Of a stretch of DNA of 64,000 nucleotides, positions 1 to 64,000 are shown one piece after another (positions within the stretch are counted from its first letter, which is position 1; each line of letters starts with the position of its first letter). The notes beneath the pieces were generated by a model that saw nothing but the letters and a program-made list of their open reading frames with translations, was not told the origin of the DNA and did not search any database. Origin of the DNA: Amoebophrya sp. A120 (lineage: Eukaryota > Protista > Dinoflagellata). Made by a program: the position numbers and the translations under genes. The stretch spans positions 3,319,320 to 3,383,319 of the forward strand of contig CAJINV010000004.1 in assembly GCA_905178155.1 (NCBI GenBank). Reading direction: 5' to 3'.

Positions 1-639
1 GGGGTGCTGGTTGTTAGTCCGCTTGGCATTGCGCACTTCGGCTGCGACTGTGGCTGGAACACTACAACCAGTCGAGGATGCCGCCGTGGAGCAAGCGGAG
101 GCTTTGGACGCCTGCCGGTGGTTGTAGCTGTGGTGAGAGCTGCAAAGGAGGGAGGATGCGGGTTGGATCAGGTCCTCTGAAGTACAAGAAAACGCGTTGA
201 AGTAGGACGCGGCAATACCACCTGTTGCTGTTGGCGGAGTTGGAGTTTTGCTGTTCTTCGGGTTGTGGTTCTTTTCATCAATATGTTGGTGTTGTTGTTG
301 ACTGTGGCCTACATGGTGTTGTAGATGATGGCCGGGGGGAACCTGTGCTCCTCCTGCAGACCCCTGAACACCAGTTCCTGCGGCAGTTCCTCCTGCTGCG
401 CTTCCTGCTGCAAAACGGGGCTGCTGTTGAGACTGAAAATGTGCTTGTCCTCGGGGTAGGTCCGGCAAGTTCGGGTTGATGGGTGTTTGACCTGCTTGAT
501 GGGGCGGGTTGGTAGTACTTGCGCTTGGGAAAGACGAGGACCTCTGTAGAGATACTGCCGAGGCAATGGAGGTGAAGGACGATGAGAGCAATGCGAAAAG
601 AAGCAGGGAACGGGAAGTACTACGCTGCATCATCTTCAT
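1..639 (-). CDS. 5' part of a putative secreted low-complexity protein (runs off the left edge)
   Basis: Stop-free frame from ATG at 639 to position 1; N-terminus MKMMQRSTSRSLLLFALLSSSFTSIASAVS looks like a signal peptide. Confidence 0.6.
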   Translation of the reverse strand, partial: MKMMQRSTSRSLLLFALLSSSFTSIASAVSLQRSSSFPSASTTNPPHQAGQTPINPNLPDLPRGQAHFQSQQQPRFAAGSAAGGTAAGTGVQGSAGGAQVPPGHHLQHHVGHSQQQHQHIDEKNHNPKNSKTPTPPTATGGIAASYFNAFSCTSEDLIQPASSLLCSSHHSYNHRQASKASACSTAASSTGCSVPATVAAEVRNAKRTNNQHP

Positions 640-693
640 GTGCGAAAGAAGTTGAAGAACGGCGCTAGAAGCGCGCCGCAGGAGAGTCGCGTC

Positions 694-830
694 TATCTCC
701 TTTGTGTAAACACTCTATCAACTTGAGCGAAATTTGTCATGCGAAGCAGCCTGATCATCTGCCAGCTTAAGGTGCTTTTGCATGACAAATTCATGTAACA
801 GTTGAGAATGTAACGTTTGAGTGTCCCATA
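694..830. mobile_element. Degenerate introner (family H-like)
   Basis: Right end tgtaacagttgagaatgtaacgtttgagtgtcccata resembles the end of 32367-32618; internal ttgtcatgc/gcatgacaa pair; left TIR and TSD eroded. Confidence 0.45.
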
Positions 831-2334
831 TCACTTTCGGATTCGGTGTGCAGATGTTGTTTCAACTCCTCAGAGGTAATCGTCCCGTCGCTGACGTCGA
901 TTTTCAGATCCGCTGCCGCTTTCAGCAGAGCCTTGTCTTCGTCGAGGGTTTGCGCCGGTCCAAGGTGTAGTGCGTCTTTCTGCGCCCTGGTAAGACCATC
1001 GATGCCGATGTGCAACGCCTGGTTGGAGTCCAGGCCGTGCTGCTCCTCCTGCAAGGCGAGTAGTTCGTCCTGCACCTCCACCTCTATGGGAGTGTCAGGA
1101 TTGAAATCGACAAAGGCAATGCATAATATCGATACCAGTCAGAAGCCCAATTACAATTTTCAAGCGGTGCATGACAAATTTGGGCAGAGCCGAAATCCAG
1201 TCTGTCATGCTGTTTCGGCAAAGAAGACTGCTCCTGTCATGCTATTTTAGCACCTCAGTTGCTACCCCTCAACAGGCTTACAATGTGCCTCACTTGCCTA
1301 CTCTGCAAGACAGGCACTTTGTTTCTTTGTGGGCTGCATTATTTGCGTGACAAATCATTCCAACTTTGGCGATTTCAATCCTGACACATCCATACCATCG
1401 ATCTCATTGTCTTGGTTCTTATCAGCCATAAAGAAATCACCCGCCTTCCAGCTTCTGGGATGGGCCTTTCGCCATTCGTCTTCCTCGATGGGCAGTTTGC
1501 CGTCTCCGATGTGGGCATACCCATACTCCGCGCTCTTGTAGGTGTCCGAGGGGTAGGGCGGGCCTTTCGAACCGTCAAATGCGCCACTATCGCCCGTGTT
1601 CTCGGCCAGCCAATGCTCTTGGAATTTGTCCGCCAACTCGCGCGCTGCGTCCCTGTCGTTCTCAACATCGAGTGCCTTTTGCAGCTCCTCGCCGGTGATG
1701 CCATCGGCGAGTGTTTTTTCCAACTCCTTGGCGTCTTCAGGTCCATATGGAAGTGTCAGAATCGAAATTGACAAAATCGCAAAATTTGTAATGCACAAAA
1801 TCGATGTCAGTTGGAGCCTCAGTTTCCAAGTGGCGCATGACGAATTTCGGAAGCACCCAAATCCAGTCTGTCATGCTGTTTGGGCAAAGAAGACTCCCCC
1901 TGTCGTGCTACTCTGGCAGAACATTTTATACCCCTAAACAGGCTTGCAATCGGTCTCATTTGCCTGCTCCCCAATACAGGCCTTCAGTGACGTACATTTT
2001 ATGCATTTTTTCGACTTTGTCGATTTCGATCCTGACACATCCATAATCCATCCAAATTCAGTATCTCGGCCACCGCATCATGCAACGCCTCTGTCTCGTC
2101 CGCCGTTGGGGCCGCGTCTGCGCCTGCGGGTAACATGTTCAGCGCTGCATCATAGTACGCCAGGTTGTCTACATTTAGCAACCCGCCCAGGAGGTCGTCG
2201 ACACCACCGTCCTCTGCATGCAGAAGTGTAGTCTCCTTCTCGTTCTTTGTGACAACTTTTCGGGCAGTGGCGAAGCACGCGGCACCCGCGACACCGTGAA
2301 CCAGAATTCTACCTAGCACAGCGCCCATGATCAT
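791..2334 (-). CDS. EF-hand-like acidic protein, exons approx 2334-2046, 1745-1395, 1084-831; 3' end uncertain
   Basis: ORFs join in frame after introner removal (..NLDG|PEDAKE.., ..DKNQDNEID|(E)VEVQDELL..); EF-loop-like DKNQDNEIDEVE and DVSDGTITSEEL. Confidence 0.6.
1085..1394. mobile_element. Introner family A
   Basis: TIR tatgggagtgtcaggattgaaatcg / cgatttcaatcctgacacatccata; diverged TSD acctc/ccatc. Confidence 0.9.
1746..2045. mobile_element. Introner family A
   Basis: Family A TIRs; TSD gtcca/atcca. Confidence 0.9.
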
Positions 2335-2728
2335 TCGGTGGATAATTATTCGCTACACAATCATTAGGTACAGCCCGCCCTAAGTGGCGGTCGTCATTTT
2401 CTATCAACAGTAGAGACACTGTTTGATATGTTGCCGCCTATTTTGTTTTTTTGTTTTATCTCAGCATTTGTGACTGCACGATCCAGAAGCAAGTCGTACT
2501 TCAGGAGGATTTGGCTTGCAAGACGATTTCTCGCATTCTTCAACAAACCCCCACTTACAGTATCGCAACCCCTCGCCCTCCATAGCCCGTCCCATGCTAT
2601 CTAAACGTAAACCTCGGTGCACGACATGGAGGATTGCATCTCATATTACTCATCTTCGCTGTATAATTTCATGATCGAGAGAACTGCGAGCGAAGTCACG
2701 ACGAAAACAGTGTGTAGATCTAGATTTG

Positions 2729-3035
2729 TATGGGAGTGTCAGAATCGAAATCAACAAAATCGAAATAATTTGTGATGCATAAAATCGATACCACTTGGAG
2801 CCTCAGTTTCCAAGTGGCGCATGACAAATTTCGGGAGCACCAAAATCCAGTCTGTCATGCTGTTTGGGCAAAGAAGACTGCTCCTGGTGTGCTGCTCCGG
2901 CAGCACATCGCCTTCCCGTAATCAGGCTTGCAATCCGTCTCATTTGCCTACTCCCCAACACAGGCCTTACTTGCCCTACATTCTACGCATTACAAATTTT
3001 TCGACTTTGTCGATTTCGATCCTGACACATCCATA
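2729..3035. mobile_element. Family A element outside any evident CDS
   Basis: Family A TIRs; perfect TSD atttg. Confidence 0.9.
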
Positions 3036-3923
3036 ATTTGCATTTGCAGTGTACGAGTCCCACGACGTCGAGAAATAAACCGATTTTTTTACTAGTCTCC
3101 AGGATGTTGTCGAGTCTAGGTCTACCCATTTTTCGCACAAATCTCGCGCTCACGAACCCACACTGCGGAAGCGGGTACTACTACGTGGAACCTTGTATTC
3201 ATCAACTTTGATGCGCAAGATACGTTTTATATCGATTTTGTGAAACTGTAACTGAAACATATTACGATACTAGACGACAATACGATCTCGACTATCGATT
3301 CAAATTCGTTGGTATGGCGAGCTGGAAACAACGATCGGAGCGCGAAACCAAAGCGAAATTCAAATCTCGCCACAACGACATTGGACACTCAAGAATGAAT
3401 CCGCGAAAAAATAACTTCGCAGCTTCTGTCCGAACAAGCAAAATATACCCGTTACAAGTAAGTAAAGGCGGACGGGGAGAAACCAAGAGCTTAGTAAGTT
3501 CGTTGTATCCACTGCGCCCGCAGTGCTGGAATGGTTGCTTGTTTCAGAAGTACAAGTGGCGCCAATGCTGACAACTGTCTTCACTCATCATATATATCAT
3601 GCGGATTCTAGTAGTTGTAGCTGTTTTCAAGTATTGCATCCTGTGCCTGTCCTGCTCGCAGATGTTGCAGCATTACCATTTAACATTTGGCCAGATATCA
3701 AACCACTGCCTTCAATTGGTCGGACATTTTGGCAGCAAGTCGTAAGTACGTTTTCGTTTTTGACTTGTTTATACTTGAAACTGAAACTGAAACGAATTCG
3801 TCAGGACCTACTTGTTTTGAAAAGTAGAATAGCTTGTCTCTTTTGGCATTTTCCCAAGAATCATAAAACTAAATTTTCTCAGACATTTTCAATCTCGATT
3901 TTTCGGTTTTTCCGCGTTTTTCT

Positions 3924-4714
3924 TTATTTGGACATTTCCTCCAGCAAAGCCTCTTTTCGGTGCAGAACATGCTCGAACTTTTCGGCCATGCTCGCGGACC
4001 AAGCGTCCTCTGGTTCCACCTCCACCTCCTCATGTCGCCTAGCATTCTGACTGCTCTGACGTTGTACCAAATCAGAATTCGCCCCCGTCACCCCGTCTGG
4101 GCTGAAACTTTTTGCAGCTCGGTGGTACAACTCCAACACACGACTGCTCGACGTTGCGGGTGCAGCAGGAGCGCCACTTGTAGAAGAAGTTCTTCCTGCC
4201 GCTGTCTTGGAAGTCTTAAGTTTGTCCTTTCTGGTGTTACTTCTGCTTTTCGAAGAAGCCGAAGATGATGTTTTCGAAGCTGTTTTCTCTTCTTCATCTC
4301 CGCGGGAGTAGAGTTTTCTGCTCTGATGTTGTAGTGCGTTTGAGAACTCGTCGCGACTGGTCACATCCACTGCTTCGTCGTAGCCGGGTGGGATCGTGCT
4401 GGCGGAACCCGGTTTGTTGGTCGCACTGGTCGTTGGTGTCAGGCTATGCAAGAAAAAAACTGTGTAAGTGTAACTTTGTCTTGCAGATGTTGCAATACAG
4501 TTACACGCCTTGTCACGCCGCATATGCATCAGAGGCTATTTTAGTACGTGTTTTAGCGTACTAGCTACGCATGACAAGTTTTCTGTCATGCAAAACAAAT
4601 CTATGATGCTGCTCCTGCAAGAAAGTTACACTTACACAGTTTTTTTCTTCGATACAGTCGCTTTGGATGCTCGTACTTCCAGTCAGGAAGGGGCGCGGGC
4701 TGAACGAAAGACAT
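3924..4714 (-). CDS. Hypothetical Ser/Thr-rich protein, 2 exons
   Basis: MSFVQPAPLPDWKYEHPKRL joins TPTTSATNK.. in frame after removing 4445-4654 plus TSD. Confidence 0.6.
4445..4654. mobile_element. Introner family D
   Basis: TIR tatgcaagaaaaaaactgtgtaagtgtaacttt / aaagttacacttacacagttttttttcttcgata; TSD caggc/cagtc. Confidence 0.9.
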
Positions 4715-4892
4715 ATGATTAATCTTTGTTCTTTTTACCCACATCTTCATGGGAAAACGTAGTAAGCAGGCGTAAAACTATCGATGTCTCGGACCACCAC
4801 AGCAGTTGCCACAACATGATGAAACAGGTTGCAGAAAAATCGTGTTACCAGTACGTATCTCTCGTACGACAATCCAATAAATGATGTAGCTA

Positions 4893-6416
4893 AAGTAGTA
4901 GGTACCTCTGTCGCCGACCCCAAAACCTCCGCCAAAGATGCGCTTGCACTGGAGCTGCTACCACTACTTGCAAGCGTCGCTCGCTCGAGGGGCCCCGACG
5001 ATCACAAAAAAATACGCGCACAAAATGCGGACCGGATTGGACAAGGTGTCGGAAAAGACATCCCAGGTCCCTCGGTCGGCGCGAAGCCCCTCTGGCCCGG
5101 AGCCCATGGAACTCACGATGCCAGATCCCAAGAAGCAAATACGCAAGCAAGATGATGCAGCGAAACAGAGCCCCGGCAATCATTTTGCTCCCTTTTGATA
5201 GATGCGAAACGACCAAAAGCCTCGACAATGGCGTACTTGTTTTACAAGAACGCATTGGGCCGGGCGGACCAGATTCAGAATAAAATTGGGCGGCGGAGGG
5301 GATTTCAGAATTTAATAGGCGGCCAAGATAGATTTCAGAATTTAATTGGCGGCCGATAGGGAATTCAGAATTTAATTGGCGCCCTCAATCAATTTCAGAA
5401 TTTAATTGGCGGCCCGGGACAATTTCAGAATTAAGTTGGAAACGAGTTTGGAAATAGTTGGAAAGCTTTCCCCCACTTGAAATCTCTGATCCAACTTTTT
5501 TCAACTCTTTTCCAACTTAATTTAGAAATTGGTGTCGGACCCTTCCGCAAGATGCTCGCTGGCCCGCCTTTTCTTCAATGACCTAGCTGGACGCCGGGCC
5601 GCTTCCCTCGAAAAAAACACAGGCCAGGGTGGTTCCTCGCTATGGCCTGCGGTCTTTCATGACCCGGGAATCAGGGCCCATTCGCCAGAGGCAAGTGCGC
5701 GGCTGGCGGCGTGCAAGGCCATGACGTTGGGGGCAGCAATGGCGTTGAATTGCTGCAGAATCTTGCCAGACCAAGAAAGTCCCTGTCTTTCGCGCATGAA
5801 GACGCTTATACAGTGGCGGCCCGAAGCAGGAAAGTCGAAGGGCCCCCACACGCCCTATTTCGTCTTGCAGAATAGTTGACGCATGAAAACCTCGCCACCA
5901 GCTGAGGGCTTGCTTTGTGTATATCTGTAGGAAGCCTCGGCGCGAATGGGTGCGCTACAAACCCAGGCGGCCTTCTGAAGCCGGCCCTGTGCTGCGATGC
6001 GCTGTATGAAGCCGCGGCGCGCTCGGCTACATTCTAGAGCAGTATCGTGGGCATGACGCATGTAGCAGGAAAAACGGCAGCAGCGGGGCTGTAACTGCCG
6101 CTGTGTCGTACGTGAGGCCGCCACCCTTGAGAAATCAAGCGCGTGACAGATCCCCAAATCGCTTTGAATAGCAACGACGAAGCCCGTTTTGTAGCCACCT
6201 AGGGGCACGTTGATGCTCCGTCGATCGATAACCAGGCGCGAGGACTCAGGCCCCTAAAACGTCGAGCCAAAGTGTAAAATTGCTGGAATTCTGAATTCAT
6301 TCTGAATTCGTTAAGAAATGATTACTTTCTAAGGCGGTTTTGAGTTAAGTAGTAGGTACCTGTGTCGCCAAAACCTCCGCCAAAGATGCGCTTGCACTGG
6401 AGCTGCTACCACTACT
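4893..6416. repeat. About 70-bp direct repeat (4893-4968 and 6347-6416) flanking a 1.38-kb unclassified segment
   Basis: aagtagtaggtacct..aaaacctccgccaaagatgcgcttgcactggagctgctaccactact present twice, differing by a 6-nt indel and a substitution. Confidence 0.85.
5272..5432. repeat. 30-bp period tandem array, about 5.5 units
   Basis: Core atttcagaatttaattggcggcc plus about 7 variable nt. Confidence 0.9.
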
Positions 6417-9400
6417 GCTTATGGGAGTGTCAGAATCGAAATCGTCAGAGTTGAAATAATTTGTGATGCATAAAACGGATACCAGTTGGAAGCCCAATTT
6501 CCAAGCGGCGCATGACAAATTTGAGTAGAACCGAAATCCAGTCTGTCATGCTGTTTGAGTAAGGAAGACGCCTTTTGTCATGCTACTTTAGCAGCTCTAT
6601 TTCTACTCCGCAACAGGCTTACAATCTGCCTCCCTTGCCTACTCTGCAAGACAGGCACTTTGTGGGTTGCATTTTATGCATCACAAACTATTTCAACTTT
6701 GACGATTTCAATCCTGACACTCCCATACTGCTCGTATCATGTTTGAAATTTGACGTCGTCGAGACACCCGGAGCTGCGGACCCCCTCGTCTTCGATCCCT
6801 CGCGACTTCTGTTCACCAGTTTCAGCTTCTTCTTCTGCATCGTCTTCCCGGTTGCAAAAGGCGCAGGAGCTTCTTCGTGATGTTCTACTTGTTTCCCAAA
6901 CGCGATTTGATGCTGGTGGTCAAACAGGGCCGCTGCGTTTTGGTCAAACTCAAAGGGCGATGTTCTACTTGATGCAGTTGATGGCTGCTGGGCGTTATTA
7001 TCTTCAACTCCTCGTTGTTGACCACTCCTGTTCAGAAGCTTGACAGAGGAGCTACTTGATGCAGCCGGGTAAAACACGAAGTTGTGCTGTTGTTCTTGTT
7101 CCTGGTATCCAGGAAAAAACACCCATCCCCATCAATTTTTTGCATGACAAATAGTGGACTTTATGCATGTTTTGCATGACAAATTGGATGGGGATGGGTG
7201 TTTTTTCCTGGATACCTGGTGCGCTCCCTCTACAAGCGGGACGGCGACGCTTTCGCTTGCCTCGTCTCCGGTCATCTGCGAAGCGGTCGCGTCTACGAGA
7301 CCGTGTACTACGTTGTCCTCCGTACTAGGTGCTTTTTGTGCTGCCGTAGTACCTCCCGCGAGGAGTTGTGCAGCGGGCTCCGAAGGAGCGGACGAGGCCA
7401 CGCCGCTATTGCTTTCTTGGGTCTCCACTAGTTGTACCTTGGTCACAGGGGTTTGCTGTTCGGCAGCAGCTGCAGAAGATCTTTCTTGTACCTGAAGTCC
7501 ACCGTCTCCTTCTACCAAAGCCGCAGGATCGACTGCCGCTGCGTCATCGACAGGCTTAGTTAATATTTTCGACGTCCTGCTTGCCGACGCTGAGTTGTTT
7601 ACAATTTCTCTACTGCTCTTTCGCCCCTCAGCAACAGGTGCCTCGCTTGTTCTAATTTCTTTCTGCGAGCCCGCCGAGGACCCCTGCCGCATCCCCTCTT
7701 TCAACATCTCGTCATCCCCGAGGACGTCGTTCGCAAGCGAAAAAGGGGCCACTTCCGAGGACGCCGGTGTGGCCTTGCTGCTCGACTCCTGCGGCTGTGA
7801 AAGAACAACATCATCGACGTTGTTTTTCAGCGTTGTTGCGCTACTTGTTCTAGCGGGCCCGGACTGACTTGTCTGCGTTTGCCGCCTGTCCATCATGATC
7901 CCCGCTAGTGTGGCCCGTGTCTGTGCAGCGGTTCTTGAAGCTGCTGCAGTTGATGTCCCTGCGACCACGTAATTGTTGTCCGGCGCGTTTTATCAAATGT
8001 AAAAATGTCTGGGTCTGCAAGGTTGGAACTTGTGACGCAGCTAACTTTGTACTCTAAAAACCTCTGTATTGCATGACCAGCAAGAGGAATCTAGTTTGTG
8101 CTACGCGGGGAGGGCATTTGTCATAAGGAGTAGGCATCAGGAAGCCCTCTAAAAATCTGTGATGCTAGGTCGTGCATCACAGACATCCTGGGTCGTGCAA
8201 AATATGCATGACAAACCCTGCAACATTCCAGACCCAGACACTTTTGCATTTGATACGTTTGAAGACAGTACATCACCGTCGACCGCACTGGAAGTCGGTG
8301 TGTGCTGCTCCTGCAGGCCTGTTTGGGGATCATGATTCTCCGCCACCTCTAGTAGAGCAGCTGCGTTGCTCACACTGGGTTCGAGACTTGGGGTGTTGGT
8401 ACCACCACCGTCGTTGGACGAGGAGAGCGCCACGACCCGCGGTTCGTGCAGCTCGCTATCCTCTGGCTCCTCCTGCACCGGCGTAACTTCCGCACTGGAG
8501 GAAAAGATCTGGTTATTTTCGGGCTGTTCTATTACTTCCGTTGGAATGATTTCAGGTTTATCTTTCACACGGCGACTCCGACTCCCCTCCTCCGTCTTTA
8601 TTTCCCTCTTCGGCGGGCCGAACCGGTAGACCTCGTCCATTACCTCGGGTTTCGTGATTGCCTCGATCTGCTCCTGCACCAGCTGTATGCATTGCAAGAG
8701 AAAGAGTATCGTACTAGTATATGTAAATTGCATTACAATTTGTAGTGCCGATTTGCCGAAGATGGGGAATTTGTCATGCGTGATTGCAATTACTACGAGT
8801 ACGATACTTTTGCACAGGATAAGCTGGTCAAAGGCGGCAAGCTGCTTGGCTCTGGTTTCCACCGAGTTAGTCCCCTCGGTCGACAAGACCCGCAGCGTCA
8901 GCCCCGCGGCGCCGGGGAGGACGCCGGGGATCTTCATTTTCATCGTCGGGTCGATGCTCTCGTCCTCGTCCACGCCAGCGTTTAGATTGATTGCCGCGTC
9001 ATACGCCCAGTGGTATTCTGCGTAAAAGAGAACCCGAAGTACTACTTACCCCATAGTCAAACTGATGATGCTCTTCACTCTGCTACACAAGTGCAGAAGG
9101 TTAGACAGAAACGCATGACAAACTTGGGTCCATGTTGTACTTGTAGTCGCCGTTGCATTCGCAGTGAAATATCCACATCAGAAATCGCCTGTCTTAGCTG
9201 ATCCTGATCCTGATGAGTACGGCATCAGCAAAAACATTCCAAAAGAGCCTGCTTGGAAGATGCTCCTCAACCTCATGGGGCTGCGCATGAGACACATTCC
9301 ATTGTAGAAAAGGAAAACTACATGCAAATCCGCATGACAACTCTGGGGTGAAAATTATGGGTACTAACTTCAACTTACGTTTTTCCACAGCATAACCGTT

Positions 9401-12400
9401 CCTGCTGCGCTTTCTCGAACACGGAATGCCGTTTGGACTATGAATTGCAAAAGTATCGTACTCGTATAAATGCATTACAAATTCCCTCAGCATGAGAAAT
9501 GAGATCATTTGTAAATGCGGACTTACCTTAAGAAAAGGATTTGCAATGCAAGACTTGCATTTATACGAGTGCGATACTTTTGCACAGGATATGGACACCA
9601 CGGCCTCCAGAATGTCCGCGGAGTCGGTGCGCCGCTGTATGGGAGCGTCAGGTTTGAAATCGTCAAAGTTGAAATAATTTGTAATGCATAAAATGCATGA
9701 CCCGAGGTACGTGTGTTGCAGAGCAGGCAAGTGAGGCCGATTGTAAAGCCTGTTTGGGGTTACAGCTCGAGCTGCTAAAGTAGGATGAGAAAATCACTCT
9801 TCGTTGCCTAAACAGCATGACAAACTGGATTTCGGGGCCACCGAAATTTGTCATGCGCCACTTGAAAACTGGGCTCCAACTGGCATCCATTTTATGCATT
9901 ACAAATTATTTCAACTTTGACGATTTCAAACCTGACGCTTCCATACGCTGGTGCCGTGTCGTAATCTTGAGCGCCGCTGCGCGCCGCTGCTCTTCGCTCT
10001 GTGTTCGCTGCTTGCTCTCCACAAAGCGACCCAGGGAGGCCTCCGGATCGTGGACAAACACCATGTTGTGGTGCTCCGGACCCGCCTCGTCGCGCAGGCT
10101 GCTCATCCACCCCATCAGGGTTTCTTGGTGGATTTTTCCTGCCGTCCCGTTTTACAGTGAAAAATGCCCCCACCCCCAAAGTTGCAATAATTTGTGATGC
10201 AAAGTTTCCAAGTGAAAACTTTTTGTCATGCATGAAAGGAGTGTGAATCTTTCTGATGCAGAGTCTGGGCGTATATCGCATCGCTTGCATGACAAGCGCC
10301 GCTTTTGCTAGGATCTTTTGCAATGCAAATTTTTGCTATTCACGATTGGAAATCTGTGATGCTGATAGATGCAAGAAGGCGAGTGTTTCCTTGTTTGGAA
10401 AGGTTTGCAATACAAATGCTCCCAAGTTCGGGGATCGTGGGGGCATTTTTCCTTGTAATATCCCGCCGATCTTCTTCCGGGCGCTGGTCCGCAGGGGGTT
10501 GTCGCCGAAGTACGTCTTCAACAACTGCTGCTGCTGGTTCTCCGTGATGCCCCGTTGCTTGCGCCGAAACATCTCGCGGACAAACGCCTGCCGTTGCGCC
10601 ACGGACATGTTGCGGTACTTTTGCACGGTGCTCCCGTACCCCCGCGACGGGTCGCCGTTCTCATCGCCCTTGTGGATTGCAAATATGTCTGGGTCCTCTG
10701 GAAGTCTGTGATGCTGAATTGAGCCTGATTGAAGCGCTTGCAATGGCAGCCAGGCATGACAAGCTTCAGAGACGCCTGCTGATGGTGCCTACCACGCATC
10801 ACAAATTGCGTTTTTGCATGCCCAAGCAAGCTCCTCTTTTGCTGCTCATGCAACACAGAATTTCCAGGAATGCAAGACACGCATCACAAGTTCCACTGTT
10901 CCAGACCCAGACACTTTTGCATTTGATAGCCGTCTTTCCCACGCAAGTGCTCCTCCAGCCGGTGGTTTTATCCTGTGCAAAAGTATCGCGCTCGCATTGC
11001 AATCATGCATTACAAATCTTTCTCTTGAGGTAAATCAGCATTACAAATTTGATTTCTCATGCCGAGGAAATTTGTAATGCATTTGTACGAGTACGATACT
11101 TTTGCAGTTCATAGGTTTTCCGCGTCCACAACCGGATCCGCGTGTCGCACCCGGTAGGGAGACTTGTCCTTTTCTCTACTCTTTGCACCACGACCGCCTT
11201 CTTGGGTATTACCCGCAAGAACCTTGTTCCGCTTCCTGGATCCGGGGCCGCCCGACCCGGCGCGGTACTGCATGGTTGGAAACGCACCGTACGCCGCGCC
11301 GCCGGGGCTGTTCCTGCTGGCGACCCCGACCGTCATGTCGTAGGCTGCCTCCGCGGGCACGCGGTAGGGCGACTGCCCGGCGGTGATATCAAATGCAAAT
11401 ATGTCTGGGTGTGGAAGAGTCATGCTGCTTTTGCATGACACAGAAGGTCTGGCATGGCAGCTCTAGCATCACAGGTTTCGAGAGGCTTTCGCTATTCCGA
11501 ATCCGCATCACAAATGCCCCATTTTGGTGACAGAAAGTGGGCAACTTTTGCTGCCTGTGCATGAGAGATTTTTCTGCGTTGTGGAATGCGCATCACAAGT
11601 TTGCACTCTTCCAGACCCAGACATATTTGCAATGGATAGGTGAATTCGTACCGCAAATCGCCCCACCCCGAGTGGTCGCCGCTGCGGGCCGTGGTTTATC
11701 CTGTGCAAAAGTATCGCACTCGTACTAATTGCAAATATGCATGACAAATATTCTTCCTAAGGTAAAACAGCATTACAAATCCCATTTCTCTTCGTGCCAA
11801 AAGCAAAATTTCTAATGCAATTTATACTAGTACGATACTTTTGCAATGCATATGGTTTTGCCGACGCCTACGTGCTTGCCGAGATTCTCCAGATCGTGAA
11901 AAAAGGGGCGGCTCCACGTGTGGCGCACCGGGTCCTGGGCGGTTTGCACGAAGGCACGGTGCCGGAAGAGCTTGTGGTCGTCGATCCACAAAAGCCGCGG
12001 GCCGCAGTACTGTGTTTATGTTGAACTTTAATTTTTTTATCCGCTTCACATTTTACGTACTATGAGGAAAACTTCAAAAAAATCGAAAAAGCTGCTATAT
12101 GTGAGTACAACTGCTGCAGCAAAGAAACAGATGAGCATGAGGCAATCACCTTCGTGTAAACTCTAAATACGTTTGCGATTTGGTTCCAGTAGTACGGCAG
12201 CGAGGTGATTTGCGGGTTGTTCTGGAGCAACAAGATCACCAAGTGGGTGTTATACGACAGCGGCCGCAATTGGCTGCAGCTCCTCAGCTTGTTGTTTCGC
12301 AAATCCAAGTACCGCAGCTCCACCAACGTCTCCAAATGCTCCACCTTTTCGATCTTGTTCGAATCCAGCCCCAGCTCCTCCAAGGCCTCACAGAGCAGCA

Positions 12401-13826
12401 GGTTTTTCGTGGTGGTCAAGAGGTTTTTCGACAAGTCCAGCTTTTGCAGGGAGGGCAGATCGAGCACCGGGAGGACGCGCAGCTGGTTCTCGGACAAATT
12501 CAAAGTTTTCACCTTTTGAAACTCAAACTGGTTCAGATTGTACAACCCCATCTTCGACAGGTCGACGTTCTCCAGCAGCAACACCCGCTTTCCCGCGGCC
12601 TCGGCCCCGACGGCCCGCTCCTGTAAAATCTTCTCCCGGGTTTTCTTGGCCTGGTGGATCTTCGCAATGTGCTGGAGGGAATCGTCCATCGCGTCGACTG
12701 CGTGTTCGTGCCGGAACTCCCGAAGCGCCTGCTGCCGGGAACGCGCCTGGTGGACGAGAGGCAGAACATGAGAATTGTTTTATTCAGCTATTGGATGCAG
12801 AAAATTTTGCGTGCTGGTGTTGCTGCGTCGAAGAAGATTCGATAAAATTCTTACCGTGGTGGAGCTAAGGATAAAGTAAGTTAGTATCTATGTACTCAAT
12901 CTCGATATGACACTTCATCGTTGAAGGTATGGAAAAGATGAGAAATGAATCATGCATAAAGTACTTAGCCTTACCTCCGCGACAACATTAGTGCCGGTCT
13001 TTCCTCTGTCGCGACCGGTAGGCGACCCGCTCCGACTTGCCGCGTTCTTGCCAGCCTGGTGGGTCGTGTCCGTGTGATATGACAGAAATAAAGTTCGCTT
13101 CGCTGCTACTTTTTCTTTTCTTGGACGGGAGTGATGTTGTCATACATATTGCTGCTGATTACAGGTTGCTCCTCGCCTAAATATGAAGCCGCGTGACTCG
13201 TTAACTACTCCTTGAGCGAGCCCGAAAAAGCTGCGAAAAACAAAAGGGAGTACATTACCTGTTCATCACGGCCCGAAAGAGGTGGTTCTGACGGGGCGGA
13301 GAAGTTGTAATTTGGCTTGCCCAGTGGTGGCGGTTTGGGGATCCGGAGGGACAGCTTTTTCGACGCGATCTGTGGAAAGTGATCATGTCATGCAAGTGCT
13401 ACTAAAAACGAGCTTGGAAAAACAAATGGAACTACGATATTGCTATGTTGATAGATGATCAACACAAAAATCTGCAGCAACGAAGACAAAGAACACTTTA
13501 GAATTAGACTCCGATCGCTCTATTAATTAATATACCTCTTTTCGAAAACCGCCAATATTGGTGACGTCGCGACCCCCGATCAGTGTGAAATCGGGCCCAG
13601 GCGGATTTTCTGGTGCATGGTGGTCCGGCTGGAGATTTTTTCCTGACATAAACCCCGCAGCTGGACCAGGAGATCCGTCTTCCGAGTCCACTCGCAGCGA
13701 AAACTTCCGGGTGAGACTCTTCACCGATCTGAGCTGCTTGCCAGACGAGCTGGACGCTGCGGCGCTGTCGCCCACTGCAGGTCCGCTCCCGAAGCTTGCA
13801 ACTTGCTCACGCGACTCGTCCAACAT
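6345..13826 (-). CDS. Large multi-exon protein with SDS22-like leucine-rich repeats and LRR cap, long low-complexity C-terminus (single-gene model tentative)
   Basis: LxxLxLxxNxL repeats in 12060-12689; GT-AG join gives cap-like YYWNQIAN|YCGPRLLWIDD; downstream ORFs join in frame across 11 introners and short GT-AG introns; the join around 9100-9380 is not resolved. Confidence 0.65.
6420..6727. mobile_element. Introner family A
   Basis: Family A TIRs; perfect TSD ctgct. Confidence 0.92.
7106..7214. mobile_element. Minimal introner (109 bp), family D-like
   Basis: Perfect 28-bp TIR tatccaggaaaaaacacccatccccatc; TSD cctgg. Confidence 0.92.
7991..8255. mobile_element. Introner family C
   Basis: TIR tatcaaatgtaaaaatgtctgggtctg / cagacccagacacttttgcatttgata; TSD cgttt. 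Confidence 0.92.
8686..8821. mobile_element. Introner family B (in frame, stop-free)
   Basis: Ends tatgcattgcaa..gtatcgtact / agtacgatacttttgcacaggata; TSD agctg. Confidence 0.92.
9439..9591. mobile_element. Introner family B
   Basis: Family B TIRs; TSD tggac. Confidence 0.92.
9638..9945. mobile_element. Introner family A (reverse orientation)
   Basis: Family A TIRs; TSD cgctg. Confidence 0.92.
10150..10460. mobile_element. Introner family E-like
   Basis: TIR ttttacagtgaaaaatgcccccac / gtgggggcatttttccttgtaata; TSD tcccg. Confidence 0.88.
10671..10928. mobile_element. Introner family C
   Basis: Starts TGT instead of TAT; TSD gccct/gccgt. Confidence 0.88.
10969..11113. mobile_element. Introner family B
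   Basis: tatcctgtgcaaaagtatcg..cgatacttttgcagttcata; TSD ggttt. Confidence 0.92.
11387..11638. mobile_element. Introner family C
   Basis: Family C TIRs; TSD ggtga. Confidence 0.92.
11697..11852. mobile_element. Introner family B
   Basis: Family B TIRs; TSD tggtt. Confidence 0.92.
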
Positions 13827-14561
13827 TGATATTCCAAAAAAAAGTGAAGATCTTCAAGCAGAGTAAAGCAAGAGAGAGAGGTACTAGGCTCAAAGTTGTA
13901 GGTTCATTCTAATAAACTGCAAAAGTCTTTGCCAAACGCAAGGGTGGGAAGAAAGCCCAACATGCGTAGAAGAAGTTCACACGGACTGCATTTAGCGACA
14001 CACCACGACACGAAAACGAAAACTTGCTTCATCTATCAATCCACATGATAGGAAGTAGTGCTCGAACGCTCAGTGCTGGTGTGTACTGGCATGTAGCTTT
14101 TCTACTGAACGACTAAGAAAGGCCAAGGTGACGAAAACCAATTCACTCCTTCGATCGACTATAAACACGAACACGAAGACCACGACGGACATACTAGTAC
14201 TGCATGATAAAGGCAAAACGACTCAGACGCGCCAAACCAAATACCACGGCGGCCGCAAGCTGCAAAGTTCGGTAGAAACAAGATGATGCGACCACGATTT
14301 ATTCCGTCGAACACCTCCGAATCGCCTCGAACCGCAGTGCACAGTGCGAGTACCGCAGTGGCAGAGGCAGCGCGGGCGATAGTATGCCGAATCGATGTGA
14401 GCGCTCTCGTCCGGTCGTAGTTTTGGTTGTGAGAAATCTGGATATTACAATGGACGAAATTTCCATCATTCAACATCGCGACGTTAATATCTAATAGTTG
14501 CAGGTGTGGCTTGTGTTAGTACCTCGACGAGAAATCAGTCCGTGTCAAAGAAGAAGATATT

Positions 14562-15626
14562 TCACTCGTCGACCTCCATTTTTGCTGGTTCTTGTTCCCC
14601 GCTCTTGTTGCCTCCCTTCTTCGGCTTTGATCGCACTTTTTTCTTCGTCATCGCAACGTCTGCTTGCTGCGTTTCTGCTGATACGTTTGTCGTTGGAGCA
14701 GGCGCCGATGTCAGATTTGCAGCAGCTGACGCAGGTGCGGCTGTTTGAGAAGTCAATTTTTGTCGATTGGACATTGTAGTTGTACTTTATATTCTCTCCT
14801 TCATTATCATTTCTCTACAGTAACGAAAAAGATAAAGATCCGCTCTTGCTGCGATGCAGTACCGCTCTTTGCTTAGGAACAATAAAGTAGCAAAACTTAA
14901 AACTCTGTCATACCAGCCGCAGCCTTTGCCTCCCCCTCCGCTTTCCTTCGCGCTTTTTTCTGGGCCCGGTAGGCTTCCCGCTTGGGTTGCTTTTTCGCTT
15001 TCCTTTCCGCGTTGATGACCTGCTGGGAATTCTCCTTCGTGCGAATAATATGCATTGCAAAAGTATCGTATTCGTATAAATGCATTACAAATTCCCTCAG
15101 CATGAGAAATAAAATTTGTCACGCGGATTTACCTTCGGAAAAAAATTTGTAATGCATGACTGAAATTACTACGAGTACGATGCTTTTGCACAGGATAAAT
15201 AAACGCGGTCACCAACTCCTTGTTCTTCTTGCTGTTCAGCGCCAAGGCGCGCCCGTTGCGGTATGGATTGCAAAAATGTCTGGGTCTGGAAGATTGCGAG
15301 ATTTGTCATGCTAGTCTGGCATAATTCTGCACTCTGTATTGCGTGGCCACCAAGAGGCCGTCTTGCCTGTCATGCAAAAGGAAAAGCGCAGTTTCTCATG
15401 CGAAATACGCAGGACAAGAGCACGAAGAGACTTGTCATGCTTGGTGGTTCATTACAGAACAGTTACTGTTCACGGGCTTGCATCACAAGTTTCCAGACCC
15501 AGACATTTTTGCATTTCATATGCGGCACTTCTTCACGATTTTCCTCGCCAGACTCTTCGTCTTCACCCGGTGCGGCTTCACCTTCAACAGCCCCCGTCTC
15601 TTACCGCGCGCGTGCAGGTTCGCCAT
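14562..15626 (-). CDS. Small Lys/Arg-rich protein of unknown function, 4 exons
   Basis: MANLHARGKRRGLLKVKPHRVKTK..KKCR|NGRALALNSKKNKELVTAFI|RTKENSQ..AKAAA|AAPASA..KMEVDE; two introners and one GT-AG intron. Confidence 0.7.
15049..15197. mobile_element. Introner family B
   Basis: Family B TIRs; TSD aataa. Confidence 0.92.
15262..15520. mobile_element. Introner family C
   Basis: Family C TIRs; TSD tgcgg. Confidence 0.92.
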
Positions 15627-16151
15627 TTTTCTGTATTTTTCGAAAGAGGCTTTCTTCTATTTTTAGTACTAAATACTTACAACAATTGGAGAAGTAGTGG
15701 ATACTACAACTTTATGACCTTACAATCGAACAGACAATCCACGTTCTGTTGTTGACACTGAGATTTTTGTGGGCTTATATCGTCAAGTAGATCTACATGC
15801 GCGTTTTCTGCTGGTTCTTGTACTAACAAACTAGTAGGTTCTATGAGACACCAGCATTATTGCGCATTCCTTGAATGACGCGGGCAGATCCGCATTTCTG
15901 TTCTGTCGAGATCCGATCTTTTCTGTATAAAATTTTTGATCCTAACCATGAGGATCTTCTACGCGCATCATCATATTTTCTTCCATCTAGTCTTCTACTG
16001 GATCACGAAACTGGCTGACACATTTCATGATCAAGCTTGTGCCCTACAGGCTTGGGTGGGTGAAAATCTCATCGCATTTGAATCGCTAGTATGGTCAGTC
16101 TGATGATTTTCATCGAAAAAAAGAATCTACTGCATCTGGATCAATACAAAC

Positions 16152-19100
16152 TCATATCCATCCGTGCGCCCGCACCCCGGCTTTTCGTAGGCGGAGTAAG
16201 TAGTCATACGGAATCCGAAAGTTTCCAACGCGATTTAGTGTCGCAGAAGATGAGGTCCTCTCTCCTCGTCTTGTTTGCAAGCTGGTGCTGTGGTCGACCT
16301 GCGCCACTCCACGACCTCGACCACGACCTCCGGGGAGCTGCATGTTCAGGTTGAAGAGCGTGTGAGTGTGCGGCTCCCAAAAAAACTCGAAAAGACGCAG
16401 CGGTAACGGTAAGCGGGTGCTCGCATTAAGTCGTGTATTTGACTTTGCTTCCAACGCATCGAGCAGACCGTCTAAGAACTCGTGCTCTAGAACGGGGTTA
16501 TCCACATCCAGCTTGATTACACAGACTGGCAGTCGTACTTGCCGTAGGCCTGTTTTCCTGTTCTGACCCAGAATGGTGGTCCTCTGCCCGTGAAGATCTG
16601 CAGTGGCTGAGGCTTCGTCTGTCTCTACAACTTCGTCTGGTGGTCTGCGGTCGTTGAATCCAGTTCCAGAGGTTGTTTTTGCGCTTCCTTGGCACAAGTC
16701 CTTTACGTCCTCCAGCAACTCGGAAGCGCTTGTCACCGCATGGCGAACTGTAAGCACCACCGCATTATTTTCATCTCGATTTCTATCACTAGCGTGACTT
16801 TCCTCTTCATCAGAGTTGGTAAGCACCTGCCGTCGTCGTGTCCTTTCGAGCGAGAAAGCGAATTGGGTCCGCTGATCAATCGCGGCATGAATCTTTCGTA
16901 CCTGAAATTCATTTTCTCGTGCTGAGCAACAACATGAACTGTCTCCGCTCTCCGCATGGTTTTCGACTGTCTGATGCGCAGTCGTGTCATTTAGTGACAA
17001 AAATTGACGATCTCCACAACAACACCCCGCTTGATGTTCCAAGTAGGCTAATGAATGCGCTTCCACTTGCCTTTGATACCTTTGCGGATCGAGTTTTTGC
17101 TTCTCGTAGACAATGATTTCGTCAAAACTGACCTTATTTCGCCTGTACATTTCCACGAGCCACTTGGTGCTAGAACCTGTGTCGCCTGTGTCGTAGTAGC
17201 CACCCCCGTATCCTGTGCAAAAGTATCGCACTCGTATTGCAGTCATGCATTACAAGTCTTTTCTTATAGGTAAATCCGCATTGCAAATTTTATTTCTCAT
17301 GCTGAGGAAATTTGTAATGCATTTAAACGAGTACGATACTTTTGCAGTTCATACCCCGATATCGATCAGAACTACTTTTGGCGAAGGTGCTGAGGACAAA
17401 CCTCCAGCAAAGTCGCTCATGCTGGTGTCCTCGTTTCCATGATTATGATCTGCAGGGTGTATGGCTAGGGGTCGTACTAGAGTAGATGATACCTCCGGCG
17501 CAGAAAACAGACTAGCAAAATAAAAATAAGCTACATCTTCTTGCCTCCCCAAAACTAAGTAGCTGCGGTCCGTCGCCGCTGCGTAAACGGCGCGCGCGAG
17601 GAGTAATCCAAGGCTCAGACTTTGTTTGATGTCCGCCTCTTCTAAGTCGATTCCCTTAGCCAGGCTGGAAAAGAGTTTTTGCGCACCGGCTTCCAAACTT
17701 TTGATCTGAGGGTCGTCCTTTTCCGCTGCAATTGCATCCTGGTCTGCAGGACCACCAACACCCGAAGGCAGCAAAAGAACCTCCTCGAGAAGAAAGGCGT
17801 TCAGTAGCTCACTTAGCAAATGACGCGATGGGTTGTCGTGCCGCCTCGCTGTGGGCAGTCGTGTGAGATCAGGCTGAGAAGTACTTCTAGACAAGGACCG
17901 GTCTCTACTTGTGCCGGACGCAGCCGAGCCGGCCAAATACTGCACCGCGTGCCGCAACATGGCGGAGAGGGTCGTCCTATCGTCGAAATCCAAGACATTT
18001 GTGGCGTCTGTCGTAGGTAGGGCCGCACTCACACGGCGAGGACCTGGATCAGCTTCAGCATCAGACGTACTATCTTCGTTTCCACTTCCAACCAGGTGAA
18101 ACGCCGCAAACACATCCCGCGGCCAGGCCTCCAACAGTATCCGCCGTTCCGCTTCGGAAAGCCGCAGTCTCTCGCTGTAGTACTCCAGCAAATTTTATCC
18201 AGGAAAAAAACACCATCACAATCACACTTAGGAGGTTTTGCATCAGAAATTTGTCTCGTATGACAAATTTTTCTTGTATTGCAAAAACACAAAAGGAAAC
18301 TTGGTTGGATACCTATAACACTTGACTGTGATGCATTTTTGCGCATGACAAAAATTTTTGTATTGCAAAAATGTGCAAAAGTGATTGTGATGGTGCTTTT
18401 TTCTTGAATAAATTTGTCGTCACGCACGGCCACAGTGCGTGTCGGAGCAAGAAGGCCAAGGGCTCCAGAGGGGTAGAAGAGGATGTAGTTGAATTCGTCC
18501 ACTGTAGTAGAGACGGTGCTTTTTCTGATGTCGAGATTTGTGCACAACTTGTAGTTTTTTGTCGTCGTACATGATAGCTGTAGAACTCCTTGTCATGTCC
18601 AAAACTGGTGCCAACATCGTCTTTGCGACAACCCGATATGACGCAGCTCGTCGGAGGTCCAGCCAGAGGCTGTTGGTCGGTTTTTGTCTCCGTCTCGCGA
18701 CCAGACACGCGGTTGTTCGTGTTCCTCGTGGTCGTGCCGCAACAAAGTGGGCCCAACGCATTAGAAGTTGTCCCCCAGTATGTACCTGTAGTTCGTGCGC
18801 TCCACTGTTTCAATAAGCGCGTGGCATTGCGGTTTCTGCATGGGGTTTCTGCCCAATCGGGGTTTGCCAGCCAAGCCCGCTCCAGTGCGCTGGACTGATA
18901 CTGCAGTTCGGATTCTTGTCCAGGTTCAGCCTGTGCTGGCAGCGCGGTGCTCTTGCTTCTCGGCTTCGTTATGGTTTGCGCAACTACGCCGGATGCGATT
19001 CCAATGGTCTTGAGAAAGCGAACGACAAAGCGCTGGCATAGTTCTGCGAAAGAAAAACTACCTGCGTGGTACCTGCAGCGACCGCGAGTTCGGTTCCGCA

Positions 19101-19164
19101 TAATCAAGAACGTGCTGACCAAAACAAGACGCATGTGTGTACGGGATGAGAAAAAATGTGACAC
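16152..19164 (-). CDS. FkbM-like SAM-dependent methyltransferase-fold protein, 3 exons
   Basis: Rejoined motifs EPLAFLLRH, VVLIDIG|GGYY, FDEIIVYE, VIKLDVDNPVLE, FEFFWEPH, LRKAGVRAHGWI. Confidence 0.65.
17209..17353. mobile_element. Introner family B, splitting the DIGGG motif
   Basis: Family B TIRs; TSD ccccg. Confidence 0.92.
18196..18410. mobile_element. Introner family D-like
   Basis: TIR tatccaggaaaaaaacaccatcacaatcactt-like; TSD aattt. Confidence 0.9.
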
Positions 19165-19580
19165 ACATCGATTGTTGTTGAGTTAGTACCACTATATCGA
19201 ATTATAAAAACGGGGAAAACAACCTGGACAAACGAAGACAAAGAGGGTGACTTACTCCTTTATCGTGGACACCTGACTGCGTTCGTCCCAAATTCGCGAG
19301 GAACAAGAGGTCTTCCATTCGTGTGGCTTCGGGTGTGCTTTGAAATTTTCCTTTTCAACAGCACATAATCTTTTTACTGTTGTCACTCTGGCAGCGCAAA
19401 TTCGCACTGACCACGTACTTCTACTGAGGTTTCATACATATTTTCAGAACCAACAACTGACTCGTCTCCGCACTGTAACTACTGTTAAAAACACTTGGTT
19501 CATCTGGTCGTGCGGAAATCAAAATTCGCAGCTCGCTTGATACTTCTGATACGACCCTGCTATTCATCCCGTCTGCGTTT

Positions 19581-22055
19581 CTAGTACGTGAAGGCTGTGA
19601 AGCTGAATTTTTGTTCCCGCTTCCCAGCGTCGTCCTCAGGGACTTGCAGTCCCGGTTGACCATGCTGCTGGTTGTTGTTCTCGGGGACTAGTACAACAGG
19701 GGCTTTACTAGAACCTTTTTCCTCGACATTTTCTTCGATCTCCACTTTCGCCTTTTTCAGTGCAGGTTCCCCTGACTGCAGCAGCCCGTCGTCGTTACTG
19801 CACTTTTCTTGTTCCCCATGACCTCTGTCAAATTCCACTGCTTCTTCCACTTCGCTGGCGCTGAAGGCGAAATTGGCCAAGTCATCGTCCGCAATGAAAT
19901 CCTCCCCGGACCGATAGCCGGCAGCCGAACCAGCACCGGCTGCGGAACTACTCCGGGAGGACCGCACGGCGGGGCTGGGCGGCGGAGAAGTAGTATTTGT
20001 AGTTGTGTTTATTGGCGGGAAAGGTGGCGATTGTGGTTGTAGTTCATCTAGTCCCTCTTGTTTCTGATTTTCCCCTACTTCTTCGACGTCGTGCTTATAA
20101 AAGCCTTCTTCGATCAAGGCCGCGGGAGGTGGTTCTGACGTTTCGATTTTGGGTGATGTCGCCGCTTCTTGATGCCGTGCAAGCGGTGTTCGTCGTGTCT
20201 CTTCCTGTTCTGGTGAAATAGGTTGGACTTGTTCGATAGTATTGGTATTCATTTTATCGTGTCTTGTTTCAGCAGTGTCGGCGACGTCGCGGCTCAAAGA
20301 AGCAGCCACCGTTTCGGAAGGTGACCTCACGGAATCATTTTCCGCACGAGCTTGAGCAGCCAGTTTATTTTCCGTCGCGACGATACCGATAGCGGCGTCG
20401 CCTCGTTCTCCATTTCCATGCAGACACCTATCCTCCGGCGCCGAAAAACAAGGTTCGGCTACCTGTCGCTCTTCCCCCTGGTGATGCTCTACGCGAGAAC
20501 TTCCCAAAGTACTAGATCCAGCGACCGCTTGTTGTTCCGTCGATGCTCTTTGCACTTGCTCCAGTCTCGATATCTTTTCTTGTTCATCTACAGGTACAAT
20601 TTCGGGCGTGTCGTGTCCTCGCGGGCTTGGAAGAGCTACAGGACTTCCTTCTTTGCAGCCCAATATCGTACCATCCTCTCTTGCTTTTGAAGCACCGGTG
20701 GCAGTAGATTCTGGCGCAAAAGTATTTTCCTGCTCCAGTTCCTTGACCAACTCACTTGTTGTCCCTGGTTCTCGAAGTTGCCTTGCTTCTGGTTCGATAT
20801 TGGCCGGCGCAGAGTTTTTACTTCCATCATCTACCTCGTCTTGAAGGTCAACAAAAAGGTCTTCCGCAGAGAGCGGATTTTGCTGCTCCAGCTCGGCATC
20901 CACTTCCTGTGGCTCCGTATAATTTTCAGCCTGCTCGCCAAGGAGCTTCGCCGGTGTAGGGCGTGCCTCGACGGAAGATTCATTTTTTGTGTCGTTTATT
21001 TTCGGTGCATCTTCCGCAACAGCTTCTTGTTCGGTGGAACAAGCGCGCAGTGGTACAACTCGTGGCGCACCTTCAGCAGCACTTTCATCTGTCGGTGCTC
21101 TCTTCGTTAGATCACCACTGCCAGCACCCGCAGCCACATCGGGAGGTTCTCCAGCTTCGACGCCCGGTGAGCACAGTGCCGTCGTTCTTGATTTGTCGTC
21201 GGAAGGTGTCGGAGGTAAAAACGTATTCAGAAGCAGGTTGTCGAGTGGGCTCGAAATCATTTCTTCCAGAACTGATGTTCCGGCGAGGACGTCTAGCGTT
21301 CTTGCACTTTCATCCCTATTTGACGTGGTTCCACACAATTTCGCTTGTAGTTCCGATCGCAGCACAAGTTTCGGAAAAACCACCTCCATGGCGAACCGGC
21401 GTAACCTCTGCACGCACCCTTCGAGCGCCTCGTCTTGGGAATTAAAATTATCGGCAGACGAACAAGAAAGAATACCCGCTTCGCTCGTCTCCGCGCGCAT
21501 CCAAGGCAGCCAGGCTATGGCTTGCAACAGGAAGATCCGGAGGGTGGATATGGAATTGGAAGTCGAGGACGCGCAAGAAGATGACATATTTGATGTTCCC
21601 TGCAGCTTGGGAGGTGGAGCAGGAGAACCATCAACAAGGTCTCGACAGAGACTCAGGACATTGGTTTCCAGACTACTTCGCCACTTTTCCCGTTCCGCGA
21701 ACAGTCGCAGGAAAGTGGTTGTCTTACCTCGATACAACCCGCGAGGTTGTGGTCCAGGTGAAGGTCGATTGTTCTTCCCAGGTGAAGCTGTTCTAGGATT
21801 TTTTTCGCTACTCTCCTGCCGTTTCCAAAAAGCACGTTCCAGGTCGTGGGGCTCGGCGAGGTTTGTTTTTTTCGATGGCAATATCATTCGGGAGGATGAA
21901 CTTGAACTTGAGGTTGCCGAAGATGATGCGGTCATGATATTAACCCCAATATTTGTGCCGGGGCCACGCGAGGATCCGTTGTCCAGTGCAACTTCAGAAG
22001 TGGCTGGATCTACTTCTCCTGTTGTTCCTACCATGTTGTTCTTCACCGTCGTCAT
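19581..22055 (-). CDS. Hypothetical 824-aa acidic low-complexity protein, uninterrupted
   Basis: Long ORF on the same strand as neighbours; no recognisable domain. Confidence 0.7.
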   Translation of the reverse strand: MTTVKNNMVGTTGEVDPATSEVALDNGSSRGPGTNIGVNIMTASSSATSSSSSSSRMILPSKKTNLAEPHDLERAFWKRQESSEKNPRTASPGKNNRPSPGPQPRGLYRGKTTTFLRLFAEREKWRSSLETNVLSLCRDLVDGSPAPPPKLQGTSNMSSSCASSTSNSISTLRIFLLQAIAWLPWMRAETSEAGILSCSSADNFNSQDEALEGCVQRLRRFAMEVVFPKLVLRSELQAKLCGTTSNRDESARTLDVLAGTSVLEEMISSPLDNLLLNTFLPPTPSDDKSRTTALCSPGVEAGEPPDVAAGAGSGDLTKRAPTDESAAEGAPRVVPLRACSTEQEAVAEDAPKINDTKNESSVEARPTPAKLLGEQAENYTEPQEVDAELEQQNPLSAEDLFVDLQDEVDDGSKNSAPANIEPEARQLREPGTTSELVKELEQENTFAPESTATGASKAREDGTILGCKEGSPVALPSPRGHDTPEIVPVDEQEKISRLEQVQRASTEQQAVAGSSTLGSSRVEHHQGEERQVAEPCFSAPEDRCLHGNGERGDAAIGIVATENKLAAQARAENDSVRSPSETVAASLSRDVADTAETRHDKMNTNTIEQVQPISPEQEETRRTPLARHQEAATSPKIETSEPPPAALIEEGFYKHDVEEVGENQKQEGLDELQPQSPPFPPINTTTNTTSPPPSPAVRSSRSSSAAGAGSAAGYRSGEDFIADDDLANFAFSASEVEEAVEFDRGHGEQEKCSNDDGLLQSGEPALKKAKVEIEENVEEKGSSKAPVVLVPENNNQQHGQPGLQVPEDDAGKREQKFSFTAFTY

Positions 22056-22822
22056 TTTTCCTTCCAGATGAAAGGAGCTGCTGTTACTTATTTCTAGTTT
22101 ATATATGAATTTCTCAATTATGTTCTTGCGTAAAACAAATGTATGACACTGTGCTGTTTCTGTTTGGAAAGAATAAGAAAGTCACTTATAGCATTGAGAA
22201 TGAAGAGCCTATTTTCTAGATCGTCGATATCTATGTATCCTGATTAGCAAACAACATAATTCCTTTCCGGGTCCAACCGGCCGTAAAGACAATTTTGAAC
22301 GGGAACCAGATATTACGAACGTAGAAATTTCAATTTTTAGAGTTGAACTTTAGGGATCATATTACCGTGCAATAGACCGCTGGCACGATTTCAATGAATT
22401 TAACGGCAGAAGATCAAATGTTGTCGAGAGGGCATTCAAACTTACTAGGACGACTTTTTGATTGCTCGTGTATAAAGCACGAGTAAACAAATTTTATATG
22501 TCGGACCACCAACCTCGACTACGGAAAACTACGCAACTATTTAAACATTTGTTCGATTTCGCCGAACATCGCACATTTGGTCGTGCACTTGATCATGGTT
22601 TTTCCGGTCTTTTGTCTCTTCGGAAAGACCACACTTATTATGTAGTTCTCCTTCGCTTACGGAAACAGTCACAGCCTTTCGAAATTACCACGCACATCCA
22701 TCGTACAGCAGCTTATCGTGAAGTGCCAATGCCAAAACACCCAGCACCTGTCTGAATTTTACAGAAAAAGAAATTTTAAATTCAAAAACGCTTTCCAATT
22801 TCTCATCTTCCTGTCCAACTCG

Positions 22823-24224
22823 TCACGTCGCTCCCAGCCTCTCGACGATTTGCTCCTTGAACATGGCAAATCCCAGCAGCATATCAAATGTAAAAGTGTC
22901 TGGGTCTGGAAAGTTCGAACTTGTGATGCTAACTTTGGACTCTAAAAAAATCTGTATTGCATGACCAGCAAGAGGAGCCACATTTGTGCTACGCGAGGAG
23001 GGCATTTGTCATGCGGAAATGGCACCAGGAATCTTTCCAAAAATCTGTGATGCTGGGTCATGCATTACAAGCATCATGGGTCATGCCAGACAAGCATGAC
23101 AAGCCTTGCATTCTTCCAGACCCCGCCATTTTTACATTTGATACAGCAGACCAAAAAACAGGACCATGAGGCCGAAAATGAAGCTCCCATCGGACTTGTC
23201 GGAAACCACGAGCAGCACCCCGATGACGCAGAAACTGGCCGCCGCGGCTTTCCCAATGTATATCAAGTGCAAAAATGTCTGGGTCTGGAAGAATGCATGT
23301 TTGTCATGCTTGTCTGGCATGACTCTCGATTCCGTCAGGCACGTTACCCAAGAGCTCCATTTTTCTGTCATGCAGAAACGTAGTTTGTCATGGAGAATAG
23401 GCAACACCTAGAAGCTCAGAAACTTGTCATTCTGAGCCAGCACTTGTGGCCTCATCAGGATACGCCACCCAGCATTACAAGTTTCCAGACCCAGACATAT
23501 TTATTAATTTGCAATGCATAATGTAGGAGCAGTTGCAATTGACGCTCATCATGGTTCCCTCGTCCGTTCGCTGGATCGAGACGCGCTTGCTACTGGAGAA
23601 CAACGAACCTAAGGCGCCGCCGGCGCTACTTGCATTGGTGCCATTGGTGCCGCCACGGTCGCCGTCCTCCACCTCCACATCGACCTGGTTCGGGTCCGCC
23701 GCGCCAGCAGCCGCTGCAGTGCCGCGTCTACTGTTTGATGAAGCGTTAGAATTACCATTTCCGTTTCGCCCCCCAGTGCCGCTAGAAGCGCCGGCAGCAG
23801 TAGATGCAGATCCTGTCGCAGCAGCTCCTGCGCCGCGGTTATTTTGGTTCGTCCTTCCGTTGGTACCAGTTGCGGTTCCGCGATTTGTTGAGCCGGAGGA
23901 AGAGCTAGCGCCGACCACGGGGGCTCCGACGCCTCCATTGTTGTTGCTCCCCGAAGACCCGGCCGCGGCGCCGTTTTGCCGATTGGAATTGTTCCGACCG
24001 GCAGTGGTCCCCGCTCCGGAAACACCTCCTCCGGTTCCCCCGCGTCCGCTGCCCGCGGCCGACGCACTCTTCCCGACCACCGGGTTCGCCCGCCGCACGG
24101 GAATGTCCTTGTAGCCCTGCCCCGCGCACGCTTCGCACACAAACCAGCCCCCCTGTCCGCGGCCGCCGGAACGCAGGCGGCCCTCGCCCGCACACCGGGT
24201 GCACTCAACGCGCTTGTTCTCCAT
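22823..24224 (-). CDS. Protein with DnaJ-type CxxCxGxG zinc finger, Gly/Asn-rich linker and two C-terminal TM helices, 3 exons
   Basis: CTRCAGEG..CEACAGQG; rejoined ..CSYI|GKAAAASFCVIGVLLVV..FIFGLMVLFFGLL|GFAMFKEQIVERLGAT*. Confidence 0.7.
22882..23143. mobile_element. Introner family C
   Basis: Family C TIRs; TSD cagca. Confidence 0.92.
23261..23520. mobile_element. Introner family C
   Basis: Family C TIRs; TSD atgta. Confidence 0.92.
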
Positions 24225-25583
24225 ACCGATTCAGATGATACGAGTTGGACTTGCAGCTTGTGTCTGTGATTTGTCTGCGGATAAGTTCTCACATCAAGAA
24301 GAAAACGTCGTTGCTCGCATTTGGTTCGCAATCATGACATCCTCATCTCTTCTCGGACCACGCTCGCAATTCGCATAGCTTCCTCAGTGCAAACAGCTTC
24401 AGCTCCTTCTAGACGTCGCTTACTCTTTTTACACGACGGTCGCGGCAACTACCGCTTTTTTCAGAACCAAAAACAATCGGGAAAAGATGACGCTGCATTT
24501 GCAGTGTGGTGCGTATGCGCCGTTCGCAAGATTCCCATACAGGATCCACGTGGGAGCTCGAAGTACTTGGTTAGAGCAAAGCTTTGTTCGCTATCGTGTC
24601 GTATTTTAGACCACATTTGGGGTAGGGGCATCAGCGTCCAAGCCGCCTGATGTGAAGTAGTTGACGGGATGCCAATGCTACTAGACTAGGGTACAGAAGA
24701 AGGGGTAAGGGTGATGTCGCTAGGTCGTAGGTTGTACATGAGGAAGAGCGGGCTATACTTGCGTCGGGCAGAGGCCGAGTCGTGCTCTGCGATTTGTGTA
24801 CAGAATCATTTGTGGAGATGCAAGGGCCGGACAACCGTCCCCCACATTTTTAGTAAGTACCCTGACGTGCCAATGCACCCACAACTAGGTCAGGTGCGCG
24901 CAATCGCTATCGCAAAGAAATGAATATGAAATTGTTGATTCGTAAATGATAGAAAAATTGGTTTGATGTCGCATAGATATAGCAGTTGTTCAAAAAAATT
25001 CTAAAATGGTATGCCAATATCGCACCTTACTAGACGTCGAAAAACGACTTTGCCAAAAACTACAGAATCTTGTGCTTGTCCCCATTCAGACACATTCGTG
25101 CCAATACACACCAAACAAACTTACATACAGGGTGAAGTCGAATCTGACCCGCTGCTGAGTCCAGCAGTACCTCGCGCAACTACTGCCCGAAGGGAATTGC
25201 GACGGGAATTGCGTTCATCACCGCGTGGTCACAACATCACCTGGTTCGCGTTGCGGCGCTTGCAGGAATGGAGACGCTGCAGGACAAATACTACAGTATT
25301 CGACCGTGCTCGTCGTGTGACAGGAGTGCTGCGTGCGGAGTCTTTTCTTTTTCCACCGCCCTGCTGGCGCAAGGAAACTAGTGGAACGTCGCTGTTTTCA
25401 TCTTCCGCACCAGCCACGCATATTATCCTGCTCCTTAACTTCCTGTGGTAGAACAAGAAGTTCTACTGTGCTCAGCTCTACTTCCATTTGCTTGTTTTCC
25501 TTTCCCCTGGTGGTCCTCCTGCTTTGGTCGCCGGATACTAGGTAGAGTGCACATCAAATCGTCGACCGTCGGCAGTCCTCCTC

Positions 25584-28500
25584 TTACGTCTGACTGCGCT
25601 TCAAGAGTGCGTGAAAGTTCTCCGCCAGGTCGTAGAGTATTTTGTGGAAGCGCCGCTGGTCGACCTTCGCGATGGCCATGGTTTCGACGAGTTTGTGTGC
25701 CTCCATCGGCGACTTTTTCAGCGGCGGCGCCAGGTTCTGCAACCCCTCGCGCAAACACGTTTTGGCGTCGAACTCCATGGGACCCTGCAACATGGGGCGG
25801 ATCACCTCCGCGACCCCACCGACCGTGGTGGCTTTCGGGTTCGACGCGCACATTGCCATCAGATTCAGCAGGGCGGACACCAGCTCCTGCACGCGGCCCT
25901 CCCGCTCCCAAAGCGGTTTCGCGAACTTCACCACGTCGGGACCCTCAGACGCCCAACGGAGGAAGGAACAGAAAAACCTGGTGTGGGTTTTGGAAAGTAA
26001 GTGCAAGCTCAAATCGTGTCGTTGTACTGGTGACGTTGGACTACAGCTGGAAAAAACACGGCAAATCAAGCGCATGCAGATGTTACAGTAGCAACGACAA
26101 TGAATTGCCATTGAGCAGCTCGTGTTCATCGTGGTCAACCTCAACCACATCGAAGATCTTTATCGTACTATACCTCAACACCGCGGTCAGAGCCTGTTCG
26201 TGCGTTGCTATCTCGGCGGGAGACTTCAAAAACTGCAGTGCTGAGTCGAAGACGTCCGCGAGCCAGGGGGATTGCAGCGAGCCGTTCGCCAAATTGGACC
26301 ACCGCAGGGCGTCCCCGAGCATCTCGAAGCACGCAGCCGCAATGTCGGGCTGGCACTGGTGCTCTTTGCACAGCCGGGCAACAGGCGTGGCGAAAACGCC
26401 CAGGAAACCTACCAGCTGATCGTCCACTTCTTTTATACCTGTAGTGGGTATCAGTTGTGTATCTTATGCATGTTGAATTTCATGCACGGAGTTCTGCAAC
26501 AAAGCGTTCTAGTGGTAGTGTGAGTGTCCCCGATAGATACCATGGCAAAAACTTTTTATGAAACAAATGCTTTTTGTTGAAAATCATGACAAAGGCAAGC
26601 AATACCATGCGGCGCGAACAGGCCCATGACGGTTCTGACGAGGGTGTAGTAGGCTTATCCAAATGAAAATTTAAATTCTGCGAAGTTTGTTTTGGAAAGC
26701 GAGAACAAAACAGAGGCAAACAGCGTTTTTTTTCTTCCACATCCCTCCATATAAAAGGAGCGCCAGCTCACTCTCGACACAAGATACGCCTCTTCTTCTA
26801 CGACCTGTATTACACCCCACCGTATCAACAACAATTATCACACTTGGCCATGCAATAACTACAAGCGGACGACGCACGTCATAAATGCGATCATCATGGA
26901 CAAGAAAAGACATCAATTTATTGTCTCAATCTTCCCGATTCATCGCAGAATAATTTTTTTTCTTCCCATAAGTGTGTCGTTGGCTTCACCTCTGCCGCCT
27001 TCCCGAGCAGATTCAGGGCTTTCCCCAACAGTGGTGACATGATCGCATGGGCCTGCGCGCTCTGGAAAATGAAGTTCAGGGAGAGGCAGAACTGCTCCAC
27101 ATAATCCTCCCAATTTTTCGTCACGGCGTATTCGGTCATCCTTTCTATCTGCGGCCACTGATTCTCCCAGAAGCTCAAAACCGGGTGCTTTGCGTCCGAG
27201 TTCTCTGCTATCTGTTTATTTTTCATGATGTGTGTTGTGAATTCATACTTTTGTTTTTTGAAGATGAGGCTCGAATAGTGCAAAAAGAGGAGCAAGGGGA
27301 GGACATCGCAACGCCACAAATCAACTATCTGTATCTGCATTGTGTAAAGCGATGATGAAATTTTCAAAGCAGGCTCTTTTTTCATCCAGTGCACGACATT
27401 TCAAAGAAAATCCTTAGCTGTACCTTTATGTCGTAGCAACAGGATAAAGCTGCGAGATACAGCTTCAATTCCGGGGGTCCTTTCCCCTCCCGATTGTCCG
27501 GGTAATTCAACACGGACTGGGGCGGTTCGAGCCGCTGCACGAACTGCGCCAACGTCGATTCCAGCGTTTGGTAGTCGCGCATGGCTCCGATGATGTGCCC
27601 TACTGGAAAGACCAGCTGGGGCCGGACGTCAGGGTGAAAATTGCCGTTTAACACGAGCTCCACGATGGAGTTGATCACTTTCGGCCAAAACTGCCCGTTG
27701 TCAATCTCGATCAGCTTGTCCTTGGCCGCCTGCGTGGTGCTGCGCAGCGCGTCGGTGCAAATCGCCTGCGCGTACTGCTTCAGGTCTTTGTCCTGGCACT
27801 CAATTTTGGGCAGACTGGGCAGGAGTTGCTGCAACAAAAACATCAGCGTCGGGACCAGCGCCTCCTCCTTAAACGCTAAATACCCCGCGGTGTAGAGGAT
27901 CAACCGTCCCGCGCTAATCCGGAGGAGCAGCGCGGGGAGGCCGGTTTCGGGGTAGGGAAAATTTGGTATCCTCTCGATCAAGCGCGGGATCACGTTGTCC
28001 TGGCCGGCACGGGCGCCTGGAATTGTTGAATTTGGGTTTGTTGTACTCGTCTAATATGTGTTTGGCATGACAAAAGCTCTTATACGCAAAGGTGTTCCGC
28101 ATGACAAAAAAAAACTTTTACGTGGTGCGACGCCGGTCAGGATGAAAATTGCGGCGTCCAAGTCGTTCCACTCGTGTAGCTTGTTGATTTCGTCCCCCAC
28201 GACGTGTATTACCCAGCTGACCGGCAGAACCTGGGCCACCGCCTCGGTTAAACACTGGTTGCACTGCTCCCGAAACCGCACAAAATGGTCCGTTTCGAAA
28301 CCTGTGGAGAGTGATTTTCAATTATCTTCCCGGGCCTCGCGAAAGGAAACAACACAAAAGGACGGAAGTTGCCTTTGACACAGCTGCGGGGACCGCAACT
28401 GAACATGATCTCTTGTTTGCAGATCAAACCTAATAAATTAGACACTATACCTATGTGCGCATCCGGATTTGCTGGGTACCTGGTGCATTTCAAGCAGGCG

Positions 28501-30283
28501 TAGGTAAACTTTTCCAGCCAGGGGTGCAGCTGCTCCTTTTCGCAGGCGTTGACCGGATCGCTGTGGTGACTGACGATGGCGCCGTACCAAAATTCCAGCC
28601 CGCCGCGCGCCAAGTCGACCTGGCGTATCTGCAGCCAGTGCAGTGCCACCTCGGCGAATTGGTCGCACCAGTTGGCCTTGTGGAGCAGTGCGCGGCAGTA
28701 GTGCGGGCCCATCTCGGCGAGGATACGGGAAATAAGGTTCATCCGAACTATCGGCAGTTCCGCGTCGGGCGACGTGGGGCCGGACGGCAGCCAGGAGGCC
28801 GGATCGATGGGTGGGCTGAGCAGATTTGCGAGGTTTATGGTGGACCGGGCGACTAAGTCAAGCGCCGGTGAGGTGAGTTCCGAGTACTCGTTGGTGAGGC
28901 CTATGAGCGCAATCAAACAGGAACAAGCGGCATCGGCGATCTCCATGTCCTCTAACGCCAGGCACTGGGCGGCTTTTTGGAGCAAGGGATGCTCCCAACA
29001 CTGGGGTTTTTTGGTTTGTTCTTGTTTTCGTGTCACGAATCCATCGACATAAAGTGGATCCGGTAAGAGCAGTAGATACAGATTGCATCTCCATCTTCAA
29101 AAATGTAGTATAATGCTGGCTCATTTTAAAGTATTCTTTCATTATACCCTTCTCCTGATAATCTCTGCGGTAAATTTAGCCCCGCTTTCCTTGCTCGCGA
29201 TCACCTGGGGTGTGGGCAGGGAAAGCCACTCGGCGGCTGCCTGTAGCTTCAGGTGTGTATCTGTTTCCGCGCCGGCCAGCGCGTCAAAAACCTGTTCCTG
29301 TGTGAGCAGCAGCTTGTTTACGAGCTGCATGCGCTTCTCTGCGTCGACGGTCACCTGGGTTTGCAGAAACGGGTGTGCTGTCGCATACTTCGCACTCTAC
29401 TTCACACGGAAACATGCGATGTTGCCTCGAGCGCATCGATAATTCCAAACAGGCCAAACCCAAATTATGCGGTTCATTTTACACCACAACTCCTAAACAA
29501 ACAGAAATACATGAAAACTCGCTGATCGTGTACCTTTGGACTCTTTACTTCCTCGGGAAATATCTTCAACATCTCCAGCATGGTTTGGTAGTGGTTCACC
29601 TGCAGTGCCTGCACCGCTTTCTCCAACGAGGCGTGCCCGTACAGCGCCAGGTCGGCGTAGGCGACGCACAATTGTCGTTTCACGACCGTGATTTTTTTCG
29701 CGTTGGGGATTGGCTGGTTGCCGTTCTGCGCGTTTATCATCAAATTGCTCAATTCCACGATGAATTCCAAAATCCGATCCGCGATTTGCATGGTGGCCGA
29801 TTTCCCGGTCTGGGCCTTCTGCGCGAGGAGGTTCGCTGCGAAAAAGAAGGTGAGCGGGTCGGTGGCGCCGGAGCTCTGCAGGAGCTGCAACAGCGCCTCC
29901 CAACTGCACCCCTGCTGCCAGGCCATCAGCCACTGCGTGGCCTCCTGCGCGCCGGTGGGCCCGGAGGGGGCGTGGAGCCGGTGGATCTGGTTGATCACAT
30001 CCCCCATCGTGGTGTTTGCCGTGGGAAGGGATGAAGAGGAGCTCGCCGTCGCTTGTTGACCGAGCATGATCTGCCCGGGGAGATTTTGATTTCCTGCTAG
30101 AGGCGCAGAAGTTGTATTTGCACCTCCACCTGGTGCGCCTGCAGCTCCCGGAAGCATGTTGTTGATATTACCGCTGGTCGTGAAAGTAGTGTTGCCATTC
30201 GGAACTGCTCCACCTGTGCCGAAATTAGAGCCACTGACCATGGCCTGATGCGCGGGAGTGGCCAGGCTGGAGCTGCTGCTCAT
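25584..30283 (-). CDS. Transportin-3/importin-13 (Mtr10)-like karyopherin, multi-exon with GT-AG introns
   Basis: Importin-beta N-terminal-like QEATQWLMAWQQ..WE..LL..FFFAANLLAQK; HEAT-like helices; LEFWY, YP..FREQCNQCL, WNDLDAAIFIL segments. Confidence 0.75.
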
Positions 30284-31957
30284 CCACGACTTTGTTTTTC
30301 CCGCCTCTTGCTCGTGTGCGTCTGCGTGGCCTGGAGGTTGGGAAAGATTTTATACTAAATTCCGACTTATGTCGTGGTGAGAAAAAGCCGCAAACAGCGG
30401 CCCGTACTTAATATTGGGCGATTAAATTTATTAGTGTAGTCGAATCGAAAAAGAAGACGAGAAATGAACCGCGCGCATAGAACCAAGTAGGTACGTGGCC
30501 AAAACTCGTCTAGTGAACATAAATCTGAAATAGAATTCGTAAGGTACTGTATTCTGACGACCTCAAATCAGGAGAAAATGTTGTTGAAAAAGTTGAGAAG
30601 TATACAACTTCAAATGAAATAAGCTACACTAGACTACAGACGACGAAAACAAAAAACGACGAAAAGCTACCCTGCGTCAAAAAAAATGTGCATCGAAAAG
30701 TGTTATAATTTCATTTCCTAGTAGTGTGCTAGCTCCGCTGCCCTCGTTGCAGCTCTACAGCAGAGCCACAAGAAAGCCGAAACGGGTCCTCACGCGTCCA
30801 GGAAAATAAACTGTTTTCGTCTGTATTTCCTATCAAAATCGAGGCGTCTGCTGCTGTTTTGTAGTCTGTTCTTCTTAAAAAAACCTCCGCCTCTGTACTA
30901 TCATCGTCACGTGAACTACCCGTCATCGTGTTTAATATTAAAGGTTGTTTGGTCCTCTGCTGGATCAGGCGATGCGAAGATTTTGTGCCTCTGCTCTGCC
31001 GAAGATGTTGTGCTCCCTCCGCATGCGTCAGTGCAGCGGTCTGGACGTAAACATAGCATGGCGCTGTCGCCTGTCGCATTTCAAAAATAACCTAGCGACC
31101 TCCTTCGCTCATGGTGTTTTTCTTGTCGCTTTTCTTGCGACAGACTCTAGGACACTGTAAGCCGTAGCACTAGACGCAAGGAACTTGAGCTTCAATAAAC
31201 TACACACAGACAGCACGACTACGGACTTAAAACCTCGTATGCCGCTCGGCACGACTGTAAAAATGATCCTACTTATGAGATGATGTTACTAGTTACTGGG
31301 TTGTTGGTAGGGTTAGACTTAAAAAGGTGGCCGGTACTTAAAAATATCATGTTCATTCTACTGATAGATTCGCTACTCGTGCGGAGAAAAGGCTGTGCTA
31401 TAAGAATTCTGACCTGAAGAACATGGGATCGGAGGAAGAGGTACACTACTTGGTAGTAGATAAGCGAAACAAGCGTGAAAATTTTAAAAAGTAGTTTCGG
31501 GCGTTTAGTGTCAGTAATACCACCTCCATAAATGAGAAGAGAAAGAGAAACAATGAGATTTCTAGCAGGCCCTAGAAGTACATGCAGAAGCCCGGCCGAA
31601 GCAGGTGGTTGCGCTCGCGTTTTCGTTTTTTCTCGTACGATTTCCATTGTTATTTGATTTTTGCTCAGAAATCATGTTGCAATCAATCGAAAAAACGGAT
31701 GAAGTGATTTTTGATCCGTGTACGGGAGCAAAATGAGTGTGCTTTTTGCTTTTGTTAGTCATCGTCGTTGCATTGAACACAGTTGTTGCGTAAAAGTGTC
31801 TACCTCTGACTCGCTTCTGCGTATCAATATCTTCTTGATTCCGGCATGCATCGATGCCAACGAGCTGAATGTGCTTTATTCTGCTCGTAGTTTCGGTCTT
31901 CAGCTTAACTACTTGCTCTTCTATCTGACATCAAAACTTCTTATGCACAGCACGTAT

Positions 31958-33393
31958 TCAAAAAAGCCCTTCCATTTCCTTCACCCGGTCGCGTTTGTTG
32001 CGTTCCTTTTCCGAATAGTACTCCGGCCTGATGCTGTATTTCAGTTTCGACTTGCACAGCGTGGAAAAGGTCCCCTCCCGGGCCATCTGATTCATGGCCG
32101 CCACCCGGAGAAAACCCCGGCACTGCAACTGACTCTTCCGGTTGCGACACTGCTCGTGCCGGCTGCCATAGGGGTTTAGTAGTGTGGAGTCCGCGGCGGA
32201 ATTATCCTTCAACCGCTCTGCTTTCAAATTCAGCGGCTCCTGCGGATTGTAGCACCCGTAGATGGGTTTCTTGTTTTTTCCCGCGTTGTAGTATTTACCT
32301 AAATTGTTGTTCCCCACGGCTTCGCGCATCGCGGTTTGGGCCAGCATGCACTCGTCGTACGGGCTGTATAACCCGCTCAGGTGTTACAATCTCAAACCTT
32401 ACAATAGAATATGGAAATCTGTGATGCAAGAGTGCATGATCTAGCCAACTCTCATGGGATTGCGCATGACAAGTTCCGGAGCCCCAAACCCCACTACAAT
32501 CTGGCGAAATTTGTATTGCAGAAAGTGGAACGCTCTGCGAGGTTGTCATGTTCAACATGCAAGACAAATCTCAGACTCTATTGTAACGTTTGAGATTGTA
32601 ACGTCTGAGCGGGTTATAGTGTGGACTCCCCGTTTTTACCCGGCTTGGTCTTTCGGGCGAGGTCCAGGTAGGCGTGGCCTGGTTGGTATAGTATTTAGAA
32701 TTAGAGGTGTTCGTGTGTAGTTACTTCAGGGTCCAGTATTGCAGTTTTGTTTATACGCCAACAAAAACTTTTTATTTCTATCCAGTTACAGACTCTTCGA
32801 TTGTCATGCGTCTTCACAAGAAACTGAAATATCGAATTATACATGTTTCCACGCCCCGTTTTCTTGCCTCATTCATCTTTTCCATCGCCACCACCTTCGC
32901 CTGCTCCGCCTGCAGTGCCGCGTCGGTCATCTGTTCGAGGTTGCTCTGCGCCGAAGCATTTTCGTGGTTGATATGGATTATAAAAATGTCTGGGTCTGGA
33001 AGATTGCAACTTGTCATGCTAAATCTGCAGCATGCAAAAATCTGTGTTGCATGATTGCCAAAAGTCGCCCAGTTTTGACCAAGTCGGGAGGTAGTTTCTC
33101 ATGCAGGATAGGCATTAGAAAGGTCTCGCAGAATCTGTCATGCTAGGTCCGGCATTCCAGACCTCATAGGTCATGCAAAAGCAGCATGACAAATCGCGCA
33201 TTCTTCCAGACCCAGACAGTTTTACACTTGATAGTTGACCCACTCTTGCAAAATCCGTTCCTCGGAGGAATTGTAAAACCGAAAGAACGCGGTCTTCGGA
33301 GAAGATATCAAATTGGAAAACTTTGGAGAACTTTCCTGGTGATTTTTTGGCGTCTGTTCTTATCACAAATGTTGTAAGTATCTGCGTGAACAT
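31958..33393 (-). CDS. Hypothetical basic protein, at least 4 exons; start uncertain
   Basis: ..ILQEWVN|HENASAQ.. and ..KPGKNGES(T/S)|PYDECMLAQ.. join in frame after introner removal. Confidence 0.55.
32367..32618. mobile_element. Introner family H
   Basis: TIR tataacccgctcaggtgttacaatctcaaac / gtttgagattgtaacgtctgagcgggttata; TSD ggctg/gtgtg. Confidence 0.88.
32972..33233. mobile_element. Introner family C
   Basis: Family C TIRs; TSD gttga. Confidence 0.92.
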
Positions 33394-34227
33394 GAGAGTT
33401 CGTTGCGCTCAACGTTCGTTGGTGGTCTTGAAAAACCTTTGAGTTACTCTTGCGCGCTTACCAACTTGTTCGCATCATAGCGCGGGACACGATGCAAAGG
33501 CAAATCGATTATACATGTAGAAGACAGATGCACGCCACGCCAAAACACCACGACAAGCAATAGAGGGACATCAAGTCTCCAAATTGCTTAAGCTTCTTCA
33601 AGAAAGAGCCTAGATGAAGGAGGCCACCGTTTACGACGTAGTCGACGGTCAAGGTCATGTTTTGCCTTAAATTTTTGACCTGGTATCGAGGAAAGCATCC
33701 AGAATTTATACACTTAGTGTCGATGTGGAAGTTGTAAAGTATCTCAGCACCTATCTGGCAAGGAGAGTAAGTACTTACAAAAGAATCTACGGGTCTTGGT
33801 CCGAATGACTTTCAGCACCTACTCAACTTCAAATTTTTCCATACGACGACAACGACGACACTGGTGGTGCTTGGCGATGTTGTTTTATGATGTACAACTT
33901 TATGCGAAGGTGAAAACGACGTCGAAGCAGGCGATTCGATTTTCATTTCCTTTCACGATGCAGCCAAAACGCGGACGAACAGCGACGGGCAGAAGTTGTT
34001 TACGATTTTGGAACTCAAAGAGCAAGTTATGACACAAGGTGTGCCCAGTAGGCATCGCAGCTCTGCCTCCTAACTTTGGCGCAACTATGTATAGAGAAAC
34101 AGAAACAGGAAATCTCTATTGTCCTACAGCGTTTCATATTTTCTTGCCCATCATGATAGATATGAATGTCAAAACCACTCATACTTCCCTTGGCTCGTAT
34201 AGCCCATAATTTGATGTTCTTACAACA

Positions 34228-35805
34228 TTACTCGTCATACATCAAAAGATGCTGTATTTGCCGAGTATTAGTATCCCTCATGAAAATGATGAACCTGCGA
34301 AGCACTTCGGGCACTGGAAAAACCAAATTCTTACGGGTCCTTTCGAGCCAACGCAATAGAATTTCTTCCAGGATAGCAGTGTTGACGAAGCGCATGAAAC
34401 GATCCGCGGATAGGGAATAAGCGCCCAAGAACTTTGTGACATTCTCGTGGGGCGTCGTCGCTCCTAGTGCGCTATTGAGTTCGCGTTCAACTTCTTCTAC
34501 AGACTGCAATGGTGGCCACCTCTGCCATTCGCTTTGGAGCTTTCGAGGTTGACTCGAAGCTGCTGTTGCTGCACGCCAGTTAAAACACGTGATTTGCCCC
34601 GTACGATCCTTGAAAATCTTCCACAATGCGACAAACTGCTTCGCAATCGGATCCAACTGATGTTCAAGAAGATGGCCGTGCAAGCTCTGCGCGAGATCTG
34701 TAAGTTCTCCAAAAGAACACTCCAAGCTTGCCTGGATTTCGAGAAAGAAGTGAAGGTCTTTTTCTAGCGGCGTTAATGGTTCTTGCTCGTGGGGATGCTC
34801 CGAGGACCATTGCTCGCTTCTGTCACTGCCCTCTTTGTGTTTGTCAAAAACCTTGTCGAGCGCCCCGCGAATGAGTGCCTTCGCCCCTTTATTTTCTGTC
34901 GGGAACCACGTGCACGTCGCTAACCATTTTTCCACCTGCTCTGCGATTTCCGCCATGCTCTGCCTTTTCCACCTGCTCTGCGATTTCTGCGGTTTCTCGC
35001 AGGGCACGTAACGTAGCAGTGGCACTAGAAAGCCAACGAAATCTGCATACAACTCCTTTCCCCCCTTCTGGACCTGCCTCGAGGAGGAGAGAGGTCCTTC
35101 GGAGTTCAAGCATTCTTCCTCCTCGCGAAGCTCCTCTGCATCAGACGCACAACGGCTCGGCGCCTTAGTCCCTTTTCCAGTAGGAAACGTGCACACTGAG
35201 TCTGACAGCGTCGACAATTCTTCGACCTGCTCTTCTATGTCGCTTATTTTTTCTATTAGGTCAGGGCAAACCTCCCGAATCATCAAGGCAATGAACACGG
35301 TGGCGTAGGCGCCGAGCGTCCGCTTGCTGACGGTCACGCGGCCTGCTTGCTGCTTTAGGTACTTCCTGATGGGCCGATATGTTTCCTCATCCGTTCCGAA
35401 GGCTCTATTCCCAAACAAGTGCTTGAAGAAAATGTTGTCGACAAAGCTCAGAAACCCACCGAAGTCGTCGTAGCATCTGTCGCCCAGAGGGTGCCACTTT
35501 TCGTCGACCCCCTGGCACATGTCCTGCACAAGTTTCGTCTCTTTCCACTTAAACTCACCCTCGAACGAGATTGCATAGCTGGTCCACGAAAAATCTGCGC
35601 GATTCCGTACCAGCTGCAGGCGGCTCAAAACTAGTCGCACCTCGGCCGCACGTTTCTCCGCACTCTCAGCGGGGAAAATTTCGCGGCAGATGTCTCGTAT
35701 AAACTCTGTTGTCGCTGTAGGAAGGTCGCTTGTCTCGCCTTTTTGGAGCTGTTCCGTAGTTGTTGTCACCATTTTCGTCCGTCGAAGGTTCATCTTCGTG
35801 GTCAC
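34228..35805 (-). CDS. Hypothetical 525-aa helical protein, uninterrupted
   Basis: Long ORF; no recognisable domain. Confidence 0.65.
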   Translation of the reverse strand: MTTKMNLRRTKMVTTTTEQLQKGETSDLPTATTEFIRDICREIFPAESAEKRAAEVRLVLSRLQLVRNRADFSWTSYAISFEGEFKWKETKLVQDMCQGVDEKWHPLGDRCYDDFGGFLSFVDNIFFKHLFGNRAFGTDEETYRPIRKYLKQQAGRVTVSKRTLGAYATVFIALMIREVCPDLIEKISDIEEQVEELSTLSDSVCTFPTGKGTKAPSRCASDAEELREEEECLNSEGPLSSSRQVQKGGKELYADFVGFLVPLLRYVPCEKPQKSQSRWKRQSMAEIAEQVEKWLATCTWFPTENKGAKALIRGALDKVFDKHKEGSDRSEQWSSEHPHEQEPLTPLEKDLHFFLEIQASLECSFGELTDLAQSLHGHLLEHQLDPIAKQFVALWKIFKDRTGQITCFNWRAATAASSQPRKLQSEWQRWPPLQSVEEVERELNSALGATTPHENVTKFLGAYSLSADRFMRFVNTAILEEILLRWLERTRKNLVFPVPEVLRRFIIFMRDTNTRQIQHLLMYDE

Positions 35806-35971
35806 AAAGGATTGCTCAAAATCAAACGAAGATAGAGTACAGTAGCTCTTTACACCAGCGATAGGGATAACGGTAGGTACGATACAGATCGAACAAGGTA
35901 CTAGGCTCTTGCTGGGTTCGAAATAAAAGATTATTTGAGAAAAACTTTACAATTTTTCCTTTCAAATACTA

Positions 35972-37240
35972 ATCCTTAGGTCCGCACCGGACTTACGGAC
36001 CACCCGGCCGGGTGGTCCTTAGGTCCGGTGCCCCAAAAATTACTTTACGTAACTGCACGAGCTGCAACAGCTCAGTCCCACTCTGACGGCAGAGCTCCTG
36101 CATGAGATTCCGCATGTATTCAAGGGCAGAGCCACACTAATTCTTGCGCGAGCTATACTGCTCAGAAGGCTTGCACTCGCGCGATGCAACTGAAATGCAA
36201 TTTTGTTCAGTTCGCTATGCTACAGTGCTTATTTTCAAACTTCCCTTTGGGATTTTAGTTTTCAGTAATTTCTTGAAAGGGCGGCCCTTGGCGAGTTTGT
36301 TACTGGCGCAATGCCATAAGCAGTTCTAGATTGATGTAGTGCAAGAAGTTTGCTCTTTGATATGTATTTGCTGGACTTTCTATATTCGCTTTGCGCTCAA
36401 AACGTCACCCGTTGGCCGACGTCGATCGCGCAGGCACAGTCACAATCGTGTCGGGAGCGGCGCTGCAAGAAAACAGCCAGCACAGCGCCAGCAATTGCCC
36501 ATCACTAGTTGTGTTCATCATCACCGCCATCACCTCTTCCTCCAATCAATCCGGAAACGCCCCCGCCCCGGCGACGGTTGCGACGGCGGCATCGGCGTTG
36601 GTTGTGACGACACTGAGGTCACCACCACCTCTTTTTCTTCCTCCAATCCGGCGACCGACGGTTGTGGGCAAGTCGCAACGCCGCGGGGGGCACCAAACCG
36701 TGCGTCATCCGTGTCGCAACCGTCGGTCGCCGGATTGGAGGAAGAAAAAGAGGTGGTGGAGGAGGAAGGAGTGGTGGTGGTGGAGACGCTGACGCTGCGC
36801 CGGCTGTTTTTCTTGCGGCGCCGTTCCCAGTACTGTTGTGGCTGTGCCTGCTGCGCGAACGACGTCGGTGCCTGCGCGAACGACGTCGGCCAAAGGGTGA
36901 CGTTTTTAGCGGTAGGCGAATATAGAAAGTCCTATAAATGCATAGACTGCAACGCATAATCAAAAGCGAAGCTTTCTAAATAGCTTCAAAACCAAATAGA
37001 GAGCCCTTCCTAGTGCATGTAAAGAGCCTTCTTGTACTACGTCAGAACTGCCTGCTATGGCATAGGGCCGCCTCTTCGTGCAGAAATTGAATAACGTGCA
37101 GAATCTCGCGGAAGAGTTCTGCCGTCAGAGTGGGTCTCAGCTACTGCAGCTCGTGCAGTTACGTAAAAGTAACTTTTGGGGCACCGGACCTAAGGACCAC
37201 CCGGCCGGGTGGTCCGTAAGTCCGGTGCGGACCTAAGGAT
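35972..37240. mobile_element. Non-coding foldback/MITE-like element with about 150-bp TIRs, probable TA TSD
   Basis: atccttaggtccgcaccggacttacggaccacccggccgggtggtccttaggtccggtgccccaaaa is mirrored exactly at the other end; flanked by TA on both sides; further nested inverted repeats. Confidence 0.85.
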
Positions 37241-37726
37241 TAGGTTTGTGACCCTCCTCTAATAGCTTCGTCAACATCGCTGTCAGCGAGTAAATATCCG
37301 CCTGAGAAGATCTTCAGCATCAAGGAAAAAACTGAAAGAACGGAAGTGCGAATGCTGGCAGGGTTGATCTAGTAGCAAACTACCCGCAAAGCGTCTGCTC
37401 GAGAGGACCGCTGAGGGGCAGTTACAAAGTGATGACCTGAAGGTTCTTTCTGCGGATCCACCTCCTACGTCTGGAATTGAGTACGCAAGAAAGCAACACA
37501 ACATCTAGATTTTGGAGCAGGTGCTATGATATATCATGATCTTGAACATCAACGATGGAACCATAGGTCGTGCTGAACACCTTCAAATCACGCACGCTGT
37601 CCCGCGATTCAGTTCATTCAAAAATATGAGTAAAAATTATCCACCTGTCAAGTGGCTGTCTTACAACGCGTCACAACTTGTTCACACTCTATCTGTTGTT
37701 GCAGCCGGCACCACACAGGTTTTTTA

Positions 37727-40700
37727 TCATTCAGGAATGTTGAAGTTGCTCAAATCCCACTGCAGAACTTTTCCGTCCAACCCACAGGTTGCGAACCTGT
37801 GCGGCGCCCGGAGAATCCGCAAATCCGACACGCGTTTGGTGTGGCGCAGCTTGTTCAGGGTTTCCGCCAGGGCCGGGTTCTTCGGCATCATCCAGCTCTT
37901 GGGCTGACCCGCTTGCCGCCGTAAACGCGGCAGGCGGTCGCGGATAGAAGTCGCGGGGGCTGCTGTGGGTTGACGTGGTTCGACTGGTCGGTGGTCTGCT
38001 GATGCACTTTGCAAGAATCGGTCACTGGCTGCAGGTCGTTGCGAATTTCCTCCTCCTCCAGTAGGATTCAGTATTTTTCCGCCAGAATTCATTTGACCAC
38101 TACTGCTCGCTACAGCTTCGCCCGCCATTCTCTCATGGTCGGTGCGTAGGTGTTCGTGTGGCTGACCGGCGGCGGCAGAGGACGAGCCTCTTCTACTTCC
38201 TCCGCCGATGAGACTCCGGCGAATCGCTTGTTGCATTATACTGCCCCCATGGTCCTCGCCGGTCTCATCCCTAATGCCACCAACAGAATTGCTCTTATTT
38301 CTGGAATTCGTTATTCGCGTAAACCCACCATCATGGGCGGCTCCTTGTGCGGCGTCGTGCGGGCCACTTGTGGTCGTGGTTGTCCCTCCGCGGATCCAGC
38401 TTTTGTCGTCGAGTTGCAGGGAGACTCGCGGAGCGGCGGAAGTAGAGCTGGATTTGTTCTGCGCGACAGAACTGTTGGACGTGTTGTTCCCGTTATTCTT
38501 CTCCGGCGAGGCGGACAGACTCAGAAGGGCGGGATTGTCGTTGTTTTTCCGTTTGTTACTCTCGCTGTTCTTCTGTGGTACAAACCCCACCACCCCGTTT
38601 CGAATGTCCCCGACCGGTTTCTGGTAGATCCACTGCGCCGGGACAGCGAGGCTGTCTTTTGTAGTTCCCTGCTCCTCCATTGGCGTGGTGCACTTTCTTC
38701 TGTTCGCGAGTAGTAAGTCATTGTCATCTTCGTCCTCTCCGCGAGAATTTTTCAGTCCTCTGTTCATTCTTTCCACTTCACTTTCCTCCAACACTGCCGA
38801 GCCAAACAGACCCGGGAGCTTCAGCTTACTCGGCCCGGCCATGGGCTGCTGCGAAAGAACCTGTTCGGCGACCAAATAGCCGCCGCAGTACCAGGAGCCC
38901 GGCCCGGTTTCGTCGGCCTCGTCGAAGTAGAAGAAAACTGGCACGTAGTCGAAGCCACAGGCAATCAGGATGTTGGGCGCGAGAAAAGCGACGCAGGACA
39001 GCGGGTAGCCCGTGTAATTGATGATGTGCTCTTCCCGGGTAACCATGTTCGTAATGGTGATACTGCTGTCCTGGCGGCACACCGCGAGGAGCATGGCCTT
39101 CTGCTGGAAGGTGGCGCAGGTCACCCAGGAGTGCGCATTCCCCGCTTCCAGCACGCAGGTGCCGAACGGGGGAGCCAGTTGGGGTGGGGTTTCTGGCTGT
39201 GCAGGAGGAGGTGCAGCGGGGGTAGAACTGCTTGGGGTCGGGCCCACTTGTTCATTGCTTTGTTCTCGTTCCTGCCCCACCGCCTTCACGTTCTTCTGAT
39301 TCTCGTGCTCCGTGCCACGACTCGATGTCGCCCCGCCACCCGCGCCGGTGGCCCACTCCTCGGGTGGGGAAAGACACCCGTCATCATCGACGTCCATCTT
39401 GTCTGCAGCTGCTGCCTCCAACTCCGGAAAGAGCACGTCGGCCTCGCCAGGATTCGCGGGACGGTTGTTTGTTGAGGTTGCTCCGCTATTTTTATTGCCG
39501 CCTTGGTTCTGATGTCCTGTCGCTCCACCTGCTTTAGTTTTGCTCTCTGAAGACGTGCCGGCCGAAGCGGAATGATTCTTCACCCCCACACTACTAGCAT
39601 CCCGGCCCGCGAACGTACTGTACACTCGCGCGGATTTATCAGCCCCGCCTACACAGAGGAACAAATTGCCGCACCACGCCAGCGCCGTGATCGGGTGCGG
39701 GCCGTGGGCCCCCTGCTGCTGCTGTTGGGAAAACGAGAAGTAACTTGACATTGAGCCGCCACTGCGCAGCGGGACACTAGAGCTCGGCTGTTGCAGCGAG
39801 ATGCGCCAGGCGGACCACACGTCGCCGCTCCGTTCCTGCCGCCGCGTGCACACCACGCACTCGCCCGCGACAGTCGCGACGGCGAACCGCGAGGCATCGG
39901 GCGACCATCGTGCGCACACGCACCCGTATAAACTGCAAAAGTATCGCACTCGTATAAATGCATTACAAATTTTAATTTCCTCAGCATGAGAAATAAAATT
40001 TGTAATGCTGATTTACCTTAAGGAAAACGAAAAGATTTGTGATGCATGATTGCAATACGAGTACGATACTTTTGCACAGCATAACCCGAATTCCACGTCC
40101 ATTTGCACCAGCTCCGGCTGGTAAACATGCTCCTCGTTCGGAACCGGATAGTACAATTGGTGGTGGTCCCCTCTGCTGTCAATATTCCGCGGGTCGTGGT
40201 GGTCCTCTGATGTACTTCCGGCTTGTACCAGCGCCAGCTCGTCGCTATTTGCTGCACTGGAAGTGGAAGAACTATGTATGGTCGTGGTCATACCGCCTCC
40301 ATACGGCGGCGCCCGGCGCCACACGTAGGCGCACCTGTCGTGGCCGCACGAAACCAGCCAGCCAAAGCGGTTGAACTGGTATCCAATGCAAACACGTCTG
40401 GGTCTGGAAGAAATTTGTGTTGCTAATATTGACTGCGCAGCAGAGTGGCCGCTTGTACGGCACAACAGCATGAAAAGTTTTTATTTCGCGGCTTCAAGCA
40501 CATTAATTTTCATTCTAATTTAGCAGCACAAAATACGACTTAACATGAAGAAAGAGGTTGCAATAATTCCTATTCCAATCTACGCATCACAAATCTTGTT
40601 GTCCTGCGAAGCTCGCATCACAAACCCAAATCCACACATATTTGCACTGCATAACTCGAAGTCCGCGACGACGTCCGCGTGTTCCTTCAGCACCGCGAAC

Positions 40701-41949
40701 CGATATCCATTGCAACTATGTCTAATTCTGGAAGCTTGCAAAACTTATCTATGCAGTTTTTCCACGCTCCACAGAGTCTGGAATGCAAGCCTGCGCATCA
40801 CAGGTTCTGCACTTTCTTGGTCGTTGTACACGTAATGCCTATTCTCCATGCGAAATTCCCTCTCAACAGCATGGCGAGAAGTGCAAGTGGGCATTATTGT
40901 ATTTACAAGTTGTCACGCATGCCAGATTTTTGTGTGACCCGCACCGCGCATCACAAGTTCGTTCTTTTTCGGAGGACCCAAGAAACATATTTGCAGTGCA
41001 TACCCGGCTCCACTCGGCGAAGCGGTAGCGGTAGACCCAAATCTCGCTCGTGGACGGGGAAGTGAGGGCCATCGTGTCCTCCCCGTGAAAAGCCAGCCGG
41101 CTGACCCCGACGGTAGTCGCCTTGCTTGAGAACACGCGTAGTGGCTTATTGAAAGGAAAAATCCCCCCTCCCCATATCAAGACGAAGTTTCTCATGCTGG
41201 ATTTCCGTACATAAATGCGCGCTGTCTTGCAGTAAGGCATCGCCGCCTGATCCTCAGCCTATGTAGGGGCGTTTGGGTCTACGTCTAGTTGTTTAGCATT
41301 AGAAACGGCTGTCCCCTAGGCCCAACAGCATGCCACATGGCTTCCATAATTAATGGCGCGGAGGCCTCTGCACTTGTCCTCTGGCAAGACAGAAGTTGTT
41401 TGTGGTCTCAAATCAGCAACACAAATTTTCGGAAGCATACCTTTTCGATGTGGGGAGGAGGGATTTTTGCTCTCAATACGGCTCTATGCATTGCAAAAGT
41501 ATCGTACTCGTATAAATGCATTACAAATTTCCTCAGCATGAGAGATAAAATTTGTAATGCGGATTTACCTTAAGATAAAGATTTGTAATGCATGACTGCA
41601 ATACGAGTACGATACTTTTGCACAGGATAGGCTCCACCGCACAGACCAGCTCTTCGAGTTCTCCGAGGTATCAAGTGTAAAAATGTCTGGGTCTGGAAGA
41701 ATCCAACTTGTCATGCTGATTTTGGATTCTAAAAAAATCTGTATTGCATGAGCAGCAAAGGGAGTCCAAGTTTTGCTACACGGGAAGAGCATTTGTCATG
41801 CAGTACAGGCATCAGGAAGCCCTCACAAAATCTGTGATGCGAGGGCATGCGTCACAGTTATCAGGAGTCATGCAAAATGTGCATGACAAACCTGGCAATC
41901 TTCCAGACCCAGACATTTTTGCATTTGATACGAGGTGCTGCTGGCTCAT
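37727..41949 (-). CDS. ARPC1: ARPC1 (Arp2/3 p41 subunit)-like WD40 protein with 6 introners
   Basis: Rejoined SPSTSEIWVY..LKEHADVVAD..LVSCGHDRCAYVW..YQPELV..RWSPDASRFAV..PFG..SWV..QDSSI..PLSCVAF..ACGFDYVP..H..FATCGLDGKVLQWD follows the ARPC1 motif order as I recall it. Confidence 0.7.
39927..40083. mobile_element. Introner family B
   Basis: Family B TIRs; TSD acccg. Confidence 0.92.
40380..40653. mobile_element. Introner family C-like (diverged)
   Basis: tatccaatgcaaacacgtctgggtctgg..ccaaatccacacatatttgcactgcata; TSD actgg/actcg. Confidence 0.85.
40704..41002. mobile_element. Introner family C-like (diverged)
   Basis: tatccattgcaactatgtc..acatatttgcagtgcata; TSD accga/cccgg. Confidence 0.83.
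41147..41478. mobile_element. Introner family F
   Basis: TIR tattgaaaggaaaaatcccccctcccca / tggggaggagggatttttgctctcaata; TSD tggct/cggct. Confidence 0.9.
41485..41629. mobile_element. Introner family B
   Basis: Family B TIRs; TSD ggctc. Confidence 0.92.
41669..41930. mobile_element. Introner family C
   Basis: Family C TIRs; TSD cgagg. Confidence 0.92.
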
Positions 41950-42877
41950 CTTGTTTCATCTTCGCGATCAAAAAAAACGCGGCTCAAACAAAATTTGCGC
42001 TATCAGGTTCTGAAACTATCACTGTGAATGTACTATCACACCGCGCGTGCATGCGCATGCCGTACAAGCAAAATAAACTGCAGAAACTGGTGCATAGAAG
42101 AATAAAAGCAGTGGCCCCTGTATCTTCATCACTCTTAATACCGGATTACAAAATTACAACTTACAACTTCGGGTTCTTCGTTGTTTGTGTCAGGTACAAC
42201 TACGTGCTTTAGGACTAAATTTTGCGTTGTACTGAAGTAGAAGTTTGAAGATCCGTAGAAGGCAAGAAACGCTCTTTGTGAAGAAAAGCTGCGGCTTTGC
42301 TTTCGGGTTGAGAGCACGGAGGACTGTGTGGAATGACGCTTGGTGAACACAAGTGCTGCTGGCGTTACGTCGTTTTTCAGCATCTCTTTCTTCTTCGTCT
42401 GTGACTGCAGTTCTTGAAATCGCTGCGCGTCTTTCTGGTGCTGTTTGCGCACTAGTAAAGCGAACTCACTTGCCACTGCTGCAGAGGCCTCACCTTCTGG
42501 ACACGCCTATTAGTATTTGCAACGCCAGTATGTTTTTGTCTCTGACGGACTAGTAGGATGGTTTTGTTCCTAATTTGCGACGTCAGTCGTGTTTTTATAA
42601 ACATTTTTGCTTCAAGCTTGATTTCCACAAGGTTTAGCCGAAGCCGGGCATACTTGGCACTTCCTGCTTGTTGCCTAGCGCACTTTGAAGGAGGAAGTCT
42701 TCGTTTCATCATCTTCGGCTGCTGGTCTTCCTCGCATCAATTGCAAAAGCGGGCGCCGTCTAGTTTCAACACAAAAATGCGCTCGTCCTCGTGCTTATGT
42801 ATGATCAGGCGCAGTAGTACTTACCCATACGGACGCCATCGTCGTGTGAACGAAAGGAGGCCCTCGTTACCCTACTT

Positions 42878-45463
42878 CTAGTTGTATATCGCCACTGTAT
42901 TTATTCCCTGGTCCAAAGCCGCCCTGGCCCGTAGCGCAGCCTGCCGATTTCGTCTCCTCCACCTCCTCGCCCGCACGTCCTGCAGCACAACCTTCCGGTA
43001 GCCGCCCTGGAACGCCGGTAGCGCTACGTACTGCTCGGTATGCATTGCAAAAGGATCGCTATTGCTATTGCACTCGTTCTCGTACAAATTGCATAAACGA
43101 TTTTGCCAGAAAGAAAATTCAAGTTTGTATATGCTGATTTACCTAAGAGAGAGGATTTGTCAATGTCATGCATCACCGCAAAAATTACTACGATGCTTTT
43201 GCAGTTGCTACTTAGCGTGCGGCGACAGTTCGTCCACACGGTGGACGTGCTCGTGGCCGGACAAAATCCCTACAACCGGACCCTTCGGCGAGAGGTAGTC
43301 GGCCAAAATCTCGCGCGCAAACCGCTCGGTGGACGGGAGGTTGCCGCTTTTCGGCCACCGCTCCCGCTTCTCCACGTTGTAGCCCGTGTCGTGGGCCCAA
43401 CCGAATTTCCGGTCCCCACAGAGGATGAACTGCGTCCGCTGCTGCGCGCCGCTAGGGTTCTGGACCAGGTCAGGATTCGCCTGGTGAATTTGAGTTTTTT
43501 CAATCATGAATAGATGTATCTAAATTAATCTGAGAGTCGCCGTGGCCGACGTGTCACTTCATCCTTGACACCGATGCACGTGGTACCTACCGGTAATAAA
43601 GAACAACGAATAGGTATAGGTATAAATACATGCAATCCGTAGTGCATGAGCAACAGGGTCGGCCGGTTTCGCTGCAACTGTGCCACCACCGCCTGTCTCG
43701 CCTCCTCCCGCACTTGCAGATCCGAGTTGTCGATCGCGACAATCTATCCTGTGCAAAAGTATCGCACTCGTATTGCAAGTCTTGCATTACAAATCTTTTG
43801 TTACAAGGTAAATCCGCATTACAAATTTTTTTTCTCACGCTGAGAAATATGTATTTCTCATGCATTCAATGCATTTATACGAGTACGATAGTATTGCAAT
43901 TCATACAATCAGAAAGGGACCCAGCTCGGCAACGGACACTGGGGACTCCGTTTCCACTGTCGTTATTGGGAAGCTGTACAGGTGGTTATCCGGTGGTGGG
44001 TAGGTGGAAGCATAAGCATTATCGTCCGGAGATGAAGATACAAGAACCATATCGCCCTGCTGTGCCTGCGCTGATGCACTGCTAGTTGCACCAAGATCGT
44101 CGACTACACCTCCCTCAGTGTGCAAGTAGATGTCGGCTTGTTGTTGTTCCCCCGGTCGTTGTATCCTATCAACAGAAACAAGCTGCTGTCCGTCTTCTTC
44201 AGCCTCTGGGGAATTTCGTGTACTACCGGTAGTTGTACTCCCAATCATGCCTCTCCGAAAGTATCCTCTGTTCATTCGCAGTGATTCTGCAGTCGCGTTT
44301 CTGTTTCGGTGGTGGTGATACAGCATCAGATTTTTCACCAGTTGCGCAGGAGGAGCCCGTCCTGCCCCACTGAACGAGCCACTTTGATCTAGCATTTCAT
44401 CTGCATCTCCTGCTCCACCAGCGGCAATAGCTTCGCCGTTTTTAGAAGGACTGCTTGATGCCATAGCTGCTCCTCCTCCTCCAGGCAGCGTCGCGAGAGG
44501 ATCATTTTTTCGTGATGTGTCCGAATTATGCGTATGCACTGCATTGCTCCCGCCCCGACCTCCAAATGCAGCAACCACAACCGGCTGTCCAAAGCTGGCA
44601 AACAGAAGCGGTTTCAACACGTTTTCGTAAGCAGTCTGCTTCTGCAACAACAGCGGCTCCTGGGGCTTTCCCTCGGTCATAAAGTCGTGATTGCCGCCCG
44701 TGTAGAGAAACCGAATATCGTGTTTCCGCAACTCTTCTAGCACCCATTCCACCGCGTTTGGTTGGGGAAAGTTGAACAGGTCGCCGCCGAGCAGCAGCAG
44801 GTCTGCGTTTTCTCGTTTGTACAAATCCAGCAACTTCTGAAACGTCTCGCGGGGGTTACTGGTCCGCGCTCGCGAGCTGCTAGCTGGAGCAGCTGTGTCA
44901 GTGTCTACACGACCTGTTGGTTCCGTCAAATACACGTTCTGCGCGTTCCGAAATGCGTTGTCCATCCGCTGGTTAAACGGCCGGTCGCTATCGGTTAAAG
45001 GCATGTTCAAATGTACGTCGGTTACGTGCAGGACGGTCCACTCCCGGTTCTGCCTGGAGGTTTTGTCGTTATCCTCCAAAGAAGATGAACTGCGCCCAGA
45101 CGAAATGTCGTACACACTGGACATCGTCGTAGATGCTGCACTTGTAGTTTTGCCAGCCCCCGACGTCGTGCCTGCACCGACGATCAGTTGTGAAGCAGAC
45201 GCTGCGTTCTCACTTTTTCCTCGTTGCGCTGCTTCAAATCTATCGTGTTGATGCACCAGCTGCGCCGCAGTTGTTCCTGGTGCATCGAAAACCACGATTC
45301 GCGCGTTGAGCTGGTCGGTGTTTGTGTGGTTGGCGCGAAAGTGGAGCTCGGGGTGCGGTTTTTGGTCGAGTTGTACTTGGTCCGCCTTCACGAAAAATAT
45401 GTTCGTCGCCGGTCCACCTCCACAGAAGAGTAACACGACGAACGAAAACAGCAAAAGCTTCAT
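42878..45463 (-). CDS. Secreted calcineurin-like metallophosphoesterase
   Basis: Signal peptide MKLLLFSFVVLLFC; motifs VTDVH, GGDLFN, GNHD, LLLMH, SGHEH. Confidence 0.85.
43039..43210. mobile_element. Introner family B (diverged)
   Basis: tatgcattgcaaaaggatcg..cgatgcttttgcagttgcta; TSD ctcgg/cttag. Confidence 0.8.
43745..43905. mobile_element. Introner family B
   Basis: Family B TIRs; TSD caatc. Confidence 0.92.
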
Positions 45464-46274
45464 TTTGGAAAGAGCCCGCTCCGGTAGTAAACTCTACATA
45501 TTCAGAATCTTCAAACGGCGCTTCTATTTGTTCTTTTTTCAAAACTTACACAAGGGCGCAGCCGCAGGCTATCTCGCGCAGGACAATATAGTCCCTGTCG
45601 CTAGCAGACCGCGCATATTATCTGAGATGAGGTTGGAAGAAAAGAACGGGACAACACTACAGAGAAAGATGTTTTGCGCTGCACCTGCGCGAAACAGCAA
45701 CAAAGTACGCAGGCCCAGTGCGCCGGAACAATAAACCGCTTCTTCATAGAGGATCAACTCATTGCCGCTCTTGTTCAACGATCCAGAAGAGCCAGAACAC
45801 CGGCGATTTCCTCGCACAAGGAATTCTTGTATGGCGACGCGGCTAATATTTCGGCGCGATGTGAAACTTCTCCTTCATTCATCCGCGCTAGGGAATGATG
45901 AAATTGTACTTTTACAATTTTCTCGATGGCATCAAAAAACTCTACAAGAACGCATTCCTCCACATCGTACAAAAGTACAGCTCAATAATTGGATTCAAGA
46001 ATGATGTTGTTCGACCATGCCAAAGCGAAGCTCGGCCTGATGTGAGCATGAGTCTTTCACTTCTCCAGCATCTTCGTCCATATGACAAGAAACCATTTTT
46101 TTTTTGCCTGCGCGAGGGGATTTTAGCCTCTATACACGGCTACCCACATGCAAAAAATAAATCTACTTTCTCGCGATGACAAGAAACCATTTATATATTT
46201 TGTACATTCAATTTCAGCAGCACTCCTCAAGATCATTGTCCGCAGACAACACAAAAAAAAAACACTGTACATTT

Positions 46275-46356
46275 GAAAGTGGACGTCGAGAGTGGAAAGT
46301 GGACGTCGAGACGTTTTATTCAAGTGGAAAGTGGACGTCGAGACGTTTATATTCAA
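46275..46356. repeat. Short tandem duplication, 3 copies
   Basis: gaaagtggacgtcgaga x3 in intergenic DNA. Confidence 0.8.
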
Positions 46357-46578
46357 AAAGCAATTGGAGGGGAAACAAGTGCAGGGAAAACTGGTGCTGA
46401 AGCTGATCTTGTGCTTCCTGTCTGTCGGAGTTTTGTTTTGCCAGTCCCAAAAAAGGAAAATTTGTAATTGTATCCATCCCTCCTTCCAATAATTTCTTGC
46501 AGATGAGCAGTTGTATGCTAATGTACTCTTAGCCTTACAAAAACGCAATCTGGAAACTACAGCAAGCCTTAGCTTTAA

Positions 46579-49151
46579 TTATATCACGCTTGTTTCTGGC
46601 TTGCCGCGTGCCTCATCCAATTTTCCTGAGTGCAGGATTTCCCGTTGATGTAGTACGCGGACTTCTCCACGTCGCGCACGGTCACTTTGCCCACACCGTG
46701 CGGAACGCCCTGCGCCCACTGTCCCGAGTACTGCTTGTTTTCGCGGGTCCTGTTGGATTCTCATTTCAGTTTCATCCTATTGATGTACTTCTACTTCCTC
46801 TACTTCCTAGATTTTCATTTCAATCCTGCAGCATAGAGATAGGCCAAGCTGAGAGTTGTATTTAAGTAACAATCGTTAAGTATTTCTTCAGCACTTGGAG
46901 GCTCCATCAAAACTACAAATTTTACCACGAGAGCGTCCCTTCACCGTGGCGCAGCGAGTCCACAAACTGCCCGACGTAGAAGTTATCCAGGAAAAAAACT
47001 GTGTAAGTGTAACTGTGTAGCGAGAATAGCATCACAAATTCGCTTTGCATTGCAGGGAAGACCTGACATGCGCAGCTAGTACGTGGAAACACGTGTGAGT
47101 GTAGCCTATGAAGCAGACCCAGCATGACAAGTGTAACAGTTTCGCACTTTCTGCATCACAGACTTACACTCACATAGTTTTTTTCTTGCATAGAAGTCCC
47201 CGTTGGAATACTGCCACTTCCCCTGCCCGTGCTGGGTATGAATTGCAAAAGTATCGTAGTCGTATAAATGCATTACGAATTTCATCTCCAGCATGAGAAA
47301 TAAAATTTGTAATGCGGATTTACCTTTAGAAAAAGATTTGTAATGCATGATTGCAATTACTACGAGTACGATGCTTTTGCACAGGATACTGGGCGTTGTC
47401 CAGGAATTCCCCCACATACACGCCCTCATCGTCCGTGAGCCGGCCGTGGCCGCAAATCACGTTGTCCCGCAGCTGGCCCTCGTAACTGCTATCCAAGTAG
47501 AAAGAAGGGATGTAAGTGCATAGACACTTTATTTTTCGACCAACATTCCAGCTCTGAGTGCAAAAACCTCTCATGCTCAGACAGTATGTGAGAACGCCTT
47601 TGAATCATGGGTTTATATACTTATTGGGGCCTACAAAAATGCATGACCAGCATGAGAGACCTCCAGACGAAGCCATCTTGCATTTTGATTTTGCTGCGCA
47701 TCTTGAAGTTACAGTAACAATCTTTTTCCTTGGATAACTGCTATCCAAGAAAAAAACATTGTAGGTGCAACTTTTTTGGAGGAACAGCATTACAAATTCG
47801 TCTGGCATGACAGCAAAAACCTGTCATGCGCAGATAGCACGCGAAAACGCCCTTTAGTGGACGCTGCGATGCATGCTAAGCATGACAGACGCAATCATCT
47901 TGCATGTTGCGCATCACAAATTTACACCAACAATCTTCTTCCTTGGATAACTGCTCCCATCCGACCACTGGTACACGCCGTCGCCCTGCTTCATATGGAA
48001 CTGTCAGGATTGGAATCGCTAAAGTTGAAATAATTTGTGATGCCTAAAATGCAAGGCGCAGAGTGACTGTCTTGCAGGGATTGCAAGTGAGGCCGATTGT
48101 GAGCAGCGTGTTTCGGGTTTGGGATAGAGCTGCTAAAGTAGCATGACAAAGGACGCCTTCTTTCGCTAAACAGCATGACAAACTGGAGTTCCATGACGTC
48201 AAAATTTGTCATGCGCCGCTGGAAAATTGGGCTTCCAACTGGTATCGTTTTATAGATATACAAATTTTTCAACTTTGTCAATTTCAATCCTGAAAGTTCC
48301 ATACTTCACCCCCTTGACATAGTTACCCTTGAAAACGGTCTCGTCGTCGAACCATGTTTCGCAACCTGTCGTGCAGCAGTTTTTCAACATGCTCAATAGA
48401 AGTTGTACGAAGAACCATGCACTCCCTCACAAATTAAATGCAATCTACTCTCTCAACATGTCATCATAGATTGATACATGTTCGTTGTGTTCGTCGCCGT
48501 CCTCATGCCCTTGGGCGTAAATTATGATTAAAAAAATTATGACAAAAAAATATAGCGATACGAATGAGAACTTGTTCTACCGAGCCCGTGCTTCTCGCCC
48601 GCCAGCCAGTTTCCCTTGTACTCCCCCGCCGTGTCCTTGAACCAACCGAGACCGTGCGCTCGGTTTTCCTCCCACTCTCCCTCGTAAAAGCCTGCGGGGT
48701 CCACGTACGTGTACTTGCCCCATCCGCTTTTGAAGTTCCCGCTCATCTGCCTGATCGTTGGTTTTCATTCACGATGGCAGTGCTCTGTTTTTTCTATTTG
48801 CATAGTTCTTATCATGTCATGCATTTATTTACTCAGCAACTACAGAACCGTCAGGAGTACTTCTATACTCATTACTCAAGCACGAATATCAGGATCATGT
48901 GAATGACGACCGCACTAGTACCCTTCATAAGAGGTCCCGTTCGGATTGGCCCGGGCCACATGGTTGTTGACCTGTTTGGCCTTGACCCTGTCGCCGTACT
49001 GTGCTCGTTTTGTGTCGTAATCCTCTTGGAGCTGCTTGACCTTGACCGCAATTTGGTCGACCCGATCGAGGCTGTCTTCCAGCGCGCGCTCGTCGTTCAA
49101 GATCTCATTGCTTTTGTCGCACACCGCCTGGCAGCACGCCGAGTTTCCCAT
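46579..49151 (-). CDS. MORN-repeat protein with N-terminal acylation-like motif; 3' end approximate
   Basis: MGNSACCQAVC start; repeats such as YEGEWEENRAHGLG, YKGNWLAGEKHGLG, YQWSDGSS|YEGQLRDNVICGHG, YVGQFVDSLRHGEG. Confidence 0.85.
46984..47192. mobile_element. Introner family D
   Basis: Family D TIRs; TSD gaagt. Confidence 0.92.
47237..47388. mobile_element. Introner family B
   Basis: Family B TIRs; TSD ctggg. Confidence 0.92.
47490..47736. mobile_element. Introner family D-like, first of a tandem pair
   Basis: tatccaag..cttggata; TSD actgc. Confidence 0.88.
47742..47949. mobile_element. Introner family D, second of a tandem pair
   Basis: tatccaagaaaaaaacattgtaggtgcaa..caatcttcttccttggata; TSD actgc. 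Confidence 0.88.
47994..48303. mobile_element. Introner family A (reverse orientation)
   Basis: Family A TIRs; TSD cttca. Confidence 0.92.
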
Positions 49152-50336
49152 CCTGATTGGGTCAAGAACAGCTACCGACAGAGATGGAAGGAAGCGGAAC
49201 GAACGACGTCGTGGGTGGAAAAAAATAGGCCCGCAGCTGTTTTGTCGTGTCGTACTTTATTTCCGATTTCACCCGGGGTCTTCAACAACGAACTGCCCTA
49301 TTTATTCCAATCAGCAAGAACTGAGAGGACCATTTTCACCCTGAAAAATCAGCTCTTTCGGTTTCGTGTTTACCCGACCTACAACCAGGCCCGTGATGCC
49401 GTCGCCGTCGGTGATTACAAATTTACAAAAAATACAGTTTTGAAAAAAACGATGTTGAAATGGGAACCTACAACATTTATGTCCACGTCGAAGTCAGTGT
49501 GTATGCGAGGTCAAGAGCCGAAACATAGGAAGGTATTTGTATTATTAACCAAGAACCACTGCTATATTTTTAGCAAAAACTTCTGTCAGCATTGCATCCT
49601 TTATTTCTTTCCGCCTGAACCCACCAAATAACCCCGAGCACCAAATAATCCCCAGAAGTTGTATAGATCTGCACGAACAAATAGCCCAATGGTATTTTTT
49701 GAAGAAGCGACCTAGTTCTTTAGTTACTCCACATCAAAAAAACGCGAATTTCTATCCCACACGCCGATCCACAGGTCTTCTTCTTCAAATCATCGGAATA
49801 TTGCACGACAGAGTTGAATAATTAATACGAAAAATATGCTGTTGACCACAAGCTGGGTCCCTCACATGATCATAGACATGGTGACGATGACGACGGCCAA
49901 ATATGAACTGCGTATACCGAAAAAACTCGAAGAAGCCGTACTATTCCTCACTATCTCGTGCAGCCCTAGGTAGAAATCGTGCTCCAGCGACGACGAATGG
50001 TTTTTTGTACGCTAATGATTTTATGAACGAAAACAGACCCTCGGACACTCGGACAGCAGAACAAATTTTCGCAGAATGCAAGCCGATGTTGTCGAGCCCC
50101 TTGGCCTGACAGATGGAAGTGAAACTCAATCGAAAATGTGAATGTTCTTTTTCACATCAAGATCAACTCCTTGGAAATACTTCTACTAACTTTTTTGCGT
50201 ATTAATATTTGTAGTTTTTATCCTTGGCATGATCACCACGAGCCCTTCCTCGGAGTAACTAACTAGACAAATTTATTCGCAACGACCCAGCGACCGACTT
50301 TGGGAATAGTCCCCCCACAAAACCGACGTCCACCTC

Positions 50337-53300
50337 TCAAACTTCATGCCTGCAGGTCGGACACACTTTGTTTACCCGAAGCCACTGGTCCACGCAGTGC
50401 GTGTGGAAAAAGTGCAAACAGGGCAACGTCCGCACCTCCACGCACTCCGGCGCTTCGCCCGTCTCCAAGTCTGGCTCGAAGTATATGCACTGCAAAACCA
50501 AAAGCATCGTACTCGTATTGCAATCATGCATTACAATCCCTTTTCTTAGGGTAAATCCGCATTAGAAATCTCAGCTCTCATGCTGAGGAAATTTGTAATG
50601 CATATTTATACGAGTGCGATACTTTTGCAGTGCATAAAGTAGCCCTCCAGGCAAATCCGACACGTCCTATCGTCTTCGGCGAGGTTGTCGTATCAACTGC
50701 AAAAATGTCTGGGTCTGGGAGATTGCGAGATTTGTCATGCTAGTCTGGCATGATTCGAGAATCTGTATTGCACAAGCACGAAAGAGCCCTCTTAACTGTC
50801 ATGCGAAAAAACAGTTTGCCATGCGGAATACATAAGACATGGCAGCCACAAAATTTGTCATGCGTAACTGCGTATTGCGCCGCGTCTATCATTCACTTGT
50901 AGCATTACAAGTCTCCCGACCCAGACATATTTGCAATGCATATGTCGGTTGCGCGAACCATTCTCCGCGGCAACGCCGTGATCTCCTCGTGCGTGGCTTC
51001 CTTCGCCTTCGTCTCCTCGTGCTCCTGGATTGCAGAAAGGAGCGCGTATCCTTTGTAAAAACGTCCCCACCCCAGAGATGTCATGCAGATTTGCAATGAC
51101 AGGAACGCTTGTAATGCGCATCGCCACGAGGGGCATTTCTAGTCGTGTTTTGGCATTTGTAATGCTGTAAATAGGATAAGCAGATGGATTCCTGATGCCG
51201 CTGGCCTTGCTAACCTGCACAACGGTACGGACTGCAACTTGTCATGCGTGGCTCCCAAAACTTCTGGATTTGTGTTGCTAAGTTCCCAACTTGACTCTGG
51301 TGTGGGGACGTTTTTACTCAGGATAGCGCGTGTAAGGGGATCAGGCGGGGCTGGCCGCGGGACGAGGTAGAAGTACTACTAGAGGCTGATGATGACCACG
51401 CGCCACCACGAGCACCGGGATCATGATCGGCATGACCAGTGGAGCCACTACTGCTACCGGCACCACCAGTGGACGACGTCGTGTCGACATGACCTCCCGA
51501 CGAAGTCGATGACGCACCGTCCATCCCCGGAATCGAGCGCAGCTCCACCATGGGGCCCCGGATCTTCTGCATTTCCCGAGGGTCGATCGGCTCCCCGGCC
51601 TCGGGGATAGAGTGGATCACGTGTCGCCGCTCATAGGGGTTGGTCGGGACCATCTGCCCACAGACGCACAGAACCAGCTCCGTTTCCGCCTTTTTGTAGC
51701 GCAGGGTCTGCTTGCAGGCGAAACACGTGACAAACCGGGAGTTCTTTTTGTTCATCAATGCTATCATGTCTGCCTGCGAAAAATCATCTATCCCAGGAAA
51801 AAACTGTTACAGTTACACATTTGTAGTCAGTTCAGCAACACAAATTTCTCTGCATGAGAGAGAAAACTTGTAATGCAGAAATCCTACGGGAAAACACCTA
51901 TGAAACGAGGCCTCTATGCGTATCCGGCATGACAGAGTTGGTCTGTCTTGCTTTGGCCTGCAACACAATGTGTTACTGTAACACTTTTTTCTTGCGATAT
52001 CATCGTCGTCGTGCCGACTGAGGTACTCCACCATGTCATCCTGAGGAAACACTTAGTACCCACCCCAAAGCTGTGATGCGAATTTGCATGCTAATGTATG
52101 ATGTTTCTGTATGCGGCTCCTCATGGGAGGCGTAGTTTTCTATCAAGCTCGTGGCGTTCTTTGGGAATCTGTCAACATGCTCAACCTCAATCATCATTCG
52201 CCTTTGTTCCTACAAAGGCGTCGACTGGACTTGCAAGCTGTTTTTCTAACAGCTGTCCGCGCTTGTTTGCCTGCTTTCCACCAACGCACCCCGTTGGCGG
52301 TGCTTGTGCGTGCTTGTTGCAGTTCCCCGCTAGCTTACGCTACTACCTGATTGGAATTTGTGAAGCGCCCCAAGGAGCAGACTCAATGTCTGTGCTACAG
52401 CGAGTTGTTGGTCACTAGCTTCTTATCATGAGGAGCCTTAATGCCGATCGTGGGGAACGAGGAGGAGCGTGCAGGTGTGTGAACATGTCACCTGGTGATG
52501 ATCCTAACCAGCCGAGATCTTTCCGGCCGCCATGTTGAACTTCGAGTGGAGACCTGCGGCAATGATCTCGCGTGAGAACCTAAGACCTTGTGATCAGAGA
52601 TTGATCTTCTGCTGGTTGTAACAACCAATCCAAGACCCGGCAAGCAGAACTAGAGCGGCGGATCTGGGAGCTTTTCCCTTGATCTATCGTGATCTCGTCA
52701 GATCATCTTCAAAGCAAAGCAAGTGGAAATCTAAGCGATTTCTACAAACAGAAACAGCCATACGTGACCCGTTTGACAAAGTTGCCCCGACCCAACTTCT
52801 GCCAGCTTCTGCTGCAGCCTAAGCTCTGGCTGCAACTTGTGCTGCGTTTTCCGGAGTTGCGTGCAGCTACCGCTGCAGCAACATCTGCCGACTGCAACAC
52901 CCTGGAGGTCGCTGCTGCGCCACCATATTTGTGTTGCTACTTCTACTTTCATGTCTCGCACTCGCTACAACATACGTCATCGACGAATGTTGTGCGAGGG
53001 GACTTTTGCCCTTTCCAGCGCCATGCGCTGTTCTGGCACTCCAAGTGCGGCATAGCCACACAGGGAGGCGACTACAGCCCTGAGTATGGGTGGCTCGTCC
53101 GCTGCTCTAGTGCAAAGACATATACGGGGGGAAGGGGGCTAGTAGTTCTTACCTTTCCCGCTGGGGGAATGGTTGGGCTCATAACTCTGTGGACGTCTCA
53201 AGCGTCAGGGACTGGGCATGCTCACTAGCATGCTGTCCGAAGATAGAGAACAGAGTTACTATCTAGGCACCTACCTAGTAGGTACTACGGAGAGAAAGGG

Positions 53301-54547
53301 CTCTTGATTCATTCCAGCTACTGGCCCGTAGACCAGAAGCCATTCTGGCACTGTTGTGTGTACGTTGTTACCATTGGTATGATTATCATCATCACCATCC
53401 TAGTGGTGTACTGTCCTGTGTGACCCATGTGGTCCTAGTGATCCTACTCGTGTGACCCCTCTAGGCTATTGCTAGATCTTCTACCTATCGGTGTACTTTG
53501 ATCCTACATCTCTGATCTCATTGATCTCAGGAGCATGCTGGCAACTGCTCTAGTCCGAGACAGGTTGCTGCGCAATAAACCTACTGGCGTTCTTTGGGAA
53601 TCTGTCAACATGCGCGAATCACCACAACAGCGCAGATTGGAGGTGATGCGTCCGGACAACTAGCAGGGCCCGACTACTTACACTGCACAGCGAAATTTGT
53701 CATGCGTGAATCGTCACTTGTCTTGCAGTTCTCTTCCCATCTCGACTTTGGGGTAGTGGGAAGGACGTAGTAGTTTTTACACAGGATACATCGCCTGCGT
53801 TTGCTGTTCCTTGTACTTGTTCGACCGTAGATTGCGCAAGGCCTGCAGCTGTTCTTTCGCTTTGTCTCCGGATGAGGTCGCACCTGGTGCGCCATTTATA
53901 GAGGTGGTCGGACTGTTGTTTCCATTCAAAATCTCTGCCAACACCTGGTCTTGCTTCTTTTTCAGCAAGGTGCCCTCAAAAAACGTGCATGATGCAGAAC
54001 CGAGATAATTCCTATCTGGCTGCTGCTTCGTCAAGCACCTTTGCAGGTACTGGAGGTCCTTTTCTGCCTCCGCTTTCCCCCGCAGCCAGACGCAGGTGTC
54101 ATTTTCCTTCAGCGTGAACCCCAGCAGGTGGAGCAGGGCTTCCAATTTTTTCGATCTTCTCGTCATCATATCGCTGGAGTTCTCGTCCGAAGGAGAAGCA
54201 GCGGGAGCAAGATCTCTATTTGATGTTTGGCGCTCCTGGCGGTCGTGCAACATGATCTGCAACGCGCTAGAATCTTCATTTTTCTGCTCCTCGTAGATCT
54301 CCTCCTGTAAAAACAACAGCGGCTCCAACTTCTGCTGCAGAGTGGCGTTGCCTGGCCGCAGCCGGCGAAACTTGTCGTTGTTGGGGTCACGCACCACGTT
54401 GGAGAGCAGTTTCTGTACCGTTTCTAAGGCGATGAGCGCTGCGATGAGAGGAGTAGAGGTTGTACTTACAGGGGATGAATTTCTTTTGCTTATGTCCTGT
54501 TCAGCAAGGACACAACTTCGGGCCAACCGGTCCACCAATGCCTGCAT
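50337..54547 (-). CDS. PUB-domain + zinc-ribbon + RING-H2 protein (putative p97-associated E3 ligase), 6 exons
   Basis: PUB-like [37 protein letters not shown]; CFACKQ..CVCGQ; RING-H2 CRICLEGY|[27 protein letters not shown]; ..TQAM|VEYLSR.. joins across 52037-53788. Confidence 0.75.
50484..50636. mobile_element. Introner family B
   Basis: Family B TIRs; TSD aagta. Confidence 0.92.
50691..50942. mobile_element. Introner family C
   Basis: Family C TIRs; TSD tgtcg. Confidence 0.92.
51047..51325. mobile_element. Introner family E
   Basis: TIR tatcctttgtaaaaacgtccccaccccagag / ctctggtgtggggacgtttttactcaggata; TSD gcgcg. Confidence 0.92.
51789..51999. mobile_element. Introner family D
   Basis: tatcccaggaaaaaactgttacagt..actgtaacactttttt cttgcgata; TSD tcatc. 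Confidence 0.92.
52037..53788. mobile_element. Expanded, diverged family E introner carrying a 1.4-kb nested insertion
   Basis: Ends catcctgaggaaac..cccaccccaaag and ctttggggtagtggg..tttttacacaggata; TSD catgt/catcg; 29-bp direct repeat at 52152-52180 and 53585-53613. Confidence 0.75.
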
Positions 54548-55610
54548 GATGTAATGATGGAACAAGTGGTACTTGCTGAAACGAACCAAGATCGGCTACT
54601 TATCAGATGCTCTTCTTTCTTCTTTCTTCGCGGATCGAGCATCAAGTCCATGCACGTTTTGTTTTTATCGCAAACTAAATCGAGAAGAAGCAAATGGCAC
54701 TTATCAGTCGTGCATTTTGCAGTTTTTTTTGCGGAGACAATTCCAGCATTTTAATTTTTGTGTGTGAGAAACAATAAAAGCGTAAGCGATGCGCTCCGGC
54801 TCCTTGACGATCACGCTGGGGTGCGCAAAGATTAATTTGCTTGACTGGTAAAAAAATCTAAAACTAAATCGGGTTCGCCGGGGTTATCTCAAAAAAGAAG
54901 AATTCCTAGCATGGGGAAATATCAAGTCAGATGTGATGAACTGCGGGGATTTTTTCTTGTAAGTGATTACAATGTGCGCTGATGAAGGAGACATTAGCGC
55001 GACGCCTCACGATATCGGAAGCGCCAAGAATCACAACGATACTGCTGGTGCTGTGGTAAAAACTCTTTTGATAATCCAAATTATTTCAGGACGCCTCGCG
55101 CCCGTTTTCAAGAATGCCCGCGTTTTATTCTTTTTTGCGATCGCTCGTCGACGATCAAGGTGATGGCATCTTTCTCCTTTCCAATCTCCTCGATTTTCTT
55201 TGTGAATCACTTTCATACTTGATACTACGAAAAAAAAACTTCAACCGAGTGAAATCTTAGCAACCTAGTCACGATTTGGCGTTTTTGTTCGCAAATTGAC
55301 CACTCCCCGTTGTTTCCTAGGCATACGTTTTTGGCTCGAACAGAATGGTCCTTACTCTGCTCGAGAGCAGACACAGATTGAAGTACAGCTAGAACACTTT
55401 GGTTTTGTTGCCCTCCACAAAAAGCTAGTACTTATCGGTGACACATATTAACCCGCCGCCTGAGGCGGCTACCGAACAAAAGTTGTGATGCGGTCTCCTG
55501 GTGAGTAGAAGTAAACGACTACGCGCGCCACCTACTTTCGCAGACGAGTTTTCATGACAGGAGTACTGGTCGTGAATAGAACAATGGGTTGCTGTTGTTC
55601 ATCTTCTTCT

Positions 55611-58600
55611 TCACTTCGCCCCGGTCTGAATGATTTGACACAGCTCGCCGATATTGTTTGCCTTGATCGCCTGGCGACAGGCCTGCACGTATCAAAATGA
55701 AAAATCCCCCTCCCCATATCAAAACGAAATTTCCGATGCTGGATTTGTGTACACGACAAATGCGTTTTGTATTGCAGGAAGGCATTGCGGCCAGATACTC
55801 AGCCTAGGTAGAGGCGTCTCGGTCTAGCTGTTCAGAATGGCAAACGGCAACGGCTCCCCTTTAGGCCCAACAGCATGACAAATCGCTTCCATCATGGGGC
55901 GGAAGCTTCTGCCCTTGTCATCTTGCAAAAAAAATGTGATTTCTGACCTCAAATCAGCAGCACAAACTTTCGGAAACATCCCTTTTCAATATGGGGAGGG
56001 GGAGATTTTCCTTTCCATAGCACGGTGCGGGACTTGGCGGAGCCGCACCGAAGCCGCCCGGCGTTCTGCAGTGCTTGATTCACCTTTTTCAAATGGGACA
56101 GAAGCTCTTGGTAGTTCCCCGCGCGCTTTGTGTGTTCCGCAATCATGTCCCCATTGGTGTTCTGCAGCACCTGGTACGCCCGTCGCAGGTTCTTCATGTC
56201 CGCCAGAATGCGGTAGTCCTCCGCCTTCACTACCAACGCCTTTACCAGGTTCTATGGAATGCAAATATCCCTGGATGTCTGGAAGGTTGCAACTTGTGAA
56301 GCTGTCCTTGGAAGCTAAAAAAATCTGTATTGCTTGACCAGCAAGAGGAGTTCAGTTTGTGCTAAGCGGAGTGGGCATTTCTCATGCGGAGTACGCATCA
56401 GAAGGCCCCTTAAAAATCTGTGATGCTAGGGCATGCATCACAGGCATCAGGAGTCATGCAAAATATGCACGACAAACCTGGCAATCCCAATCTTCCAGAC
56501 CCAGATATAGGTATTTGCAATCCATAGGTTCGAAGAGTCCGCAATTTCCGCCGTCAGTTTCAGCCGCGTGGCGTTGTATCAAGAGGAAGAATCCGCCCTC
56601 CCCATATTGAAACGGAAATTTCTGTTGCTGCATTTGTGTACACAAATCAGCTCTGTATTGCAGTGAGGCACTGCAGGCAAAGCCTAAGCCTGCTTAGAGG
56701 TGTTTTGGTGTAGGTGCTTAGCATTGCAGAGGCCTGCCATGTAGGCGCAGCAGCATTACAAATCGCCTGCATAGAAAGGCGGATTCTTTGGATTTGCCCC
56801 CCTGCAAGAGAGACAGGATTTGTGGTCTCAAATCAGCATCACAATTTTTTAGATAAAGCATACTCTTTCAGTATGGGGAGGAGGGATTTTTCCTCACAAT
56901 ACGTTGTGGCCCTCGACTTGCTTCAAAATCCTGGTGTATCCTGTGCAAAAGTATCGTACTCGTATTGCAATCATGCATTACAAATCCTTCTGTTTAGGTA
57001 AATCCGCATTACAAATTTTATTTCTCATGCTGAGGAAATTTGTAATGCATTTATACGAGTACGATACTTTTGCAGTTCATATGGTGAGCTCCTCCAGTTC
57101 CGAGGGAAAGTGCGCCGCAGCATCCAGCTCCTTCACCTGATTTAGTTTTAGATTTTCATTTTGAACATATTCATAATAATCTGCGACGCATAAAGTGCCA
57201 GGTGCAAAGTGCCTGTCTTCCTTGCAGAGCAGGTCAGTGAGGGCGATTATATATACGCCTGTTCGGGGTTAGAGATATTAGAGCTGCTACAGTAGCATGA
57301 CAAAAGATGTGCTCTTTGCAAAACAGCATGACATCAAACTGGATCGATGGAGGCGCCACTAAAATTCGTCATGCTCCAGTTAGGAATTGGCCTACCACCT
57401 GGATCTTGGCGTCGATTTTCTGCATCACAAATTATTTTAAGTATGTCGATTCTGACACTGACGCTTCCATATCATAACGATAGCCATAGCCTGTAGTACC
57501 TGTAAATGCTGCGTGAGGTCCTCTATAATCTCGGCCGCCAATATCCCACGAAAAAGTGTTACAGTTACACATGTGTTGTCAATTCAGCAACACAAATCTT
57601 CTCTGCATGAGAGGGAGAACTTGCAATGCACAGACCATAAGGCAAAACACAGATGAAATGAAGCTCGGATGCAGTTCTGGCATGCCAGAGGTTGTCTATC
57701 ATGCTGGGCTTGCAACGCAATGTGTAACTGTAACACTTTTTTCTCGTGATAGCCAACTCCAGGTCGTCGGTGCAGGCGACGAACTGGAGCTCGTGTCCTT
57801 AGTAAAAAAGTCCCCACCCCACAGTCAAGTTGCAAACTCTGCAACACAAATCCGGGAGTTTTGGCAGCCATGCATGACAAGTTCGTCTTTGTAGTGTAGT
57901 GCAGGTATTACGAATTCCAAAACAGGATTGGAAATCTTCAATGCTTCTCATGTAGATGCGCATTTAGAAATGTTCCTGTCATTGCAAATCTGCATGACAA
58001 CTCTGGTGTGGGGACGTTTTTGCTCAGGATAGCTCGTTGCGGTTGTTCGGGCTGTCGGAGGTTTCCAGCAAGAGCGCCGTTTGCTTCCGTAGGGAAACAA
58101 ACTGGCACTGCAGGTGCGCGTTGGAGTTGCTCGGGTTCGGGTTCTATCCTGTGCAGAAGTACTATCGTACTCGTAGTAATTGCAGTTATGCATTACAAAT
58201 CTTTTTCCTAAGGTCAATCAGCATTACCAATTCCATTTCTCATGCTGAGGAAATTTGTATTGCGATTTATACTAGTACGATACTTTTGCAGTTCATAGGT
58301 TCTTTGCGTTGATAAAATTCTTTGCGAGCCATTGCCAGATGCGGCTCGCGGTTATCCAGGAAAAAAACTGCGTGAGTGTAAGTTTCTTGGAGGAATAGCA
58401 TCACAAGCTTGCTCTGCATGACACAGAAAACCTGTCATGCGCAGCTAGAACGTGAAAACACGTACGAAAGTTGCTTCTGATGCATGTCCAGCATGACAGG
58501 TGTAACAGTTTTGCATTTTCTGCAACACAAAGTTACACTAACACAGTTTTTTTCTTGGATAGCAGTGACGGGAAGAACAATCTTCACGTTGCCGGCGGGC

Positions 58601-61600
58601 CGGCGTAGCTTCCCCTCGGTGACGAAGTGAAACATGGAGAACTATCCTGTGCAAAAACGAGTGGTCCTCACCAAACTGCTAATAGCTGTCATGCAAAATA
58701 ATTTTATCTGCATGCTTGAAATGTCTCTCTTCATGCGGAGCCCGATGTTGTTGACGCGCAATTTCTAGTGCTGTTTTGAAATTCGCGATGCTCGAATCTT
58801 CAGCATGAGAAGCTAGTAGATCTGTGACGCTGCTGCACTAGCTCAACGCGATTGAGTACAACATTCCGAACCCAAACTTGATGTCAGGCGCAAGAGCAGC
58901 CAAAGCTCCCTGTTGATTTGATTTGCAGATAATTTCCAACTTGACACCTATGGGGTGGGCAAGTAGTTTTTGCACAGGATAAGAACTTGGGCAGCATCAC
59001 CGTCTGCTCAAAGGTGTGGTACTGCTCTGACGTGGCGGACACGCCACAGTAGCAGTGGATCTTCATGTGGATTTCCGCGTTCTTGGTCGCACTGATGGAA
59101 ACGGAGTTTTCGTTTTTCGCGGGCGCGAAGTGCGTCAACTGCGCCTCCTGGTCCTCAAAGAGGTGTTCCGCGTAGATCACGCACCCGCGGATCACGCTGT
59201 AGTTGTTCGTGGCTAAGCGAAGCCGCATATCGTATGTAAAAACGTTCCCACCCCAGAGTCACGATGGTGATTTTATTGCTACACAAATCAACAAGTTTTG
59301 GCTGTTTCGCATGACAAGTTTAGACTCGTAGCGTAGTGCTGTTTGAGGTAGTGCAGCCGCATGACAAATGGACTACCTTATCCTGATTCCAGCATCACAA
59401 ACTTCCAGATTGATAGCATGAGAAAATGTCTCTCATGGGGCTGCGCATAAGAAAAATTTTAGTAGGTAAGTATGCCATTTTGCAATACAACTCTGGGGTG
59501 GGGACGTTTTTACACAGGATACCGCAGCCCGTCGGGGCTGGTTTCCAAACTGACCTGCAGCTTGGTGTCCGTGGGGATCAGACCCGCGCGCCCCCCGGAC
59601 TCCTTCATCTGACGGATCTGCTCCTGAGATATGCAATACAAATTTCCCGTACATGTACAAGATGCATCACACCACTTTGGGGTGTAAAACTTGTCATGCT
59701 AAACTAGGAAAGAAGACAAGTTCTGCCAAGCAGAGACCGCATTTGTACGTGAACGGGAAATTTACTGTGGATATGAGAATCGAGAATACAATTTGTAGAG
59801 TTAAAGCTTTTGGTATCACTAAGAATGATCTTGCAGGATCATAAGAAAAACAAATTCAGAATAGATTTTGCAGCGATGTAGACCACGAGAGTTGACGAGA
59901 GAAGCGAAATCAAAAACAAACCACAGAAGAGCAAAAAAGAAACAGATACGTCGAAGCTTTTCAGCTCGTTCTGCAGGTCTTGTCTTTCCGCGAGCATCGC
60001 ACGATACGCCTCGTTGTCCTCCTCGGTTTTCGTGTCTGCCGTCACGAGACCCATGTTTTTCTCCGCTTTTTTCTTTTTTTCCATCGATTTGGCCGCCGCG
60101 GACGAGGCACTGGCCCCGCTGGCCGCGGCCTGCTGCTGCTCCGCTAGAAACCCGTGCACCTCGCCGGTATTCGTGATCGCGATGATGTTTGGCATGCCGT
60201 CGTTTCGGTACCTGCCGATCACCAGTGAGGACATGTTGTTCGCCGCCAGCGTCTCCTTGAACAGGATTTCGCCCGTCATCTGGTTTCGGACCTCCACCTT
60301 CCCGGTCGACCACCCTATCACAACGTGCCGAATCCCGCCCGAGGCGCCCTCCAGCAGCTTCAGCCCCCGGACCTCGTTCTTCGCCGCCACCCGCCAGAGC
60401 CTCTGCGCCCAGTTCCCGCCCGCCTGAGACATGGCCAGACTGGAGCTGGAGGCCGAGGATCCGCCCTGGACCATTTTGTAGACGCCGACAGTGCCGTTTT
60501 TCAAGGCATAGGCGAACATGGTGGAGGAGATGCACTCGAGGTGGGTGACAATGTCCACCTCGGTTAGGGGGCTGCCCACGGAGGAGCAGGAACCTGGTTT
60601 AGAAGTTGATGTATCAATCTTGAAGGATCTTGTTTTACGCAGATTGAGAATCCTTTGCAAGTCTACACTAAACTCGGCAATCTATGATCGCTCATTTGTG
60701 AATCGAATCTCGTCCTCCGGGAGCTGTGCAGTGCTGAAGAAGCTAATGCTCATCTACATCAACATCTTGTAATCCGATGCATGACAACGATTTTCATGTA
60801 GTTCTCTGTACCTCCCCGTAGCGAAAACGCTGCGAGCTCGTTGTCCTCCGTGGCGACGAGCGTATGAGAAGGAACAACTCCGCCTGATACTCCCTAGAGG
60901 CATCTAGTTTCACAAGAAGCGAATCAAAGAAAAAAGCGCATACGCGTTCGCGTCGGGTCACTGCATAGCTCGACATCCGATCTACATAATTTGCACTTGC
61001 ACTTCCTTGTGCCATAATGAGAAACGCGAATGAGGATCAGTACATCTAGTTGTACAACTAGATCACACTCATAAAGAAAATCCGCGATGCAATCCGGTCC
61101 TTCTGCGAAGGCCACCGCCGACACCGTGTCGCCGACCACGGACCAGAACAGCTCTGACCCCTCCTGATCGAACCCCTGGACGCTGCAGTGCCCGCCGACG
61201 AGGCACACGGGGCCAAACGGCTCGCGCCGCCCGAACCGGAGACGGGTGCAACCATCGTATCCTGTGCAAAAGTATCGCACTCGTAGTAATCGCAATTACG
61301 CATGACAAATCGCCTTCCTAAGCTAAAACAGCATGACACATTCCGTTTGTCATGCTAAGGATCTTTGTAATGCAATTTCTACTAGTACGATACTTTTGCA
61401 TTTCATACGTCGGTAACTTCCTTCATGAACAGCTCAGAATTGTCCTCGATGTCGTACCTGGTGTTGAAAAGCGAGCGAGAGAATGTTTGTCATGCAAAAA
61501 TGAAATGGCACGCCCAAGCTCTCATGCATGACAACCAACATCAAATCGTTTTGGGCTAGAAACAATAAAACAAGCCTTAGTAAACTAGTATACGCCATGA

Positions 61601-62263
61601 CATTCGCGGGGGTCCCGACGAGGATGACATCTCGGTCCGGATTTTTCTCCGCCAAAGGCCCAACCGCGATGTCCGTATATGCAGTGCAAAAGTATCGTAT
61701 TCGTAATCGTATAAATGCATTACAGATTTCCTCAGCATGAGAAATAAAATTTGTAATGCTGATTTACCTTCAGAAAAAGATTTGTAATGCATGGCTGCAA
61801 TACGAGGACGATGCTTTCGCACAGCATACCGTAATCTTCTTGTTGATGTTCAGGTACTGCTGGTTGGCTGGGCTATCAAGTGCAAAGATGTCTGAATCTG
61901 GAAGAGTGCATGTTTGTGATGCTTGTCTGGCATGACTCTTAAATCTGTCATGCACATTACCCAAGAGCTCCATTTTTCTGCCATGCAGAAACGTACTTTG
62001 TCAACATGCAGAATAGGCAACACCTAGAAGCGCAGAAACATGTCATGCTGAGCCACCACTTGTGGCCTCATCATGATACACCGCCCACCATCACAAGTTT
62101 CCAGACCCAGACATCTTTGCAACGCATATGGGCTGTGGATCAGCACTTTCCCGGCCGAGGTCGCGGCGGCCAGGTAGGTAGTGTCGCTGTTGGACTTCCC
62201 GAGGACGCAGAGCCCATCGAACACCTGGTTCTTCAGCGAGAACTGAAAGGTGGAAGTTAACAT
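55611..62263 (-). CDS. BBS2: Bardet-Biedl syndrome 2 protein (BBSome subunit), 13 introners plus several GT-AG introns
   Basis: [127 protein letters not shown]. Confidence 0.95.
55690..56019. mobile_element. Introner family F
   Basis: Family F TIRs; TSD gcacg. Confidence 0.92.
56253..56526. mobile_element. Introner family C
   Basis: Family C-like TIRs; TSD ggttc. Confidence 0.9.
56577..56901. mobile_element. Introner family F
   Basis: Family F TIRs; TSD cgttg. Confidence 0.92.
56937..57081. mobile_element. Introner family B
   Basis: Family B TIRs; TSD tggtg. Confidence 0.92.
57176..57471. mobile_element. Decayed family A element lacking its left TIR, inside GT-AG intron 57137-57499
   Basis: Body resembles 9638-9945; right end ctgacgcttccata; tcata at 57171-57175 and 57472-57476. 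Confidence 0.75.
57542..57751. mobile_element. Introner family D
   Basis: Family D TIRs; TSD gccaa. Confidence 0.92.
57794..58031. mobile_element. Introner family E
   Basis: Starts TGT; family E TIRs; TSD gctcg. Confidence 0.9.
58145..58297. mobile_element. Introner family B
   Basis: Family B TIRs; TSD ggttc. Confidence 0.92.
58353..58561. mobile_element. Introner family D
   Basis: Family D TIRs; TSD gcggt/gcagt. Confidence 0.9.
58643..58981. mobile_element. Introner family G
   Basis: Perfect 16-bp TIR tatcctgtgcaaaaac; distinct body; TSD agaac. Confidence 0.9.
59228..59521. mobile_element. Introner family E
   Basis: Family E TIRs; TSD ccgca. Confidence 0.92.
61258..61407. mobile_element. 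Introner family B
   Basis: Family B TIRs; TSD catcg/cgtcg. Confidence 0.92.
61678..61828. mobile_element. Introner family B
   Basis: Family B TIRs; TSD ccgta. Confidence 0.92.
61874..62128. mobile_element. Introner family C
   Basis: Family C TIRs; TSD tgggc. Confidence 0.92.
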
Positions 62264-63835
62264 CCTGTTCGTCGCAAGGCGGGGTCGGTGTAAGTCTAAG
62301 AAGTACTTGTTCTTCTACCTAGAAGGCTTCAGGCTCCTCGTGTAGGTACTTAGTTCTCCTCGGACCACTGGTATGGTAGCTTTTGTGTGCTCCTGCTTGA
62401 GCACAGGAGACCACACGCTCCAGTTTTTCTCCACTCGTCGTTCTGTGCGGTAAAAGGAGCTGTCTGTGGTACGTCTAAGTAGTTCTTGAAAAGCTATTGA
62501 AAACTGCGAAGCCGGAACGCCAACGCGCGATTCGGTCTTATTTCCCACAGAATCGCCACGGAGCAACACGTTGTCAACCGGGTACGTGTAAAATACGTTG
62601 TGGTTGTCGTGGCCGACTTACTTACTACATCACGTTCGAAATACTTCAACTTCTTCACGACGGCATGAAGGTGCTGTTTGCTGCGGTCTCTCTCGGTCCT
62701 TTCATCCGACAGGCTTGTTCCGTGGTATCTTCAACTCCCGCCCTTTTTCGCGATAATTGTACGCCAGCTGGTGAGTCCGTGCCATTGGCGCGTGTTTCAG
62801 TTTGGTGTTTGATAAGTGCTCCATCTCAAAACGAAAACACCGAAGATAAAGATTCATGTATTTTCCGCGCATACAATAGTTCTCAGAAACTCCTCCTTTT
62901 ATCTCCCGCTCCGTACACCCTTGCCGCAGGTCCAGATGCACTCTGGTGTTGTAAAAACCAGTTCACTAGTAGTAACTCGCGTTGTGGCTTGCTGAGCCAG
63001 CGGCCGAAGTGATTCTTGGCTTTCCTAAGCTCATTCTATCTTCCTTGGTTGCTGCTCCGAAAAGTCAAAAAAGCACCGAAGTCATTTGCGGCAAGGAAGA
63101 GCAACCTTCCTGCCCGTCTTCACTTATACGAATGCAGTAAAAACACCATTCATAGAAGAACAGGTGCTACCAGCTTTGTTCGTTCATCTCCCGAAGCTTT
63201 GATACGGATTGGAGCGATTCTGCACCTCCTGGATAGGAGAAGCGGAAGCAGAAGCCCACCAGTCGTGTCCGCAAGTGTGAACTTTGAATTTTTTGCTTTA
63301 TTGTTCCATAGTAGATACATTGCATTTTTTTTCCAAAAGCACCTTATCCACAACAATTTTTCATCGCACCGCCGCGGAGAAAATGGATATAATTCGATTA
63401 CGTCGGACAGTCATCTTCATGATTGTGATTCACCATCGCAGTGACCACAGTCAGAGCACCCTCCAAACGCTCCACTAACATGGCTCTAGTAGTAATTTGT
63501 GTGGCATCTGTGCTCCTGTCTCCCCGCAAACTTGTTCCCCCTCGAATTTTTCCATCCCCCCAACGGCGCGGATGTGTCAAATTATGTCAACAACGATTTC
63601 AAACTAAGAATCTTCACGGAAGATAATCTACTCTTCCCAGTTCTGTTGAATGTAATAAGCAATAAACTTCAGTTTTTTTCGGTCTATCCACTTTGCTAGG
63701 TTAGTTGAATGTAATAAGCAATAAAGTAGTGTTTTTTCGAGGAATCGAGCATCCTGTAATAGGGTAAGTACAACCAGGCCTATTGCAGCAGGAATCATCA
63801 AGCATGGAATCTAGTGATATAATAGCTGCTATCGC

Positions 63836-63908
63836 CTAGTCATCCTCCTCCTCTTCCGCACCGTCCCCGATGCTGAGGAAGAAGTTCAGCTCCACGTTTT
63901 GGGCCTCA
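63836..63908 (-). CDS. Last exon of a gene continuing beyond the right edge
   Basis: ..EAQNVELNFFLSIGDGAEEEEDD* directly adjacent to an introner. Confidence 0.55.
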
Positions 63909-64000
63909 TATGCATTGCAAATATGTCTGGGTCTGGAAGCGTTGGAACTTGTGATGCAAACTCTGGAACACAAAAAAATTTGTGTTGCATGAGCGGCAAA
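63909..64000. mobile_element. Introner family C, truncated by the window edge
   Basis: tatgcattgcaaatatgtctgggtctggaag. Confidence 0.85.

What the first reader, a model, noticed from the sequence alone, without database searches (positions are those of the whole stretch)
1085..64000. Transposon-like TIR elements acting as precisely removable non-GT-AG introns
Seen: about 55 elements in about 8 families share one grammar, a 5-bp direct repeat + TAT...inverted repeat...ATA + the same 5 bp (perfect in roughly three quarters). Removing element plus one repeat restores conserved frames in BBS2, MORN, RING-H2 and WD40 genes. The base next to TAT can be A, C, G or T, so most copies have no GT-AG ends. 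Established: non-canonical introner elements with inverted and direct repeats were described in Amoebophrya, so the class is not new. Inference: removal depends on end pairing and the duplicated target, implying a divergent spliceosomal mode or a separate RNA (or DNA) excision machinery.
Basis: partly seen in the sequence, partly recalled or inferred. Interest (0 to 1): 0.9.

Follow-up and report, generated by a model that had tools for sequence, protein, structure and literature searches.

The report
Transposon introns spliced in either orientation
In a parasite of marine algae (Amoebophrya), 57 small hairpin-ended, transposon-like inserts fill a fifth of this DNA, only one has normal splice signals, and those checked are cleanly missing from likely-RNA contigs and annotated proteins; the class is already published, but these copies show removal in either orientation and without a perfect flanking repeat, likely by machinery that reads the two symmetric ends.

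Summary
In detail: 57 TAT...ATA inverted-repeat elements (109-381 bp, 20.7% of the window), 43 with a perfect 5-bp direct repeat (DR), none in shuffles. Only 1 of 57 can be read GT..AG. Host proteins match Amoebophrya sp. A120 (99-100%), so these are the introner elements of Farhat et al. 2021: already known. Removal at RNA level is supported: two likely-RNA contigs are accounted for to the base by removing 7 elements plus 5 nt each together with GT-AG introns, while DNA-like contigs keep the elements. Best mechanism: end-defined splicing with a 5-nt ruler, by a relaxed spliceosome (about 0.5) or a separate nuclease/ligase (about 0.35). The chemistry is untested.

The parts
1085..1394 (.). element, family A (~305 bp), DR 3/5, in gene 794-2352
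   Evidence: frame only
1746..2045 (.). element, family A, DR 4/5
   Evidence: frame only
2729..3035 (.). element, family A, DR 5/5, probably outside coding sequence
4445..4654 (.). element, family D (~210 bp), DR 4/5
6348..12015 (-). host gene of unknown function: 942-codon frame after removing 12 elements, 298 without removal
6420..6727 (.). element, family A, DR 5/5
7106..7214 (.). element, single, DR 5/5; the only one readable as GT..AG (cut after DR base 4)
7991..8255 (.). element, family B (~260 bp), DR 5/5
8686..8821 (.). element, family C (~150 bp), orientation +, DR 5/5
9014..9394 (.). element, single, DR 2/5
9439..9591 (.). element, family C, orientation +, DR 5/5
9638..9945 (.). element, family A, opposite orientation, DR 5/5
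10150..10460 (.). element, single, DR 5/5; 3' end on the transcript AAA instead of ATA
10671..10928 (.). element, family B, opposite orientation, DR 4/5; 3' end ACA
10969..11113 (.). element, family C, orientation -, DR 5/5
11387..11638 (.). element, family B, opposite orientation, DR 5/5
11697..11852 (.). element, family C, orientation -, DR 5/5
15049..15197 (.). element, family C, orientation +, DR 5/5
15262..15520 (.). element, family B, DR 5/5
17209..17353 (.). element, family C, orientation -, DR 5/5
18196..18410 (.). element, single, DR 5/5
22882..23143 (.). element, family B, DR 5/5
23261..23520 (.). element, family B, DR 5/5
26656..26970 (.). element, single, DR 3/5
32367..32618 (.). 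element, single, DR 3/5
32972..33233 (.). element, family B, DR 5/5
37730..41955 (-). host gene, WD40 protein related to ARPC1: 909-codon frame after removing 6 elements; last 890 residues identical to P0003
39927..40083 (.). element, family C, orientation +, DR 5/5; X3 contig piece stops at its edge
40380..40653 (.). element, single, DR 4/5; DR base 2 comes from the 5' copy (contig piece end and P0003 residue E)
40704..41002 (.). element, single, DR 3/5; P0003 residue F puts DR base 5 in the 3' copy
41147..41478 (.). element, family E (~330 bp), DR 4/5; 6 bp from the next element, leaving a predicted 1-nt exon
41485..41629 (.). element, family C, orientation +, DR 5/5
41669..41930 (.). element, family B, DR 5/5
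42397..45504 (-). host transcript (metallophosphoesterase domain); X3 contig of 2616 nt equals the model length
43039..43210 (.). element, family C, orientation +, DR 3/5, 5' end TAG; absent from the X3 contig; DR bases 2-3 from the 5' copy
43745..43905 (.). element, family C, orientation -, DR 5/5; absent from the same contig
45927..49449 (-). host transcript (MORN repeats); X3 contig span of 1810 nt equals the model with 5 elements and 3 GT-AG introns removed
46984..47192 (.). element, family D, DR 5/5
47237..47388 (.). element, family C, orientation +, DR 5/5
47490..47736 (.). element, single, DR 5/5; tandem with the next, one shared DR between them (no net exon)
47742..47949 (.). element, family D, DR 5/5
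47994..48303 (.). element, family A, opposite orientation, DR 5/5
50484..50636 (.). element, family C, orientation -, DR 5/5; splits a RING-H2 pattern
50691..50942 (.). element, family B, DR 5/5
51047..51325 (.). element, family F, DR 5/5; X3 contig piece stops at its edge
51789..51999 (.). element, family D, DR 5/5; X3 contig piece stops at its DR
55614..62263 (-). host gene BBS2 (P0001, 751 aa): 14 exonic elements and 4 GT-AG introns
55690..56019 (.). element, family E, DR 5/5
56253..56526 (.). element, family B, DR 5/5
56577..56901 (.). element, family E, DR 5/5
56937..57081 (.). element, family C, orientation -, DR 5/5
57175..57471 (.). decayed family-A copy inside a GT-AG intron; its 3' inverted repeat is lost (not counted among the 57)
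57542..57751 (.). element, family D, DR 5/5
57794..58031 (.). element, family F, DR 5/5; 3' end ACA
58145..58297 (.). element, family C, orientation -, DR 5/5
58353..58561 (.). element, family D, DR 4/5
58643..58981 (.). element, single, DR 5/5
59228..59521 (.). element, family F, DR 5/5
59630..59773 (.). element, single, DR 5/5, intact, inside a 326-nt GT-AG intron, 6 nt before its acceptor
60863..61073 (.). element, single, DR 2/5 and weak stem; missed by the repeat scans, found because P0001 lacks it plus 5 nt
61258..61407 (.). element, family C, orientation -, DR 4/5
61678..61828 (.). element, family C, orientation +, DR 5/5
61874..62128 (.). element, family B, DR 5/5
63909..64000 (.). family-B copy cut by the window end (not counted among the 57)

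Best explanation
These are short inverted-repeat inserts with TAT...ATA ends, likely non-autonomous DNA transposons that duplicated 5 bp on insertion, which are absent together with 5 flanking bases from the likely-RNA contigs and annotated proteins checked, and which are likely spliced out of pre-mRNA by a relaxed U2-type spliceosome guided by the two symmetric ends rather than by GT-AG. Shown: the grammar, the removal of element + 5 nt, both orientations, tolerance of DR mismatches. Inferred: the long terminal stem brings the ends together in either orientation; the machinery measures from TAT and ATA (a ruler: 1-2 nt before TAT, 3-4 nt after ATA, 5 in all), so the frame is kept whatever the DR sequence, and a perfect DR only restores the original bases. 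With the cut after DR base 4 the intron begins N-U-A-U, sharing +2 U and +3 A with the GT-AG introns of this window, which would let the spliceosome use it as a donor with a free first base and a free acceptor. Spread by an integrase-like transposase encoded elsewhere is inferred from the 5-bp repeat, the shared ends and a published annotation.
For: Contig X3 record 11 (span 1810 nt): after 5 elements (+5 each) and two GT-AG introns whose outer ends are fixed by piece ends, the remaining intron had to be 215 nt; it lands on CAG and gives a 319-codon frame. Record 10 (2616 nt) fits with 2 elements and a fitted 149-nt GT-AG intron. The same contigs skip GT-AG introns, so they are spliced RNA (inference). 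X1 contigs run unbroken through 40380, 40704, 43039 and 58643 (table 8). A25 BBS2 (P0002) aligns across the junctions. Retention would shift the frame or bring a stop in all three frames for 51 of 56. Orientation to the transcript: families 8:8, 9:2, 4:2, 1:5, 3:0, 1:2; record 10 lacks a family-C copy of each orientation. Predicted end pairing above 0.5 in 54 of 56 on the transcribed strand and 52 of 56 on the other. 5' TA is 56 of 56 and the last A 56 of 56. All 8 GT-AG donors resolved here begin GTA. U2, U4, U5 and U6 are reported in A120 and U1 was not found (PMC7789003 section 10); a spliceosome handles genomes with 95% non-GT/AG introns in Fritillaria (PMC13326754 abstract). A120 family 38 is listed with 5-bp TSD and TA/TA termini (PMC12130899 supplement file 8).
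Against: No call tests the chemistry. First and last intron bases are free and do not co-vary (p 0.26 and 0.62); no directional branch or acceptor signal was seen; a 1-nt and a 0-nt exon must be handled. No G-U excess on the transcribed strand (21:20), and TIR positions 4-7 are no more alike within an element than between family mates, so RNA pairing as the selected feature is not shown. The upper bound of the cut (before DR base 5) rests on one annotated residue, F in P0003, whose N-terminus is mis-annotated; human ARPC1B has V there, the residue a cut after base 5 would give. If the cut is after base 5 or base 3, the N-U-A likeness to donors is lost. The conserved TAT may be a transposase requirement only. 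18 of 56 elements have a frame-keeping GT..AG pair within 12 nt of both ends; only those covered by contigs or proteins are shown not to use it. X3 is RNA only by the tool's guess plus my inference; RNA evidence covers 11 elements in 39800-59790 and none in the rest of the window.
Confidence: 0.5

Rival explanations
1. Same elements and same ruler, but a separate protein endonuclease plus RNA ligase, not the spliceosome, recognises the terminal stem (TAT/ATA, 4x4 loop, 7-bp stem) and releases a circle or linear RNA, as proposed for euglenid nonconventional introns.
For: Full two-fold symmetry; free first and last bases; 0- and 1-nt exons; euglenid TIR introns are released as full-length circles without lariats (review PMC11282704, passage); U1 not detected in Amoebophrya.
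Against: No candidate enzyme in the window; no G-U signal of RNA pairing; 60863 is removed with only a 6-bp terminal stem; the 4 end variants spare the 5' TA, and 3 of the 4 fall on the 3' end, a weak hint of direction.
Confidence: 0.35
2. The elements are excised from DNA (ciliate-IES-like or transposase-driven) in a somatic or stage-specific copy of the genome, and the contigs that lack them come from that copy or its transcripts.
For: TIR + 5-bp repeat is a DNA-transposon form; orientation symmetry, no G-U bias, and an internal motif on both strands fit a double-stranded substrate.
Against: X1 contigs keep the elements at the depth of unique sequence (41-47), and none of the 15 joints shown of 1,422 is a precise element skip (contigs drop rare variants, so this is not proof of absence). 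Contigs that lack elements also lack GT-AG introns. No second nucleus is known in Amoebophrya (recalled, no call).
Confidence: 0.06
3. The elements self-splice or are co-folded ribozyme-like RNAs.
For: Strong predicted folds; a 9-mer shared by 52 of 56 elements.
Against: Lengths of 109-381 nt, unrelated interiors, no Rfam match; a ribozyme would not work equally as its reverse complement.
Confidence: 0.03
4. The junctions are reverse-transcriptase template switches across hairpins flanked by direct repeats (false introns); mRNAs retain the elements.
For: Hairpin plus direct repeat is the known signature of such artefacts (recalled, no call); all RNA evidence here is cDNA-derived.
Against: BBS2 stays conserved with A25 across 14 exonic elements; retention is disruptive for 51 of 56; elements with 2-3 of 5 DR matches lose exactly 5 extra bases.
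Confidence: 0.03

Closest known systems
Amoebophrya sp. A120 introner elements (Farhat et al. 2021, PMC7789003; read: abstract, sections 10, 11, 12, 16, 25, search passages, supplement legends; figures not seen)
   Same: Host proteins 99-100% identical to A120 records; IR begins TAT, then seven less conserved bases, then three or more A; 5-bp DR in the legend of Fig. S19; non-canonical ends; RNA-supported removal; hairpin model.
   Different: Nothing that separates them: these are those elements. Not stated in the text searched: both orientations, DR not required, a bracket for the cut, unpaired TIR positions 4-7, a shared internal 9-mer, 0- and 1-nt exons. The paper calls the border position unknown and DRs 3-5 nt and variable; here the repeat is 5.
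A120 TIR-DNA introner families in Gozashti et al. 2025 (PMC12130899; read: search passages, supplement file 1 legends, 22 of the 58 A120 rows of file 8)
   Same: TIR DNA families of about 150, 210, 260, 305 and 320 bp with mostly non-canonical ends; family 38 listed with 5-bp TSD and TA/TA termini and integrase-like homology.
   Different: Splicing mechanism not addressed in the passages seen; I could not match window families to their family numbers by sequence.
Euglenid nonconventional introns (review PMC11282704, passages) and diplonemid noncanonical introns (PMC12621601, abstract)
   Same: Non-GT-AG ends, TIR pairing that joins the ends, TSD-like repeats, probable MITE origin, unknown machinery.
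   Different: Euglenid stems use CAG/CTG at +4..6 and -8..-6, with pyrimidine|purine junctions and circular products; here TAT/ATA ends, no junction base preference, products untested; unrelated lineage.
Aureococcus and Polarella introners (bioRxiv 10.1101/2020.10.14.339549, passages)
   Same: TIR/TSD transposons that create introns, several classes in either orientation.
   Different: They need GT/GC/GA and AG from the element or the TSD, so target sites are constrained; here 56 of 57 have none and the target sequence is free.
Fritillaria borealis non-canonical introns (PMC13326754, abstract)
   Same: MITE-derived introns escaping GT/AG in a genome that keeps a spliceosome.
   Different: They keep preferred end motifs and U1, and use duplicated U2AF; here there is no end dinucleotide at all and U1 was not detected.

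Membership tests
Amoebophrya A120 introner elements (Farhat 2021) | Host is A120 or a near-identical strain | tested here: met
   P0001 99% and P0003 100% identical, both named A120; A25 orthologue 58%
Amoebophrya A120 introner elements (Farhat 2021) | IR starts TAT + 7 less conserved bases + three or more A | tested here: met
   TAT 55 of 56 at the 5' end; A at positions 11, 12, 13 in 48, 48, 55 of 56; family A has TCAG there instead
Amoebophrya A120 introner elements (Farhat 2021) | 3-5-nt DR at the borders | tested here: met
   5-bp DR perfect in 43 of 57
Amoebophrya A120 introner elements (Farhat 2021) | Repeated families, removed from transcripts with non-canonical ends | tested here: met
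Non-autonomous TIR DNA transposon (MITE) | TIR, fixed-length TSD, no coding capacity, dispersed copies in both orientations | tested here: met
Non-autonomous TIR DNA transposon (MITE) | Cognate autonomous element or empty-site allele | not testable with these tools
   No whole genome held; no transposase hit in the window; the A25 protein shows only that the coding sequence is continuous
Ginger transposons | TGT..ACA termini (recalled) and integrase-like transposase | tested here: not met
   Termini are TAT..ATA; TGT at one end in 2 of 57. PMC12130899 also says family 38 lacks Ginger termini
U2-type spliceosomal intron | GT/GC..AG ends | tested here: not met
   1 of 57 in any register
U2-type spliceosomal intron | Lariat with 2'-5' branch, dependence on U2/U6 | not testable with these tools
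   no raw reads of this strain laid on exons
Euglenid-type nonconventional intron | End-joining stem in the RNA | tested here: inconclusive
   predicted in 54 of 56, equally on the other strand; no G-U bias
Euglenid-type nonconventional intron | CAG/CTG stem and pyrimidine|purine junctions | tested here: not met
   TAT/ATA ends, no junction base preference
Euglenid-type nonconventional intron | Full-length circular product | not testable with these tools
   needs RNase R or end-mapping data
Programmed DNA elimination (IES-like) | Element-free junctions in genomic DNA | tested here: inconclusive
   X1 contigs keep the elements; 15 of 1,422 joints shown, none a precise skip

The most novel reading that the evidence does not exclude
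Amoebophrya A120 has a second, non-spliceosomal mRNA splicing system: an orientation-blind nuclease/ligase that recognises the transposon's own symmetric ends (TAT, 4x4 loop, 7-bp stem), counts 5 flanking bases regardless of sequence, and so makes any insertion of this transposon family harmless at any site, down to exons of 1 and 0 nt; it may be derived from the transposon's own machinery.
Probability: 0.3. Interest if true: 0.9.

Novelty: already known. Interest (0 to 1): 0.5.

Why it matters
How tens of thousands of Amoebophrya introns without GT-AG are removed is an open question in the papers read. The window turns it into testable rules: symmetric ends, a 5-nt ruler, no need for a perfect repeat, a cut bracketed inside the repeat. 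Mismatched repeats are natural markers that fix the true splice position genome-wide from existing RNA-seq, which the original paper left unknown. The register decides between a relaxed spliceosome (intron starts N-U-A) and a new enzyme system. A sequence-independent, scar-free splice module would also explain why a transposon can fill a fifth of gene-dense DNA, and the rules would correct gene models (one published N-terminus here is read from inside an element).

Tried and rejected
No RNA holder is listed as such for the stretch searched. Raw RNA runs X9 and X10 laid 40 and 5 reads, on element ends only and none on exons: uninformative. The joint table was swamped by repeats from X1, so junctions were read from contig piece ends and lengths. 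A homologue search with the exon between 1085 and 1746 found nothing, and the representative search with 8152-9045 gave 4 low-complexity hits, so those DR mismatches could not be read. DR base 4 mismatches (9014, 32367, 61258) are silent in protein: a cut after base 3 and after base 4 cannot be told apart. Frame continuity alone fixes the extra bases only modulo 3 (2, 5 and 8 all give long frames). G-U against A-C test and first/last base covariation: no signal. The 572-codon frame at 34231-35946, beside a larger inverted repeat, has no Pfam hit and no usable Atlas hit; not a transposase on this evidence. Candidates at 20571 and 36383 were dropped as different repeats. Rfam: 0 matches. Earlier scan findings: none. 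Published genome-wide end dinucleotides were not used for the register, because aligner sliding inside perfect repeats can create them (recalled behaviour of BLAT). Huff et al. 2016 was not available under the id I tried and is known here only through. Searches behind 'not found in print': (PMC open subset and bioRxiv only) and text searches; figures, including Figs. 3, S19-S25 of Farhat 2021, were not visible and may show some of these points.

Full report
Observation. A scan for TAT...ATA pairs with complementary ends, blind to direct repeats (DR), gave 49 candidates, 38 with a perfect 5-bp DR; three block shuffles gave none. After dropping 3 candidates and adding 11 found by blastn, a relaxed scan and one protein comparison, the catalogue has 57 elements of 109-381 bp covering 20.7% of the window; the DR is 5/5 in 43, 4/5 in 7, 3/5 in 5 and 2/5 in 2. 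Most statistics below were run on the first 56. The catalogue can miss diverged copies: 60863-61073 escaped all repeat scans. Forty-five elements fall into six families with median within-family identity of 65-79% in the four largest. All host frames are on the minus strand.

Organism. Two window exons found proteins named Amoebophrya sp. A120 at 99% and 100% identity, and the A25 BBS2 orthologue at 58%. Farhat et al. 2021 describe A120 introner elements whose inverted repeat starts with TAT, then seven less conserved bases and three or more A, with 3-5-nt DRs, and call the border position unknown (PMC7789003, sections 10-12 and 16). Gozashti et al. 2025 list an A120 family with 5-bp TSD and TA/TA termini. 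The elements here are those elements.

They must be removed. Removing 12 elements plus 5 nt each opens a 942-codon frame at 6348-12015 against 298 unspliced; plus 3, 4, 6 or 7 nt does not, plus 2 or 8 does. BBS2 carries 14 exonic elements; the annotated A120 protein is recovered exactly and the A25 protein aligns across the junctions. A RING-H2 pattern appears only after removal. Retention would shift the frame or put stops in all frames for 51 of 56.

They are removed from RNA, not visibly from DNA. In the one read lay (39800-59790), contigs of run X1 pass unbroken through four elements at unique-sequence depth, and none of the 15 joints shown of 1,422 is a precise skip. Contigs of run X3 match exons with no differences and stop at element edges. 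For record 11, five elements (+5) and two GT-AG introns leave 215 nt to be explained; from the donor I had picked, that length lands on CAG and gives a 319-codon MORN frame, total 1810 of 1810. Record 10 fits at 2616 of 2616 with two elements and a 149-nt GT-AG intron, which was fitted (3 candidates, 2 keep the frame) and is weaker. Since the same contigs lack GT-AG introns I take X3 as spliced RNA; the tool only guesses this. Seven elements are thus supported by length and four more by piece ends; the rest of the window has no read evidence.

No canonical ends. One of 57 (7106) can be read GT..AG in any register within the DR. Eighteen of 56 have a frame-keeping GT..AG pair within 12 nt of both ends; contig lengths and proteins exclude such use only where they reach.

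Either orientation. Relative to the transcript the six families split 8:8, 9:2, 4:2, 1:5, 3:0 and 1:2, with all within-family comparisons consistent. Record 10 lacks one family-C copy of each orientation, and BBS2 and the 942-codon gene hold both. Either-orientation intron creation is known in Aureococcus and Polarella, but there with canonical sites. A text search of Farhat 2021 for orientation found only gene orientation.

The duplicated target is not needed, and it marks the cut. 43039 (3/5) is missing from record 10; 40704 (3/5) and 60863 (2/5) are missing from annotated proteins with exactly 5 extra bases; 9014 (2/5) sits in the 942-codon frame. The lay tool places joints leftmost in all unambiguous cases, so piece ends at 43033 and 40373 mean that DR bases 2-3 (43039) and base 2 (40380) come from the upstream copy; P0003 (E) and P0001 (F) agree. 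P0003 has F at 40704, which takes base 5 from the downstream copy. So the cut lies after base 3 and probably before base 5. The upper bound is one residue in a model built from transcript alignments whose N-terminus is read from inside element 41147, and human ARPC1B has V at that place, as a cut after base 5 would give (ARPC1A has A). Base-4 mismatches are silent in protein.

Anatomy of the ends. Complementarity by position is 56, 53, 55 of 56 at 1-3, then 27, 32, 36, 19 at 4-7, then 48-54 at 8-14. Positions 8-14 are more alike within an element than between family mates (31 up, 5 down, p 1.5e-4); positions 4-7 are not. This fits any TIR transposon and does not prove RNA pairing: isolated mismatches are 21 G-U against 20 A-C, and predicted end pairing is equal on both strands. 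The four end variants are TAG once at the 5' end and ACA, ACA, AAA at the 3' end; 5' TA and the last A never vary, though the scans favoured intact ends. A 9-mer, GCAT[GCT]A[CG]AA, occurs 129 times in 52 of 56 elements, on both strands and mirrored about 40 nt from each end in some families, against 14 times in the other 51 kb and 0.66 in shuffles; the outside copies appear to lie in introns, 3' flanks and the two partial elements (by eye). A copy inside a GT-AG intron has lost its 3' repeat (57175), another in such an intron is intact (59630). Two elements 6 bp apart leave a predicted 1-nt exon, and two share one DR with no net exon.

Mechanism. Origin (inferred, about 0.9): non-autonomous TIR transposons spread by one kind of transposase with a 5-bp staggered cut; the shared ends and internal motif argue for a common mobiliser, and an integrase-like A120 family with the same TSD and termini is the published candidate. 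No transposase was found in the window. Removal from RNA (about 0.9): shown for the elements covered. Rule (inferred): a ruler from the symmetric ends that takes 5 flanking bases in all. Machinery (untested): with a cut after base 4 the intron starts N-U-A-U, and all 8 GT-AG donors resolved here start GTA; A120 keeps U2, U4, U5 and U6, and a spliceosome copes with non-GT/AG introns in Fritillaria. I put a relaxed spliceosome at 0.5. Free first and last bases without covariation, full symmetry, tiny exons and the circular products of euglenid TIR introns keep a separate nuclease/ligase at 0.35. DNA excision, self-splicing and template-switch artefact share about 0.12.

Verdict. Real and striking, but a published feature of this organism. 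The added value is a set of rules and natural markers that make the open mechanism testable with existing data. Novelty: already known. Interest 0.5; 0.9 if a non-spliceosomal, orientation-blind system is confirmed (probability 0.3).

Noticed in passing
window 35969-37243: A 1275-bp intergenic element with about 70 bp of perfect terminal inverted repeat and further paired arms, ends unlike TAT..ATA and no 5-bp DR seen; it encloses a 560-bp foldback at 36373-36932.
   Followed up: partly
window 34231-35946 (-): Intronless 572-codon frame beside that repeat; no Pfam or usable Atlas hit.
   Followed up: partly
window 41147-41478: The annotated protein P0003 begins with residues translated from inside this element; the model with a 1-nt exon gives another N-terminus, and the length of X3 record 9 puts its 5' end near 42007, which fits that model.
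   Followed up: partly
window 734, 780, 18758, 28065, 28099, 32801, 53697, 55483, 60779, 61487, 61526: Copies of the elements' internal 9-mer outside elements, apparently in GT-AG introns and just after stop codons; remnants of elements or a general non-coding signal.
   Followed up: partly
window 5270-5430: Short tandem array of about 30-bp units containing CAGAATTTAATTGGCGGCC in an intergenic stretch.
   Followed up: no
whole window: All long frames found lie on the minus strand, as in the co-oriented gene blocks reported for Amoebophrya.
   Followed up: partly
window 41669-41717 (run X9): RNA reads from a run with the same species label match only an element end at 90-99% and then diverge, while no exon is covered: a related strain appears to carry similar ends.
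   Followed up: no
PMC7789003 section 11: A25 inverted repeats are said to start TTA plus two purines, which would also read as a donor-like N-T-A if the intron began at the first T; a lead only, no A25 DNA was examined.
   Followed up: no
window 12063-12779, 43904-45493, 53780-54595 (-): Other host genes by Pfam: leucine-rich repeats, metallophosphoesterase, PUB domain.
   Followed up: no

Follow-up and report, generated by a model that had tools for sequence, protein, structure and literature searches.

The window, by which we mean the whole 64,000-nucleotide stretch of Amoebophrya sp. A120 DNA that was analysed, contains 55 TAT...ATA elements with 5-bp target site duplications (TSDs) in minus-strand genes. 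Judging by sequence, these elements are the published introners of this organism. Their end profile has T, A and T at 0.96–0.98 and A at positions 11–13 at 0.84–0.95. The two TSD copies are alike at all five positions in 43 elements, at four in 7 and at three in 5; with the right flank moved by 8–39 bases, the chance match is 0.2%, 1.8% and 8.9%, respectively. The 12 diverged pairs given in an earlier note on this DNA are the imperfect pairs among the 55, and every one was recovered, base for base and in place, on the minus strand. Their 17 mismatches are distributed over positions 1 to 5 as 2, 5, 4, 2 and 4. Those at position 5 are G/T, T/C, G/T and G/A (upstream/downstream copy), and the reported count of three with G upstream is correct. 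DNA-like contigs of run X5 cover elements 40380, 40704 and 43039 uncut and with no differing letters, so the mismatches there are not lone assembly errors; X5 is possibly the source of the window itself and is not independent. The mismatches at 4445, 41147, 58353 and 61258 are synonymous, and protein sequences therefore cannot tell which copy is used. The WD40 gene and the diverged elements read in DNA are as follows.

37730..41955, minus strand: WD40 gene carrying six elements, of which three have diverged TSDs (open frame, P0001, P0004)
1085..1394, minus strand: diverged-TSD element, GATGG/GAGGT; predicted mRNA GATG joined to T (DNA only)
1746..2045, minus strand: diverged-TSD element, TGGAT/TGGAC (DNA only)
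4445..4654, minus strand: diverged-TSD element, GACTG/GCCTG (DNA only)
10671..10928, minus strand: diverged-TSD element, ACGGC/AGGGC (DNA only)
52037..53788, minus strand: 1752-bp element inside a PUB-domain gene, diverged TSD CGATG/ACATG (DNA)
58353..58561, minus strand: diverged-TSD element, ACTGC/ACCGC (DNA only)
61258..61407, minus strand: diverged-TSD element, CGACG/CGATG, mismatch at position 4 (DNA only)

Removal of the elements gives the WD40 gene a 909-codon open frame. The relative P0004 aligns across the double element of this gene, while the N-terminus of P0001 extends into an element and RNA and relative give another start. One exon of the window matches, at 100% identity, a protein that the database assigns to A120. 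A protein search with the correct frame of the gene at 794–2352, which holds elements 1085 and 1746, returned no match, nor did a Pfam search with the longest ORF within the 1752-bp element. Further candidate old elements lie at 26656–26970 and 9170–9394.

Cut positions read from spliced contigs

The RNA evidence consists of assembled contigs from one sample, labelled 'RNA?', and minor forms drop out of such contigs; just 40 and 5 reads of the raw RNA runs X8 and X9 matched. The contigs skip a canonical GT-AG intron; this identifies them as spliced and establishes the strand. Removals of non-canonical elements make up 7 of the 8 joints in the contig table. We describe each cut by k, the number of bases kept from the upstream TSD copy; at register 4 (k=4) the intron begins 1 nt ahead of TAT and ends 4 nt past ATA.

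32679..32842, minus strand: canonical GT-AG intron, absent from the same contigs (joint 32677>32842, CT..AC on the plus strand)
32363..32619, minus strand: intron at register 4, element 32367-32618, TSD CACAC/CAGCC (contig joint)
33302..33591, minus strand: old intron outside the 12 pairs, element 33306-33590 (TAA...ATA), flanks AAGCT/TCTTC (contig joint)
40376..40654, minus strand: intron at register 4, element 40380-40653, CGAGT/CCAGT (contig joint, P0001)
40700..41003, minus strand: intron at register 4, element 40704-41002, CCGGG/TCGGT (contig joint, P0001)
41143..41479, minus strand: intron at register 4, element 41147-41478, AGCCG/AGCCA (contig joint)
43035..43211, minus strand: intron at register 4, element 43039-43210, CTAAG/CCGAG (X1 contig piece end)

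The earlier note had predicted register 4, with bases 1–4 of each junction in cDNA from the upstream copy and base 5 from the downstream copy. Five of its 12 junctions were readable; the prediction fits all five, and register 4 is the only one they share. The joint of element 32367 (32361>32619, three of four runs) has 1 letter that fits both sides and gives k=4–5. That of element 40380 (40373>40653, four of four runs) gives a k of at least 2, with residue E of P0001 at the junction. At element 40704 (40699>41004, four of four runs) k is 1–4, the P0001 residue is F, and the RNA carries the hybrid CCGG joined to T, which is absent from both DNA copies. At element 41147 (41142>41630, four of four runs) base 5 is the downstream A and k is at most 4. 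The RNA thus uses the downstream base at both position-5 mismatches read in the window. For element 43039, the X1 contig piece ends at 43033, an end taken as a left-aligned joint rather than a listed one, which gives a k of at least 3. The spliced contig sizes of 2616 (X1, across element 43039) and 893 equal those of the models.

The old intron at 33302–33591 fixes the predicted register exactly. Its flanks are alike at 0 of 5 positions, with no TSD remaining, and its joint (33301>33592, three of four runs) has 0 letters that fit both sides, giving k=4: the donor cut precedes TAA by exactly 1 nt and the acceptor cut follows ATA by exactly 4 nt. Thus, one register fits six informative junctions and is exact at one only; k may still differ between sites or in minor forms. 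With k uniform over 0–5 at each site, the joint fit to k=4 by chance is 0.06 for the five listed junctions and 0.01 with the sixth. Contig joints also show exactly one TSD removed at the perfect-TSD elements 32972 and 39927. Intron ends at register 4 among the read joints include CT-GC, TT-TT, TT-AG and GT-GG. A +3 nt model (intron N-TAT...ATA-N), drawn from the NT-AN pattern of Table S4 of the genome paper (PMC7789003), was ruled out by the joints and contig sizes. The register is not derivable from DNA alone.

Two pairs of elements lie close enough for the rule to be applied to what stands between them.

41480..41480, minus strand: putative exon of 1 nt (C), flanked by elements 41485-41629 and 41147-41478 (skip size)
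47486..47950, minus strand: two elements, 47490-47736 and 47742-47949, sharing one middle TSD copy (sequence)

The first pair is separated by 6 bp. A single intron with register 4 at both outer ends would skip 488 nt and the observed skip is 487, which under the register 4 rule points to a 1-nt exon at 41480; one intron with a shifted donor may be the alternative. For the second pair, register 4 leaves zero exon bases between the elements, and the contig size fits lossless removal only after one modelled canonical acceptor is moved by 4 nt.

Element ends, donor base and cutting machine

To enlarge the sample we used 295 elements of the same families taken from another assembly (144 loci, 252 kb in all), which have no flanking sequence in common with the window, so that mutations are not polarisable by orthologues. 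The caller required at least 3 TSD matches, recovered 54 of the 55 window elements with no extras, and misses fully decayed elements; a TSD-blind caller, which took internal repeats as ends and recovered 42 of 55, was replaced. Median nearest-copy identity is 0.84–0.87. One end motif was found at 144 loci, and the end TATCCTG stands at the 5' side in 87 elements and at the 3' side in 63. Element ends pair at positions 1–3 and 8–14 in 257–290 of the 295, with positions 4–7 mostly unpaired. At register 4, GT-AG ends occur in 4 of 295; among 220 perfect pairs, AG stands at TSD positions 3–4 in 21 and G at base 5 in 68. Neither G at +1 nor AG at the intron end is enriched. When the nine top A120 non-canonical motifs of Table S4 are laid on 350 elements, 20.6% agree at k=4, 8.9% at k=1, less than 4% at k=2–3 and none at either k=0 or k=5.

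A fixed register and the lack of strong drift toward GT are very likely to hold together. We consider it probable, overall, that the fixed cut is measured from the element ends, with a spliceosome predicted to disregard the first intron base and the AG; for the spliceosome as the cutting machine, taken by itself, the case is evenly balanced. The TAT...ATA elements are missing from the spliced contigs, each along with exactly one TSD's worth of sequence, and the cut distance is likely measured from the end motifs. Since 1+4 equals the 5-bp TSD, the message that preceded any insertion is recovered whichever way the element points, and there would consequently be little selection toward GT. N-U-A-U would act like a canonical GUA donor, with U at +2 and A at +3; the donors of all five canonical introns examined start GTA (one read joint, four modelled from contig sizes). 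The 3' cut would be placed by distance from ATA at −7 to −5 or by the terminal stem, and each element would be removed on its own. For these three steps together, too, we see an even chance. The predicted fold of intron 33302–33591 leaves its two ends unpaired, which argues against an obligatory hairpin; in that of the 40704 intron the ends are paired, with a z of only −1.2.

It is nearly as plausible as not that the rule reads neither terminal dinucleotide and reflects a new machine convergent with Euglena, be it a spliceosome lacking U1 or a distinct nuclease. The same reading, held with just under even confidence, has any insertion yield a scarless intron and 1-nt exons left behind. Exons of 1 nt are difficult for a spliceosome to handle. 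This favours a rival explanation, in which a non-spliceosomal endonuclease and ligase measure the same register from paired element ends, as proposed in Euglena, where fixed 3- and 5-nt spacers adjoin a paired motif (PMC12501133). The pairing of positions 1–3 and 8–14, the lack of preference for GT or AG and the report that U1 was not found in A120 (PMC7789003) agree with such an enzyme. [quoted passage not shown] We regard the endonuclease as a tentative possibility.

The earlier note had also proposed that a GT donor is favoured, so that the first intron base drifts to G because such donors splice better. Besides its 3 of 4 position-5 mismatches, G stands upstream in 7 of the 12 diverged window pairs, biased donor conversion has been reported in Symbiodinium, and repeats are published as present in 15% of A120 canonical introns. 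However, the window excess is within chance (p=0.11 for 3 of 4; 7/12 diverged vs 13/43 perfect, Fisher p=0.075 one-sided, 0.096 two-sided), and the larger sample gave no support: of 15 position-5 mismatches, 5 have G in the upstream copy and 4 have it in the downstream copy, where a true rate of 75% would yield 5 or fewer with p=0.0008. The clue of G before TAT that lay behind the register prediction therefore failed. Pooled, position-5 G is 8 vs 4 (p=0.19). The excess of G looked for at position 5 of the 295 elements was not found (27/75 diverged vs 68/220 perfect, p=0.25), and there is no age trend (33/98, 29/99 and 33/98 by age class); over 350 elements G at +1 is 33%, against 29–31% in flanks. 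The oldest intron tested (33302–33591) begins with T. In the closest relative the residue at 40704 is I, and F occurs in 0 of 73 aligned homologues; the upstream G (Val) may therefore be the ancestral state. Drift to G is thus unlikely, although very old elements may show a weak one. For AG, the drift count is 5 downstream and 6 upstream in 75 diverged pairs, and AG ends number 12, 9 and 5 from the oldest to the youngest third. Two canonical introns that start GTAT (32842, 43629) were considered as converted introners and rejected, their 3/5 flank match being ordinary splice consensus. The null result means that TAT...ATA introns are not visibly becoming canonical.

It is more doubtful still that the register differs between sites within the TSD, with k=4 merely the common overlap. 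Five of the six junctions do allow a range of k, a published figure legend calls the sites variable or their border unknown (PMC7789003), and of the 15 position-5 mismatches in the other assembly 12 affect a third codon position (p=0.008, uncorrected for five positions), as would be expected if both copies served at times as coding sequence. Against this stand the chance fit of 0.01, the agreement of the Table S4 motifs with k=4, the downstream base in RNA at both position-5 mismatches read in the window, and the placement of 3 of the 4 window position-5 mismatches outside third positions. In-frame stops from three mismatches in the other assembly fit k=4 in two cases and conflict in one (L039, strand margin 0.4).

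Direct repeats with a hairpin are the classic setting of reverse-transcription false introns and the data are assembled cDNA-like contigs, but template jumping is very improbable, as the 33302–33591 joint lacks a direct repeat, removal restores long frames matching relatives over the joints, and in 3–4 of 4 runs the main contig is the joined one.

Meaning and comparison with known systems

The genome paper states as open how the majority of its introns, which are non-canonical, are removed, apparently without U1, and leaves their borders undefined (PMC7789003). A fixed rule N-TAT...ATA-NNNN would define precisely where tens of thousands of introns are spliced, correct gene models such as the P0001 N-terminus, point to where a branch point or nuclease site should be sought, and explain why insertions are tolerated whatever the target sequence and the orientation. 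If the reading in which neither dinucleotide is used is true, every insertion would be a scarless intron.

A120 introners are described as inverted repeats with a TAT start and an A run about seven bases on, 3–5 nt direct repeats and non-canonical ends (Farhat et al. 2021, PMC7789003). The window elements share the TAT inverted repeats and A run, carry border direct repeats (43 of 55 perfect at 5 bp, 12 of 55 with 3–4 matches), form repeated families and likewise leave RNA with non-canonical ends. They differ in having one fixed 1/4 register, whereas the Fig. 3 legend gives splice sites as variable relative to the hairpin, with the border unknown; a hint of such a register may already be contained in the legend of Fig. 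S23 ('1-5'). T at +2 in all nine Table S4 motifs is what this register predicts. U1 snRNA was not detected in A120 (PMC7789003).

The nonconventional introns of Euglena (Nomura et al. 2025, PMC12501133) likewise lack GT-AG, have a proposed MITE origin where ours are also transposon-derived, and are cut by fixed spacers from paired end motifs. Those spacers are 3 and 5(-6) nt at CAG/CTG, whereas in Amoebophrya spacers of 1 and 4 nt at TAT/ATA fit six of six informative junctions. The Euglena CDG/CH'G motif, at +4 and 5–6 nt from the end, is absent here, where +2 to +4 is TAT and the 3' motif is ATA. Euglena also requires a purine after the cut, unlike the Amoebophrya rule, and its code was tested by knock-in, while ours is known from contigs and sequence.

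Introners of Micromonas, Aureococcus, Symbiodinium and Polarella have inverted repeats and a TSD overlapping the splice sites, as here, but need G(T/C/A) and AG from the TSD or element (PMC11282704; bioRxiv 10.1101/2020.10.14.339549). The Amoebophrya elements need no TSD sequence: with GT-AG in 4 of 295, those of the window and the other assembly do not have the GT donor and AG acceptor of a U2 intron, and they are not confined, as in the Micromonas, Aureococcus and Polarella type, to sites where the TSD gives a splice dinucleotide. Mass transposon-derived introns without GT-AG also occur in Fritillaria borealis, with an altered spliceosome; there the ends are mostly AG-AC or AG-AT (PMC13326754, PMC11282704), whereas here both terminal bases are free and come from the target site.

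Elements and their direct repeats

The window carries 55 elements that begin with TAT and end with ATA, each flanked by 5-bp direct repeats (target-site duplications, TSDs) and mostly 109–339 bp long, with a single outlier of 1752 bp. The repeats are perfect in 43 of the 55 pairs and differ in 12, while a 5/5 match is expected by chance in 0.2% of cases, as determined from shifted-flank controls. Read on the minus strand, the differing pairs are identical, letter for letter, to the 12 diverged pairs in an earlier note, confirming that observation. Long minus-strand frames open once each element is taken out together with one repeat, including a 909-codon frame across six elements at 37730-41955. 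All 55 elements, within 794-62314, are compatible with reading frames on the minus strand, so the genes form an extended cluster with a single direction, an arrangement described for this genus. Additional features outside the main size class or the 12 pairs are:

52037-53788: 1752-bp element, far longer than the others
26656-26970 and 9170-9394: candidates for older, decayed elements, outside the 12 pairs

The 1752-bp element is perhaps a nested insertion; a ~29-bp direct repeat near 52155 and 53585 was read off its sequence, a contig from run X1 lies inside it at 52177-52554, and its longest ORF has no match in Pfam.

The last exon of gene 37730-41955 matches, with 100% identity, a protein that carries the label Amoebophrya sp. 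A120. Introners of A120 were described as inverted repeats with a TAT start, an A run at the end and 3-5 nt direct repeats (Farhat et al. 2021, PMC7789003), and because our elements match these, they are already known. In the same paper, U1 snRNA was undetected in A120, and according to the Fig. 3 legend the splice sites vary in their placement with respect to the hairpin and the position of the border is unknown; the text portions available to us, figures aside, do not give the exact cut. A literature search, with most subscription journals outside its coverage, found no later work fixing it. The introner system is known and a fixed cut is a refinement, one that makes the open question of the removal mechanism testable.

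For a larger sample, a scan for a single end motif yielded 144 loci of another assembly (L001-L144) with 295 distinct elements, 220 with perfect and 75 with diverged pairs. The element caller finds 54/55 window elements, and strand assignment by a coding model is correct for 54/55 when each gene is left out in turn.

Cut position in contigs

Contigs labelled 'RNA?' from four runs of one sample (X1-X4) were compared with 31900-41668, giving 8 joints. One is a canonical GT-AG intron, which demonstrates splicing in these contigs and places the gene on the minus strand. For each junction we determined k, which counts how many TSD bases of the upstream copy are retained (elements named by start coordinate):

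32367, minus strand: k=4-5 allowed, joint in 3/4 runs
40380, minus strand: k>=2 allowed, joint in 4/4 runs
40704, minus strand: k=1-4 allowed, hybrid CCGG/T, joint in 4/4 runs
41147, minus strand: k<=4 allowed, joint in 4/4 runs
43039, minus strand: k>=3, contig piece end at 43033, taken as a left-aligned joint

The earlier note had placed the cut 1 nt before TAT and 4 nt after ATA (k=4). This is the sole value compatible with all five of its junctions that were read (5/12), and the position is supported. Another of the 8 joints, outside that list, 33301>33592 (3/4 runs), has zero letters compatible with both sides and belongs to:

33306-33590: old element, ends TAA...ATA, flanks 0/5 alike

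Its cut, AAGC/T-TAA...ATA-TCTT/C, falls exactly at k=4 despite the dissimilar flanks; thus an intact TSD is not required. The intron starts with T, and 12/18 terminal bases are complementary by hand count. With k uniform per site, the probability of such a fit is 0.06 for five junctions and 0.01 for six. One register is compatible with six junctions in contigs of one sample, and the first intron base (+1) and the four final ones are free.

Elements are removed without gain or loss. Two perfect-TSD elements lose exactly one TSD copy in the contigs, and contig sizes of 2616 and 893 equal the model sizes; a size of 1810 agrees only once one modelled canonical acceptor is shifted 4 nt. In P0001, the database protein of gene 37730-41955 and possibly based on the same RNA, the residues at 40380 (E) and 40704 (F) correspond to k=2-4. 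The top nine A120 non-canonical motifs in Table S4 (PMC7789003), GT-AC, CT-AG, AT-AG, GT-CG, GT-AA, CT-AC, AT-AT, AT-AC and TT-AG, all have T at +2. Among 350 elements their summed share is 20.6% at k=4, 8.9% at k=1, 3.7% at k=2 and 2.3% at k=3, with none at k=0 or k=5, although these motifs depend on that paper's own pipeline for placing ambiguous borders.

Two results from the other assembly speak against k=4. One of three stop-making mismatches conflicts, in an element of uncertain strand, and position-5 mismatches in L001-L144 fall at third codon positions in 12/15 cases (p=0.008, uncorrected), an excess not expected of an intron base that is free to vary. Separately, the third codon position coincides with TSD base 1 in 28/55 window elements and 96/208 in L001-L144, so about half of the introns are phase 0 at k=4; an A/T preference at the TSD centre may be the source.

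Elements 41485 and 41147 are separated by 6 bp (41479-41484) with overlapping TSDs. The RNA skips 487 bases here, while a single intron with k=4 at both outer ends would be 488. Should k=4 apply to both elements separately, the single C at 41480 would be a 1-nt exon and the two would be removed successively. A relative, P0004, shows 57% identity in the N-terminal portion and agrees with this frame through the site, and annotated P0001 is mis-started, its start lying inside the element there. At 47737-47741, GCAGT occurs three times and its middle copy is shared by two elements, marking a second insertion into one target, with zero exon bases between the elements at k=4.

Proposed donor drift toward GT

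The proposed drift toward a GT donor is not supported. The G-upstream excess in the window is within chance (p=0.08-0.11), and among the 295 elements position-5 mismatches carry G upstream in 5/15 and downstream in 4/15 (2/9 each in the 208 elements of confident strand); a 75% G-upstream rate is rejected (p=0.0008, 15 mismatches). TSD divergence tracks age, since nearest-copy identity is 0.844 for diverged versus 0.870 for perfect pairs (p=0.007), and G at +1 is similar in diverged (27/75) and perfect (68/220) pairs (p=0.25) and flat over age thirds. At 40704, F occurs in 0/73 aligned homologues and I in the closest, which makes G, the base of the upstream copy, possibly the older one. Young families are over-represented in this sample and fully decayed elements escape it, so weak late drift may still occur.

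Removal mechanism

Both element orientations are in use (87 vs 63). At k=4 all element donors read N-U-A-U-(C/G), and canonical donors begin GTA in 5/5 examined; thus +2 and +3 are common to both. Element 33306-33590 keeps these bases and the terminal ATA while its predicted fold leaves the ends unpaired. For these reasons we favor an altered spliceosome, at about an even chance, over a Euglena-like nuclease. Freed of the need for G+1 and AG, the spliceosome would measure the cut from the element end motifs.

That a separate nuclease makes the cuts is somewhat less probable, at roughly one chance in three. The 1-nt exon implied at 41480 speaks for it, as does end pairing conserved at positions 1-3 and 8-14 (complementary in 257-290/295 elements). 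Positions 4-7 are complementary in just 65-151/295 in L001-L144, a conserved pattern of short stem, internal loop and long stem. In Euglena, cut spacers are likewise fixed around a paired motif (PMC12501133). For the altered spliceosome we favor, PMC13326754 provides the counterpart: in tunicates, the spliceosome is able to change in such a way.

Follow-up and report, generated by a model that had tools for sequence, protein, structure and literature searches.

How can a gene carry the same short repeat in either direction and still be expressed, and what in its transcript would mark the points of removal? The question is raised by a stretch of 64,000 nucleotides of the dinoflagellate Amoebophrya sp. 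A120 (contig CAJINV010000004.1; hereafter the window), the repeats of which are the introner elements already published for this organism, so that the class itself is not new. The A120 introners described by Farhat et al. (2021, PMC7789003), about 30,000 in total, have ends made of TAT, seven nucleotides and a run of A, direct repeats of 3-5 nt, a hairpin and non-canonical borders, and the genes of A120 are co-oriented; all these features are found again here. The published account, in those sections of its text and supplementary text that we could draw upon, says nothing of orientation relative to the host gene, of a skew at stem pair 21 or of unpaired positions 4-7.

We catalogued 53 elements in the window, partly filtering on a 5-nt repeat; an unfiltered first scan gave the same picture. 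All 53 have TAT at the RNA 5' end, and A occupies positions 11, 12 and 13 in 45, 45 and 52 of them, the exception being family A, which differs from the published introner ends in having no A run there. The direct repeat is a perfect 5 nt in 43 elements and carries one or two mismatches in the other ten, while a perfect repeat of 4 or of 6-9 nt was found in none of the 53. A further 368 elements came from metagenome loci, none of which overlaps the exons of the window; 53 were dropped (host strand not confident, or too near an edge), leaving 315, of which 239 have a perfect direct repeat and 75 were assigned to no family of the window. Terminal inverted repeats, a target duplication of fixed length, small size and many copies are the hallmarks of MITEs, and the elements are probably MITE-like DNA transposons with random insertion orientation. 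Farhat et al. found no transposase in A120 (PMC7789003); the sole unexplained long open reading frame of the window (572 aa, 34231-35946) matched no protein family and had no usable Atlas match, and an Rfam search gave no match. The inverted repeats span some 30-50 nt in family B and 30-60 nt in family A, and past the terminal triplet their sequences diverge widely among families.

That the host genes all lie on the minus strand, as the first-pass annotation had it, is borne out by protein families, public gene models and a coding model, which together fall short of proof for every gene of the window. Pfam matches above cut-off were obtained for 6 of 39 minus-strand frames, for 4 of 9 short minus-strand exons and for none of 11 plus-strand frames; the exon blocks of three public A120 protein models all match exactly on the minus strand, with local identities between window proteins and A120 models of 99% and 100%; and a cross-validated coding model chose the minus strand for 47/47 elements. 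The genes most used below are the following.

3927..13826, minus strand: LRR protein, 1475 aa, with 12 elements, 1 old element and 5 GT-AG introns
37730..41240, minus strand: WD40 protein, public model of 922 aa, which begins inside element 41147
55614..62263, minus strand: BBS2, 751 aa, with 13 elements, 1 old element and 4 GT-AG introns

On this background the orientation of each copy can be read directly. For family B, "CCTG first" means that the CCTG arm comes first on the plus strand, and so stands at the RNA 3' end, and "reversed" that this arm is at the RNA 5' end.

8686..8821, family B, reversed: LRR gene; direct repeat AGCTG; removed as element plus 5 in model P0004
9439..9591, family B, reversed: LRR gene; direct repeat TGGAC; mapped in the public model
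10969..11113, family B, CCTG first: LRR gene; direct repeat GGTTT; mapped in the public model
11697..11852, family B, CCTG first: LRR gene; newly listed here
15049..15197, family B, reversed: frame of a short basic protein, kept at +2, +5 and +8 only
17209..17353, family B, CCTG first: direct repeat CCCCG; of the offsets +3 to +7, only +5 gives the 835-aa frame
39927..40083, family B, reversed: WD40 gene; mapped in the public model; newly listed
41485..41629, family B, reversed: 6 nt from element 41147-41478; outside model P0003; presumably removed
43039..43210, family B, decayed, reversed: metallophosphoesterase gene; RNA 5' end UAG; newly listed
43745..43905, family B, CCTG first: metallophosphoesterase gene
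47237..47388, family B, reversed: MORN-repeat gene
50484..50636, family B, CCTG first: within a RING finger; newly listed
56937..57081, family B, CCTG first: BBS2; the A25 ortholog aligns without gap over the site
58145..58297, family B, CCTG first: BBS2; the site adjoins a gap in the A25 alignment
61258..61407, family B, CCTG first: BBS2; direct repeat with 1 mismatch
61678..61828, family B, reversed: BBS2; gap-free A25 alignment over the site; newly listed
1085..1394, family A, orientation 1: 2 mismatches in the direct repeat; open frame of 280 aa at +5
1746..2045, family A, orientation 1
2729..3035, family A, orientation 1: outside every coding frame found, probably untranslated or intergenic; newly listed
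6420..6727, family A, orientation 1: LRR gene; removed in an RNA-like contig record and in P0004
9638..9945, family A, orientation 2: LRR gene; public model; in run X3 contigs give this copy no depth of its own at 9706, 9707 and 9784
47994..48303, family A, orientation 2: MORN-repeat gene
57175..57471, family A, truncated, orientation 2: nested in the GT-AG intron 57137-57499; newly listed
4445..4654, family D: mismatched copies of the direct repeat; in the RNA, position 2 of the repeat is that of the 5' copy

The sixteen coordinates given by the first-pass annotation all proved to start an element with the ends it described, and its statement that the same family is tolerated both ways round, even within one gene, holds. 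Family B lies eight times one way and seven times the other in the window, and both orientations meet inside BBS2 (61678 against 61258, 58145 and 56937) and inside the LRR gene (8686 and 9439 against 10969 and 11697); family A is likewise found both ways (1085, 1746, 6420 and 2729 against 9638, 47994 and the truncated 57175). The assignments are unambiguous, as B copies match their family at 0.69-0.86 identity the way they were assigned and at 0.61-0.69 the other way; once the inverted repeats are set aside, the interiors give 0.74 against 0.53 for B and 0.74 against 0.50 for A. Metagenome loci divide in the same manner (67 against 62 for B), and the pooled count of window and loci, 75 against 69, reveals no orientation bias in B (p 0.68). 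Family A is skewed in the loci (10 against 2, p 0.039) but not once pooled with the window (12 against 6, p 0.24), and we claim no bias for it. Both orientations are tolerated in host genes. Such independence confines all needed signals to the inverted repeats, and leaves as candidates the terminal UAU and AUA, positions 4-7 with their poor pairing, and the helix formed by positions 8-28.

The elements do appear to leave the transcript. In the three public gene models every catalogued element that is removed as an intron of its own goes as the element plus five nucleotides (28/28), and the two old elements treated in this way also go as their length plus five (2/2). RNA-like contigs, all from one run that we guess to be RNA, skip 114 nt (109 + 5) and 270 nt (265 + 5), and seven elements are absent from them, two directly and five by inference; they agree with removal in both orientations of A and of B, again partly by inference. 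At element 8686 a contig piece ends at 8680 and continues for 912 nt, and at element 17209 a contig record ends at 17203 with a bin depth, 7.44, that fits a join to 17354. If retained, 49 of the 53 elements would break every reading frame; element 41485 was not counted in support of removal, as its frame is closed at +5 from the chosen start peptide and open only from another ATG. It is likely, then, that the elements are spliced out together with one copy of the duplication, whichever way round they lie.

The splice sites themselves are unusual. A canonical-like register is possible in only 3/53 elements of the window and 23/315 of the loci, leaving 50 of the 53 with none, and GT-AG is possible in 1/53 and 11/315, far from what a U2-type donor and acceptor would lead one to expect; the canonical introns of the window begin with GTA in 9/9 cases. 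This separates A120 from Polarella glacialis and Aureococcus, where introner-like elements derived from DNA transposons, with target duplications, make introns in either orientation (bioRxiv 10.1101/2020.10.14.339549). Those elements recruit GT, GC or GA with AG from the element or its duplication and are biased in orientation (bioRxiv 10.1101/2020.10.14.339549), unlike the A120 elements with their lack of canonical registers and their unbiased family B. In the loci, the positions of the duplication stay near flank composition, G at position 5 is not enriched (27% against a background of 28.5%) and no pyrimidine|purine junction pattern is visible; AG at positions 3-4 occurs in 22 of 239 perfect duplications, again without enrichment, and no pyrimidine tract is common to the 3' ends of the different families, whose pyrimidine content is 0.40-0.80. 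Two candidate branch points were rejected, an internal GCATNACA-type motif that lies at varying distances from the 3' end across families, and a branch at -21, where the A is less conserved when it stands at the 3' end. The terminal UA was changed once at the 5' end and nine times at its 3' mirror (p 0.021, post hoc); for the whole terminal triplet the counts are 4 and 10 (p 0.18), and for UA in the loci alone 1 and 5 (p 0.22).

As to the exact register, six constraints, five of them from gene models, permit a cut after three or four bases of the duplication. Tests by mismatch direction gave p 0.10 and 0.41, codon use offered no stop-informative case, and for the old element 60863 a register other than that of the model agrees better with the A25 residue. 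In Table S4 of PMC7789003 all nine of the commonest non-canonical A120 sites have T second, those of A25 being TT-NN, placements that may reflect the preference of an aligner for GT-AG-like sites. Mismatched duplications provide a way to fix the true register from existing reads: at element 4445, where repeat position 2 of the RNA comes from the 5' copy, the AG lying one base beyond the element goes unused.

The helix is the other signal in play. Pairs 8-28 of family B are mostly more than 90% Watson-Crick, while positions 4, 5, 6 and 7 pair in 0.43, 0.56, 0.52 and 0.32 of the 315 copies from the loci. At pair +21/-21, the RNA of family B has U.G in 51 and C.A in 10 of 144 copies (p 1e-7), in the same direction in every subset, with a predicted energy cost of 0.0 kcal/mol for U.G and +4.7 kcal/mol for C.A. 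This skew fits selection on the RNA helix, or a strand-specific change; our searches did not find it in print, and it is, as far as they go, an unreported sign that the sequence of an element depends on the direction of host transcription. No other column reaches or nears the Bonferroni level. A greater complementarity of an arm to its own partner than to the arm of another copy (p 0.001 overall, but absent in B, at -0.16) is expected from subfamilies and was not used.

The first-pass annotation had concluded that directional signals such as a branch point or a pyrimidine tract are unlikely to be needed, and that the symmetric stem is the signal. This is supported in part: in its favour are the unbiased orientation of B, the flat duplications, the absence of a common pyrimidine tract and the preference for U.G over C.A at pair 21. 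The dispensability of linear signals is not supported: inverted repeats of 30-60 nt make the first and last 30-60 nt of the RNA alike in both orientations, these identical ends cover the places where a donor, a branch point and a short U run are expected, and linear signals may thus be at work. The stem is also weakest at its outermost part, G.U is not in excess outside pair 21, and sense and antisense fold equally well.

The account that we favour, giving it nearly an even chance, is that these introners, with their 5-nt duplication and in both orientations, are removed by a relaxed spliceosome guided by the hairpin. Either way round the RNA would begin with UAU and end with AUA; positions 8-28 would pair into the predicted helix and bring the ends together, while positions 1-7, which pair poorly, would leave the 5' end open, and the cut would fall inside the duplication, after three or four of its five bases. 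If after four, the intron would start N-U-A-U, which is the GUA donor of this genome lacking the initial G; U1 would take no part in its reading, and the helix, not AG, would fix the 3' site. A120 is reported to have U2, U4, U5 and U6 as well as nearly the full set of spliceosomal proteins, but U1 snRNA was not found there (PMC7789003). Against a relaxed spliceosome counts the flatness of the duplications, since a residual preference should have left an enrichment in G or AG. Against the helix count the want of a general G.U excess (64 against 53 in B without pair 21, 50 against 50 in the window) and C-G at pair 21, seen 10 times for 37 expected from independent arms, with no rescue of a 5' C by a 3' G (p 0.63). 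More tentatively, we propose that the route of removal reads structure, needing only the helix and the UAU and AUA ends, measuring both cuts into the duplication in the absence of a sequence-defined acceptor, and that the preference for U.G over C.A at pair 21 is the trace of selection on this helix in RNA. Were this true, any copy of the transposon would be a ready-made intron in either direction, tens of thousands of which are removed, and structural guidance would explain how one genome absorbed some 30,000 insertions (the figure of PMC7789003) at arbitrary coding positions.

An endonuclease and a ligase independent of the spliceosome could do the same by recognizing the symmetric helix with its UAU and AUA ends and cutting at fixed distances in both duplications; we regard this as quite possible, if on balance doubtful. 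It resembles a proposal made for the nonconventional introns of euglenids and comes nearest to the first-pass view. The free sequence of the duplication with its rare canonical-like registers, the unused AG of element 4445, the U.G preference and the missing U1 snRNA (PMC7789003) are all as such enzymes would have it. The available portions of PMC11282704 and PMC12621601 describe euglenid and diplonemid nonconventional introns the ends of which pair, with short direct repeats, non-canonical junctions and no pyrimidine tract, all of which A120 shares; according to the same part of PMC11282704, those euglenid introns that have paired ends are released in circular form. Euglenid junctions are, however, pyrimidine|purine, whereas the A120 duplications are flat. 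The weakly better conservation of the terminal UA at the 5' end and the resemblance of N-UA to the GUA donors of both strains, A120 and A25, speak rather for a spliceosome, and this analysis identified no candidate enzyme. So does the case of Fritillaria borealis, whose MITE-derived introns, like those of A120, have inverted repeats, target duplications and no GT-AG, and are reported, in the portions of PMC11282704 and PMC13326754 at hand, to be handled by a modified U2 spliceosome; as far as these portions go, Fritillaria prefers AG-AC and AG-AT borders and keeps U1, while A120 has no preferred 3' dinucleotide and its U1 snRNA was not detected.

It is improbable, in our judgement, that linear motifs within the inverted repeats suffice, the stem arising as a side effect of how symmetric the transposon is, and the skew at pair 21 from a strand-specific change upon insertion or a preference in the 5' arm. 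Several features of the data would suit such a reading: sense and antisense RNAs fold equally well (p 0.85); no excess of G.U exists outside pair 21; a 3' G does not rescue a 5' C at that pair; and copies with the least divergence carry G at -21 as often (22/55) as those with the most (21/49), with no link to subfamily markers. Yet it is hard to point to one linear 3' signal common to all families when their inverted repeats differ past the triplet, and A>G changes show no overall strand bias (129 against 121).

A jump of reverse transcriptase across a hairpin between direct repeats is a possible artefact, and IESs of the ciliate type are eliminated from DNA, where they leave empty sites. That RNA splicing plays no part, the elements being excised from DNA at some life stage or skipped by such jumps, we consider very improbable: either process would be blind to orientation and remove exactly one repeat copy, but DNA-like contigs cross the borders between exon and element at a depth of 40-46x and show no other letters there (in contigs, which drop rare variants, at one stage and for part of the joints). 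The RNA-like run contains element sequence belonging to other loci, with an intergenic bin at depth 0, and BBS2, which shares 69% identity with the A25 ortholog, requires 13 removals for the protein to be made, so that artefact is not the whole story.

At least 53 intact elements, 109-339 nt in length, are present in the 64-kb window. They start with TAT and finish with ATA, an end being changed in three, and they carry terminal inverted repeats of about 30-60 nt, with a 5-nt direct repeat (the duplication) on either flank. Four older or interrupted elements, named like the others by their start in the window (9014, 43039, 52037 and 60863), come besides this set, and two further stretches are partial:

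730-830, element remnant
63909-64000, element interrupted by the window edge

The window elements were grouped into seven families, each with 3-15 copies, and nine singletons. All the element coordinates of the first-pass annotation proved correct, and families A and B do occur both ways round, as it had reported: the CCTG arm of B comes first on the plus strand in eight copies and is reversed in seven, A is split four to two, and BBS2 (55614..62263, minus strand) carries B each way round within one gene. A scan of metagenome contigs with a 20-nt end motif added at least 152 loci, which may not be of the same strain as the window. A coding model, correct on the host strand for 47/47 window elements at 6 kb and in 30/30 confident calls at 620 nt, assigned that strand to 315 of the 368 distinct elements among the matches listed. 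Among these matches family B stood at 67 versus 62, and 11/11 families with at least three copies were present in both orientations; occurrence independent of orientation is established.

The identity of the elements is likewise established: three exon queries matched proteins labelled Amoebophrya sp. A120, and three A120 protein models have exact blocks on the minus strand of the window. A120 introner elements were described by Farhat et al. (2021; PMC7789003), passages of which give inverted repeats that open with TAT followed by seven variable bases and a run of A, direct repeats of 3-5 nt, 29,850 repeated introns and co-oriented genes. The feature is real, and its class already known. The abstract, text sections and supplement text of that article use 'orientation' of genes only; a pipeline in PMC9860276 accepted matches in opposite orientation, PMC12130899 lists diverse A120 introners, and the passages of these two do not address orientation in A120. 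Our searches, with subscription journals largely outside their coverage, found no literature on the orientation or mechanism of A120 elements, so that the orientation result, itself solid, is unstated for A120 as far as these searches go. Introners of Polarella and Aureococcus are, according to passages of bioRxiv 10.1101/2020.10.14.339549, functional in either orientation like those of A120, but in contrast to them use canonical sites.

Elements are removed whichever way round they lie, and the length rule is the same. The 39 introns of the three public gene models comprise 28 catalogued elements, two old ones and nine GT-AG introns with GTA at the start and CAG at the end; catalogued and old elements alike are excised as the element plus 5 nt, an established length. 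If retained, 49 of the 53 window elements would break every frame. The BBS2 ortholog of strain A25 (69% identical) aligns without gap over 61678, 61258 and 56937, and the B site at 58145 adjoins an alignment gap. Run X3 consists of contigs whose RNA origin is a guess. Its record 9 skips two stretches, 7101-7214 and 7986-8255, and has an unlisted part of 98 nt that equals 45+53, which implies excision of 4445, of the GT-AG intron 4700-6359 and of the A copy 6420. The same record halts at 8680, ahead of the B copy 8686, yet continues for 912 nt. The A copy 9638 has zero own-copy contig cover in X3, record 12 halts at 17203, and the depth of the following bin, 7.44, is the value computed for a join over the B copy 17209.

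It had been claimed that tolerance of both orientations makes directional splice signals unlikely to be needed, the symmetric terminal stem being the signal. This does not follow, since the inverted repeats give the same RNA ends either way, and for that reason a motif of the kind held to count against the claim is present on both strands, as a candidate. Most families have a U run at -14 to -11 in either orientation, and family B also has, near -41 to -53, a motif resembling UNAY; the pyrimidine content of the last 25 nt is not above that of canonical introns of the A120 genome. Stem pairing is lowest near the tip: among the matches listed, 32-56% of copies are paired at positions 4-7, against 84-95% at positions 8-14.

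The elements would have been inserted as DNA transposons and would form a helix in the pre-mRNA, the cut register falling, as it seems, within the duplication; the identity of the splicing machinery we infer. Removal by a relaxed spliceosome guided by the hairpin is tentatively the reading we adopt. A cutter independent of the spliceosome is possible, if rather doubtful; U1 snRNA is reported as undetected in A120 in passages of PMC7789003. That linear motifs by themselves direct removal is unlikely, and families have little in common past the terminal triplet. Excision from DNA, or an artefact, is a most improbable account of the missing elements; contigs of the DNA-like run X1 cross element borders intact.

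Among the matches listed, duplications resemble flanking exon sequence: G is not enriched at position 5, nor AG at positions 3-4; that their sequence is free is established. Mismatched duplications place the cut inside them: at most three duplication bases are kept at the intron 5' end at 4445 (RNA), 10671, 40380 and 60863, at most two at 9014, and at least one at 40704. With one base, introns would start N-UAU; the commonest sites in Table S4 of PMC7789003 are all T-second, which may be aligner bias. A first sign of direction is that the terminal UA is changed once at 5' ends versus nine times at 3' ends (p 0.021, post hoc test), counted over 57 elements of the window and 160 anchor-called ones from loci among the matches listed.

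One mirrored stem pair of family B, +21/-21, varies with the direction of host transcription in 144 copies from the window and the metagenome loci (L001-L152) among the matches listed: in RNA it is U.A in 71, U.G in 51, C.A in 10, C-G in 10 and other in 2. Among those matches the skew is seen in each arm (p 6e-5 and 8e-4) and in all locus subsets; window copies agree in direction (6 vs 2, p 0.29). The variant is recurrent, dispersed over the tree (41 changes vs 42.6 shuffled) without linkage to subfamily markers, and the skew does not depend on age. As U.G is predicted to cost the helix nothing and C.A 4.7 kcal/mol, purging of helix-breaking insertions would explain the skew; against this stand its absence at every other pair, the scarcity of C-G at pair 21 and the lack of a general strand bias. 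The other of the two readings is a site-specific change at insertion.

Several sites deserve separate mention. The old elements 9014-9394 and 60863-61073 have decayed arms and diverged duplications, and public models still excise length plus 5. The 1.75-kb element 52037-53788 holds an inner 1.4-kb insert flanked by 39-nt direct repeats, and its excision fuses PUB and RING frames into a single open frame. At 35969-37243 lies a 1.27-kb fold-back element with inverted ends of 78 nt at 99% and nested inverted arms, adjoining a 572-aa ORF (34231-35946, minus strand) without a Pfam or usable Atlas match. At 4893-6416 an exon and donor segment is duplicated either side of a 1.45-kb insert that contains tandem repeats of 30 nt, within a 1660-nt GT-AG intron. 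The catalogued element 59630-59773 lies in the GT-AG intron 59624-59949 and ends 6 nt short of its AG, so that either the element supplies the branch region of the intron or it is excised first. Elements 41147-41478 and 41485-41629 are separated by 6 nt, and their duplications overlap; the WD40 protein model P0003 begins inside 41147 rather than excising it, and excising 41147, 41485 and 41669 leaves the frame open up to an upstream ATG. Elements 47490-47736 and 47742-47949 share the middle of three duplication copies, and the MORN frame requires excision of both, with no net exon between. Lastly, a GCATNACA-type motif, possibly a transposase-binding site, occurs in all element families at 14.3 per kb within elements versus 0.58 per kb outside; remnants are present in canonical introns as well.

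Follow-up and report, generated by a model that had tools for sequence, protein, structure and literature searches.

The locus raises the question of why inverted-repeat elements of otherwise dissimilar sequence, in one stretch of the Amoebophrya sp. A120 genome, share a short internal motif, TTGTVATGC (V being C, A or G), and whether that motif serves the movement of the elements as DNA or their excision as RNA. A first-pass annotation had taken it for the binding site of a single trans-acting factor, either a transposase or an RNA-binding excision factor. Here, the window denotes the whole stretch of 64,000 nucleotides that was analysed, and the scope is this 64-kb window together with related metagenome loci.

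The related loci come from a metagenome scan for the motif doublet, which returned at least 128 loci. At least 67 of these have one assembly prefix in common and bear the same families, with at least 156 elements therein; they may derive from the same organism, and they are therefore counted as further loci and not as a second species. At least 61 loci show no similarity to the elements, and the nine of these richest in the motif consist of eight tandem repeats and one set of scattered matches.

Introners of the window

Pairs of TAT...ATA ends flanked by a perfect 5-bp direct repeat occur 44 times in the window, as compared to 0-2 times in three shuffled versions. The catalogue used throughout comprises 54 elements in 13 sequence groups: 47 of the 54 rows of the pair search (7 overlapping or weak ones were removed) and seven decayed copies added by eye. 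A perfect 5-bp repeat flanks 43 of the 54 elements and a 6-bp repeat none, and the mismatch rate within the target duplications is 15/270. A Tc1/mariner origin, with its TA target, was rejected because the duplication is 5 bp long and variable. The terminal inverted repeats (TIRs) had been described as dissimilar between families, which is not wholly the case, as nearly all ends begin with TAT and have a run of A near positions 11-14. When an element and one repeat are removed in silico, long frames on the minus strand are restored, as in the following two examples; for the first, the exon examined gave no Pfam match.

6348..9045, minus strand: host reading frame, 620 codons after removal of four elements and one duplication each
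37730-41955, minus strand: restored frame of 909 codons

The window elements are the published A120 introners (Farhat 2021, PMC7789003), with whose anatomy, as set out in the accessible part of that report, they share the TAT...ATA ends and the 5-bp target duplication. The same part defines the inverted repeat as TAT, seven variable bases and at least three A, flanked by direct repeats of 3-5 nt, and attributes 17% of the A120 genome to introners of 1,954 families, whose splicing route is given as not known. It argues against a general mobilisation by transposase, reporting none in A120.

Several other arrangements were observed. The region 35969-37243 is a different TIR element, free of the motif, with 78-bp arms that are 99% complementary and no Pfam match for the frame tested. 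The elements at 57135-57497 and 59623-59948 are nested within canonical introns, and 59630-59773 lies a few bases from the acceptor. At 47490-47949, two elements stand in tandem and share a single ACTGC repeat between them, while about 70 bp of exon with its splice donor (4898-4968 and 6350-6419) is apparently duplicated inside a 1.6-kb intron. Elements 10671 and 57794 each possess one TGT end instead of TAT. Rfam gave no match in 6400-12000.

An internal motif common to the families

The window contains 118 exact matches to TTGTVATGC, whereas 2.74 +/- 1.6 are expected from 100 shuffles, the shuffle maximum being 7. Of these matches, 103 lie inside the 54 catalogued elements (12,372 bp in total), eight in decayed or truncated elements and five in three TIR-less introns, and only two are found in the other 49,930 bp. 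The density is thus 8.3 exact copies per kb in the elements, as opposed to 0.04 per kb in the remaining sequence. Every one of the 13 sequence groups includes an exact copy, confirming the earlier claim that the motif is common to the families. The claim that several copies occur everywhere proved too general: two or more exact matches are found in 34 of the 54 elements, and six have none. A matrix fitted on the window elements reads GCA(T/A)(C/G/T)(A/G)(C/G)A(A/G), and a repeat of the form GCAT(C/G/T)ACA(A/G) is conserved inside the Amoebophrya TAT...ATA introners. The TIRs themselves resemble the motif at positions 4-12, in that register only, with 60% of the 108 ends above the 95th background percentile; the ends of D308, G330 and 32367 score poorly.

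Among the matches listed for the related loci, an exact copy is present in 92 of 100 elements that were not selected by pattern, the sites of 622-834 bp elements are mostly near the ends, and one 111-bp and one 324-bp element are without sites. No motif site passes the threshold in the palindromic 111-bp TAT...ATA element at L061:2779-2889, which has a 5-bp repeat, and an 815-bp TAT...ATA element (L075:4583-5397), close in size to the published family 38, has motif sites only towards its ends.

A description of the motif or of its spacing was not found in the accessible literature, which takes in few subscription papers. The accessible text of PMC7789003 describes no shared internal motif or spacing, and its Fig. 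4, S19 and S25 could show the motif; likewise, the accessible part of Gozashti 2025 (PMC12130899), which treats A120 families, does not mention an internal motif.

The shortest element

The element at 7106-7214 is the shortest of the 54 in the window, as had been proposed, and among the matches listed it ties for the shortest of at least 156 further elements. Its parts are as follows.

7101..7105: target-site duplication CCTGG, left copy
7106..7214, no strand assigned: non-autonomous TIR element (introner) of 109 bp, shortest size class, with perfect 28-bp TIRs
7106..7133, plus strand: left 28-bp TIR, starting TAT-N7-AAA
7142..7152, plus strand: motif copy 1, GCATGACAAAT, centred 69 bp from the right end
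7174..7184, plus strand: motif copy 2, GCATGACAAAT, centred 37 bp from the right end and 32 bp further on than copy 1
7187..7214, minus strand: right 28-bp TIR
7215..7219: target-site duplication CCTGG, right copy
7102..7215, minus strand: 114-nt intron, the element plus one duplication, in an inferred exact register that would read GT...AG

The description of this element as 28-bp TIRs enclosing two motif copies holds, except that 31 bases of its 53-base interior fall outside the motif, and the copies, said across the families to occur in both orientations, here point the same way. It shares with the A120 introners, as portrayed in the accessible part of PMC7789003, the TAT-N7-AAA inverted repeat, a direct repeat (here CCTGG), removal from the transcript and the occurrence of copies at unrelated loci. 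With regard to removal, contigs of runs X1 and X4 (guessed to be RNA, from one sample) join 7215 to 7100 with 114 nt taken out; in run X5, contigs running into elements are present.

Among the matches listed, five siblings of 109-116 bp occur at other loci with differing duplications, three of the five not pattern-selected. All six family members retain both sites, spaced by 32 bp in five and by 39 bp in one; copy 2 is exact in five of the six, and the spacer is the most variable part. With sites lying 37 and 69 bp in from one end, the family reproduces the end geometry of the longer C210 and E280 families. The 109-bp family may be pictured as a single end module, a TIR with sites 37 and 69 bp in, which would have been closed by a second TIR. 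Of the TIR DNA introners that PMC12130899 lists for A120 in its Dataset file 8, fam14 (about 106 bp) and fam56 (105-108 bp) match this family by size only.

Spacing, conservation and decay of the motif

Of 89 consecutive motif pairs in the window, 34 are 30-34 bp apart, where the null has a mean of 6.1 and a maximum of 15 in 3000; this range was chosen post hoc, with the data already seen. The spacing was replicated in 100 elements not selected by pattern, among the matches listed, where on average 10.6 of 17 families have two same-strand sites at 31-33 bp, the null giving 1.6. Opposed pairs concentrate at 15-17 and 33-34 bp, and in most families the end-most outward sites cluster 36-37 or 44-47 bp in. 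Three turns of B-DNA measure 31.5 bp. No 10.5-bp periodicity was detected beyond the 31-33 peak, and a helical reading therefore rests on this one distance.

In nine of nine families, conservation is higher at motif columns than at the other interior columns and approximately reaches that of the terminal 16 bp, as illustrated by B260 (motif 0.87, other interior 0.69, ends 0.85); the alignments include pattern-selected copies, and in all family-level counts the families share ancestry and are not fully independent. Where a column is free of subfamily variation, the deviation is 0.039 for motif positions and 0.060 for others, which also fits some selection after insertion.

With a mismatched duplication as the proxy for an older copy, the 107 copies with perfect repeats deviate by 0.040 at the motif and 0.061 at other conserved columns, while the 20 copies with mismatched repeats deviate by 0.059 at both, a rise at the motif with p=0.066. 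This pattern fits neutral decay after insertion, without proving it. A split by tertiles of age was discarded as circular, since it sorts on the very variable being compared.

The five exact copies in TIR-less GT-AG introns are distributed over 28015-28119, 60592-60809 and 61454-61589, two of which have a pair at 32-34 bp. These introns may be deletion relics or a sign of a host role. One of them is described by the following feature, whose best match is the 109-bp family over 21 bp (E=0.003, mostly motif), and which, to judge by that alignment, is a possible relic of the family.

28015..28119, minus strand: GT-AG intron lacking TIRs, in which two exact motif copies are spaced by 34 bp

Splicing of the elements

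Three features bear on the removal of elements from transcripts.

55614..62263, minus strand: BBS2 gene with 18 introns, in which elements of either orientation are spliced
60863..61073: old TAT...ATA element, duplication matching at 2 of 5 positions, motif-free, still skipped as 216 nt (element + 5)
26656..26970: old TAT...ATA element without the motif, an intron by the annotated protein P0008 only

The BBS2 exon 59842-60582 (minus strand) matches at 99% a protein labelled Amoebophrya sp. A120, and at 59% one labelled A25. In each run (guessed to be RNA, one sample), one contig spans BBS2 with all 18 introns out; 15 of 21 joints were displayed, and the other part, of 396 nt, is identical to the predicted exons. 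All 14 junctions checked skip the element and 5 nt. Families A150 and E280, each in both orientations, are removed from one BBS2 transcript (in the window as a whole, A150 has eight copies in either orientation), and the spliced set includes three elements without an exact motif and one with a TGT end. This last element, 57794, has its TAT end on the donor side. The best motif score in the element at 60863-61073 is 7.7, close to the median of 6.6 for exons; this element is the single motif-free case with RNA support. A raw-read run, X8, was uninformative, nearly all of its 124 reads being partial matches at another element.

Three junctions have mutated repeats (58353-58561, 60863-61073 and 61258-61407) and jointly fix the cut, given one register; if that register holds for all elements, the donor lies 1 nt upstream of TAT and the acceptor 4 nt downstream of ATA. 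TAT would then occupy +2 to +4, matching the canonical donors of the genome, GTAT/GTAC. The register agrees with the GT, CT, AT and TT donors among the non-canonical NT- donors that Table S4 of PMC7789003 gives for A120 introners.

The motif shows no reproducible strand bias in the window and in 65 further elements, among the matches listed. Strong sites in the window are split 73 to 66 by strand, and exact copies 61 to 42 in favour of sense UUGU (p=0.076); in the 65 further elements, from 18 loci with the strand inferred from reading frames, the split is 62 to 69. This strand neutrality, the splicing of both orientations and the removal of a motif-free element together favour a site in double-stranded DNA over an RNA excision signal. 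Therefore, of the two options originally offered, the transposase fits and the RNA-binding excision factor does not, and the motif is likely dispensable for splicing out the elements. This comes close to the condition under which the first-pass annotation would have the motif serve transposition only, namely neutral decay in old copies that are still spliced.

Function of the motif

Judging from sequence, the motif is probably where the mobilising protein of the elements contacts double-stranded DNA, with splicing left to the ends. Near either end, such a protein would bind sites in pairs, separated by some three turns of DNA, and copies keeping the array would be copied more often, which would explain why unrelated element bodies share the motif. 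Splicing would use the ends instead, namely the N|TAT donor, the paired TIRs and a cut 4 nt past ATA. The proposal of one factor gains indirect support from conservation at the level of the termini while spacers diverge and from the fixed spacing of 31-33 bp, and the motif is a candidate site for it.

In having a short repeat inside the TIRs that is conserved like the ends, the elements resemble those with subterminal transposase-binding repeats. In the accessible accounts of Ac/Ds (AAACGG, PMC3260210) and Lemi1/Emigrant (PMC1636448), binding of subterminal repeats has been demonstrated and the transposase is known, and there, too, short internal repeats occur in non-autonomous elements otherwise sharing little; a title in the reference list of PMC3260210 indicates that Ds1 can be spliced. 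The Amoebophrya sites differ in spanning many families with differing TIRs and in their 31-33 bp spacing, and their partner is a putative one.

The first alternative is that a host architectural or chromatin protein binds the motif, aiding a separate nuclease at the ends or favouring retention of copies. We consider this unlikely, even though all DNA-level evidence fits it equally well and it would agree with the lack of a transposase here and in the accessible part of PMC7789003, with TIRs that vary between families while the motif stays constant (the poorly scoring ends of D308, G330 and 32367) and with the exact copies held by TIR-less introns. A general host site would not be expected to be nearly absent outside elements (2 in 49.9 kb), and the resemblance of TIR positions 4-12 to the motif in most families is what one protein reading both would produce. 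A bolder version, in which one host-encoded or domesticated DNA-binding protein reads the array, mobilises about two thousand A120 families without a classical transposase and marks young insertions on DNA for co-transcriptional splicing, in a cell reportedly without U1 snRNA, is a long shot.

It is similarly improbable that the motif is a relic of shared descent, with structure, and no binding protein, preserving old internal duplications and extended inverted repeats. In B260 and D308, the outward sites of the two ends do pair within long imperfect TIRs, motif bases are mostly predicted to be paired in folded RNA (0.63-1.0), and there is no general helical phasing. However, motif and spacing stay fixed while spacers diverge, and the copies of 7106-7214, both in one orientation, are unable to pair with one another.

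Most improbable of all is that the motif acts in RNA, as the target of a factor that would excise these non-canonical introns or enhance their splicing. The slight excess of sense UUGU in the window, the motif retained in three GT-AG introns, the lower deviation of motif columns and the absence of U1 snRNA reported in the accessible part of PMC7789003 speak for it. Against it, the strand bias is not replicated in the further elements, among the matches listed; splicing takes place alike in 57794/59228, whose sites are all sense UUGU, and in 58643, where three of four are sense GCAU; 60863-61073 is removed exactly with no site above exon background; and five canonical exportin introns are without a site. 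The motif may still enhance splicing weakly, as contigs show presence and not efficiency.

The proposed mobilising protein

Should the motif be a DNA site for a mobilising protein, that protein is most likely one integrase-like transposase. The TA ends and 5-bp repeat of the window elements fit fam38 of PMC12130899, which the accessible part of that work describes as about 810 bp long, with "5-bp TSD, TA/TA termini", Ginger-like and with LTR-integrase homology; fam38 and the 815-bp element are matched by size only. The IS3EU/GingerRoot elements, in the accessible parts of PMC10045372 and PMC6839031, also have TA...TA termini, occasionally TG...CA, which recalls the two window elements with one TGT end. 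Target duplications in IS3EU/GingerRoot usually measure 6 bp, unlike the 5 bp of 43 of the 54 window elements (6 bp in none).

No integrase-like DDE transposase of the IS3EU/GingerRoot type was found in the window and the related-loci sequence, among the matches listed. The search for a transposase gave no Pfam signal in 27 window frames, none in 60 of 101 long frames of related loci (among the matches listed) and none in eight frames of the 815-bp element. The sole homologue found for that element, P0011, has no Pfam match and eight unnamed relatives. There was no plasmid match, viral contigs gave no TIR match, and no autonomous partner element was found in the window or the related loci, among the matches listed.

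Implications

The elements have already been published; new are the conservation of the motif, its recurrence at 31-33 bp and the lack of a reproducible strand bias. What is needed to move, by inference the motif and the ends, is hereby set apart from what is needed for splicing, the ends. The motif array offers a defined DNA bait for the missing mobilising protein, and a shared site at fixed spacing suggests that the introner families are clients of one mobilising system.

Follow-up and report, generated by a model that had tools for sequence, protein, structure and literature searches.

How are two introns removed from a transcript when the elements they derive from inserted 1 nt apart, and is anything between them an exon? 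The question is raised by two introners, F and B, in a 64,000-nt stretch of Amoebophrya sp. A120 DNA (the window). A120 introners have been described as carrying TAT + ~7 nt + AAA inverted repeats (8–20 nt) and short border repeats (3–5 nt), as forming families and as having non-canonical borders; how tens of thousands of non-GT-AG introns are removed, apparently without a U1 snRNA, is left open in section 16 of the same paper (PMC7789003). An earlier note on this DNA had read the 6 nt between F and B as a micro-exon of 1–6 nt, reduced to one nucleotide by a fixed splice register, and had proposed that each element defines its own ends. We regard the pair as a natural test of the unsolved splicing mechanism of Amoebophrya, since it separates the two simplest rules: cuts at a fixed distance predict introns of 150 and 337 nt and single-removal intermediates, whereas repeat-guided joining can yield one intron of 487 nt.

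The elements of the window are 109–339 nt long, have TAT..ATA inverted ends and 5-bp target-site duplications (TSDs), and are spanned by long ORFs on the minus strand. We curated 52 of them, leaving aside one at 57175–57471 whose end is missing and one truncated at the edge of the window; the element finder returned 0 hits on 3 shuffled windows. F and B (Table 1) are unrelated, with 33% identity. F has 2 further copies in the window at 71–76% identity (3 of the 52 curated elements) and B has 14, the best at 94% (15 of 52); the nearest F copies are 76% identical in the window and, among the matches listed, 88% in the loci of a relative. All four ends fit TAT + ~7 variable nt + at least three A, and the terminal arms are complementary at 13/16 positions in B and 14/16 in F.

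Table 1. Features of the F/B pair, its host gene and the neighbouring introners (positions in the window)
Feature	Positions	Strand	Length	Remark
Introner F	41147-41478		332 nt	TAT..ATA terminal inverted repeats
Introner B	41485-41629		145 nt	TAT..ATA ends; family of 15 copies in window
Downstream TSD copy of F (AGCCA, transcript sense)	41142-41146	minus		Last base, 41142, kept in joined contigs
Spacer (GAGCCG, transcript sense)	41479-41484	minus	6 nt	Downstream TSD of B + upstream TSD of F, 4-nt overlap
Host gene, ARPC1-like (Arp2/3 subunit 1) WD40 protein	37727-41949	minus		907 aa after five joints
First exon piece in contig X3	41931-42007	minus		Likely start codon at 41949
Exon upstream of B	41630-41663	minus	34 nt	Includes upstream TSD copy of B, 41630-41634; joints 41142->41630 and 41663->41931
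Exon downstream of F (first WD40 blade)	41004-41142	minus	139 nt	
Neighbour introner	41669-41930			Removed as element+5 (267 nt)
Neighbour introner, TSD 3/5	40704-41002			Removed as element+5 (304 nt); cut after TSD letter 1 to 4
Neighbour introner, TSD 4/5	40380-40653			Removed as element+5 (279 nt); cut after TSD letter 2 or later
B-family introner	39927-40083			Removed as element+5 (162 nt)

In forward letters the spacer reads cggctc. F is flanked by TGGCT on the left (41142–41146) and CGGCT on the right (41479–41483), which are 4/5 identical, and B by two copies of GGCTC (41480–41484 and 41630–41634), which are 5/5 identical; the two 5-bp TSDs overlap and the insertion sites lie 1 nt apart. 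The earlier note had placed the end of F at 41478 and the start of B at 41485, assigned them to separate families and explained the spacer as overlapping TSDs; coordinates, family copies and flanks all agree, with the qualification that the TSD of F is imperfect. B is likely the younger insertion, since its nearest copy in the window shares 94% identity with it, against 76% for the nearest copy of F, and only F has a TSD mismatch; on this divergence, B would have inserted into a target overlapping the upstream TSD of F by 4 nt. The terminal motifs of F are intact and B sits outside them. No register yields GT..AG for B, F or a compound F + B intron; when one register is applied to both elements, each of the 6 registers leaves both introns without GT..AG borders.

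We asked what removal of the pair does to the host gene. The public model of this gene, P0001, has its best PDB matches in ARPC1B/1A (E 4e-13) and a Pfam WD40 match, and the large exon of the host protein is 100% identical to a public model named Amoebophrya sp. A120. With 487 nt removed, the ORF is 907 aa from the ATG at 41949, in line with the earlier claim that both elements leave in frame. The ORF is 67 aa if 488 nt are removed, 19 aa if B alone is removed and 49 aa if F alone is; without splicing, no long ORF runs from the upstream ATG. P0001 begins at an ATG at 41240 inside F, reads the last 94 nt of F as protein and lacks the 34-nt exon. A protein of a relative, P0006, reads EDLACAVDPVRLF and aligns gap-free over the F/B junction; against the N-terminus of P0006, the 17 upstream residues reach a score of 32, matched in 0/2000 shuffles, and the public N-terminus scores 11 (P 0.84). 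This alignment and these scores indicate that the upstream exons are real and that the frame across the pair is older than the insertions. We conclude that the N-terminus given in the public gene model is wrong; such pairs thus break gene models. Pfam gave no match in the two short N-terminal exons. At 907 aa, the ARPC1-like protein is more than twice as long as the solved human and yeast chains (~370 aa), and it has long low-complexity insertions.

Four runs were aligned to positions 39700–42300. Contigs came from X1 and X3, two samples of one study that are presumed to be RNA; the raw-read runs X8 and X9 gave 39 and 2 partial reads, all on introner sequence. In both X1 and X3, contigs join 41142 to 41630, skipping 487 nt in frame and forming a proline codon, CCA, with four letters that fit either side of the joint. 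Its depth is 9.84 in X1 and 26.5 in X3, against 0 and 2.8 inside F. Base 41142 is kept and the last G of the spacer (41479) is absent. The exon piece 41004–41142 shows 0 other letters in X1 and X3, and one X3 contig (record 8) runs through the exon pieces from 42007 down to 39700 across all five joints, again with 0 other letters. The nucleotide whose skipping would have refuted the earlier note is kept in these presumed RNA contigs, and the transcript, rather than starting downstream of the elements, carries both upstream exons. Among the 14 joints listed for the X1 and X3 contigs, none skips 488 nt, and none skips 150 or 337 nt, the single-removal forms that the earlier note had suggested searching for, which, if rare, would drop out of contigs. 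A further X3 contig, at 41155–41345, lies inside F at a depth of ~3 with 2 other letters; it may stem from F left in the transcript, from a splicing intermediate or from a nearly identical copy at another site. The neighbouring introner at 40704–41002 appears unspliced in X1 (depth 7.6 versus 5.4 for its joint) and mostly spliced in X3, a possible case of condition-dependent retention.

The CCA codon is what had been predicted, but it does not decide the matter: a 487-nt intron cut anywhere within the shared 4-nt AGCC gives an identical mRNA, so the junction does not prove a micro-exon. We therefore considered where the cuts can lie. The five joints equal sums of element+5, namely 162, 279, 304, 487 (150 + 337) and 267 nt. 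At F the cut falls after TSD letter 4 at most, and with the neighbours in Table 1 the register is bounded to letters 2–4, perhaps 3–4; that one fixed register applies throughout is assumed from the overlap of these bounds. The public model P0002 has K at the junction of the element at 43039, which needs letter 3 or later if that model follows RNA, and P0001 agrees with the contigs at 2/2 amino-acid-changing TSD mismatches. Most mismatches that could inform on the register through codon effects are synonymous; one stop-creating mismatch in the relative loci, among the matches listed, excludes k 0–1. No public model was found for the gene at 794–2352, which has a mismatch at TSD position 3. TSD mismatches at 58353 and 61258, in elements beyond 42300, would fix the register.

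When all cut pairs were enumerated, 20 of 26 two-step pairs, with exons of 0–5 nt, and 5 one-step pairs fit the contigs, and the 6 two-step pairs that retain the last G of the spacer all fail. G 41479 is the only distinguishing base of the spacer, since its other letters are identical in all TSD copies. The 6-nt exon at the top of the range of 1–6 nt first claimed is thus excluded, and the range becomes 0–5 nt; that a fixed register leaves a 1-nt exon agrees with the enumeration. This exon would be a formal one, G or C; a cut after TSD letter 3 or 4 would make it C.

We favour, at somewhat better than even confidence, a reading in which F and B leave the transcript one after the other, each in a step of its own. 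Each cut would lie at a fixed distance from the TAT..ATA hairpin ends of the element itself. B, leaving first with one TSD, would regenerate the older, F-only transcript, which would then be spliced normally; since the product of this first step is the transcript as it stood before B inserted, the micro-exon need never be recognised. The two steps and their order, like the fixed register and the role of the hairpins, are our inference. The predicted fold contains two separate hairpins, with 21.6 and 31.1 expected pairs within the elements and 0.0 between the 5′ arm of B and the 3′ arm of F; the arm duplexes of B and F come to −38.2 and −47.9 kcal/mol. To this extent the proposal that each element defines its own ends is partly supported; one-step removal would give an identical final mRNA. 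The absence of 150- and 337-nt joints from those listed for X1 and X3 also counts against two steps, as does a published statement that splice sites vary relative to the hairpin (Fig. 3 legend, PMC7789003), which speaks against a fixed register.

The chief alternative, which we consider appreciable but improbable, is that B, spacer and F leave together as one 487-nt compound intron, cut inside AGCC and with no micro-exon; the two tandem hairpins would then bring the outer flanks together. The five one-step cut pairs and the absence of single-removal joints fit this scheme. However, one-step removal needs an exception to element+5, since a cut at the usual distance removes 488 nt, shifts the frame and leaves the 67-aa ORF; it takes element+4 flanking bases, whereas all 4 single-element joints are +5. 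The outer arms also pair poorly (9/16 paired, −11.1 kcal/mol).

If host sequence set the cut, or if exact repeats guided it, the TSDs might be expected to record this. We compiled 371 oriented elements, 319 of 379 from the relative loci (among the matches listed) and 52 from the window, where strand calls on single elements were correct for 46 of 52. No GT/AG or other strong bias was found at any TSD position among these matches, which makes it unlikely that host sequence sets the cut. Among the matches listed, the two TSD copies of an element show 0.057 differences per site, compared with a divergence of 0.106 from the nearest family member (354 elements), close to the expectation for one free and one coding copy, with mismatches undercounted by the finder. 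Mismatches occur in 97 of the 379 relative-loci elements, and the best repeat length is 5 nt for 373 of them, both among the matches listed and with a finder that itself selects on 5 nt. The introner with a 3/5 TSD is still removed at +5. Exact TSD repeats therefore do not seem to be required for removal, since the copies diverge at a near-neutral rate, a drift that counts against compound removal. We also considered a change of upstream TSD position 5 to G, creating a GT donor, which is seen in 3/4 window cases, but among 29 mismatches in the matches listed G is upstream in 8 and downstream in 10, and we set this aside. By position, mismatches in the 371 elements number 17, 29, 12, 20 and 29 (among the matches listed), and the minimum in the middle of the TSD is a weak hint of constraint near the cut.

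Spacing between introners bears on the same choice. The 51 gaps in the window include insertion-site distances (d) of 0 and 1, none at 2–29 nt and 14 at 30–59 nt. For the empty zone, 4.3–6.2 gaps are expected (P 0.0009–0.011 depending on fit), and the 2 gaps of 0–1 nt compare with 0.33–0.5 expected (P 0.04–0.09). Thus, the 1-nt spacing of F and B is not extreme relative to random insertion, and is unusual only relative to the observed scarcity of gaps below 30 nt. For comparison we used at least 141 loci (L001–L141) of the relative, found by motif scan and merged to 128 (475 kb); these are metagenome contigs selected by the B motif, two of which share a duplicated stretch, and they have no overlap with the unique sequence of the window. 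Among the matches listed there, 413 end-to-start pairs include 0 under 15 nt, 6 at 15–29 nt and ~3.4 per nt at 30–74 nt. A second finder, with 258 pairs among the matches listed, gave d=11 and d=21 as the shortest spacings (L085 294–690 and L018 751–1248), and a third gave 1 of 299 pairs below 30 nt, again among the matches listed. Tandem elements may also be points at which assemblies break: among the matches listed, 15 of the 1156 termini are found in the last 40 nt before the end of a locus. Introners cluster at spacings of 30–79 nt in the window and, among the matches listed, in the relative loci. A scan for nested elements in these loci gave 10 candidates, all with 4/5 outer repeats among the matches listed, that are probably chance pairings of separate elements.

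The near-absence of introner gaps below 30 nt counts against ordered removal, which alone tolerates any exon length and so leaves the zone in need of a separate cause: short exons may be selected against, or insertion may leave a footprint. If selection is responsible, the fact that the only survivors are pairs with overlapping TSDs (d=1 for F/B and d=0 at 47490–47949) would point to compound removal, and the outer flanks of these two exceptions do still share 4 and 5 nt. Against this, among the matches listed for the relative, 0 of 413 pairs have d=0–1 where ~6.7 are expected at the plateau density, so that the relative does not tolerate such pairs freely, and the d=11 and d=21 gaps are short without being that short; in the window, the enrichment of d=0–1 over d=2–14 is weak (P ~0.05) and includes the case that the earlier note had singled out. 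The minimum spacing of ~30 nt between introners constrains either the splicing machinery or the transposase, and it can be measured.

A broader form of the compound scheme can be put forward only tentatively, and we doubt it: that exons are joined by aligning short direct repeats across folded hairpins and not by distance from splice signals, that exons below ~30 nt are unspliceable and that only overlapping-TSD pairs survive, as compound introns. If true, repeat-aligned joining would follow a splice-site rule that spliceosomes are not known to use; U1 snRNA is reportedly absent from this lineage.

The tandem at 47490–47949 consists of elements of 247 and 208 nt, 59% alike, at one target, with ACTGC to the left, between and to the right and a 0-nt spacer; the frame of a MORN-repeat gene would be restored only by the loss of both. 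It provides a matched control for the F/B pair. Elsewhere in the window, three elements (10671–10928, 57794–58031 and 43039–43210, the last crossed by P0002) end in TGT or TAG instead of TAT, and element+5 removal restores frame. A BBS2-like gene (55614–62314; Pfam BBS2_Mid) holds 14 complete introners and the partial one at 57175–57471.

Two further explanations of the 487-nt joint are much less probable. Two removals with loose or element-specific registers, leaving an exon of 2–5 nt or a zero-length junction, would accommodate the 20 fitting two-step cut pairs with their lengths of 0–5 nt and have been given room by the Fig. 3 legend cited above and the legend of supplement Fig. S23; we find them quite implausible, as bounds derived from different families are compatible with a single register and every single-element joint is +5. 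Least credible of all is a joint made by reverse-transcriptase template switching over hairpins at a short repeat, or read from DNA of an element-free strain, because, for all that a 4-nt repeat and strong hairpins adjoin the joint and X1 and X3 are only presumed to be RNA, a single X3 contig spans all five joints without another letter, the joined form dominates in both runs, the restored frame is conserved gap-free in P0006 and the upstream ATG opens no long ORF unless splicing takes place.

Introners and single-nucleotide exons are already known; the overlapping-TSD pair and the exclusion zone were not found in the literature searched. That literature, where the supplement of PMC7789003 is represented by its legends, yielded neither a case of adjacent introners whose TSDs overlap nor a lower limit on their spacing, and the accessible text of PMC12130899, PMC9860276 and PMC13326754 has nothing on adjacent introners. 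F and B resemble the A120 introners of PMC7789003, as far as its accessible text describes them, in inverted repeats, end motif, direct repeats, membership of a family, non-GT-AG borders and absence from joined contigs (presumed RNA); neighbouring elements whose TSDs overlap, a lower limit on spacing and a resolved cut position have no place in that description. Nonconventional introns of euglenids offer a parallel, since pairing of terminal inverted repeats joins the intron ends and TSD-like repeats lie at non-canonical borders; they belong to a different lineage with other terminal motifs, and their accessible description includes no such tandem case (PMC11282704).

Single-nucleotide exons have been described in Arabidopsis APC11 (PMC4674806), Fusarium CYP621A (PMC12940212) and placozoan cox1 (PMC5436844). 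As in APC11, one base between two introns would be needed for the frame, and the APC11 paper, in its accessible part, also proposes intron definition with introns removed one after another (PMC4674806). The APC11 base is bordered by the canonical AG and GT, does not occur in the flanks and was demonstrated by substitution; at F/B, by contrast, the borders are non-canonical, two transposon insertions would have created the exon, and all TSD copies contain the same letters, so that the origin of the base cannot be read from the mRNA. Fungal stwintrons are U2 GT-AG introns that consist of an outer intron with a splice signal interrupted by an inner one, and their intermediates have been shown (PMC5587772); unlike these, F and B lie side by side, the ends of F are intact, there is no GT..AG, and no intermediate is among the contig joints listed. 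In the two-step reading that we favour, the F/B pair would nonetheless resemble the accessible account of stwintrons (PMC5587772) in its neighbouring introns with a 1-nt offset, removed in consecutive steps of which the first creates the substrate of the second.

Follow-up and report, generated by a model that had tools for sequence, protein, structure and literature searches.

Two abutting introners in a MORN-repeat gene of Amoebophrya sp. A120 are both missing from RNA-type contigs, which skip 465 nt

When two introns of transposon origin abut in a coding sequence with a single copy of the target site between them, does the transcript lose both at once, or one after the other through an exon of zero nucleotides? 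Amoebophrya possesses tens of thousands of introns without GT-AG borders, and their removal mechanism is given as unknown in the text of the genome study (PMC7789003). Such a pair is present in the window, the 64-kb stretch of DNA analysed here, within a minus-strand gene for a MORN-repeat protein of about 284 amino acids (46509-49153, limits approximate). Three copies of the target-site duplication (TSD) ACTGC, read as GCAGT in the transcript, flank two elements with terminal inverted repeats (TIR), E1 of 247 nt (47490-47736) and E2 of 208 nt (47742-47949). Both start with TATCCAAG and end with CTTGGATA. These positions and shared termini are the ones given in a preliminary description of the locus, which had quoted the plus strand; the gene is read from the minus strand, so that the transcript meets the TSD copy 47950-47954 first, then E2, the middle copy (47737-47741), E1 and finally the copy 47485-47489. 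The elements are not nested, they abut and both ends of each lie outside the other. They were also said to differ in length and body. The length difference stands, but the bodies are homologous throughout: E1 and E2 share their orientation and can be aligned in full, with 73 % identity. E1 is the more diverged element with several small insertions, while E2 belongs to a repeated family of about 210 nt, and six further members of the E1/E2 family were found within the window. In each element the TIR is exact over 8 nt and 11 of the 13 terminal letters match. Although the bodies have diverged by 27 %, the middle TSD and each of the four 8-nt ends are intact, and the inner end of E1 is its best conserved part (84 % identity to E2 over 51 nt). 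A runs of at least three A, placed after TAT and about seven further letters, occur at three of the four ends (AAAAA, AAAAAA or AGAAA-type); the transcript-5' end of E2 has GAAGAAGA instead. In DNA-type contigs compared at 90 % likeness, the depth over E1 was flat and near single-copy (57-75 in the bins of 47444-47651, 41-51 in the flanks). The E2 bins reached a summed contig depth of 23,000-52,000, which is not a copy number; read in the same way, close genomic relatives are numerous for E2 and nearly absent for E1.

The assignment of both elements to the introners is supported by their ends, TSD, length and non-GT-AG removal, the last being seen for E1 and E2 as a pair. According to the text of Farhat et al. 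2021 (PMC7789003), A120 introners have non-canonical ends and inverted repeats of 8-20 nt that start with TAT and an A run, direct repeats of 3-5 nt across the exon/intron borders (5 bp according to the Fig. S19 legend) and a mean length of about 240 nt; the splicing mechanism is stated there to be unknown, the cut position is left open and U1 was not found. The elements of the window resemble them in the TIR starting with TAT, the A run, the 5-nt direct repeat, the non-GT-AG ends, the genomic repetition, the mean length (229 nt) and the GC content (about 50 %).

The reading frame of the host gene constrains what has to leave the transcript. Seven RNA joints were detected in this gene, three GT-AG and four non-canonical. 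Downstream of the tandem lies an exon with a MORN repeat (47389-47484, minus strand; Pfam PF02493, E 3e-5), represented by the piece 47389-47482 of an RNA-type contig. Upstream, an exon of 39 nt net (47955-47988, minus strand) separates the tandem from the next element (47994-48303) and is bordered by the joints 47482>47948 and 47988>48304. Pfam matched MORN in both exon peptides searched, that of the downstream exon and that of one upstream exon. As first described, the MORN motif DGSSYEG is in an open frame only if both elements and two TSD copies, together 465 nt, are gone. The four other forms tried (two TSDs kept, either element kept, both kept) lead to a frameshift or a stop. Canonical GT-AG borders were rejected by frame and register tests, whether or not the middle 5 nt was treated as a micro-exon. 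A metagenome scan with the MORN exon yielded eight loci with 34-65 % identity, all distant MORN proteins and none with an orthologous site. A 26-nt repeat with the core AAAGTGGACGTCGAGA occurs three times in the 3' untranslated region of this gene's transcript (46271-46348).

The predicted product was found in RNA-type contigs. The RNA status of the sequencing runs X3-X6 is predicted; X3, X4 and X5 behave as RNA, with GT-AG joints in X3 and X5 and element skips in all three. The joint 47482>47948 skips 465 nt with depths of 123 and 68.8 in contigs of X3 and X5, which represent one RNA-type sample, and its depth in the DNA-type run X1 was 0. Hence both elements and two TSD copies are indeed absent from these contigs, and the joined form exceeded the unspliced form (123 to 5.3 and 68.8 to 3.1). 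Eight letters at the joint fit both sides, and none of the nine possible registers has GT-AG, GC-AG or AT-AC borders. Skips of 213 nt (E2 only) or 252 nt (E1 only) were not among the 15 of 109 joints listed, in contigs, which drop rare forms. The raw RNA run X9 was uninformative, its 33 partial reads all falling into a single repeat bin; X7 and X8 looked like error-rich DNA and added no information.

Single elements reveal the rule behind this product. RNA joints were available for seven single elements, and in all seven the loss equals the element's length plus 5 nt (214, 157, 315, 162, 279, 304 and 267 nt); the tandem, taken as a composite of 460 nt, loses 465 nt and fits the rule just like one element. 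The TSDs of two elements are imperfect, and these two, 40380-40653 (span 40375-40658) and 40704-41002 (span 40699-41007), disclose from which copy each retained letter stems; the latter has mismatches at two of five TSD positions, yet its loss is exactly its length plus 5. Given one register for all elements, we infer that the cut is placed inside the TSD, 1-3 nt before TAT at the 5' side and 4-2 nt after ATA at the 3' side. In the tandem, the 3' cut of E2 and the 5' cut of E1 would consequently share one bond. Removal in one step and removal in sequence both obey the rule, so that the mRNA cannot separate them. The term zero-length exon, used in the preliminary description, holds as geometry for the middle TSD copy, whose net exon length is zero; as a statement on mechanism it would hold only for sequential removal. 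An AG|GT ratchet point is not present at the junction: in ATA-GCAGT-TAT the AG and GT overlap, and no register gives AG followed by GT.

Is such a close pair exceptional in the element population? Pairings of TAT with ATA flanked by a 5-nt repeat occurred 36 times in the window, 29 of them with an exact TSD, while each of 20 shuffled sequences contained none or one and no exact case was present in any of the 20. The element class is thus not a product of chance. An exact 5-nt repeat was present at 21 of 58 TIR pairs; repeats of 4 nt or of 6-9 nt were present at none. The element list was derived from 58 relaxed candidates by removal of ten composite, internal or weak cases and addition of one recognised by eye (40704-41002), giving 49. 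For the spacing test two were added, resulting in 51 elements and 50 gaps, with a fitted exponential as null model. Twenty-eight of the 50 net gaps were at most 300 nt long, with the values 0 and 1 and then none until 30. Net gaps of 2-29 nt were absent among the 28 against 5.7 expected (P 0.002), which suggests a low tolerance for exons of such small size. For gaps of 0-1 nt the expectation was 0.45, and at least one zero gap has a P of about 0.20. With elements as dense as they are locally, chance suffices to explain one zero gap; the empty range from 2 to 29 nt is the stronger signal. Only two gaps below 35 nt were present among all ends found, the tandem and the pair 41147-41629. Uniform insertion of the 29,850 published elements into about 47 Mb of coding sequence would yield about 10 same-site pairs per genome, and an assumed 45,000 elements would yield 22.

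Several further observations concern spacing and length. The net gaps between neighbours cluster at 30-59 and 96-112 nt, as would result from a lower limit on exon size or from insertion in phase; for exon lengths, periodicity at about 50-60 nt is borderline (null fraction 0.05). Element length plus 5 clusters in the 51 elements at about 114, 150-166, 213-220, 252-284 and 299-344 nt. The best length period is 54 nt (R 0.54, from families that are not independent), and it could reflect a chromatin repeat shorter than the nucleosome. Five contigs of X1 that stem from other genomic loci connect the end of an element of a 152-nt family with the start of an E2-like element, with unknown letters in between (joints 47388>47741/47742 and 46984/47237), possibly representing further close pairs. 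A TAT..ATA pairing (12/13; 55990-56606 and 55690-56901) overlaps three other elements; it may be a sub-terminal repeat inside the 330-nt family or a nested arrangement. A short element of 109 nt (7106-7214) has a perfect terminal inverted repeat of 28 nt and is possibly a very recent insertion.

The second close pair consists of two unrelated minus-strand elements, 41147-41478 (332 nt) and 41485-41629 (145 nt), which are 6 nt apart with overlapping TSDs and leave a net exon of 1 nt. The product of the gene that carries them is presumably WD40-like, judged from resemblance by eye. The inner junction was seen in the window sequence and the spliced form in RNA-type contigs, where the joint 41142>41630 skips 487 nt (depths of 26.5 and 7.1; two samples of one study). 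This amounts to both elements plus 10 nt, or the composite plus 4, with one net base remaining. The frame is kept only with 487 nt; a skip of 488 nt, as the rule of length plus 5 would demand for removal in one step, shifts it. Folding predicted a pairing probability of 0.0 for the outer ends of the pair, with a cost of 8.5 kcal/mol if they are forced together, while the elements' own ends pair with probabilities of 0.68 and 1.0. A loss of composite plus 4 with unpaired outer ends implies that abutting elements are cut singly or that the junctions follow the direct repeats. Abutting elements can thus probably be handled one by one, which argues against a single step for the tandem. The T retained at 41142 would prove two steps only for a cut immediately at TAT; with the register inside the TSD, it decides nothing.

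The origin of the tandem is an axis separate from its splicing route. We slightly favour a later insertion of a related copy, E2, into one TSD of the older E1. The unrelated pair 41147-41629 supports this reading, since independent insertions evidently land on nearly the same site. A local head-to-tail duplication of an introner with its TSD, by slippage or unequal exchange at the 8-nt repeat TAACTGCT, is a credible alternative that we place a little below an even chance. It would account for the same orientation and for the sister position of E1 and E2 in a tree of the eight family members of the window (SH-aLRT 96.3, bootstrap 97, nine exclusive shared columns). The motif TATCCAAG at all four tandem ends, compared with one of 94 other ends, and the eight letters at the RNA joint that fit both sides also agree with it. 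A duplication is opposed by the unequal branch lengths (0.27 for E1, 0.10 for E2) and the unequal repeat depth. Moreover, another sister pair (51789 and 57542, 82 %) occupies separate sites, which indicates that subfamilies recur by ordinary insertion, and a copy with 93 % likeness to the end of E2 exists elsewhere in a contig of X5. The earlier proposal of a second insertion into the same 5-bp target is kept with slight preference only, because within the window neither E1 nor E2 has a closer relative than the other.

For the removal, our preferred reading, held at about even odds, is that E1 and E2 leave in one step, as a single composite intron of 460 nt. In this model, which presumes that the splicing machinery reads an RNA stem, the machinery would recognise the terminal TAT..ATA stem, cut inside the TSD and remove the element plus 5 nt; the outer ends of the composite would pair, with the two inner ends folded back around the middle TSD. 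The composite would satisfy the stem and TSD rule like one element, and no special machinery would be needed. Predicted folds of the tandem transcript agree with this geometry: the outer plus inner pairing reaches -178.4 kcal/mol with probabilities of 1.0, compared with -170.6 kcal/mol for each element on its own TIRs. The difference of 7.8 kcal/mol has the same order at 20 °C, the fold has a z of -4.5, and the middle TSD is predicted to form the 5-nt loop of the inner hairpin. Cross-pairing of this kind is generic for like-with-like tandems (seven of 11 same-family constructs, none of ten cross-family constructs), so that it is no sign of adaptation. The longest single element listed has 339 nt, compared with the 460 nt of the composite. 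Equilibrium folding predicts splicing imperfectly: on the transcribed strand the elements 39927-40083 and 47237-47388 are spliced despite predicted end pairings of only 0.14 and 0.36.

Sequential removal appears somewhat less probable to us and is a serious competitor. E2 would leave first, co-transcriptionally on its own stem, and E1 would then be cut at the regenerated junction of exon, TSD and TAT, which would render the middle copy a true zero-nucleotide exon. The companion pair is most simply explained by two separate cuts. Folding likewise permits this order, since each element placed alone between the exons closes its own TIRs (probabilities of 0.98 and 1.0), and in folds of the growing transcript the stem of E2 is retained with a probability of 1.0 up to 26 nt into E1 and lost by 41 nt. 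The integrity of all four ends and of the middle TSD, together with the good conservation of the inner end of E1, points in the same direction. The full-length fold, in contrast, prefers cross-pairing by the 7.8 kcal/mol given above, and the predicted time window comprises just about 30-45 nt of transcription. The absence of 213-nt and 252-nt joints from the 15 of 109 listed has little weight, as contigs drop rare forms. With similar reserve, we consider that a non-GT-AG machine with a fixed cut inside the TSD may work recursively through exons of 0 and 1 nt; if so, the two pairs would be the first examples of this among non-canonical introners.

It is rather unlikely that the junctions are set by pairing or sliding of the direct repeats instead of the distance from a stem, with the 0-nt and the 1-nt pair both removed in one step. 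Every joint falls within a direct repeat, as this model predicts, and the composite plus 4 of the companion pair matches the 4-nt repeat 41143-41146/41630-41633. In a variant, reverse transcriptase jumping between the repeats may make part of the joined cDNA; template switching is a source of false non-canonical joints known from the text of PMC2923612. Against both versions, the joined form outweighs the unspliced pieces, the 465-nt joint shares one contig with three GT-AG joints, and the frame was restored in all cases checked. An exact loss of length plus 5 at 40704-41002, with its two TSD mismatches, speaks against guidance by direct repeats.

An assembly merge of two alleles with one element each, which the preliminary description had named as its refutation, is very improbable, because it requires the inner junction to be missing from the reads and contigs cross it. 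One X1 contig (47363-47771) connects the exon, E1, the middle TSD and the adjoining 30 nt of E2 with no differences at a depth of 49.6 (41-42 in flanking contigs). An X5 contig from another study (47572-47764) contains the same inner junction with no differences, extending 28 letters past the end of E1, below the 31-letter bridging threshold, at a depth of 3.1, and the DNA joints listed include none of 213 or 252 nt. In favour of a merge, the listed contigs, all assembled from short reads, include none that spans the entire tandem or the border between E2 and the exon, and the window itself may derive from X1.

Each component of this arrangement has a counterpart in other organisms. Head-to-tail dimers with one TSD copy at the junction arise by double insertion of the Drosophila P element, as far as the text of McGurk and Barbash describes them (10.1101/158386). 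The tandem shares this structure, but P-element dimers are not introns and need not leave the RNA, whereas the tandem interrupts a coding sequence and is removed by splicing. Zero-nucleotide recursive splicing is known from Drosophila ratchet points, AG|GT sites in very long U2 introns proven by lariats in the text of Duff et al. (10.1101/006163). The tandem would resemble them only if removal is sequential, with the 3' and 5' cut at one bond and a net exon of zero; it differs in having no AG|GT, a total of 465 nt and a transposon origin, and is known here from the joined product only. A single-nucleotide exon has been described for Arabidopsis APC11 (text of PMC4674806). The companion pair 41147-41629 similarly keeps one base between two introns, which unlike those of APC11 are non-GT-AG elements with TIRs, the base originating from overlapping target duplications. 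Fungal stwintrons are described in the texts of PMC8469720, PMC9024468 and PMC12403724 as nested canonical U2 introns of two units that proliferate. The tandem is likewise a complex intervening sequence of two intron units; in contrast to stwintrons its units abut and are non-canonical. The main and supplementary text of PMC7789003, figures being outside this scope, does not describe abutting elements or a shared TSD. No report of abutting introners was found in the texts consulted (including PMC12130899, PMC9860276, PMC11282704 and 10.1101/2020.10.14.339549); figures, supplements and subscription papers could hold cases. Same-site dimers and zero-nucleotide exons are each known, while their combination in introners was not found reported.

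As a locus alone the tandem is of modest interest, since about 10-20 such tandems per genome are expected by chance. Its main value is that, together with the 1-nt pair, it makes the splicing mechanism testable. Abutting elements are natural mutants that separate a stem-measured cut, the recognition of end motifs one by one and guidance by direct repeats: the models differ in the intermediates of the 0-nt pair and in the products of the 1-nt pair, and with imperfect TSDs, RNA data already at hand reveal the cut register. If removal in one step is true, introners would have a way to become longer and to give rise to new composites by fusion of neighbours. If sequential removal is true, Amoebophrya performs recursive splicing without canonical signals.
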